33,905 bases of DNA from Enterobacterales bacterium (GTDB lineage: Bacteria; Pseudomonadota; Gammaproteobacteria; Enterobacterales; GCA-2746155). How positions within the stretch are numbered: the stretch's first letter is position 1; each line of letters begins with the position of its first letter. Of this stretch, positions 1 through 33,905 are shown piece after piece. The notes beneath the pieces were generated by a model. It did no database searches. It had not been told where the DNA came from and saw only the letters and a program-made list of their open reading frames with translations. The position numbers were made by a program, and so were the translations under genes. The stretch covers positions 1 through 33,905 of the forward strand of contig JBLHLI010000002.1 of NCBI GenBank assembly GCA_047618765.1, given 5' to 3'.

Positions 1-291
1 AAGCGGGGCTTTTTTGTTTGGCAGCAGAGGTCGGCGAGAATCGGCACGCTTTTAAGGGCGCGGGATTTTGAATCCTCTGTATATACTCATTACCTAGTGT
101 TACTCAATGTAGATCATAGTTACCTAAGGTTACTAAGCGGTTGATTTTATTGAATAATTTTAAAATATCACTTATTATTTAGTGATGGCTTAGTTACTCG
201 GGGATGCTCTAAGATTACCGAAGTTAATACACTTTGTATCCTATGTGTATCCTGACTAACTTTATTGAGCCATCAATATAGGGGTTAGAAT

Positions 292-849
292 ATGGGGAAT
301 ACAGTTAATCGCTTTAAGTTTAACAAGGCAAGTTTAGTGCTTATTGAAAAGCAGGTGGATAAAGGCGAGTTCACCAAAGAAATCTACATTTATGATGATT
401 CGAGTCATTTATCTATTTTAGTACGCCCTAATCGGTCTTATACGGAATGTACGTTCTGTATTTATGAGCGTATACGCATCCGTGGTCAAGCAAAAAGCCG
501 ATTATATAAACGACAAATCATGAAGGTAAGTGATGCGCGGAATACACGGCTATCGTTAACCACGCTTAGACAAAAAGCCGATAACCTATTTTTAGATATA
601 TTAGAGGGGCGAGATCCCCAATTGATTGCCCAGCAAGCCGTATTAACGGCTGAAAATGAGGAGCTGTTGGCGCAGGCCAAACAAACTATTGGTCAGATGA
701 TTTTCGGGCCTTTAGGCAAAGTGAATGGATCTCAGAAGCATACGGTTGGATTTATTACTGAAAGGGGGCCAAGTACTAGCAGGGTGCTTGAAAAGAATAC
801 TCTCCGTTTCAGGCCATCTGAGGCATGGATGCCGAAGCTGAGTGTATAG
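292..849 (+). pseudogene. Relic of a P4-type tyrosine integrase. Only the N-terminal arm-binding (DUF4102-like) part remains, and the frame runs into a MITE at 774.
   Basis: The stretch ...IYIYDDSSHLSILVRP...RLSLTTLRQKADNLFLDILEGRDP... matches the arm-binding N-domain pattern of P4-like integrases. No catalytic R..HxxR..Y domain follows. The last ~25 codons are MITE sequence. Confidence 0.5.
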
Positions 850-907
850 GGGCATATTCACAGCGCGACTGAAACGGAGTGTATTCTTTTCAAGTGACCC
901 GGTAGTA
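774..907 (+). mobile_element. MITE copy A. It is 134 bp with ~39-bp imperfect terminal inverted repeats and TA at both ends.
   Basis: Left end: TACTAGCAGGGTGCTTGAAAAGAATACTCTCCGTTTCAG. Reverse complement of the right end: TACTACCGGGTCACTTGAAAAGAATACACTCCGTTTCAG. A second copy lies inverted at 25161-25294, with about 8 substitutions by manual alignment. Confidence 0.75.
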
Positions 908-1170
908 AGTCTTATTTAAAGGATATAGAAGGGGTATGCAGGACGGTTTTTTTAGACATCTCATCGTAAAGTTGTTGTTTTCGATAAGCCCACGGATGAC
1001 GGTTTGCATGTTTTATTAAATTATTTTAGACATTTTTCTTTTCTCCAATATATGGAGGTGATTAACCAAGCAATACAGGAGACGAACCATTGTCGTAGTG
1101 ATTATAAAATACATCAGTCCTTTCTTAAATTACGCGGAATAAAAGTAACGATTAGCTCTATTTATAGCGC

Positions 1171-1203
1171 TTTAAGGCTGGCTTAAGTTACAAGGTTTAC
1201 ATT
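1171..1203 (+). promoter_or_regulatory. PmrA/BasR-type box plus -10, upstream of fumC-corA
   Basis: TTTAAG-gctgg-CTTAAG (1171-1187), then 10 nt, then TACATT (1198-1203). The site is 60 nt upstream of the fumC ATG. Confidence 0.5.
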
Positions 1204-1262
1204 AATTTGAAAATAGTAGCGGGAAGTTAGGCAGTAATACAGATCATTAAGAGCCACTCTCT

Positions 1263-2690
1263 ATGAAAAAAAGCAGTCTGCAAGATTTGCGTATAGAAAC
1301 CGATAGCCTCGGTGAGATTGACGTTCCTGAGAATCGCTATTGGGGCGCGCAGACGCAGCGTTCGCTTAATCACTTTGCTATTTCTCTAGAGCATTTTCGT
1401 TGGCGGCAGCCATTAATACGCGCATTGGGGATAGTGAAAAAAGCCGCTGCTCAAAGTAATTTATTATTAGGATTACTAACAGAAGATGTGGCTAACCCCA
1501 TAATCTTAGCCGCCAAAGAAGTGATTAACGGTGATTTATACGAGCACTTTCCATTGGGTGTATTCCAAACGGGTTCTGGCACACATACCAATATGAATCT
1601 GAATGAAGTCATCGCCAATCGCGCCAATGAATTGTTGGGTTATCCTCTCGGCGTAAAAATACCTGTTCACCCGAATGATCATGTCAACTTAGGGCAGTCA
1701 TCCAACGATGTGTTTCCTAGCGCCATGAATATTGCCGTATTGGAAACCTTAGAAAATCAATTGTTGCCTGCATTAATACAATTAAAGCAAAGCGTTACTA
1801 AAAAAGTGGAGGAATACCAACATGTTATAAAAGTAGGGCGCACGCATTTGCAGGATGCAGCACCGTTAACTCTGGGGCAGGAAATGTCCGGCTGGGCTGC
1901 CCAATTGGATTTTTCGCTAAATGCGATTAATCAGCATAAATGTAAAGCATATCCCTTGGCGATTGGAGGCACTGCCGTCGGTACTGGGTTAAATGCCCAC
2001 CCTCAATTTGCAGATAAAGTGGTTGAGTTAATAAAAATAGAAACATCGATACCGTTTACCAATAGTGAGAATAAATTTTTTTCCCTTTCCTGCCACGATC
2101 CTTTAGTTGAAATGTCAGCAGGCTTGAGAACCCTCGCAATGACCTTATTAAAAATTGCCAATGATATTCGCTGGCTAGCCAGTGGGCCACGTTGCGGTAT
2201 CGGAGAATTACTCTTGCCACAAAATGAACCGGGTTCATCCATTATGCCCGGAAAAGTGAATCCGACACAGTGTGAAGCCTTGAGCATGGTCTGCGTACAA
2301 GTATTTGGTAATGATGCCACGGTAGCATTTGCAAACAGTCAGGGCAGTTTTCAACTCAACACCTACAAACCCGTTATTGTGCATAACGTATTAGAAAGTA
2401 TCGAATTACTTGCAGATGCTATCACTAGTTTTGATCATTATTGCGTACAAGGCATATTACCGAATACAGCTCGCATACAAGATAATCTGAATAAGAATTT
2501 GATGTTGGCGACCGCTCTCAATTCTCATATTGGTTATGATAAGGCGGCAGAGGTTGCAAAACATGCTTGCCAAAAAAATCTCACATTAAAAACTGCTTGT
2601 ATCGATTTAGGTGCTGCGACAGAGGAGCAATTTGATCAATGGATGGATGTCAATGAAATGATTCACTCCAGTGAAAAGCCAACAAAATAA
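1263..2690 (+). CDS. fumC: Class II fumarate hydratase
   Basis: 475-aa ORF with [17 protein letters not shown] and the [18 protein letters not shown]-loop. The C-terminus is collinear with FumC rather than aspartase. Confidence 0.9.
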
Positions 2691-2705
2691 TATCAGGTTT
2701 TATCT

Positions 2706-3773
2706 ATGAAATTATTTGCCAAACAGTATCACGCGCCAGGCACATTGCCAGGAACGCTCAATATTATCGAAGACGATCATATCAGTCTGACTCTGTTTGA
2801 TTATAACGAAAATCAATTGATCGAAAAACCAGACATTAGTGTGAAGGAATGCCGTAGTTTTATCGACGACACCAATACGACTTGGATTCATATTCAGGGA
2901 GCGCCAACATTGGCTATGCTCAATATGTTGTCGGGTAGTTTTGGTTTGCACGATCTTTATCTGGAGGACATTGTCAATGTTGGTCAACGCCCTAAGGTTG
3001 AAATCCTCGACAATCAAATATTTCTTATTTTGAGCCTACCGGTCGTCAATGAAAATGCCATTACTATGGAGCAGGTATCCCTGTTTTTAAGCGAGCGAAC
3101 GGTCATTTCATTTTGTACTGGCAGCGTAATCCCTTTTGAATTAGTTATCGAGCGTTTACGAAAATCCAAAGGAAAAATTCGTAAACGTCAGGCCGATTAT
3201 CTATTCTACACCTTGATCGATACCGTTATTGATCACGGTTATCCATTGCTCGAATATTTTTCAGAAAAAACACAGAGTTTGGAAGATGCTTTAATGGATT
3301 CTCCCGATCAATCGGTCATGCAGTCCATTCATCAATTACGTCGGGAACTGTTGTTGTCACGGCGCTGCTTATGGCCGCAGCGGGAATTAATTAATCAACT
3401 AATACGTAATGACGAAAATGTGTTGATCCATGAGAAAACAAACATTTATTTTCGAGATTGTTATGATCATATTATTACTGTGGTTGAATTCTTGGAAACC
3501 TATCACGAAATCAGCAATGGAATGTTAGAGGTTTATCTGTCCAATGTCAGTCATCGTCTTAATGAAGTCATGCGATTATTAACGGTTATTGCGACCTTGT
3601 TTATACCACCCACTTTTATAGTGGGCGTTTATGGAATGAATTTTGATCATAAGGTAAGCCCTTTGAATATGCCAGAATTGGGCTGGCCCTATGGGTATCT
3701 TTTTGTTTGGGGAATTATACTCAGCATGATGGCTGGCATGTTATTTTATTTTTATAAGAAGAAGTGGTTTTAG
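2706..3773 (+). CDS. corA: CorA-family Mg2+/Co2+ channel
   Basis: 355-aa ORF with two C-terminal TM helices and the YGMNF (GMN) signature. It starts 15 nt after the fumC stop, so it is probably co-transcribed. Confidence 0.9.
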   Translation: MKLFAKQYHAPGTLPGTLNIIEDDHISLTLFDYNENQLIEKPDISVKECRSFIDDTNTTWIHIQGAPTLAMLNMLSGSFGLHDLYLEDIVNVGQRPKVEILDNQIFLILSLPVVNENAITMEQVSLFLSERTVISFCTGSVIPFELVIERLRKSKGKIRKRQADYLFYTLIDTVIDHGYPLLEYFSEKTQSLEDALMDSPDQSVMQSIHQLRRELLLSRRCLWPQRELINQLIRNDENVLIHEKTNIYFRDCYDHIITVVEFLETYHEISNGMLEVYLSNVSHRLNEVMRLLTVIATLFIPPTFIVGVYGMNFDHKVSPLNMPELGWPYGYLFVWGIILSMMAGMLFYFYKKKWF

Positions 3774-4233
3774 TATGGGGGTTAAAGCCCTGAGCGAGAA
3801 AAATAACGTGATGTGATAGGGGCTGTAAGGGATTTAATAAGCTGCAAGGAGGTAGTGATACCAAAGGAAGCCACGACTTTTTATTGATAGTGTACTGATA
3901 CATATTGTGCGTCGGGGTCATTATCATAAACCCGTATTTTTTGACGATCAATATTATGTGACCTAGATACATTTTCTTAAGGTGGGTTGCAGTCACTATG
4001 GGATTGTAATTCATAGCTATTGTTTAATGGTTAACGGGAACACCAATCGGTAGTGAAAAATTTAAAGGAAAAGTTGAGGCGACATCGGAAAAAGACGTTG
4101 GTTTGGCAAGAAAATGGCCACCAAGAAATATTTTATAGTTCTGCTCCCTGTAAGGAATCGTGCTGGACGGCTCAATGCTGCGGTTATGCTTAAATCTAAG
4201 CAGTAATTTTCCCTATTTCTTCTTCTTATTATT

Positions 4234-5046
4234 ATGGTGAAAAATATGAAACCTATGTCTTCTGATCATAGTTATGCACGAATTAATGTTGTTGTATTAG
4301 GAAGAAGTTTCGATAAAAACTTAACCGACTCTGTGCTAGTAGAGGAGGGTGGCGCGATAAAGTATAGGGATGCATTCCAGCTTAAGCTTAAATCCGGTGA
4401 AGCTTGGTTGTTTGATTATGGCATTTTAGTTTGCTGGGATGTGACCGAGAGTGATCGCCAAAAATTGCGCGCTGATATATCTAGGCTGGTTATTGATTCA
4501 ATAGACGGCCAGGTTTCTGAGCAGTTTTCATTTGAGGTCAATACAGGAAAAGAATTTCGAATTCATAATGATCTCGTGGTGTTGCCTAATGACAATAAAA
4601 TGATTCGTTTAGCGCTAAGTCATGCTTTTGCGCAATCAAGCAAACTGTCCTTCTTTGAAGATAAGGCACAGACGGTTATTCAGCAGAATAGCCACTTATC
4701 AAAATTGTTGGCGAGCACAGGAAAAATTCCTTTATCTAAACTTAAGCTTGCGAAATTAAGAGGGGTGCTATTTGACACTAGCAGTGATATTAGCCTGCAT
4801 TTTAATTTGCTCGATACACCGGAGTTTTTTTGGAATTATCCTGAGTTAGAAGCGTATTATTTACCCTTATCTAAGTATTTGGATTTACAGCCACGAATAC
4901 AAATACTTAACCAAAAACTATCGACTATTCATGAGTTGCTCAATATGTTGGCAGCTGAGCAACACCACAAACATGCCGCGTTTTTGGAGTGGATTATCAT
5001 TGTATTGATCGCTATTGATATAGCGGTGTATTTTTTTCCGAAATAG
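4234..5046 (+). CDS. RMD1/DUF155 (YagE-type) family protein with a C-terminal TM helix
   Basis: 270-aa ORF with a soluble domain (...AWLFDYGILVCWDV...) followed by one hydrophobic C-terminal helix (WIIIVLIAIDIAVYFF). The family was assigned by recall, not by search. Confidence 0.55.
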   Translation: MVKNMKPMSSDHSYARINVVVLGRSFDKNLTDSVLVEEGGAIKYRDAFQLKLKSGEAWLFDYGILVCWDVTESDRQKLRADISRLVIDSIDGQVSEQFSFEVNTGKEFRIHNDLVVLPNDNKMIRLALSHAFAQSSKLSFFEDKAQTVIQQNSHLSKLLASTGKIPLSKLKLAKLRGVLFDTSSDISLHFNLLDTPEFFWNYPELEAYYLPLSKYLDLQPRIQILNQKLSTIHELLNMLAAEQHHKHAAFLEWIIIVLIAIDIAVYFFPK

Positions 5047-5302
5047 GGGGTCTATGAATTTACAAAAAGGAATAAAGGGTTAATTTTTTAGAATATAAAA
5101 AGTTAGATTTTTTGCATAAAAAGCTTGTGTATCGCTAAAAAAAGAATAAAATCCCGCCACTTCTTGAACATAGCCAATCCTAGTACATCGCTCACCGCGA
5201 CAAGGCAATAGAGTAACTATTCAAGAGTTGATTTTACTGATTAAGCGAGTATTTATGCCGCTAAAACCAGTGTTTTATTGACTTATTTTTTGCTCGGAGG
5301 TT

Positions 5303-6502
5303 ATGTTCTACATGATAACTATTGAATCTGCTAATCTATCTATATCTACCCATTCCCCATCGGAAAACGATTTAATTCATTCATTGGTCGCGCTACATGG
5401 CACGCCATTAATGATGCTAGATTGTAATATTATACGGCTACAGTATCAGGCTCTAGCCAATGCTTTGCCGAATGTTGAATTACATTTTGCTTTAAAACCA
5501 ATGCCACATGCTTCGGTTGTAAAAACCTTGCTAGATGAGGGGGCGAGCTTTGACTTGGCGACGAATGGTGAAATAGATCTAGTTAGAAGTGCAGGTGTTC
5601 CAGCCTATAAAACGATTCATTCTCATCCCATTAAGCGTGATTCTGATATTCGTTATGCCTTAGAATATGGTTGTAATGTTTTTGTTGTGGATAACGTGAA
5701 TGAACTAGAAAAATTTATACCCTATAAAGATGAAGTGGAAATTTTAATTCGGCTAAGCTTTAGAAATGTTGATGCGTATTCTGATTTGTCCAAAAAATTT
5801 GGTTGTAATCCTGAGCATGCAATTCCTTTAATTCGCCGCGCGATCTTATTGGGTATTCGGATTAAAGGTTTATCTTTTCATGTGGGTTCGCAAACCACAG
5901 ACCCCAATATTTATGTGCATGCAATTGATACCAGTAGAAAAGTATTTAAAGAGGTTGCTCAGCTCGGCTTGCCAGCGTTAAGCACCTTAGATATTGGCGG
6001 TGGCTTTCCTGTAGAGTATATGGATAGCGTGATGCCAATTGATAGTTTTTGTGCACCGCTAAGAGACGCCTTAAGTAAATTCCCTGAAACGGTTAAAATC
6101 ATTGCTGAACCCGGTCGCTTTATAGTTGCGCCTGCAGCGACATCTGTGGCATCTATTATGGGACAAGCGGAGCGTGACGGAAAAACTTGGTATTACCTTG
6201 ATGATGGTATTTATGGTTCTTTTGGTGGGATATTGTTTGACCACGGAAATTACCCTATTGATGCAATGAAGTGGCAGGGAGAGCGTTTTCCATCAGTTCT
6301 AGCAGGCCCTACTTGCGATAGTATCGATGTCATTTCTGAAGATATTTCCTTGCCTAAATTAATCAATGGTGACTTGATTATAGGTCGTGTGATGGGCGCT
6401 TATACCAGTGCGACAGCTACTGAATTTAATTTCTTTAAAAAAGCGGAAATTGTTATATTAAACGAAGCGTTAGCATTTGATACTGTATCTGATTTAGCAT
6501 GA
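5303..6502 (+). CDS. Fold-type III PLP-dependent ornithine/lysine (or DAP-like) decarboxylase
   Basis: Motifs HFALKP (PLP lysine), HVGSQ, GGGFP, EPGR and GPTCDS. GGAGG at 5296-5300 fits the in-frame ATG at 5312 better than the one at 5303. Confidence 0.85.
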   Translation: MFYMITIESANLSISTHSPSENDLIHSLVALHGTPLMMLDCNIIRLQYQALANALPNVELHFALKPMPHASVVKTLLDEGASFDLATNGEIDLVRSAGVPAYKTIHSHPIKRDSDIRYALEYGCNVFVVDNVNELEKFIPYKDEVEILIRLSFRNVDAYSDLSKKFGCNPEHAIPLIRRAILLGIRIKGLSFHVGSQTTDPNIYVHAIDTSRKVFKEVAQLGLPALSTLDIGGGFPVEYMDSVMPIDSFCAPLRDALSKFPETVKIIAEPGRFIVAPAATSVASIMGQAERDGKTWYYLDDGIYGSFGGILFDHGNYPIDAMKWQGERFPSVLAGPTCDSIDVISEDISLPKLINGDLIIGRVMGAYTSATATEFNFFKKAEIVILNEALAFDTVSDLA

Positions 6503-6514
6503 TTTATATTTTTT

Positions 6515-6544
6515 GGAGCAGCACTCGCTGCTCCATTGTTTTTA
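6515..6544 (+). terminator. Rho-independent terminator after the decarboxylase gene
   Basis: GGAGCAGC-actc-GCTGCTCC hairpin followed by ATTGTTTTT. Confidence 0.7.
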
Positions 6545-6994
6545 TATTTTTCACGTATTTCATCTATTTCTGCTAATTATATATTTATAAGTTAACACTA
6601 GGCATGACCTAATTCAGCTAAAAATTATGGTATTTTGTTCTACAATTTAATAAAAATGAACGGCCTATACTAGAAATGATAGGTATTAATCAGGAAGCTG
6701 ATCTGGAAGAATTAATGAGGTGAAGGTCATCGGATGACATACAATAAATTAAACATATGTTGTTAGGAAAATATAATGTATAAGTATAGTCATGGATTTA
6801 AATATAAGTTTTTGCATTTTATCGAAATGGTAACTTGTTAAAAAACCACTTAAAAAAATTAACGAAGAAATTTTCTAAAGTGGCTATATGCCAAACAATA
6901 AAGATTGGCAGCGTCGTTGCAGATTTTATCTTTTGGAATAACCCTTAGCTATTTACATAACATTGAGTTAGTGAACCGCTGAACAAGTCATGCG

Positions 6995-7234
6995 TTATTT
7001 TTTGCTATGGCTACCATCACACATGGGTTGTGATTCGGTCTGCTTGCAACCACAAAAATAGACCGTTTCGGTAGCATCGCTAACGTATCTTACGGGTAGA
7101 AATTGGGTTCCCGCATGTGAACCATCACAGAAAGGCTGTGCTTTACTTTGGCCACAAGCACACCAGTGATAAGTTTTTCCGGCCTCAACCTCTTCCGTAA
7201 AAGGTGAATTGGATACTCTAATAGCATGCTTCAT
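6995..7234 (-). CDS. CDGSH-type iron-sulfur domain protein (paralog 1)
   Basis: 79 aa with two C-x-C-x8-C-DGSH motifs (CACGQSKAQPFCDGSH, CGCKQTESQPMCDGSH). It is clearly paralogous along its whole length to the ORF at 8055-8294 (percent identity not computed). Confidence 0.85.
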   Translation of the reverse strand: MKHAIRVSNSPFTEEVEAGKTYHWCACGQSKAQPFCDGSHAGTQFLPVRYVSDATETVYFCGCKQTESQPMCDGSHSKK

Positions 7235-7274
7235 AATGTTATACCTTTATTTTTTAAATTTTGAATAGTTGATG

Positions 7275-7298
7275 AAAAAACCCCCGCATAAAGTGGGG
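7275..7298 (-). terminator. Hairpin plus T-run (minus strand) between the hsp20 relic and CDGSH-1
   Basis: AAAAAA-CCCCCGC-ataaa-GTGGGG on the plus strand. It is the diverged twin of the terminator at 8332-8354. Confidence 0.45.
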
Positions 7299-7310
7299 TG
7301 GTAGGCTAAA

Positions 7311-7390
7311 TTAAGCCGCTATTTCAATATTAATGCATTTCTTTCTTTTTCAAAATGGCGTTCATCTTCAATGGTCAATAGGGATTATTT
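7311..7390 (-). pseudogene. 3'-terminal relic of a second hsp20 copy
   Basis: ttaagccgctatttc... aligns with the 3' end of hsp20 (ttaagccgcaatttc... at 8366). It translates to ..LLTIEDERHFEKE.., compared with ..MLTVHLKKSEKE... Most of the gene is deleted. Confidence 0.4.
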
Positions 7391-7419
7391 TAATGAGGAA
7401 AACTTAAACGTTGCTTAAG
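7387..7419 (-). promoter_or_regulatory. PmrA-type box plus -10 kept by the hsp20 relic. It may now serve CDGSH-1.
   Basis: Minus strand: CTTAAG-caacg-TTTAAG, 10 nt, TAAAAT (7392-7387). Confidence 0.45.
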
Positions 7420-7459
7420 CTAAAAGGCCATAAAATTTTTTTGGAGTTATTTACTAATA

Positions 7460-7702
7460 GCGGGGGCATTATCCTGGCTATTAGTGCTCATGACTATTAT
7501 TGGCATAAGGCGCCCCTCTATTTGTATTATTTAATGCGGACATCACTATAGACTTTAACCCTATTCCTTAATTAATCACGCACCCAGTGACAGTGGGTGT
7601 TATTTTAGGTTTATTGGTAGGAAAATTTGTCGGTATTACAGATTTTTTTACCTGGCAATAAAATGGAATTTAATGTGGCGAAGTTATTAAAGGTTCTATT
7701 TA
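7460..7702 (+). pseudogene. nhaA: Relic of an nhaA Na+/H+ antiporter (C-terminal helices), with frameshifts and stops
   Basis: Fragments GAPLFVLFNADITID and HPVTVGVILGLLVGKFVGITDFF / LAIKWNL match the NhaA stretch IPLFALANAGVSL...[27 protein letters not shown]. They lie in different frames and are interrupted by stops. Confidence 0.55.
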
Positions 7703-7988
7703 AGCGTTGTTAGTATTCGCGAGTGGGTGCAGCCCTTTTAATAATCTACCAAGGACATCTGCTCCAGTATGGAACCTAACCCGATAATAATACTGATAAA
7801 GATTGAAATCTGCATCACCAAAAAGAGCGGCACGAATATACTCATTGGCATGCTTTTGATATAGGTTTTTTCTGCGTATCTTTATTTTTTTTCTGTGTAA
7901 TCGACCGGCGTTTCTTGCACAAACTAGACTCGTGCATTGATTTTACCCATTCGTCGGAACGACGTTGCCAGTCTTTATCGTTTGGCAT
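7700..7988 (-). pseudogene. Small gene of unknown function (~96 aa if repaired), broken by a frameshift in an A8 run
   Basis: The ATG at 7988 is preceded by AAGGAT. The frame stops after 48 codons. Removing one A from the A8 run (plus-strand T8 at 7885-7892) gives one ORF ending ...YIRAALFGDADFNLYQYYYRVRFHTGADVLGRLLKGLHPLANTNNA*. Confidence 0.4.
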
Positions 7989-8054
7989 TAATTTATCCTT
8001 CAGTTATTTAACGTTAACAACACAGTTGGATCAACCAACAATTTAGCTGGCTCA

Positions 8055-8294
8055 TTACCATTTATTATGACTACCATCACACATAGGAGCGTATGTAGAT
8101 TGTTTGCAGCCACAAAAATAAATCGTTTCCTTAGCATCGCTAATATATTCCATTGGTAGAGATTGAGTTCCCACATGTGAGCCATCACAGAAAGGTTGTT
8201 TTTGGCTTTGACCACAGGCACACCAGTGGTAAGTTTTTCCGGCTTCGACTTCTTCTGTAAAAGGTGAGTCGAATACGCTAGGGAAATTGTTCAT
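8055..8294 (-). CDS. CDGSH-type iron-sulfur domain protein (paralog 2)
   Basis: Two CDGSH motifs. The ATG at 8294 (MNNFPSVFDSPFTEE...) gives 79 aa, the same length as paralog 1 and collinear with it. The ORF-track start at 8345 would run into the hsp20 terminator. Confidence 0.85.
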   Translation of the reverse strand: MNNFPSVFDSPFTEEVEAGKTYHWCACGQSQKQPFCDGSHVGTQSLPMEYISDAKETIYFCGCKQSTYAPMCDGSHNKW

Positions 8295-8331
8295 TATTCT
8301 ATGCCTATTGATACTGCAATTAGCTGATAGT

Positions 8332-8354
8332 AAAAAGCCCCGCATAAAGCGGGG
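8332..8354 (-). terminator. Rho-independent terminator after hsp20
   Basis: Minus strand: CCCCGC-tttat-GCGGGG followed by CTTTTT. Confidence 0.6.
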
Positions 8355-8365
8355 AGGTCGGCTAA

Positions 8366-8815
8366 TTAAGCCGCAATTTCTACACGGATATTTTTAGGGG
8401 CTTCTTTTTCAGATTTTTTCAAATGAACAGTTAGCATGCCTTCTTTAAATTCCGCTTTAATATTCGCCTCTTTGATATTGTCGGGTAAGCTAAAGCTGCG
8501 AGTAAAATGGCCATAAAAACGCTCAATGCGATGAAATTTCTTGCCATCTTTACTTTCTTGTTCGAACCGTCGTTCACCATCAATAGTCAGCACACCATTG
8601 CTAATATTGACATTAACATCCTCTTTTTTAACTTCAGGTAACTCTGCTTTGATTAAAAATTCGTGATCTGACTCAATAATATCCACCGCGGGTGACCATT
8701 CAGTCGATGCTGGCTCTTGACGAGTGGCAATATTACGGTTTGATTGATGAAAACGAGGGTGGTAATGGAACATTTCTTCAATGTCTTTTAACGGTTTCCA
8801 AGTGGTTAGGTTCAT
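8366..8815 (-). CDS. Small heat-shock protein, Hsp20/alpha-crystallin family
   Basis: Alpha-crystallin domain (...FLIKAELPEVKKEDVNVNISNGVLTIDGER...FTRSFSLP...). The ATG at 8815 has GAGGA 9 nt upstream. The ORF-track start at 8866 is probably too long. Confidence 0.9.
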   Translation of the reverse strand: MNLTTWKPLKDIEEMFHYHPRFHQSNRNIATRQEPASTEWSPAVDIIESDHEFLIKAELPEVKKEDVNVNISNGVLTIDGERRFEQESKDGKKFHRIERFYGHFTRSFSLPDNIKEANIKAEFKEGMLTVHLKKSEKEAPKNIRVEIAA

Positions 8816-8876
8816 GGTTAACAGTCCTCTAAAAGTGTAAGGTTTAAGTGATTGGCTAATTGCCAAGTTGGACTAA

Positions 8877-8909
8877 ACTATAAGGCAGTAAGCTTAAACT
8901 TAACTTAAG
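8877..8909 (-). promoter_or_regulatory. PmrA-type box plus -10 upstream of hsp20
   Basis: Minus strand: CTTAAG-ttaag-TTTAAG, 10 nt, TATAGT (8882-8877). Confidence 0.55.
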
Positions 8910-9019
8910 TTCTAGAATATTTACAAGCTATGTTTACATGTCATATCGAAAAATAAAAAATCAGTAAGGGAGGATTGGTGTCGATACAGTTACTTAAATA
9001 CTGTGTCTTATGTAAGGAT

Positions 9020-10648
9020 TCAAGGCACCAGTGCTGCAATTTCTTTTAGCAATAAATCCGCATCTACTGGTTTATGTAACACCTTCTGTACGGTTTTTAA
9101 TGCGGCAGTACTGACTGCGCTTTCGGTATAACCCGTGATCATAATAGCCGGTATTGGTTTTTGAGTGAGTTCACGCAAACGTTTAACGACATCCAAACCA
9201 TTTTCGCCATCGGCCAATCGCTTATCGGTAATGATCAGGTCGGGTGGTATTTGAGTCTCTTGTGTATAGGCAATTGCTTTGCCACCAGTGCTGGCACTGA
9301 ATACGTGATAACCTTCGAGATTTAATAAGGTTTCCATCGCTTCTAAAATATCCTCGTCATCTTCGAGGTATAAAATATACGCTTTGTGATTTTGTGTTGT
9401 CGTTAACAAAGGTTCGTTAGACATAACAACGGCTTTATGGTCGCTTGCGGATAATGGTAGCCGAATGGAAAAAAAGGAGCCAATACCAAGGCTAGATTCT
9501 AGCGTAATAGGATGATTTAAAAGCTCGGCCAGCGCTTTAACAATGGACAAGCCTAAACCAAAGCCTTGCTTATTATGCTGATCCATGCAATAGAATGCGT
9601 CAAAAATTTCGGCTTGTTTATTATCAGGAATACCCGGCCCGGTATCGCGAACACCCAGTATTAGCGTATTGTCTGCGGCTAGATATTCAATCGCCACATG
9701 CCCTTGCTCAGTATACCTCAGTGCATTGCCCAGTAAGTTTCGGAGAATTTGTAACAAGAGTTCAGGGTCGCTGTGTACTCGGAGGTCGGTTGTTGGTATC
9801 GATAAGGTGAGCTTCTTTTGTAATGCCAATTCTTCAAAGTCTATTTGCAGTGCTGACAAGAGAGGCTGTAGATCCATATTCTTGAGTTGAGGCTGAATAC
9901 CACCACTTTCAATTTGGTTTAGATTGAGTACTGCACTTAACAGGCGTTCCATACCCTGAATGGATTTGTGCATTTTACCTACGTGCTGTTTAACGTCAGG
10001 GTCATGGATTTTTCGCATTAGCACCGAGCATAATGTATTCAGACTTTGCAACGGTTGGCGTAAGTCATGGCTAGCGGCGGATAAAAAGCGGGTATTGGTT
10101 TTTTTGGTGGTTTTTGCGGCTTCTTGTGCCGCTAATAGAGAAGATGTTTGTTCTAATACTTGAAGATTGAGCTTCGATACCAATTCAGCATTTTCCATAC
10201 CTATAGCAGTACAGTTTGCGACTATTTGTAATTGTTCAAGTTCATCATCCGTTGGTCGATGGGATTCTGCCCAGTAAATACCAATAGCGGCAAGGGGGTT
10301 GTCAGAGCGAACTGGCACCATAATCAGACTACGAACAAAGGTTCCTGCGTATAATTTCTGCGTAATACGTTCATCGTTGCGAATATCTTCAATCACCACC
10401 ATTTGTTTGTGACCCATACTCAAGCCACTAATACATTGATTGGCAGGAAAGCGTGACCCTTTCCACAGTGGCGCAATGGCCTGTTCATCGGCATAGTAAC
10501 AATAGTCGCCATCCTTGAGGATAAAGCTGACTCCATCAGCATTGACAAGCTTGCGTACAGAATCAACCACTATGTACTGAATAACATCAAGGGTTCTGGC
10601 TAGAGAGAGTTTGTGGATAAGGGGAAGAATTGAGTTCATTGATACCAT
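9020..10648 (-). CDS. Cytoplasmic hybrid sensor histidine kinase (GAF - HisKA - HATPase - receiver)
   Basis: No TM segments. GAF-like N-terminal region, H-box FLSAASHDLRQPL, G-boxes RDTGPGI / GFGLGLSIV, and a C-terminal receiver (ILYLEDDEDI...LIITDKRL...HKP). Confidence 0.85.
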   Translation of the reverse strand: MVSMNSILPLIHKLSLARTLDVIQYIVVDSVRKLVNADGVSFILKDGDYCYYADEQAIAPLWKGSRFPANQCISGLSMGHKQMVVIEDIRNDERITQKLYAGTFVRSLIMVPVRSDNPLAAIGIYWAESHRPTDDELEQLQIVANCTAIGMENAELVSKLNLQVLEQTSSLLAAQEAAKTTKKTNTRFLSAASHDLRQPLQSLNTLCSVLMRKIHDPDVKQHVGKMHKSIQGMERLLSAVLNLNQIESGGIQPQLKNMDLQPLLSALQIDFEELALQKKLTLSIPTTDLRVHSDPELLLQILRNLLGNALRYTEQGHVAIEYLAADNTLILGVRDTGPGIPDNKQAEIFDAFYCMDQHNKQGFGLGLSIVKALAELLNHPITLESSLGIGSFFSIRLPLSASDHKAVVMSNEPLLTTTQNHKAYILYLEDDEDILEAMETLLNLEGYHVFSASTGGKAIAYTQETQIPPDLIITDKRLADGENGLDVVKRLRELTQKPIPAIMITGYTESAVSTAALKTVQKVLHKPVDADLLLKEIAALVP

Positions 10649-10741
10649 GACATCTGTCGCACTAATATTATTTAATGCGTGCTGATAAGGGTTTCCACCG
10701 TAGGCCGTTGGTGAATGATTGTCAATGTGTCATGTCAATTG

Positions 10742-11773
10742 TTACTTGTGTGAGCTAGGTATAGTCTCAATATTATGGGTAAATAATATTGTCGCAGATA
10801 AGCCGCCGAGAGAGGAGGGTGCAAGTAGCAGTTGACTATTGTTAACTTCGGCCACACGTTTTACTAAAGCCAGTCCCAGCCCCGCTCCGCGTTTTTGTCC
10901 ATCAATACTTTTTTGGAACGGTTGCTGAACACGATTATAATCACCAGTGGGGATCCCTGGGCCGGAATCTTCTACTTGTAATTTAAGCTTTGTATTATTG
11001 TCTATCAACTGCAAGCTAATCTGGACGACACCCTTAGAAGGGGTATAGCGCAAGGCATTATCGAGCAGGTTTTTTAATACGATTTCAATGTGCTCTTCAT
11101 TGCTTAGGATAAACAGTGCTTGGGTTTCATCAAAAACTCGAGTTAAGGTAATCATACGGGATTGCGCTAGCGTTTGGTAATCATCTACCCAGCGCTGGCA
11201 TAGCTCGGTGATATTCAGTGATGTAAGACTAGCCTGTCGATAATATAGATTGAGGCGGGAAAGCGTCAGTAGTTGTTCAACTAAGTGCGTACTTTTATCG
11301 ACGGCTTTTAGAATGTTATTGAGCGCTTTATCTCGCTGCTTGGGATCAGCGGTTCTTTGGGCAATTTGTGTTTGTAGGCGTATCCCTGTCAGCGGTGTGC
11401 GTAACTCATGGGAGGCTTCAGAACTGAAGGTATATTCTTGGCTAACACGACCTTTTTCCAGTGTATAAAAATGATTGAGCGCTGCTAGCAAGGGCTGTAT
11501 TTCGTCAGGTTGGCCGTGTATTGGCAAAGGTTCTACATTATTGGGTTCGCGGTTTTTTATTGTGTGTGCCAGCGCCTCTATATTGTTTATTTTTTTAATC
11601 GGTATAGAAAGGTGATTTTGCCACAATTTATAGACGCTGAGCGCAATAATGACGGTGACAAAGAGATCAATTTGCCACCAGGCATGTTCTAGAATAAGAA
11701 TAAGAATAATACCAATAATCACCCAGCATAAGCCCAGTGTAAGGGTGGTTATCAATAGCGTTGTTTTTTTCAA
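10742..11773 (-). CDS. Sensor histidine kinase of PmrB/BasS/QseC type with almost no periplasmic loop
   Basis: Two N-terminal TM helices are separated by only ~6 residues (EHAWWQ). There is a HAMP-like linker, the H-box SEASHELRTPLTG, and N/G boxes LLDNALRYTP, DSGPGIP and GAGLGLALV. The gene starts 10 nt after the regulator gene. Confidence 0.85.
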   Translation of the reverse strand: MKKTTLLITTLTLGLCWVIIGIILILILEHAWWQIDLFVTVIIALSVYKLWQNHLSIPIKKINNIEALAHTIKNREPNNVEPLPIHGQPDEIQPLLAALNHFYTLEKGRVSQEYTFSSEASHELRTPLTGIRLQTQIAQRTADPKQRDKALNNILKAVDKSTHLVEQLLTLSRLNLYYRQASLTSLNITELCQRWVDDYQTLAQSRMITLTRVFDETQALFILSNEEHIEIVLKNLLDNALRYTPSKGVVQISLQLIDNNTKLKLQVEDSGPGIPTGDYNRVQQPFQKSIDGQKRGAGLGLALVKRVAEVNNSQLLLAPSSLGGLSATILFTHNIETIPSSHK

Positions 11774-11783
11774 TCACTCAACC

Positions 11784-12452
11784 TCAGGCACTTAAGGCCG
11801 CGCCCATTTTGTACCCCACATGCCGCAGGGTTTCTATGCTGTCTTTGCCCAGTTTTTTGCGTATCCCATGGATATGGACTTCAATGGTATTACTTTCAAT
11901 TTCCATATCCCAGCCATAAAGGCTATCTTCAATATGGGCTTTAGATAATACTCGCTCAGGCCTTTCCATCAATGTTTGTAAAATAGCAAACTCCTTTGGC
12001 CCCAGCGTCACTGGATTACCATTTTGGGTCACAATGTGAGTGGCTGGGTTGAGTGAGAGTGAGCCGACGCTGAGTACAGGCGAAGTGCGACCACTAGCTC
12101 TGCGTCGCAGGGCTCTTATGCGTGCGCGTAATTCATCAAGATCAAACGGCTTGCTCAGATAATCATCTGCGCCACCATCCAGTCCTTTCAGCTTATGATC
12201 AATGTCGTTATAAGCTGTCAAAATCAGCACTGGGGTATCATCTTTCTTCTGGCGCAGGTGTTTTAATACCTCTAGTCCAGAGCCATCAGGCAGGCCAATA
12301 TCGAGAATCACTAATTCATAAGCGGTCGTTGTCAGTGCGGTAAGGGCCGATTCTTTGTCTTCTACCCAGTCCACCGCATAGTTATCGAGACCTAGTCCTT
12401 GGACTAAACCATCACCAATAATTTTATCGTCTTCAACAACTAGGATACGCAT
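11784..12452 (-). CDS. OmpR/PhoB-family response regulator of PmrA/BasR/QseB type
   Basis: Receiver (MRILVVEDD...LVILDIGLPDGSG...KP) plus a winged-helix output domain with the NTIEVHIHGIRKKLG...LRHVGYKM motif typical of BasR/QseB. Confidence 0.9.
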   Translation of the reverse strand: MRILVVEDDKIIGDGLVQGLGLDNYAVDWVEDKESALTALTTTAYELVILDIGLPDGSGLEVLKHLRQKKDDTPVLILTAYNDIDHKLKGLDGGADDYLSKPFDLDELRARIRALRRRASGRTSPVLSVGSLSLNPATHIVTQNGNPVTLGPKEFAILQTLMERPERVLSKAHIEDSLYGWDMEIESNTIEVHIHGIRKKLGKDSIETLRHVGYKMGAALSA

Positions 12453-12512
12453 GGTTATTTTTTCCGGGGCATAGTGTCATAGTAAAAAGTACTAATCAGC
12501 ATTAAGAAACTC

Positions 12513-12545
12513 ATCCTAGTATAGCAAACTTAAATGGCGCTTAAA
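12513..12545 (-). promoter_or_regulatory. PmrA-type box plus -10 in front of the regulator/kinase operon (autoregulation candidate)
   Basis: Minus strand: TTTAAG-cgcca-TTTAAG, 10 nt, TAGGAT (12518-12513). TATACT also overlaps at 12523-12518. Confidence 0.55.
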
Positions 12546-12592
12546 TAATGCTATTCAATACTGAAATAATGAATCTGTTTTGTGATAGAAGC

Positions 12593-12625
12593 ATTAAGGG
12601 TGATTTAATCTTCTTTCATTATAGT
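12593..12625 (+). promoter_or_regulatory. PmrA-type box plus -10 upstream of the CPA2 antiporter gene
   Basis: ATTAAG-ggtga-TTTAAT (12593-12609), 10 nt, TATAGT (12620-12625). It is divergent from the box at 12529-12545. Confidence 0.5.
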
Positions 12626-12704
12626 GCTTATTCTTTTTTAGTTCGATACTGTTTTTAGTACGATATTTTTTAGTTAATACTATCTATTTTGGAATTCACC
12701 GCTT

Positions 12705-13862
12705 ATGCACCTTGATCCTATGTTGCCAGTTGTTGTTGCCATTGCCTTAATTGTTATATTAGCGGCACTGTTGCTGCGTCTTATTCGTCAACCTACGGTC
12801 TTAGCCTATTTATTAGCCGGTATTGTGATTGGACCAGAGGGGGTTGGCCTGATTAACGATAACGCGTTGATAGAACATATGGGAACCTTCGGGGTTATTC
12901 TCCTATTGTTTTTTGTCGGCATGGAGGTTCAGCCAAGCCAACTTAAAAAGCACTGGAAGATATCGGCAGCAGGGACAGCGCTACAGATTGTAGTCAGTGT
13001 GACCTGTCTCTTTATAGTGGGATATTACTTTCAATGGTCTCTAGGGAGAATTGTATTATTAGGATTTGTCATCAGTTTAAGCAGTACCGCTGTGGTATTG
13101 AAATTACTTCAAGAGGGTAATGAACTGGATACATCAATGGGCCAAAAAGTGTTAGGTATACTTTTGGCACAGGATTTGGCCATTGTCCCCATGATTATCA
13201 TTCTGGGGCTATTAAGTGATGCGATTATTGATACTCATATTATTGGTTTACAACTAGTCGGAGGCATTGCCGCACTGATTTTTGTTAACTGGCTCATGCG
13301 AAAGCCCCTATTACACTTACCCTTCGCGCGTTTAATACAGCAAGATCATGAACTGCAAGTCTTTGCTGCCTTGATAATTTGTTTTGGCTTGAGCTTGTTA
13401 ACCGGGTTAATGCAGCTATCGACTGCTCTCGGGGCTTTTATTGCTGGAATGCTGGTGGCTAAAACCAAGGAAACCCTCTGGGTTAAACAGAGTTTAGAGC
13501 CTTTTAGAGTGGTGTTTATTGCTTTATTTTTTATGTCAATTGGGATGTTGATTAATTTGAATTTTGTCATGCAGCAGTGGTGGCAGTTATTGATTTTACT
13601 GGTATTGGTATTAATCACTAATACCTTTATCAATGCGATCTCACTGAGGTTACTTAATGTTAATTGGCGAGACAGTTTATACTCGGGTGCGTTATTGGCG
13701 CAGCTTGGTGAGTTTAGTTTTGTGCTCGCTTCCATTGGCTTACAAGCTAATCTGATTACCCAGTATGCGCATCAAATGACCATTGCAGTGATTGTGTTAA
13801 GTTTATTTGTCAGCCCACTATGGATTGCTTTATTTAAAAGGATAACGCAAATAAAGCACTAG
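12705..13862 (+). CDS. Cation:proton antiporter (CPA2, Kef-type membrane domain, no KTN/RCK domain)
   Basis: 385-aa polytopic membrane ORF with an N-terminus typical of the family, ...LAYLLAGIVIGPEGVGLI.., and ~11-12 hydrophobic segments. Confidence 0.8.
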   Translation: MHLDPMLPVVVAIALIVILAALLLRLIRQPTVLAYLLAGIVIGPEGVGLINDNALIEHMGTFGVILLLFFVGMEVQPSQLKKHWKISAAGTALQIVVSVTCLFIVGYYFQWSLGRIVLLGFVISLSSTAVVLKLLQEGNELDTSMGQKVLGILLAQDLAIVPMIIILGLLSDAIIDTHIIGLQLVGGIAALIFVNWLMRKPLLHLPFARLIQQDHELQVFAALIICFGLSLLTGLMQLSTALGAFIAGMLVAKTKETLWVKQSLEPFRVVFIALFFMSIGMLINLNFVMQQWWQLLILLVLVLITNTFINAISLRLLNVNWRDSLYSGALLAQLGEFSFVLASIGLQANLITQYAHQMTIAVIVLSLFVSPLWIALFKRITQIKH

Positions 13863-14136
13863 CTATGATAGTTGTTGCTTTGCTGTTTGAGTCTTTTAAT
13901 ATCGTCTAGCAGTTCAAGTGCTAATGCGGCACCTGCAATAATTAACGCCTAGATCACGGCGTAATCACAAGGCAGTTTGAATGCGCTATGTCATTGTAGG
14001 TGTAAATACCCAGTCATCACTTTGTTCATCTAAAGGCGCCACAATCAAACTATCTATCATGCGATGGACTGTTTTCAGTTGAAGATTATAGTGTTGACAA
14101 AGTCATGAAGAATTCATTTTTGTCATGATAGACCCT

Positions 14137-14919
14137 TTAGTTTGATGTAATATAAGGATAAAGTAATTTATCTAATTGTTGTTTGTCTGCTTCACTATAT
14201 TTGGCAATGGTCAATATTTTTCCATCAAATATGAAATCGAGAGTGACATTCTTTTTGGTAATAGAATTTGACTCCATCGAAAAAGTTAAACGCAGATCAG
14301 ATAACTTACCTTTATCGATAAATTTTTTATTGGCAGATACAGGTGCTATTGTAAAATTGGCTTCTTTATCAACAAACCAGTTTTGCAATACTGTACGAAT
14401 AGCCTCTTGTTGGTCAAATTGGAATAGTGAATACTGACCAAAAACTTCTCCTTGGGTGCTATCAACTTCATTACACACCAACACATCAGATAAGGCCTTA
14501 GCAGAAAACTTAAGACATTCGTTTAATCTAAACTTGGGCTGATATGACTTATATTGCCAGTTATCACCTATTTGACGTAATAATACCAAGCCACCAAAAC
14601 TATTGTTATGCGGTTCGCAACCATCGGTATCGACAAGCATTTCATTTTTTTTTGCTGAACTAAAGTGACCATTAATCATGGCTTTTAACAATAAAGGTTC
14701 TTCAAAGTTTTGATTTGACGTAAATCTTGGGCAGCGACGACAGGCGAAGTCACCGTCAATCATAATGGTGCGAGTGCGACCACAGATGATATGTGCAATT
14801 GATACAGTAACCGGTTTCTCAATCCCTGTTAGTGGCAGTTGAGCAAATACATCACTAGTAATACAGAAAAACAGTAAACACAAATATTTATAGGGTAGAG
14901 AGTGGGTTGGGAATATCAT
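14137..14919 (-). CDS. Secreted Cys-containing protein of unknown function
   Basis: 260-aa ORF with an N-terminal signal-like segment (YKYLCLLFFCITSDVFA) and a CRRC pair. I recognise no family. It lies 26 nt downstream of the DUF502 gene. Confidence 0.6.
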   Translation of the reverse strand: MIFPTHSLPYKYLCLLFFCITSDVFAQLPLTGIEKPVTVSIAHIICGRTRTIMIDGDFACRRCPRFTSNQNFEEPLLLKAMINGHFSSAKKNEMLVDTDGCEPHNNSFGGLVLLRQIGDNWQYKSYQPKFRLNECLKFSAKALSDVLVCNEVDSTQGEVFGQYSLFQFDQQEAIRTVLQNWFVDKEANFTIAPVSANKKFIDKGKLSDLRLTFSMESNSITKKNVTLDFIFDGKILTIAKYSEADKQQLDKLLYPYITSN

Positions 14920-14945
14920 TAAGCTAACTCCAGCAGTCAGGTTTA

Positions 14946-15578
14946 TTAATTTTTAGCAGTTTCTTTGGCTATAATATGGGTCATTATGTTTTCTGATCCT
15001 ACGCCACAGCTGACAATAATCTTCATCGCTTTTTCAGCGGAAATATCTAAAAATTTTAGATGGTCTATGTTGGTTTGTATAACATAGCCATTCATTGGGC
15101 TTGGGCTGGTAGGAATAAAAACCGCGTATTGATCCTCACCGTACTCTTCGGTGATATAGCCAATAAAATAATTATCGTTTTTGTCCAGTGAAAAAAGTAC
15201 GGGTTTTGAAAATGATCGCTGTGTTCCAGACTGTAATTGTACTGATAGCTCTTTTAGCATTTTATAACCTGGAATCCGACCCAATAATCCTTGTTCCGCT
15301 TTATCTTGTAGCCATTTTCCCGCATTAGTTTTAATGAATAAACCAATAAAAAAGCAAGCACTAATAATAAGGGCAAAACTTAAAAACTCTGCGATTAATC
15401 GGTCTGTATGCGTGGCTGTTAAAATAAGGCGGGTTAATGGCTCAATAATATTGGTGATCCACCTAATGAGCCATAACAATATATTCAATACAATAGTTAT
15501 TGGCAGTATTGCGAGAAACCCGCCTAGCAATACGGTGGTAAAGAATTTTTTGATCTTACTCATGGCGCATGGATCCAT
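14946..15578 (-). CDS. DUF502-family membrane protein
   Basis: Two N-terminal TM helices and the family motif ..VFIPTSPSPMNGYV... An alternative ATG at 15563 (MSKIKKFF...) is possible. Confidence 0.75.
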   Translation of the reverse strand: MDPCAMSKIKKFFTTVLLGGFLAILPITIVLNILLWLIRWITNIIEPLTRLILTATHTDRLIAEFLSFALIISACFFIGLFIKTNAGKWLQDKAEQGLLGRIPGYKMLKELSVQLQSGTQRSFSKPVLFSLDKNDNYFIGYITEEYGEDQYAVFIPTSPSPMNGYVIQTNIDHLKFLDISAEKAMKIIVSCGVGSENIMTHIIAKETAKN

Positions 15579-15676
15579 CTATGTAATTAAAAACTGTTAT
15601 ATCAAGGGATAGGAGCCATTAATGCCAGCCAAGCCTGTGGCTCAATTAAAATAATCCTGTTAATAATAAATAATCG

Positions 15677-16036
15677 TTAGTCCGAGTTTTCAAAAAACTG
15701 TAATTTAACCTCGGTACTGGGTAAGCGCTTTAAGTGCAAGCGTATCCCGTAAGCATCTTTCTCATCATTGAATAGCTGTTCTGCAGCCTGTTGTTGTTCA
15801 ATGGGATCGCCTGTTTTTTTATCAATAACGGTGACACCTTTATAGTTGTCTAAATAATTGTCTAAATAGTTATCTACGTTATTTTGGGGGATAATTATAT
15901 CGACACTTATATTCTCTTCTCCTTGCTGAATGTTAGTGACTTCTGCGCCAAAAACATCGCCTTTATCGCCTTCTACCATATGAAGCCAATCTGTTTCGAG
16001 TGGGTCAATTGCCATTGTGGGTAAAGGTAATATCAA
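15677..16036 (-). CDS. Small secreted protein of unknown function. Its 5' end is apparently frameshifted in a T7 run.
   Basis: The ORF starts at TTG, inside a signal-peptide-like stretch. The ATG at 16076 is out of frame by 1 nt. Deleting one T from the minus-strand T7 run (plus-strand A7 at 16044-16050) gives MNTRYFLQYFLFLLILPLPTMA|IDP... A 12-bp tandem repeat encodes DNYLDNYLDNY. Confidence 0.5.
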   Translation of the reverse strand: MILPLPTMAIDPLETDWLHMVEGDKGDVFGAEVTNIQQGEENISVDIIIPQNNVDNYLDNYLDNYKGVTVIDKKTGDPIEQQQAAEQLFNDEKDAYGIRLHLKRLPSTEVKLQFFENSD

Positions 16037-16148
16037 TAAAAATAAAAAAATACTGTAAAAAATAGCGTGTGTTCATGGTTAACCCCCGTGGTTTTACATT
16101 ACTGTTGAAAAAGCAATATTTCTGCTTAAAAATAGGTACAATGTTAGT

Positions 16149-16181
16149 ACTGTAAAATTCATAGCTTAAATTAAAGTTACT
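16149..16181 (-). promoter_or_regulatory. Weak PmrA-type box (good proximal half only) plus -10, upstream of the secreted/DUF502 operon
   Basis: Minus strand: AGTAAC-tttaa-TTTAAG, 10 nt, TACAGT (16154-16149). Confidence 0.3.
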
Positions 16182-16269
16182 CTATTAATAATTGTTATCA
16201 GGCTAGCTATCGATAAGTTTTTTAGACATACTCATAACCATAATAGGATTGTTGGATTCTATCTTTAAG

Positions 16270-17388
16270 TTATTCATATTGAAAAAAATATTTATCAGAT
16301 GCTATAGCGGAACAAGCTAATGCAGGATAATCGGTATAACCTTTAGCGTCAGCGGTATAAAAGGTATTCATATCAGGAGTATTGATTGCTGCGCCTATTT
16401 CCCAGCGTTTGGGTAAATCAGGATTAGCAATGAACGGACGTCCGACAGCAATAAAATCGCATTTTTGATTTTCTAAATCACTGTTAGCACGGGCGTTGTC
16501 ATAACCACCGGACAAAATCAGTATGCCTTTAAAGACCTGACGGATAGCGTCTTTTATACTTGCGGGAATCGGCGGCATCCCCATGGCGCTATGATCGACA
16601 AGGTGAATATACAATAAGCCACGTAAATTAAGCTGTTCTGCTAGGTAGAGATAGTCCGCTTGCATATCATCATATAGTGGCATGTCATTGAAGGTACCAA
16701 AAGGGGATAGTCGTATACCTACCTTGTTTTTTCCAATGGCCTTGCTCACTGCGTCGACCACTTCCAACACAAAACGCGCCCGATTTTCGATGGCTCCACC
16801 ATAATGATCGGTACGCTGATTGGTATTAGGACGAACAAATTGTTCCAATAAATACCCATTGGCACTATGCAACTCGATGCCATCAAAACCGGCGTTAATT
16901 GCATTCTTTGCTGCTCGTACAAATTCAGCAATGGTGTTTTTAATATCTGCTGCGGTCATCGCTTCAGGCACAGGAAACGGTTGCATGCCCTGTGTATCCG
17001 TATACATTTCACCTACTGCACTAATAGCTGAGGGGGCCTGTGCGCGTGCATCTTTAGGCATATTTAACGGATGCGCAATGCGCCCACAATGCATCAATTG
17101 TAAAAATATTCTGGCACCTTTAGCGTGTACAGAGTTAGTGATGCGTTTCCAGCCGTCGATCTGTACTTTGGAAAATATACCCGGTATACGGGGGTAACCT
17201 AGGCCATTGGGCGAAGGGGATGTGCCTTCGGTAATAATCAATCCCGCCGTCGCACGCTGGGAATAATATTTTTCCATTAATGCATTGGGATTGTTATTAA
17301 TAGCCCGATTGCGGGTCATCGGTGCCATTACTAGACGGTTTTGTAGTTTTAGTGGTCCTAAATCTATTTTCGAAGAGAGTAATGACAT
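16270..17388 (-). CDS. Old Yellow Enzyme family NAD(P)H:flavin oxidoreductase (alkene / N-ethylmaleimide reductase-like)
   Basis: 372-aa ORF with ..LKLQNRLVMAPMTR.., ..GFDGIELHSANGYLLEQF.., ..NQRTDHYGG.. and ..VGRPFIANPDLP... Confidence 0.9.
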   Translation of the reverse strand: MSLLSSKIDLGPLKLQNRLVMAPMTRNRAINNNPNALMEKYYSQRATAGLIITEGTSPSPNGLGYPRIPGIFSKVQIDGWKRITNSVHAKGARIFLQLMHCGRIAHPLNMPKDARAQAPSAISAVGEMYTDTQGMQPFPVPEAMTAADIKNTIAEFVRAAKNAINAGFDGIELHSANGYLLEQFVRPNTNQRTDHYGGAIENRARFVLEVVDAVSKAIGKNKVGIRLSPFGTFNDMPLYDDMQADYLYLAEQLNLRGLLYIHLVDHSAMGMPPIPASIKDAIRQVFKGILILSGGYDNARANSDLENQKCDFIAVGRPFIANPDLPKRWEIGAAINTPDMNTFYTADAKGYTDYPALACSAIASDKYFFQYE

Positions 17389-17763
17389 GTTGAATCCTCT
17401 GATTGGGTAAGCGGTGATTTTTTGCTAACATTTTTTGTGTTAAATAATGCCAACGGTTACTAATCTAATGGTCAGTAGTTGAGGTATCTATATTGCCGTC
17501 AAGGTCATCAAAAAATTCAACGAGGGCATACTGAAGAGACTGATTATAATCATTAGCGTCAATATATCTTTTAATATATCTACCATTAAATCCTATAATA
17601 TCAGTATCAGTATCAGTTAGAATACTTAAATCAACCTTAAGGCTACTGTCTTGATTAAAGTTTTTTATCTACTATGTAGAAAATAGCTTATGGTTAGAGA
17701 TCTTTATTCGATCACCATTTATAGGCTGAAAACACTGACTACAATAAATTATATCCTTAGTAA

Positions 17764-17796
17764 AAACTAACTATTCAAGGTTAAGCAGGGTTTAAG
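17764..17796 (-). promoter_or_regulatory. PmrA-type box plus -10-like hexamer in a decayed spacer upstream of the OYE gene
   Basis: Minus strand: CTTAAA-ccctg-CTTAAC, 10 nt, TAGTTT (17769-17764). The nearest downstream reading frame (17465-17668) has no start codon. Confidence 0.3.
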
Positions 17797-18116
17797 TTAA
17801 GGCTGACAAAATGCACCTGGTTACTAAAAACCATCATTATTTAAACAGTGGCGAACAGAGGTTGATGATGTTAGTTGTATGTAAAATTTCATGTGTTGAC
17901 AATATATTTTTAAAATATTAACAATACGAGATTATATTTATGTGTCTAACTTACACAAAGTGCCAAGAGCCACTAGTAACGTTAAAAATTAATTAAGAGG
18001 GAAATAATTAACACCATGAAAAATAATATTTTTTTATTAACAACTGTAACGGCAATCAGTTTATTTGCTGCAATTCCCACTGTAGAGAAATCCAAGTTTA
18101 GCTCTGTCTATGTTAA

Positions 18117-19746
18117 CCTTATAGTTGCATAAAAAATGTATGGGAAGCCGACTTCAGCCTAAAAAAATAGGGCGTTTGTAAGTTTTTTGGCTCCATCGGT
18201 AATTAACCTCTGGTTAAGTTCAAGATTCGAACATTTTTTCAAAAAATATTAAATTTTCTATCTATAATTAAAGAAGTGGCTTGCTATTTTTATAGAAAGA
18301 ATTCACCACAAGAACAAAAAAAATAGCAAGCCACCACTATGAAGTCTAGCAAATATAGTATCAATCGTAAAACACACGCTGTCCAAAATCTGCGCTTTGA
18401 AGATCAAAAGCTCACCTCTTTTTCGGGGTTAACTGTTTTTCAAACACTCTTTGATCATTTGTCTCTTAAAAATTCGTTACACGCTTGTTTCAAACATCAG
18501 GTCGTAAGCCCAATATTTGGTGAGGCAACGATCGTACTCTTACTTGTTGTCCATTTATTATTGGGCTATTGAGAGCTGCGTCATCTGCGGTTTTATCAGG
18601 ATGATCCAATGGTAAAACGAGTCCTTGGCTTAACGAAACTGCCGGATGTCGCGACCATTAGCCGCAGCCTGTCAAGCATGGACGGTGAGAGCACCAGCAA
18701 CTTGCAGCGCTTTTGGGCAACATGGTATTCAATCGACTAAAAAAATTGTCTTTAGCTTGAGTGACTCTAGATTTTGATGGCTCAGTTTTAGGAACGGGAC
18801 GTTATGCTGAAGGAACAGCCGTGGGTTTCAATAAATTAAAGAAAGGGCCGGGAAGTTCTTACCACTTGTATTGTACCGTTGCTCAAACTGGACAGGTCTT
18901 AAATGTTTTGCATCGCTCAGGAAATGTTCACGATTATAATGGTGCACAAGATTTTATCGTAAGCTGTATAGAACAAGTAAGTTTAGCGCTACCGGGAGTG
19001 ATTGTTGAAGTGCGCATGGACAGTGCATTTTTTAGCGACGCCCTAATAAATACATTAGAAGACAACGCAGTGGAATATACGATTAGCGTTCCATTTGAGC
19101 GCATGTTGGTTTTGAAAGGCTGTGTCGAAAAACGCCGCAAGTGGCATTGTCTTGATGAAAAATGTGATTTTTTCGAAATGCGATGGAAGCCTAAGTCATG
19201 GAAAATAAAACGTCGGTTTATTGTTGTACGTCCAGCGACAAAAATACAACAAAAACAACCGATTCAACTTGATCTGTTCATCCCCTATGACTATCAGTGG
19301 GCGTTCAAAATTGTATTAACGAACAAGCAGCTCACTCCAGGAAAAGCGATTGCGTAACACAACGGTCGAGGTAGTCAGGAAAGTATTTTTGCCGAATTAA
19401 AGTCGTGTAACCAGATGGACTATATGACTACAAGAACCTGGGAGCGAAACAAGGTTTATATGCTGTTCTCAATACTTGCGCACAACGTATCAAGGGAACT
19501 CCAAATGATAAGCGCACTACCGGAGCGATCAACAGAAGAAAAACGTCCCGCTTTGTGGAAGTTTAAGAAATTAGGCACTCTGCGAAAGGAAATAATACAA
19601 CGAGCTGGCCGAATTATCCGGCCGCAAGGTAAATTAGTCTTATCTATGGCAACAAATGAAGCTGTAAAAGGTGAGATGTTGCATTATTTAGAAAAAATCC
19701 GTAGAGCGTCCTAGCCATAGCTCGTCTTTTTTATACAACGTTAGGG
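18117..19746 (+). mobile_element. IS1380-family-like insertion sequence (~1.63 kb), degenerate copy
   Basis: The terminal inverted repeats match at 16 of 20 positions (CCTTATAGTTGCATAAAAAA at 18117; reverse complement of the right end CCCTAACGTTGTATAAAAAA). The right boundary is fixed by comparison with the second copy at 33779. No matching target duplication is visible (GTTAA versus TTGAT). Confidence 0.8.
18339..19714 (+). pseudogene. DDE transposase (IS1380-like) inactivated by several in-frame stops and a frameshift
   Basis: N-terminus ..FEDQKLTSFSGLTVFQ.., LDFDGS, VRMDSAF and HNGRGSQESIFAELK motifs. There are in-frame TGA codons at 18570 and 18758, a TAA at 19355, and a frame change around 18700-18725. 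Confidence 0.75.
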
Positions 19747-20063
19747 TTGATATCGTCATACAGGGCTTTACCATTTTTTGCTCCTCGGTAACTGCTCCTT
19801 CGTTACTCTACTAAGTTGCATCCATACAACGATGCAAAACTGGCATGCATACCTTCCATAGTAATAACCCGGTATCCCGTCAGAGCCTGAAACCACTAGA
19901 TTTCGGATAAGAAAAAAAACGCTTTCCGAAATGATGAAGTCTTGTTTTTGTTTTCATGTCTCTTGCTCACCATACTCGCCATACCGGACTCGATCCGGTA
20001 CTGCTTGTCCACCATAAATATGGTTTATTACCAAGCTAGTATAAAGTTAACGGGGCAGCAGTG

Positions 20064-20116
20064 CGATGAAATACAAAAACCTTAAGGCTAGCTTAAGTTA
20101 TTAGCGTTAAGTTACT
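20064..20116 (+). repeat. 53-bp promoter-module repeat, copy 1
   Basis: cgatgaaatacaaaaaccttaaggctagcttaagttattagcgttaagttact, compared with 21051-21103 (7 mismatches in 53). Confidence 0.8.
20081..20113 (+). promoter_or_regulatory. PmrA-type box plus -10-like hexamer upstream of the PepSY gene
   Basis: CTTAAG-gctag-CTTAAG (20081-20097), 10 nt, TAAGTT (20108-20113). Confidence 0.45.
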
Positions 20117-20239
20117 ATTATTACGTTCTTAGTATTTTTAAAAATATTAATTATGTGAGCCAAGTTGCACTTAATTAATATTTAAAATGATACATTAAGT
20201 GCAAATTTAAATTTATAATCAACTAATAGGCCATTATGT

Positions 20240-20500
20240 ATGAAAACATTATCGACATTAATTTTGACTGCTTGTTTATTCAGCTCATTTGTTAGTGCTG
20301 AACCCATAAGCGAAGATGAGGTTATTCAAAAAGCAATAAGCTATTACCCTGGAGAAGTTTTAGATATTTATCAAGAAACTAAGGAGGGTGTGGAAGTTTG
20401 GCGGGTAACTATTGAAAATGTGAAGGGTGAGGTTCGGGATTTTTATTACTCTATAGAAACTGGAGAGCTAGTTGATAGTGAAATAAAAGTTACTGGTTAA
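20240..20500 (+). CDS. Small secreted PepSY-domain protein
   Basis: 86 aa with a signal peptide (MKTLSTLILTACLFSSFVSA) followed by a PepSY-like ..AISYYPGEVLDIYQETKEGVEVWRVTI...YYSIETGELV. Confidence 0.7.
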   Translation: MKTLSTLILTACLFSSFVSAEPISEDEVIQKAISYYPGEVLDIYQETKEGVEVWRVTIENVKGEVRDFYYSIETGELVDSEIKVTG

Positions 20501-20530
20501 GTTGTAAAAAAATCTATTGTTAATTAAAAA

Positions 20531-20566
20531 ACTTTGGTGGGCTGATATTTTCCCTGCCAAAGTTTT
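20531..20566 (+). terminator. Possible terminator after the PepSY gene
   Basis: ACTTTGGtGGG...CCCtgCCAAAGT stem followed by TTT. The loop is long. Confidence 0.35.
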
Positions 20567-20607
20567 AGCGATTTAGCTGTTCTCAAGAGATATATAAAGG
20601 ATGTGGA

Positions 20608-20934
20608 TTAAACTGTATTACAAGACAAATGTCTCACCGTGTCCGTTACCCCAGATCCTTGGATCTTGAGGCGAGTTCATTGTCCTTGAATCACCCCTTT
20701 GGAGATTTTTACATTCAGGGCATGTAGTTTTGTTAATGCATGACCCTTTTCATTTACGTAAGGTTTCTGCAGTGTGAGGCTACGATTTGTGCCATTAATT
20801 GAATCCTCCAGATTTATCATTATTTTTGCATGATGGTATTTTCGTGCCAACTTTCGATACGCGGGTTTGATTTCTTCTTGCTTTGCGTCACGTTCAACAC
20901 CAAGAATTTTATAATAATATTTATATCCTATCCG
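20608..20934 (-). pseudogene. cbpA: Relic of a cbpA/dnaJ-type J-domain co-chaperone gene
   Basis: The minus-strand frame reads ..YYYKILGVERDAKQEEIKPAYRKLARKYH(HAK).. The J-domain has lost its HPD motif. Then comes ..LNVKISKGVIQGQ*TRLKIQGSG.., matching CbpA ..[21 protein letters not shown]... There is no start codon, plus internal deletions and a stop. Confidence 0.5.
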
Positions 20935-21011
20935 TTATTTCTCTGCCTTTTTCTCGATGATAACGAGCGATCATTTAATAAAACAAACAACACTGTTGTC
21001 ACAGAGGGGTG

Positions 21012-21044
21012 AAAGTATCATTTCTTTCTTAAATTACGCTTAAA
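21012..21044 (-). promoter_or_regulatory. PmrA-type box plus -10 upstream of the cbpA relic
   Basis: Minus strand: TTTAAG-cgtaa-TTTAAG, 10 nt, TACTTT (21017-21012). Confidence 0.45.
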
Positions 21045-21050
21045 GTTCAA

Positions 21051-21126
21051 CGATGAAATATAAAAACATTAAGGCTAGCTTAAGTTATTGGAGTTAAGCT
21101 ACTGGTATTAAGTTATTAGGTTTAAG
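21051..21126 (+). repeat. 53-bp promoter-module repeat, copy 2, extended by a phased array of TTAAG half-sites
   Basis: TTAAG starts at 21069, 21080, 21094, 21108 and 21122, giving spacings of 11, 14, 14 and 14 nt. Confidence 0.75.
21068..21100 (+). promoter_or_regulatory. PmrA-type box plus -10-like hexamer upstream of acnA
   Basis: ATTAAG-gctag-CTTAAG (21068-21084), 10 nt, TAAGCT (21095-21100). A separate consensus TTGACA at 21132-21137 with CATAAT at 21157-21162 (19-nt spacer) is an alternative promoter. Confidence 0.45.
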
Positions 21127-21199
21127 TTAATTTGACAATAACAACGAAAATAAGACCATAATTTTTACTGGAAAATAATTCATTAAGGGCCGATTATCT

Positions 21200-23914
21200 A
21201 TGGATAACAATACATTAAGTTCTCTACATGTAGGTGGTAAAAAGTACTCTATTTTTCAGCTCAATAGATCGCCTTTATTGAAAAACAGTAAAACCTTACC
21301 TTTTTGTTTGAAAATTTTACTCGAAAATCTTTTGCGGCATGAAAAAGCTGGGCATGTTTCATCAGCAATGATTCAAGCCTTGTGTCAATGGTCGCCAGGG
21401 GAGGTTAGCGCAAAGGACATAGCTTTTACGCCTGCACGTGTTGTGTTGCAGGATTTCACTGGTGTGCCTGCCATTGTTGATTTAGCTGCAATGCGTGATG
21501 CCATGGTACAGCTAGGCGGTAATCCTGATCTGATCAACCCATTAGTCCCTGTGGATTTGGTGGTGGATCATTCTGTGATGGTGGATTACTACGGCACAAA
21601 CGATGCTATTGAAAAGAATATTGGGCGGGAGTTTTCCCGTAATCGGGAACGTTATGCTTTTTTACGCTGGGGGCAACAGGCATTCCGTCATTTTCGTGTG
21701 GTACCGCCCGGTACCGGTATTGTTCATCAGGTTAACCTTGAATACTTGGCGCAAGTGGTTACTACAGCGACGGTTGATGGGAAAGTAATGGCCTATCCCG
21801 ATACCTTAGTAGGTACCGATAGTCACACGACAATGATTAATGGTTTGGGTGTGTTGGGTTGGGGGGTTGGCGGTATTGAAGCAGAAGCCGCTATGCTAGG
21901 GCAGCCGATGACAATGTTAATACCTAAAGTAGTGGGGGTTGAATTAACGGGTCGTCTTTCTGAGGGTACTACGGCCACAGACTTAGTGCTCACCATCACA
22001 GAGTTATTACGGCAGCATGGCGTTGTGGGTAAATTTGTGGAATTTTGGGGTGAGGGTCTACACGGTCTCCATTTGGCTGACAGAGCGACTATTGCCAATA
22101 TGGCACCGGAGTATGGCGCGACTATCGGTATTTTCCCCATTGATCACGAAACACTGAATTACCTGAGGCTCACGGGACGCAGTGAAGAGCAAATAACGCT
22201 AGTAGAGGCTTACGCAAAGGTTCAGGGCTTATGGCGGGATGATCTTAACCCCGCAGTTTATGATGAATATTTACGTGTTAGCTTAGCAGAGATCGAACCT
22301 AGTGTAGCGGGGCCTAAACGCCCCCAAGACCGTGTGCCATTAGCATTAGTTAAACAAAGCTTTCAAACAATGATGGGGGATGAAAGCCTTAAAGCTAATA
22401 TTCCTGTTATCAATCACGATTCAAATTCTCTTCAAGAAGACACGCCAGTTTTTTCACCTTCATCACCATTGGATAAACATACCTTGGTCCACGGTGATAT
22501 TGTGATTGCCGCCATCACTTCCTGTACCAATACCTCCAACCCTGCCGTTATGCTGGCAGCGGGTCTGGTGGCGAAAAAAGCCTGCCAACTCGGATTATTA
22601 TCAAAGCCTTGGGTCAAAACCTCTCTTGCGCCCGGCTCACAAGTTGTGCCTGCTTATTTAAAACAAGCGGGTTTAACCGAATACCTGAATACCTTGGGGT
22701 TTAATCTGGTGGGGTTTGGCTGTACCACGTGTATTGGTAACTCGGGTCCTTTACACGCCGATATCCAACAGGCTATTCATCAAGACGATTTAACGGTTGC
22801 CTCAGTGTTATCGGGTAATCGTAACTTTGAAGGGCGTATTCACCCTGAAGTTAAAGCCAATTATCTTGCATCGCCGCCTTTGGTCGTTGCTTACGCTCTT
22901 GCGGGAACCGTCAATATCGATTTGACTCAAGATGCACTCGGCCATGATCCACAAGGTAATCCTGTATTGTTAAAAGATATTTGGCCATCACAAGAAGAGG
23001 TCAATAGTCTCATCGATCAAGTTATTAAAGCAGATTTATTTACACGCTATTATGCCGATGTATTTAAAGGATCGACACACTGGCAGCAATTAAGCGTTGC
23101 CAACGACAAAAATTACACTTGGCCAGCGTCAAGCTATATTAAAAAACCGACTTTTTTTAATGGCATGGCCACATTACCAAGTGAACAAAAACGTATTATC
23201 AAGGCCCGGTGTCTGGTTAAAGTAGGCAACTCGATTACCACCGACCATATATCGCCGGCAGGTAGTATTCATCCACAGAGTCCGGCAGGAATCTATTTGC
23301 AACAACAGGGCGTTACGGTTAATAATTTTAATAGTCTAGGTTCTCGGCGTGGTAATCATGAAGTGATGATGCGCGGTACGTTTGCGAACCCGCGTTTGGA
23401 AAATTCACTGGCCTTAACAAAAGAGCCGAATAAAGTGGGCGGCTATACTTGTTATTTTCCTGACAATAGCGTGATGCCTATTTACGATGCGGCCATTCAG
23501 TATGCCAAGGCTAAAACTGCTCTGATCATTTTGGCAGGGAAGGAATACGGAACCGGTTCTAGTCGTGATTGGGCCGCAAAAGGCACTCAATTATTGGGCG
23601 TAAAAGCCGTGATCGCAGAAAGTTTTGAGCGTATTCATCGTTCGAACCTGGTGGGTTTCGGTGTATTGCCCCTTGTATTTATGGCGGGAGAAAATGCCGA
23701 TTCTTTGGGGTTAACCGGCGAAGAGGTGTTTGATTTTGAAAAAGCCATTACTCGTCATGATAAAACCATAAAGGTAACTGCAACGATTAAAGGGCGACCT
23801 CAAAAAATAATTAATGCAACGAATAGGATTGATACAGAAAGTGAGTGGGATTATTATCTTAACGGTAGTATTTTACATACAGTTTTGAGGAAGTTGGCTA
23901 ATGGAAAACAATAA
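21200..23914 (+). CDS. acnA: Aconitate hydratase A
   Basis: 904-aa monomeric AcnA/IRP-type aconitase with Fe-S cluster ligand motifs [10 protein letters not shown] and [10 protein letters not shown]. Confidence 0.92.
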
Positions 23915-23972
23915 TTCATTTCCACCTATGAATGATTTTAATTTTTTTTTTACAAAAAAGGAAGGAGTTAAC

Positions 23973-24446
23973 ATGTTAGAGAGAGAAATCGATATTGGTA
24001 TTAACAAGACACATCGTATTGCCGTTGCCAACGGCCTTAAGGCCTTATTGGCCGATACTTATACGCTTTATTTACAAACACATTATTTTCATTGGAACGT
24101 CACCGGGCCATTTTTTAGGGATCTACATTTATTATTTGAAGAGCAATATACCGAGATGGCATTAGCCGTTGACGAAATAGCAGAACGTATACGAACATTG
24201 GGTGTGTATGCCCCAGGGACTTATAAAGCCTTCACGGCATTAAGTAGTATAGCTGAAGTTGAAGACGTACCGAAGGCCAATGACATGGTCGTTGTACTGA
24301 TAAAAAACCATGAAAAGATGGTTAAAACCTGTCGTAAAGTATTTAAAATTGCAGAAAAGGCTGCTGACGAATCATCCATTACACTGATTTCAGATAGAAT
24401 GCGTGTACATGAAAGAGTGGTGTGGATGCTTAGATCACGTCAATAA
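23973..24446 (+). CDS. dps: Dps-family DNA-protecting ferritin-like protein
   Basis: ..[31 protein letters not shown].. motif. AGGAG at 23963-23967 precedes the ATG at 23973. The ORF-track start at 23901 overlaps acnA and is unlikely. Confidence 0.88.
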
Positions 24447-25160
24447 TTCTGGATGTTTTTTAGCGATTGTTGTGATAAATAGTGTGCTATATCACCAAGC
24501 AAATAATTGATTATAAGAGTATATATTCGTGTAAAATTCACGTAAACAACTATAACTTCGCTGAAGTTATAGTTTCGATGAGCGTTACTGTGGAGTCGAC
24601 GCAACGTTTAACCGCATAGCGTAAATCTAGGGGGCTTGCCCCCGAGCTGGATAGCTAATATAAAAGCACTTACGCCGGCTAAAACAGAATTTGAAAGTAA
24701 AGCCATAAGTACATTAATGCCAACATTACCCCACAAAATTGTCGTTAATAAAAAATTGGCGTCTTGGCGTCTTGGCGCATGGCTAATACTTTCCGAGCTG
24801 CAGGGCTGTGTTCACCGGCAACCTCGAGTTCTAAACGGTTGACACTAAAAAAAGCCAAATTAAGCCCTGAAAACATGGCTGATTGAGTATACAAAAACCT
24901 ATAGCTATCCAAGTGATCCTCATAAAAATATTACTTTAAGGTTGTCATGGGATTTTCAAACAGCAACCCTAATAAGTGAGATGTTGACGTAAAGACCATT
25001 TATTATAATGTAAGCTGAATAATGCCCCCACCTTAAGCGGAAAAATCATACAAGCAGAAAACTTTCTAAAAAACTAGCTGTGAAATTAACGTACTAATCG
25101 AGAGTTATTATATTGTTTATAGTGAACACTTTCCTGTAACCATCAGCGCATTCACTAACA

Positions 25161-25294
25161 TACTACCGGGTCACTTGAAAAGAAGACACTCCATTTCAGT
25201 TGCGCTGTGAATATGTCCCTATTCACTCAGCTTCGGCATCCATGCCTCAGATGGCCTGAAACGGAGTGTATTCTTTTTAAGCACCCTGCTAGTA
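25161..25294 (-). mobile_element. MITE copy B (inverted relative to copy A)
   Basis: The reverse complement aligns end to end with 774-907. It has the same TA-flanked termini. Confidence 0.75.
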
Positions 25295-25382
25295 AGTTCA
25301 TCAATTTATTCAATCACATGAAAAAATCATTTATCAAAAATAAGCCATGTACCAATTTATGTATAGATCTTACAAAAAGGAA

Positions 25383-25415
25383 CTTAAATTAACATTAAGG
25401 CTTTATTTTTATCAT
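25383..25415 (+). promoter_or_regulatory. PmrA-type box plus -10, distal htpX promoter
   Basis: CTTAAA-ttaac-ATTAAG (25383-25399), 10 nt, TATCAT (25410-25415). Confidence 0.45.
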
Positions 25416-25447
25416 TTAAGCTGAATTTAAGTTTCCACCTTTATGAT
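25415..25447 (+). promoter_or_regulatory. PmrA-type box plus -10, proximal htpX promoter
   Basis: TTTAAG-ctgaa-TTTAAG (25415-25431), 10 nt, TATGAT (25442-25447). Confidence 0.55.
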
Positions 25448-25605
25448 ACCTTTATCGTAATAGAGTATAAAAACTCGTCTTTACATGATTTAGGAGCATC
25501 ACAGGCGGAGAATCACCGAAAGGAGAGAAACTTTAGTCATCAAGCATCACATAGATAATGATTAACAATCATTAGAAACTACGACATCTTATCTCAGGCA
25601 GCGCC

Positions 25606-26484
25606 ATGAAACGAGTCTTTCTTTTTTTAGCCACCAATTTTGCCATTGTACTTGTGCTATCACTTAGCATGCGCGTGCTTGGGGTGGAGCCATATCTACA
25701 AGCTAATGGCCTTAACTTAAATGCCTTGCTAATTTTTGCGGCTGTGATCGGTTTTGGTGGTTCGTTAATTTCTCTTGCGCTCTCTAAATGGATGGCCAAG
25801 ATGTCAGTGGGCGCGCAAGTGATATCAAAGCCTAAGAATAATCAAGAGCAATGGCTCGTCGCCACTATCGTGCAGCAGGCCCGATCGGCCGGTATTGGTA
25901 CACCAGAAGTCGCCATCTGGGAATCGCCAGAAATTAACGCATTTGCAACGGGGATGAATAAAAACAACGCGCTAGTTGCTGTATCAACAGGCTTGCTTAC
26001 CTCTATGACGCGAGAAGAAGCGGAGGCCGTACTGGCCCATGAAATTTCGCATATTGCCAATGGTGATATGGTGACCTTGGCGCTGATTCAAGGCGTGGTA
26101 AACACCTTTGTTTTATTTTTGTCTCGCGTCATTGGCCAAACGGTAGATAGGGTCGTGTTTCGGAATGAAAATGGCCATGGGCCAGCGTTTTGGGTGACGG
26201 TCATTGTTGCAGAAATTGTACTGGGGATATTGGCATCCATCATCGTTATGTGGTTTTCTCGACAAAGGGAATTTAGAGCCGATGCAGGCGGTGCGCGATT
26301 AACCTCGTCTAGTGCCATGATCAGTGCATTGGAGCGTCTACGTCGTGGACACGTGGCTTCGTTACCCGATAAGCTCGCCGCCTTTGGCATCAGCGGGCAT
26401 CGGAAAAATGGATTGCGGCGATTATTTATGACCCATCCACCATTAGAAGAACGCATTGACGCTTTGCGCAATCACATAAGGTAG
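25606..26484 (+). CDS. htpX: Membrane zinc metalloprotease HtpX (M48 family)
   Basis: 292 aa with TM helices and the [11 protein letters not shown] HExxH motif. The C-terminus ..THPPLEERI.. is typical of HtpX. Confidence 0.9.
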
Positions 26485-26511
26485 AGAGTTGGATAGCGGC
26501 ATAGTAACACC

Positions 26512-26838
26512 GTGAGTACAGGCGCTCACCAACAAGCATTATTCCCGGCTAAAAATATTGAGTCCTATCTCATACAACAGCCTCTGGAATCTTTTACCTA
26601 TAAAGATAAAGGTTCTCTAATATCACTGAGTCAAGATGACTCTATTGGTACATTAATGGGACGACTGATGGGACGACTGATGGGTAACATTACACGGCAT
26701 GGCTTTATTGCAAAAATGCTTGACAGGGCACACTATCGAAGCCATCAGTTATCGATTGACGGTTTTTATAAAACAATAGTATTAATGCTAAGTGATTTTC
26801 TGGGACGTTCGACAGGGGATAAAACCAAGTTGCATTAA
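26512..26838 (+). pseudogene. ndh: C-terminal fragment of a type II NADH dehydrogenase (ndh)
   Basis: ..FTYKDKGSLISL...GTLMGRLMG...AKMLDRAHYRSHQL..DGFYK...KTKLH* matches the NDH-2 C-terminus. No Rossmann-fold N-terminal part exists, because htpX ends 27 nt upstream. It has a GTG start and an internal 12-bp tandem duplication at 26656-26679. Confidence 0.5.
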
Positions 26839-26938
26839 ATCCAGATTATGCATTGGAATCACGAAAGCAGAAGTTGGCCACTTATCGTCATTAGAGAATA
26901 TGGTATCGATGCAGCAGCGGAGAGTATTATCCAGCCAT

Positions 26939-26971
26939 CTTAAGCTTTGTTTAAGGGTCGATATTTATAAT
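26939..26971 (+). promoter_or_regulatory. PmrA-type box plus consensus -10 upstream of the psiE-like gene
   Basis: CTTAAG-ctttg-TTTAAG (26939-26955), 10 nt, TATAAT (26966-26971). Confidence 0.6.
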
Positions 26972-27029
26972 GCAAAGCGCAGGATTAAGAATGGATGGAT
27001 CTAGAGGGATTAATCAGGAATGAAAAAAC

Positions 27030-27464
27030 ATGTTTGAACAACACGTCAAGTCTTTATTCGATAAAGCGATTGCTTATATTTTTATTATTATTTTACTATT
27101 TATTATGGTAGGTATCGCTATTGGAGTCTTTCAATTGTTTGGTACTTTATGGTTGTTGTTTCAATCTGACGGTATTACAGGGAAATATATTGATATTATT
27201 TCAGATGTGTTAACGCTATATGTATTGGTAGAACTATCTCGTTCGCTGGTTGAGTACTTTGATACAAAAAGAATACGATTAACTTTTATTGTTGATGCGG
27301 CAATTGTATTTGTTATAAGAGAAGTGTTAATCGGGTTGTTTAAGCATGCGATAACACCGGATATGCTATACGCACTTTCCGCATTGATTTTTGTTTTGGG
27401 TGTATTGAGAGTGGCTTCAATTCTTCTCTTTCAACGAGAAACAAGTATGTTCCGTGGAGAATAG
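27030..27464 (+). CDS. PsiE-like (phosphate-starvation-inducible E family) small membrane protein
   Basis: 144 aa with four hydrophobic helices. The layout and the ..LVELSRSLVEYF...IVDAAIVFVIREV.. pattern resemble PsiE by recall. Not verified by search. Confidence 0.5.
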   Translation: MFEQHVKSLFDKAIAYIFIIILLFIMVGIAIGVFQLFGTLWLLFQSDGITGKYIDIISDVLTLYVLVELSRSLVEYFDTKRIRLTFIVDAAIVFVIREVLIGLFKHAITPDMLYALSALIFVLGVLRVASILLFQRETSMFRGE

Positions 27465-27523
27465 ATACAATAAATTGAGCGCGCTTTTATATTAATAGAT
27501 TGCGTGAAGCGGAGTACGGCTTC

Positions 27524-28435
27524 ATGTCCCCTACTCGTTATAACACTGTTGTGCAATACAACTGGAAGCCACTTATGGTAGATCGCTTATCTCGCAAGCC
27601 CGTTAGTTTTAAGTTGTGTCAGGATACAGTCTTTCGATGCGCCATTTTAGCCCATGGTGGTGCAGGTTCGAACCCTGATGACTCTGACGGGCCCTTGTCA
27701 GCCGCACAAGCTGGGATGGCATTAATGACGAAGGGGCAATCAGCTCTAGATGCTGTCGTTTGTGCGGTCAGTATTTTAGAAGATGATCCGCGCTTTAATG
27801 CCGGAACAGGTTCCACGCGCCGGGTCGATAATCAGACTATACAAATGGATGCCTCATGCATGTCGAGTGATGGTCAGTTTGGCGCGGTCACTTGTGTCGA
27901 AGCGGTCAAAAATCCCATTACTATTGCTCAAGGCGTATTACTGTATTCTAATCATATACTCATCGCGGGAGATGGCGCACGGCTGTTTGCACAAGCGCAC
28001 AATATCATCACGCAACCTTTGAAAAATAGTGTCGCAAGTAATGATCAATACAGTAGTGCTCCCTCTTGCGATACGGTGGGAGCTGTCGCTTTTGACGGAA
28101 CGATGTTTGCAGCAGCGTTAAGTTCTGGCGGTTTGACAAATGCTGCCATCGGGCGTGTTGGTGATGTTCCTCTACCGGGCTGTGGACTTTATTGCGGGCC
28201 GTTGGGTTCAATTGCCTGTACCGGTGATGGTGAGTTTATCGCCTTAAAAATTCTGGCGAGAGAAGTTTATGGCTGGTTGGAGCAGGGTATGAACCCCCAA
28301 GACGCGTTGAAAAAGGCGCTGATGCTGTTCGATAATGCTATTGATATAGGGCTTATTATTTTAACAAAAAACGGGTTTGCCTCTGGCGCCCGCAATGGTA
28401 TGGCTTGGTCACGGCAAACCAGCACAGAATGGTAG
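27524..28435 (+). CDS. Isoaspartyl dipeptidase / L-asparaginase (Ntn-hydrolase, IaaA type)
   Basis: AILAHGGAGS, the nucleophile motif DTVGAVAFDG, and GDGEF. The start is uncertain: TTG at 27500, ATG at 27524 (GGAG 9 nt upstream) or ATG at 27575. Confidence 0.85.
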   Translation: MSPTRYNTVVQYNWKPLMVDRLSRKPVSFKLCQDTVFRCAILAHGGAGSNPDDSDGPLSAAQAGMALMTKGQSALDAVVCAVSILEDDPRFNAGTGSTRRVDNQTIQMDASCMSSDGQFGAVTCVEAVKNPITIAQGVLLYSNHILIAGDGARLFAQAHNIITQPLKNSVASNDQYSSAPSCDTVGAVAFDGTMFAAALSSGGLTNAAIGRVGDVPLPGCGLYCGPLGSIACTGDGEFIALKILAREVYGWLEQGMNPQDALKKALMLFDNAIDIGLIILTKNGFASGARNGMAWSRQTSTEW

Positions 28436-29271
28436 ACAATAATATGGTATCGAATATTGTTTTCCATGGTCGTCTTATTGCAATTGGAGGCAATGAAGAC
28501 AGAGTGCATGACCTGAAAGTATTAAAGCGAGTCGTTCAGGAAATTGGTAAAGCTGACTATAACGTTGTAGTAATTCCCACGGCTAGTGAAGAACCTGAAC
28601 AACGAGGTAAAGATTACCAGCAGGTATTTACTACGCTTGGTGCTGCATCCGTTGAAATACTCAACATCAAAAAAAGAGCAGAGGCAAACAACAGGACTCT
28701 TGCTAAAAAACTCGAAAATACTGACTTGATTTTTCTTACTGGCGGAGACCAACTCCGCCTAACAACTATATTAGGAGGTACTTGGACGCTGGACGCAATT
28801 CACACCTGTCTGCGAGCTGGAACTCTTGTCGCTGGCACCAGTGCAGGTGCAGCAGTTTTTTCTGACACCATGATTTATGAAGGGAAAAGTGAAGAGGGCT
28901 TGCTCAAGGGTGGCGTATTGACAACTTCCGGCTTTGGTTTTGTTGAAAATATTATTTTTGATACTCACTTTCTTGACCGTGGTCGGATAGGGCGGTTAAT
29001 ACAAATTGTGACCACAAATCCAACCTGCATTGGGGTGGGTCTTGGTGAGGATTCAGGCGTTATTTTGAAAGGTGATGGCACCACCGAAGTGATTGGAACA
29101 GGACAGGTCATTATCATTGACGGCAGTGATATCGAACATTCCAACATCATGAACATAGAGCCGGGTGGCCCGATTGCCGTTGAGAATATCCGCATTCATT
29201 CTCTGGTGAACGGCTATGGCTACAATTTTAAAGAAAGGAAGTTTTTAACAGCCCCACTATCAACAAAATAG
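28429..29271 (+). CDS. cphB: Cyanophycinase (S51 serine peptidase), no signal peptide
   Basis: ..RLIAIGGNED.., FLTGGDQ, the nucleophile motif GTSAGAA, and DTHFLDRGRIGRL. The ATG at 28429 overlaps the upstream stop (ATGGTAG). The ATG at 28444 is an alternative. Confidence 0.88.
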   Translation: MVDNNMVSNIVFHGRLIAIGGNEDRVHDLKVLKRVVQEIGKADYNVVVIPTASEEPEQRGKDYQQVFTTLGAASVEILNIKKRAEANNRTLAKKLENTDLIFLTGGDQLRLTTILGGTWTLDAIHTCLRAGTLVAGTSAGAAVFSDTMIYEGKSEEGLLKGGVLTTSGFGFVENIIFDTHFLDRGRIGRLIQIVTTNPTCIGVGLGEDSGVILKGDGTTEVIGTGQVIIIDGSDIEHSNIMNIEPGGPIAVENIRIHSLVNGYGYNFKERKFLTAPLSTK

Positions 29272-29322
29272 ATTTTACGAAATAGTCATCAGAACACAAA
29301 CCGAAACGACTGGAAAAGTTAA

Positions 29323-31935
29323 ATGATCGATATTAAAGAGTTACGCGCCCTGCGTGGGCCCAATCGCTATACACGTCATTCTGCCATGTTCATGGTATTG
29401 GACATCAAAGACTATGAAGAGAGACCGTCAGATACTCTTGATGGATTTACAAATAGACTACTGACATTAATGCCCAGTCTTCAAGAGCACGGCTGCTCCA
29501 TTGGCAAACCCGGTGGGTTTGTTGAGCGGCTTCAACGGGGTACTTGGGCGGGCCACATCATTGAACATATTGCCATCGAATTGCAATGCTTGGCTGGTAT
29601 GGAAGTGGGTTACGGCAAAACGTTGAGTACGTCAAAAACAGGCGTTTATATCGTTGCTTTCCGCTATCGGGTTGAATCTGTCGGCTTAAAAGTTGCCGAG
29701 CAGGCCATCGCTTTATTCGAAGCAGTGGTTGAAGAAGAAGCCATTGATATTGATAAGATGATCGCCGAGCTTAAAGTCTTGCGAGAAAACGACATGCTGG
29801 GCCCCTCAACCTTGAGTATTGTCGAAGAAGCTAAATCCAGAGGTATCCCTTTTCGGCGTTTAAACAATGATAGTTATATTCAGCTAGGCTATGGCGCGCA
29901 TCAGAAGCGAATTCAGGCCACCATGACTAGCCAAACATCCGCTATCGCAGTAGAGGCAGCCGATGAAAAAACACGAGCAAAACTGCTTTTGCAAAAATCC
30001 GGTATTCCTGTTCCCCACGGCTTTGTTGTTTCAACTGAAGAAGAAGCCATCGAAGCATTCAATGAAATTGATGGTTCGGTGGTCGTAAAACCGGATGTCG
30101 GTAACCATGGCAATGGATCGACCATTGATGTCGAGACAGTAGAGCAACTAAAAATCGCCTTTAAAATTGCCAAAGCTAGGCACCCAGATGTCATTGTTGA
30201 AGAGTACGTCCAAGGTTTTGATTTTCGTTTGTTGGTGATAAACGGGACGTTAGTGGCTGCAGCTAAACGTGAACCTGCTCATGTTGTAGGGGACGGAAAA
30301 TCTTCAATAGCGGCTCTTATCAAAAAGACTAATCAGGATCCACGTCGTGGATTCGGTCATGAAAAAATGCTGACTCAAATTGATATTGACCCAATGACCG
30401 AAACACTTTTGGCTTTGCGGGGGCTGGATCTGAATACCTGTCCAGCGGCAAGCGAAAAAATTTATTTGAAAGCGACGGCTAATCTAAGCCAGGGTGGTAC
30501 AGCTACCGATGTGACGGATGAAGTCAGTCCCGACATTCGCCTTATGGCAGAAAGGGCGGCACGGATTATCGGCCTTGATTGTGTGGGTGTGGATGCACTG
30601 GCAAGGGATATCTCTCTGCCGTTAGAGCAATCAGGTATCAAAGTAGTGGAAGTCAATGCCGCACCCGGCTTTCGTATGCATTTGGAGCCTACCCATGGTC
30701 AGCCTCGCTTAGTCGCCAAACCCTTAGTGGATATGCTTTTCCCTGAGGGTTACGTACAAGTACCGGTAGTTGCAGTTACTGGCACCAACGGTAAAACAAC
30801 AACCTGTAAATTAATTACTCACAGCTTAAAGTATGCAGGTAAAAACGTTGGTTTAGCTTGTACCACCGGCGTTGAGATCGATGGAGTCTCCATCCTAACC
30901 GGTGACTATAGTGGACCTGATGGTGCAGATATTGTCGTTCGGGAATCCACCGTTGATCATATTGTATTAGAGGTTGCGCGAGGCGGTATCGTTAGGCGAG
31001 GTCTAGGTGTCGATCAATTGGATGTGGGCGTACTGCTTAATATCGGTGAAGATCATTTAGGAACCGATTGGGTCGAAACCCAGGAAGATTTGAGTCTGGT
31101 GAAGTCTACCGTTCTGGAAGTCGTCAAAGAGACAGGAACATCAGTATTAAACGCTGATGATGAGGTTACCATGAGCGTACTTGAGCGTGCGAGAGGAAAA
31201 GTCATTCTATTTTCTCTTGACCCAAACAATGCCCACCTCAAAAAGCATGTGGATAGTGGTGGCACGGTTATCACGGTAGAACGGCGAAATGTCATTATTC
31301 GAAATACGGTTCTAGATGTTACTGTTGCTGCGCTGGAAGAAATCCCCATCACGTTTTCCGGTATCGTTGATTTTAATATTGAGAATGCGTTAGCGGCAAT
31401 TGCAGTATTGCATGGCTTAGAATTGTCTATTGAACAAATTCGAAATGGTGTAATGACATTTTATCCTTCAGTTAATCAAAATCCTGGGCGAATGAATTTA
31501 TTTGATTTCCATGAATACAAAGTTCTGCTCGATTACGGCCATAACACCGAGTCAGCCCAAGCTATTGCTAAATTACTGCCGCGGCTATCACCTGGAAGGA
31601 AGGTGGGTTTATGCCATGGCACAGGTAGCCGTACCAATGAGCAAATTATTGCATACGGTAAAGCTTTAGCCTTGGTTTATGATCATATTTTATTGGCCGA
31701 TTTTGACCCTCGCGAACGGGCTACGGGAGAAACAACGGGGCTGGTGCGTCAAGGGTTGATTGAAGCGGGATTCAACCAGACTAATATTGAAATAATTACA
31801 GAACCCAGTGAAGCAGTCGCTGCAATTTTTTCGAAAGCAGAAGCGGGTGATTTACTGGTGATTCAGCCCGATGAGTTGGAGCCTATTATGAGTCAAATTC
31901 AGGCGAGGTATTTACAAGTAGTGGCGCAGATGTAA
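29323..31935 (+). CDS. cphA: Cyanophycin synthetase (CphA1 type)
   Basis: 870 aa. N-domain (..LRALRGPNRYT..), an ATP-grasp domain (..VVVKPDVGNHGNG..), and a Mur-ligase-like domain with the P-loop VTGTNGKTTT. Confidence 0.93.
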   Translation: MIDIKELRALRGPNRYTRHSAMFMVLDIKDYEERPSDTLDGFTNRLLTLMPSLQEHGCSIGKPGGFVERLQRGTWAGHIIEHIAIELQCLAGMEVGYGKTLSTSKTGVYIVAFRYRVESVGLKVAEQAIALFEAVVEEEAIDIDKMIAELKVLRENDMLGPSTLSIVEEAKSRGIPFRRLNNDSYIQLGYGAHQKRIQATMTSQTSAIAVEAADEKTRAKLLLQKSGIPVPHGFVVSTEEEAIEAFNEIDGSVVVKPDVGNHGNGSTIDVETVEQLKIAFKIAKARHPDVIVEEYVQGFDFRLLVINGTLVAAAKREPAHVVGDGKSSIAALIKKTNQDPRRGFGHEKMLTQIDIDPMTETLLALRGLDLNTCPAASEKIYLKATANLSQGGTATDVTDEVSPDIRLMAERAARIIGLDCVGVDALARDISLPLEQSGIKVVEVNAAPGFRMHLEPTHGQPRLVAKPLVDMLFPEGYVQVPVVAVTGTNGKTTTCKLITHSLKYAGKNVGLACTTGVEIDGVSILTGDYSGPDGADIVVRESTVDHIVLEVARGGIVRRGLGVDQLDVGVLLNIGEDHLGTDWVETQEDLSLVKSTVLEVVKETGTSVLNADDEVTMSVLERARGKVILFSLDPNNAHLKKHVDSGGTVITVERRNVIIRNTVLDVTVAALEEIPITFSGIVDFNIENALAAIAVLHGLELSIEQIRNGVMTFYPSVNQNPGRMNLFDFHEYKVLLDYGHNTESAQAIAKLLPRLSPGRKVGLCHGTGSRTNEQIIAYGKALALVYDHILLADFDPRERATGETTGLVRQGLIEAGFNQTNIEIITEPSEAVAAIFSKAEAGDLLVIQPDELEPIMSQIQARYLQVVAQM

Positions 31936-32068
31936 TATAATCGGGACTGGTTGTGTTGTTTCAAACGTAGGTCCTGTATTTGCATAAAAATCGTAGCTAC
32001 CGTTCCCACCACGGACCTTGTCGATGACTATAGCGCTTTCTCCGTCCGCATTGCTCACTTATGGGGTT

Positions 32069-32605
32069 ATGAAAATGTTATTGAAAAATTATAATATAAT
32101 TACATTATATAAATTTTTTAAATGTATAAGTCTATTAATGTTGCTGACTTTAAGTACTTCAATTATGGCGAATTCTTCACAAACGGAACTCTCCATAGCG
32201 GGTTGGATAGAAAATGCTTTATTGGTTTCTCATGGCTTAAAGCTTCGCGCAAAGCTCGATACAGGTGCAAAAACATCCTCAATTAATGCAGTGAATATCA
32301 AAAATTTTGAAAAACAAGGAAAACTATGGATAAAATTTGATATAACAAACTTTGAAGGAAAAACAATAACAATTGAGCGTCCAGTCTTGAGAGAAATTGT
32401 TATTAAACGGCACTTTGCAGACAAACAAGTACGGCCAGTAATTGAATTGGCTATTTGTATTGGCACAAGAACTAAGCTAATCCAGGTTAATTTAATTGAT
32501 CGTAGCGGGTTTAATTATCAATTATTAGTAGGAAGAAATTATTTAAGTGGCAATTTATTAGTCGATGCTTCTAGCAAATATAAAATGGAACTCTTGTGTC
32601 CTTGA
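32069..32605 (+). CDS. Retropepsin-like peptidase of the 'ATP-dependent zinc protease' / RimB family (PF05618-like)
   Basis: ..GWIENALL...LRAKLDTGAKTSSINA...LVGRNYL...LVD.. pattern with a DTGA motif. The signal-like N-terminus starts at the ATG at 32069. The ORF-track TTG at 32018 is less likely. Confidence 0.75.
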   Translation: MKMLLKNYNIITLYKFFKCISLLMLLTLSTSIMANSSQTELSIAGWIENALLVSHGLKLRAKLDTGAKTSSINAVNIKNFEKQGKLWIKFDITNFEGKTITIERPVLREIVIKRHFADKQVRPVIELAICIGTRTKLIQVNLIDRSGFNYQLLVGRNYLSGNLLVDASSKYKMELLCP

Positions 32606-32624
32606 TAGTGGGTTAATCGATTGC

Positions 32625-33778
32625 TTATGCTTCACTATCATCAGTTTTATGAATTTGTATCCGTTTGAACCATGGCAAGTTGGCCATACACCAGTTTCTA
32701 CATGGCCCTAATAAAATAATACAGAGAAGGGTGACTGTGTGTATTTCAGGGTAAGCTAATATCATTTCAGCCCAATCCGATCTTAGTAGTACGAAGAACG
32801 ATACCGTTGCAGCGATAGTAGTCCAAATTAATCTAATAAGTGCTTTTCGCATTCCATATTTATCCGCTAGCGTATAAATTCTATCAATCAGCATTGTCAA
32901 AATAACAATAGGCAGTAGCACTACAGCACTATCGGTTGTTGAATCAATATAAGTTAGTGACGAGACAACTAATGTCATTGTCATTACCACTATAACAAAA
33001 ATAACACTCACTCTTGACGTTCGTGAAAGCTCTAGACGAGGTAACATGGAGCGCCCGGTAATGCCTGCAACAATCACCAGTGCAAAAATAATGGCCGCGG
33101 TAAACTTATCTGCATAAACAGCAGCAAGTGCAAGTAAAGTTGGCGTAAAGATACCATAGGTGCGTACACCAATGAGTTGCCGTAGTGCTTCTGTCAATAA
33201 CACCCCGATAGGTAACAACATAAGTAGTCCAAGTATATTACGTGTACTTGGGGCTAAACGTGTAAGGTCAAAAATCGAGAGCCAGCTGGCTTCTTTTGAG
33301 GTAAACATTCCGTGCGGAAACTTTGTAGGTACAATTTCCCAGACCTGGTTGGTTGTCTGGATATTTTCATCCGTAATAAGCACGCGCTCACTCCCTTTAC
33401 GTAAAGGGATATATGAACTAGGTAGGCCATCTTTATAGCGATTAACAACATCTAATGATTTCCAGCCATCCTGAATATATAACTCAACCCAATGGATAGG
33501 CTGTTTATCCTGCGCAAGATGTAAATCGACTCCCGTAACGATCCGCGATGGCATGTGTGCGGCACGTAATAGACTGATTAGTGCTTTGTGCATACCGATG
33601 TCGTTAGCTTTTTTAAAATTTAGTGCTTCCTTAGCCTTATCAGTTGCTGTTTTATCAAGGCGTATATTATCGAGGATATATTGATATAATCGGGATGCTA
33701 AAACCTCTGATTTTGGCTCATCAAGCGACGCGTGTTCTACTATTTTCCTGACAAAAGGGGCATCAAGGGGGTATTCTT
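32625..33778 (-). pseudogene. 7TM protein fused to an inactive transglutaminase domain (RimK-associated family), 5'-truncated by an IS
   Basis: The frame stays open upstream of the listed Met back to the IS end at 33779 (..LYQYILDNIRLDKTATDKAKEALNFKKANDIGMHKALISLLRAAHMPSRIVTG..). The TGase core has GMH in place of the catalytic G-x-C. About seven hydrophobic helices follow. No start codon remains before the IS. Confidence 0.7.
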
Positions 33779-33905
33779 CCCTAACGTTGCATAAAAAAGA
33801 CGAGCTATGGCTAGGCCGCTCTACGGATTTCTTCTAGATAATGCAACATCTCACCTTTTACAGCTTCATTTGTTGCCATAGATAAGACTAATTTACCTTG
33901 CGGCC
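33779..33905 (-). mobile_element. Right end of a second IS1380-like copy, inverted and running off the window
   Basis: The reverse complement of 33779-33905 equals 19620-19746 with 4 mismatches. The similarity stops exactly at ...CGTTAGGG. Confidence 0.85.

Follow-up and report, generated by a model that had tools for sequence, protein, structure and literature searches.

The promoters of the PmrA/BasR-PmrB/BasS two-component system of Escherichia, Salmonella and Klebsiella (arnB/pbgP, eptA/pmrC, ugd and pmrR) are characterized by a tandem repeat. The published pmra-box is built from a pair of XTTAAY hexamers set 5 nt apart and overlaps the −35 position (PMC10570014). In E. coli K-12, the hexamers located N10 after the box are TAAAAT for arnB, CATACT for pmrR and GAGCAT for eptA. 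The kinase PmrB senses metal and acid with its periplasmic loop. For Legionella pneumophila as well as Coxiella burnetii, a tandem TTAA-containing motif of PmrA was reportedly described by Zusman et al. in 2007. The PmrAB system of these bacteria has been rewired to a lineage-specific regulon of about 40 effector genes (PMC6989116). Aggregatibacter QseB recognizes CTTAA-N6-CTTAA, which flanks the −35 in the promoter of the regulator's own operon (PMC5053249).

The stretch of DNA analysed here, referred to below as the window, is 33,905 nt long and has been described as coming from a marine symbiont-like bacterium.

The boxes in the window have the same sequence and the same N10 layout as those of the PmrA/BasR promoters, and the same CTTAA-N6-CTTAA motif as the ygiW-qseBC promoter of QseBC (FirRS) in Pasteurellaceae and Enterobacteriaceae. 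With Legionella and Coxiella PmrAB, the locus shares a PmrA-type regulator and a tandem TTAA repeat whose distance to the −10 is fixed; however, the targets there are Icm/Dot effectors, and the half-site contains TTAAT there and TTAAG here. No secretion-system or effector genes were seen in the window. The PhoB pho-box likewise consists of tandem 11-bp-phased repeats that replace the −35 and contact sigma region 4, whereas its half-site sequence is different and its position is about 4 bp more upstream than that of the pmra-box (PMC10570014). In gene content, the boxed set overlaps with the CpxAR and RpoS/RpoH/SoxRS regulons of E. coli. In that organism, htpX and degP belong to the Cpx and RpoH regulons, hsp20/ibp to the RpoH regulon, and dps, acnA, fumC and cbpA to the RpoS and SoxRS regulons; the CpxR site is GTAAA-N5-GTAAA. 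Here, in contrast, one PmrA/QseB-type response regulator (RR) with its own box would take the place of the sigma factors and CpxR.

Tandem Boxes in the Window

The exact box YTTAAG-N5-YTTAAG has 10 matches at 9 loci, one of them palindromic, in the whole window. Whole-window dinucleotide shuffles predict 0.05 matches; under a noncoding-only first-order Markov background the expectation is 0.011, and the observed count was reached in 0 of 2000 simulations. The looser core TTAA-N7-TTAA-N11-TAnnnT is found 13 times versus 0.16 expected, or 0.051 with the noncoding-only background. All box matches are confined to noncoding DNA, which makes up 25% of the window. The first-pass annotation had listed 13 sites as PmrA/BasR boxes; the sequences of all 13 read as it gave them, the boxes are enriched over shuffled and Markov controls, and the motif agrees with the published pmra-box and the architecture of the E. 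coli BasR promoters.

The hexamer TAnnnT is positioned exactly N10 downstream in eight of the nine exact boxes, while any other spacer length yields at most three cases; at a background frequency of 3.5%, the P value of this clustering is about 2e-11. The N10 spacer had been claimed for every listed site, and all 13 read accordingly. In the exact box at 17609–17641, which is outside that list, GATACT occurs at N10. This box (given as 17625–17641) had been set aside as lacking a −10; it has no TAnnnT indeed, but GATACT matches the hexamer at its A and T positions. A gene start or gene relic is located 58–220 nt downstream of each site, as the claim that the sites face adjacent genes would have it, with the exception of the weak 17796 site (375 nt).

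A half-site followed by N10 and TAnnnT occurs 12 times versus 1.5 expected, and the second TTAA half-site is missing in only two of these 12 matches (16149–16170 and 25700–25721), which equals the chance prediction. None of the 12 boxed promoters has a −35 better than 3/6, as would be expected if they are activator-dependent. One 69-nt segment occurs in duplicate, once as the PepSY promoter and once as the acnA promoter; the copies are 87% identical, and these two sites therefore do not count as independent. Apart from this pair, the flanks and spacers of the boxed sites are unrelated. MITE-like and IS repeats are also present in the window. The tandem boxes at these promoters are confirmed as real.

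Predicted Target Promoters

The sites outside the regulator operon are the following.

1171–1203, plus strand: fumC-corA promoter, TTTAAGgctggCTTAAG-N10-TACATT
7387–7419, minus strand: promoter of a paralogous copy with a largely deleted hsp20 and then CDGSH-1, CTTAAGcaacgTTTAAG-N10-TAAAAT
8877–8909, minus strand: hsp20 promoter, CTTAAGttaagTTTAAG-N10-TATAGT; hsp20 is also boxed in L003 and Oleiphilus L022
12593–12625, plus strand: divergent promoter of the CPA2 cation/proton antiporter, ATTAAGggtgaTTTAAT-N10-TATAGT
16149–16181, minus strand: DUF502-operon site, proximal half-site only, indistinguishable from chance
17609–17641, minus strand: exact box, candidate OYE promoter (uncertain), CTTAAGgttgaTTTAAG-N10-GATACT
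17764–17796, minus strand: weak and uncertain site with 2 mismatches, the OYE start being 375 nt away, CTTAAAccctgCTTAAC-N10-TAGTTT
20081–20113, plus strand: PepSY promoter, one copy of the 69-nt duplication, CTTAAGgctagCTTAAG-N10-TAAGTT
21012–21044, minus strand: promoter facing a cbpA (J-domain) relic, TTTAAGcgtaaTTTAAG-N10-TACTTT
21068–21100, plus strand: acnA-dps promoter, the other 69-nt copy, ATTAAGgctagCTTAAG-N10-TAAGCT
25367–25399, minus strand: divergent site, additional to the 13, facing a CNNM/DUF21 relic, CTTAATgttaaTTTAAG-N10-TAAGAT
25415–25447, plus strand: htpX promoter, TTTAAGctgaaTTTAAG-N10-TATGAT
26939–26971, plus strand: psiE promoter, CTTAAGctttgTTTAAG-N10-TATAAT

The annotations of fumC-corA, hsp20, CDGSH, CPA2, PepSY, acnA-dps, htpX, psiE and the cbpA relic were confirmed. 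The hsp20/CDGSH copies arose as paralogs (duplication 7041–7309 / 8101–8365). Both genes had been taken as box targets; hsp20 is boxed, but the CDGSH genes are behind a terminator-like hairpin, located at 8354–8338 between the hsp20 promoter and CDGSH-2. The box at 17609–17641 faces, at a distance of 220 nt, the gene of an OYE/NemA-like reductase (16270–17388). The cbpA relic is a J-domain remnant that has lost the HPD motif; its box and the acnA box stand back-to-back.

Two of the listed sites have to be revised. The site 16181 upstream of the DUF502 operon was rejected as a box, since lone half-sites are as frequent as chance predicts. The gene downstream of it is frameshifted near the 5' end. 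The tandem pair proposed for htpX more plausibly consists of two divergent sites: the "distal" site 25383–25415 (plus strand) is the same DNA as 25367–25399 (minus strand), which matches better. The CNNM/DUF21 relic that the latter faces is frameshifted in the window, whereas L002 has an intact CNNM N-terminus (7504–7767). No gene boxed in the window is concerned with LPS modification; in contrast to PmrA/BasR, the proposed targets here encode chaperones, proteases, TCA enzymes, Dps and antiporters.

Regulator Operon

The regulator had been described as the BasR/QseB-type protein of the window, with a box in front of its own operon. The operon contains the following features.

9020–10648, minus strand: third operon gene, coding for a cytoplasmic hybrid kinase of 542 aa, GAF-HisKA-HATPase-REC (Pfam domains)
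10742–11773, minus strand: membrane histidine kinase (HK), 343 aa, with a QseC/PmrB-like catalytic core (NCBIfam QseC 176 bits, PmrB 151 bits, both below the cut-off)
11784–12452, minus strand: RR of the OmpR/PhoB family, PmrA/QseB clade, 222 aa, putative box binder (Pfam Response_reg and Trans_reg_C)
12513–12545, minus strand: proposed autoregulatory promoter for the operon RR-HK-hybrid HK, TTTAAGcgccaTTTAAG-N10-TAGGAT, with the ATG 60 nt on (motif scan)

The type assignment stands: the best NCBIfam models for the RR are PmrA (238.6 bits) and then QseB (218.4 bits), and the closest PDB entries are those of Klebsiella PmrA/BasR (4S04/4S05/8JO2, E=3e-50). However, both scores are below the cut-offs (330 and 345, respectively), and the protein is not a strict equivalog of either. 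Its identity to E. coli BasR is 45%, and its closest MAG orthologs are named QseB by NCBI. The DNA-contact residues N188, V192, H195 and R210 are identical to those of Klebsiella PmrA, while T187 is replaced by S and N196, one of the two base-specific asparagines, by glycine. The recognition helices are near-identical (SNTIEVHIHGIRKK in the RR versus TNTLEVHIHNLREK in BasR).

According to the hydropathy profile, a loop of about 7 residues separates the two TM segments of the membrane kinase, so this kinase has no periplasmic sensor domain, unlike PmrB and QseC. No TM segment was found in the hybrid kinase, which is an addition relative to PmrA/BasR. As in PmrA/BasR, the own operon is boxed, and the activation mechanism is likely the same (PMC10570014). 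QseBC also differs in its regulon, and no connection with catecholamine or iron sensing is seen here.

Comparison with Orthologous Loci

The gene order RR-HK-hybrid HK is kept in L022, L023, L026 and L028. In some relatives, a small secreted-protein gene precedes the RR (PepSY in L027, a small secreted ORF in L004), which is comparable to ygiW in QseBC. An autoregulatory box in the correct orientation (at most 1 mismatch, xAnnnT at N10, 60–127 nt upstream of the RR start) was found in 10 of the 14 loci whose RR has the EVHIHG helix, against a background of 0.033 per 250 nt. Among these 10, L009 and L027 share the same box sequence and possibly represent one organism. The loci bear the taxon labels Cellvibrionaceae, Oleiphilus, Colwellia, Bdellovibrionaceae and Alphaproteobacteria. 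No box was found near the RR in L008 and L026, which have the same helix. The box before the regulator's own operon is conserved upstream of orthologs in many taxa.

When comparing the window with L003 (82% DNA identity), a footprint can be noted: half-sites and −10 are retained and spacers drift, as in the RR promoter. The counterpart of the CPA2 promoter in L003 is TTTAAGgttgaTTTAAT-N10-TATACT. In relatives, hsp20 and htpX are boxed again: Oleiphilus L022 has boxes at the RR gene, hsp20, the htpX-CDGSH operon and the Cpn60 gene, and L027/L009 at a YfdX-like gene and degP-htpX. In L016, nhaA is boxed. In L028, fumC and htpX are near the RR, yet no box was detected at the thresholds used; thus, the content of the regulon is not uniform.

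RRs with the EVHVSK helix (L014, L015, L030 and L031) are accompanied by CTTCAG-type half-sites, with 2, 5 and 1 exact boxes and mixed boxes in addition. No CTTCAG-type boxes were found in the other loci or in the window. Boxes in L030 and L031 combine TTCAG with TTAAG or TTAAC, so the covariation of helix and half-site is not all-or-none. Judging from these sequences, the autoregulatory boxes of orthologs and the covariation indicate that the box belongs to the adjacent regulator, as had been proposed.

The sites could also be bound mainly by a PmrA/QseB-type paralog encoded elsewhere, with the adjacent RR as only a target or cross-talk partner. PmrA and QseB have CTTAA-N6-CTTAA in common, with cross-regulation between them in E. 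coli (PMC5053249); in L027, three PmrA-like two-component systems lie inside 20 kb, and more than one of these has box-like sites nearby; and the visible portion of the genome here is 34 kb only. However, box type follows the recognition helix of the adjacent RR across loci, and the box is found at a fixed distance upstream of the RR gene in most orthologous loci. The organism also appears gene-poor and decaying (25% noncoding, relics), which makes many paralogs less likely. We consider a paralogous binder unlikely.

Proposed Mechanism

We propose, with a probability of about 0.78, that the boxes are sites of the phosphorylated RR (11784–12452), and that an autoregulated system of the PmrA/QseB clade activates a clustered stress and proteostasis regulon. 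The RR would bind as a head-to-tail dimer to two 11-bp-phased YTTAAG half-sites. With the −10 hexamer at −12 to −7, which sets the predicted transcription start sites, the half-sites would span about −39 to −23, replacing the missing −35, and the dimer would recruit sigma-70 RNA polymerase to TAnnnT 10 nt downstream. The same mechanism has been solved for Klebsiella PmrA on pbgP, with a class II-like activation complex (PMC10570014, PMC4660055). The system would activate its own operon, encoding the RR, the membrane kinase without a periplasmic domain and the cytoplasmic GAF hybrid kinase. The activated protective genes would include hsp20 (and CDGSH), htpX, fumC-corA, acnA-dps, the CPA2 antiporter, PepSY and psiE; further targets would probably include the gene of the OYE reductase as well as cbpA and CNNM, both now decayed.

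The sign of regulation might be the opposite, with the RR occluding the promoters as a repressor or a dual regulator. The box overlaps the polymerase-binding region, and RefSeq annotates E. coli BasR as a 'dual regulator', but promoters of which 12 of 12 have no −35 above 3/6 should be weak unless activated, and the strict N10 phasing is as in promoters that PmrA and PhoB activate (PMC10570014) and is not needed for repression. Such a mode of action is quite improbable. A non-regulatory origin of the motif (AT-rich by-product, dispersed repeat or mobile element, alternative sigma-factor promoter) could draw on the PepSY/acnA duplication, the MITE-like and IS repeats, the palindromic CTTAAG and some half-site matches arising in AT-rich DNA, but is already largely refuted, as the noncoding-only background predicts 0.01–0.05 boxes versus 10–13 observed, flanks and spacers are unrelated except in one pair, relatives keep half-sites while spacers drift, half-sites 10 and 21 nt from the hexamer misfit −35/−10 spacing, and the hexamer is a sigma-70-like TAnnnT, not of the sigma-32 type.

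Overall, the interpretation of the first-pass annotation is supported by the motif with its spacing, enrichment and conservation, by the way it co-occurs and covaries with the regulator, and by the missing −35. Activation of a stress and proteostasis regulon by the adjacent RR would mean that a known kind of switch is wired here to an unusual gene set.

Tandem Boxes in the Noncoding DNA

The thirteen promoter sites listed in the first-pass annotation, each a tandem YTTAAG-N5-YTTAAG box in place of the -35 element with a TAnnnT hexamer after a 10-nt spacer, all read in the window as written, and this observation is confirmed. The strict box has 10 matches at 9 loci, one of which is palindromic, against 0.05 expected from dinucleotide shuffles of the window. 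When the background is a first-order Markov model built from noncoding sequence alone (8,435 nt, 35.5% GC, 25% of the window), the expectation is 0.011, and the observed count was reached in 0 of 2000 simulations, which rules out the AT-rich background as a source of the boxes. The looser pattern TTAA-N7-TTAA-N11-TAnnnT gives 13 matches, with 0.16 expected, or 0.051 under the noncoding model. All box matches lie within the noncoding quarter of the window. The gene annotations of the first pass also hold in family searches of the window ORFs, and the genes are as follows:

fumC-corA, DUF155 and an ornithine/arginine decarboxylase-type gene
6995-7435 and 8055-8909, duplicated hsp20-CDGSH locus (two CDGSH genes, hsp20)
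9020..10648 (-), cytoplasmic GAF-HisKA-HATPase-REC hybrid kinase, third gene of the regulator operon
10742..11773 (-), membrane kinase of the regulator operon
11784..12452 (-), response regulator, the proposed binder of the boxes
CPA2 antiporter
DUF502 operon
OYE reductase
18339-19746, fragmented DDE_Tnp_1_4 transposase ORFs
PepSY, acnA-dps, htpX and psiE
27500-33593, cyanophycin cluster (isoaspartyl dipeptidase-like, cyanophycinase, cyanophycin synthetase)
RimB-like (PF05618) protease, then a 7TM-transglutaminase protein, both after the cyanophycin genes and within 27500-33593

The distance between box and hexamer is fixed, as in characterised BasR targets. TAnnnT stands at exactly N10 in eight of the nine exact boxes, and at most three times at any other spacer length; with a background frequency of 3.5%, the probability of the N10 excess is about 2e-11. 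The PepSY and acnA promoters are two copies of a 69-nt duplication (87% identical), so their sites are not independent. This is the only duplicated promoter pair besides the hsp20-CDGSH paralogous copy; according to the repeat search, the other boxes have only the motif in common, and an origin from a dispersed repeat or mobile element was rejected. An alternative sigma-factor promoter does not fit either the half-site to hexamer spacings (10 and 21 nt) or the TAnnnT hexamer. In RpoS promoters, C is typical before the -10 hexamer; in the window, 12 of 14 sites have T there. No Rfam family reached its gathering score in the long leaders or anywhere else in the window.

Several sites require correction. 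The site at 16181, assigned to the DUF502 operon, has a single half-site, lies within chance expectation and is withdrawn from the regulon. The supposed distal htpX site fits the motif better when read on the minus strand, as CTTAATgttaaTTTAAG-N10-TAAGAT; in that orientation it faces a CNNM/DUF21 relic with a frameshift, and the N-terminus of this gene is still intact in the Candidatus Endobugula sp. MAG (L002). The box at 17625-17641, which had been set aside for want of a -10 element, points towards the OYE gene and has GATACT at the N10 position. Back-to-back boxes with divergent genes are found in three intergenic regions: regulator/CPA2, cbpA relic/acnA, and CNNM relic/htpX.

The window boxes agree with the published pmra-box, which consists of two xTTAAy hexamers five nucleotides apart overlapping the -35 region of pbgP, ugd and pmrCAB (PMC10570014): they are direct repeats with a 5-nt spacer that overlap or replace the -35 element. 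The Aggregatibacter QseB site, CTTAA-N6-CTTAA around the -35 region of ygiW-qseBC, equals the PmrA consensus (PMC5053249). Read directly, the E. coli K-12 promoters of arnB (CTTAAGgttaaGTTAAT-N10-TAAAAT), pmrR (CTTAAGgttcaCTTAAT-N10-CATACT) and eptA (CTTAAGgttggCTTAAT-N10-GAGCAT) have the same layout; thus, in their geometry the window sites match promoters activated by BasR.

The Response Regulator and Its Kinases

The regulator consists of a receiver domain (PF00072) and a C-terminal Trans_reg_C winged helix (PF00486), and it aligns over its full length to many models and PDB members of the OmpR/PhoB family. The best-scoring model is NCBIfam PmrA/BasR NF007928 (238.6 bits, under the curated cut-off of 330); QseB NF007663 gives 218.4 bits, under its cut-off of 345. 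The nearest structures are those of Klebsiella PmrA/BasR (4S04, 4S05, 8JO2), and the identity to E. coli BasR is 45%. Among the positions at which Klebsiella PmrA contacts DNA or its bases (PMC4660055, PMC10570014), N188, V192, H195 and R210 are identical in the regulator, T187 is Ser and N196 is Gly. Judged by these scores, structures and identity, the protein is a member of the PmrA/QseB clade and an equivalog of neither. For the earlier label "PmrA/BasR", "PmrA/QseB clade" is the proper reading.

The regulator protein was also found on a metagenome contig (run SRR28416798). The closest genome is the Endobugula MAG (99% protein and about 95% DNA identity), followed by a Cellvibrionaceae MAG (L003; 92% and about 82%); the NCBI pipeline names both orthologs QseB, despite the sub-cut-off score of the window protein. 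With these as the nearest genomes, an origin in the Legionellales, which the GC content and the PmrA theme had suggested, was rejected. The best 120 of 3990 database matches are at least 60% identical to the regulator. Literature searches found no characterised member among its close homologues, and nothing relevant on a two-component regulon of CDGSH, Hsp20 and HtpX.

The cognate kinase of PmrAB senses Fe3+, Al3+ and acid pH by a periplasmic loop. The membrane kinase of the window scores under both the PmrB and QseC cut-offs, and unlike these proteins it has no periplasmic sensor domain: its two hydrophobic transmembrane segments are only about 7 residues apart (EHAWWQI), which leaves no space for a sensor loop. 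The cytoplasmic hybrid kinase is the third gene of the operon. The kinase architecture suggests that the signal is more likely to arise in the membrane or cytoplasm than from metals in the periplasm. The order regulator, kinase, hybrid kinase recurs in the relatives L022, L023, L026 and L028.

Boxes and Regulators in Related Genomes

The related loci compared here are centred on the regulator gene. In comparison with the Cellvibrionaceae MAG, the half-sites and -10 hexamers of the regulator, CPA2 and hsp20 promoters are conserved, whereas the 5-nt spacers and flanks differ. The L003 hsp20 promoter is closer to window copy 1 than to copy 2.

The window regulator has a box before its own operon (12513-12545), which at the sequence level agrees with positive autoregulation as in PmrA/BasR and QseB. 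Fourteen loci with the recognition helix EVHIHG[IL]R were searched for boxes with at most one mismatch, correct orientation and xAnnnT at N10. Such a box was found in 10 of them, 60-127 nt upstream of the regulator start codon, against a background of 0.033 per 250 nt; two of the ten, L009 and L027, share one box sequence and possibly come from a single organism. The labels of these genomes or MAGs are Oleiphilus, Colwellia, Cellvibrionaceae, Bdellovibrionaceae and Alphaproteobacteria. A small gene upstream of the regulator gene is itself preceded by an exact box in L004 and L016. No such box was found in L007 and L018, more distant homologues with other helices.

Regulators with the helix EVHVSKLR (H195S/G196K in Klebsiella numbering) are accompanied by CTTCAG-type half-sites. 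Exact CTTCAG-N5-yTTCAG boxes number two in L014 and five in L015, the majority with TAnnnT at N10, and TTAAG-type boxes are absent from both loci. L030 has one exact CTTCAG-type and one mixed box, and L031 has one mixed box; some boxes of this sub-clade combine TTCAG and TTAAG. The boxes of the sub-clade, exact and mixed, are located at L014 8477-9083, L015 167-3701, L030 9560-9592 and L031 about 5740-5775. No TTCAG-type box was found in the window or in any other locus examined. The combination of this helix with CTTCAG-N5-yTTCAG at N10 looks like a natural specificity switch.

Two neighborhoods can be noted separately. In L030, a MAG contig labelled Rickettsiales with an EVHVSK-type ortholog, Cas13a-like and mitochondrial-carrier-family (PF00153) proteins are encoded less than 10 kb from the regulator (1-2689 and 17591-18577). 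The Rhodospirillales MAG L027 has three PmrA-like two-component systems within 20 kb (2769-5050, 10001-11673, 15975-17983), one of which follows a PepSY gene and a site resembling the box; such a setting makes cross-talk through the common motif likely.

Genes Preceded by Boxes

LPS-modification genes (arn/pbgP, eptA/pmrC, ugd), the core of the PmrAB regulon, were not found among the window ORFs or the boxed genes, and the window contains no dot/icm or effector-like genes of the kind targeted by Legionella and Coxiella PmrA. Rewiring of a PmrA-type regulon is already known from Legionella. E. coli divides stress genes such as those of the window among RpoS, RpoH, SoxRS and Cpx.

In Oleiphilus L022 (75% identity), boxes precede the regulator operon, hsp20, an htpX and CDGSH operon, a Cpn60 gene and three further genes. 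Boxed genes elsewhere encode a YfdX-like secreted protein and DegP-HtpX (L027/L009), YflT-like and YfdX-like proteins (L006), NhaA (L016) and a CBS-domain protein (L014/L015). The recurring theme is protein-quality control with cation/proton transport, and the exact membership differs by genome. In the Colwellia-like L023, L026 and L028, the regulator and/or an ECF sigma-factor gene is boxed, with nearly identical sites (CTTAAGctgag[CT]TTAAT-N10-TAAATT). The sigma-gene boxes lie near the regulator operon, at L023 13477-13509, L026 20359-20391 and L028 14813-14845. This suggests a two-tier cascade, which has no counterpart in the window. L028 also has fumC, htpX and cbpA-cbpM near the regulator with no boxes at the thresholds used; direct wiring of fumC and htpX is therefore not universal. 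In L023 and L026, the regulator has a RimB-like gene as its immediate upstream neighbour.

In the window, 36 nt separate psiE from the start of the cyanophycin cluster, which could share the boxed psiE promoter in one transcript. Both hsp20-CDGSH copies retain a terminator-like hairpin after the place of hsp20 and before CDGSH; since it separates hsp20 from the second CDGSH gene, placing the CDGSH genes under hsp20-type promoters presumes read-through.

Gene Decay and Mobile Elements

A quarter of the window is noncoding, several genes are decayed, and IS or MITE-like repeats are present, which suggests a genome in reductive evolution. The hsp20 gene of copy 1 is largely deleted, and the "cbpA relic" is a J-domain remnant that has lost its HPD motif. 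The first gene of the DUF502 operon is apparently frameshifted (15990-16148): a signal-peptide-like start at ATG (MNTRYFLQYFFIF...) runs to a stop, and reading resumes in another frame as a 119-aa ORF. This can be explained either by a pseudogene or by an assembly error.

About 10 kb (14670-24676) is missing from the 95%-identical Endobugula contig (L002 7504-8290): the 5' end of a 260-aa gene (14137-14919), the remaining DUF502 operon genes, OYE, the IS pieces, PepSY, the relic of cbpA, acnA-dps and a portion of a CNNM gene. In L002, the CNNM N-terminal fragment adjoins the C-terminal part of the 260-aa protein. The pattern suggests that the L002 lineage lost several boxed genes by deletion.

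At 774-910 and 25158-25294 the window has two inverted copies (94% complementary) of a MITE-like element, 137 nt long and with a 39-nt hairpin inside; one of them lies between htpX and CNNM, a short way past the divergent box. The IS end of 127 nt at 19620-19746 has an inverted counterpart, 97% complementary, at the end of the contig (33779-33905), which the window appears to cover whole; another IS copy is therefore the probable break point of the contig.

Proposed Mechanism and Significance

With these corrections, the first-pass interpretation of the boxes as a stress regulon is supported by the sequence comparisons. A phosphorylated regulator dimer would bind both half-sites head-to-tail; these would occupy about -39 to -23, on the assumption that the hexamer sits at -12 to -7. 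The dimer would substitute for the -35 contact, recruit sigma-70 polymerase and activate its own operon (positive autoregulation).

The boxes might instead be bound by a paralogous regulator that shares the motif. We give this a small chance, given that only 34 kb of the genome is visible and that L027 shows that such paralogs can cluster. Repression by the regulator is somewhat less probable: a -35 hexamer at 16-18 nt matches at best 3 of 6 positions in any of 12 promoters, and this lack and the strict phasing disfavour it. A non-regulatory origin of the boxes is highly improbable, being rejected by their statistics and conservation.

Under the preferred reading, activation by the window's own regulator, one autoregulated two-component system appears to control a tight group of genes for chaperones and proteases, iron and oxidative stress, TCA isoenzymes and cation transport. 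The box is a textbook PmrA/QseB element, and so is the proposed way of activation; the output would differ from LPS modification or secretion effectors. This is not a new kind of system; what sets it apart is the uncharacterised regulator clade, its different kinase set and the unusual, tightly clustered putative stress regulon. If this reading is confirmed, a function would be named for a regulator clade common in marine bacteria, the stress response of a decaying genome would be shown to be centralised under one response regulator, and the natural covariation pair of helix and half-site would make the DNA-specificity rules of OmpR/PhoB regulators directly testable.

A joint reading of all loci is tentative, with a probability of roughly 0.3. 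A widespread PmrA/QseB-type clade, with a kinase lacking a periplasmic domain and a cytoplasmic GAF hybrid kinase, would be a general stress and proteostasis master switch of marine Gammaproteobacteria as well as of MAGs that bear the labels Bdellovibrionaceae, Alphaproteobacteria and Rickettsiales. It would be wired directly to the stress genes in the Endobugula-like symbiont, poor in genes and rich in pseudogenes, and partly via the boxed ECF sigma gene in Colwellia-like relatives, and H195S/G196K would correspond to the switch from TTAAG to TTCAG. If true, the helix and half-site switch could be a worked example of an OmpR/PhoB recognition code.
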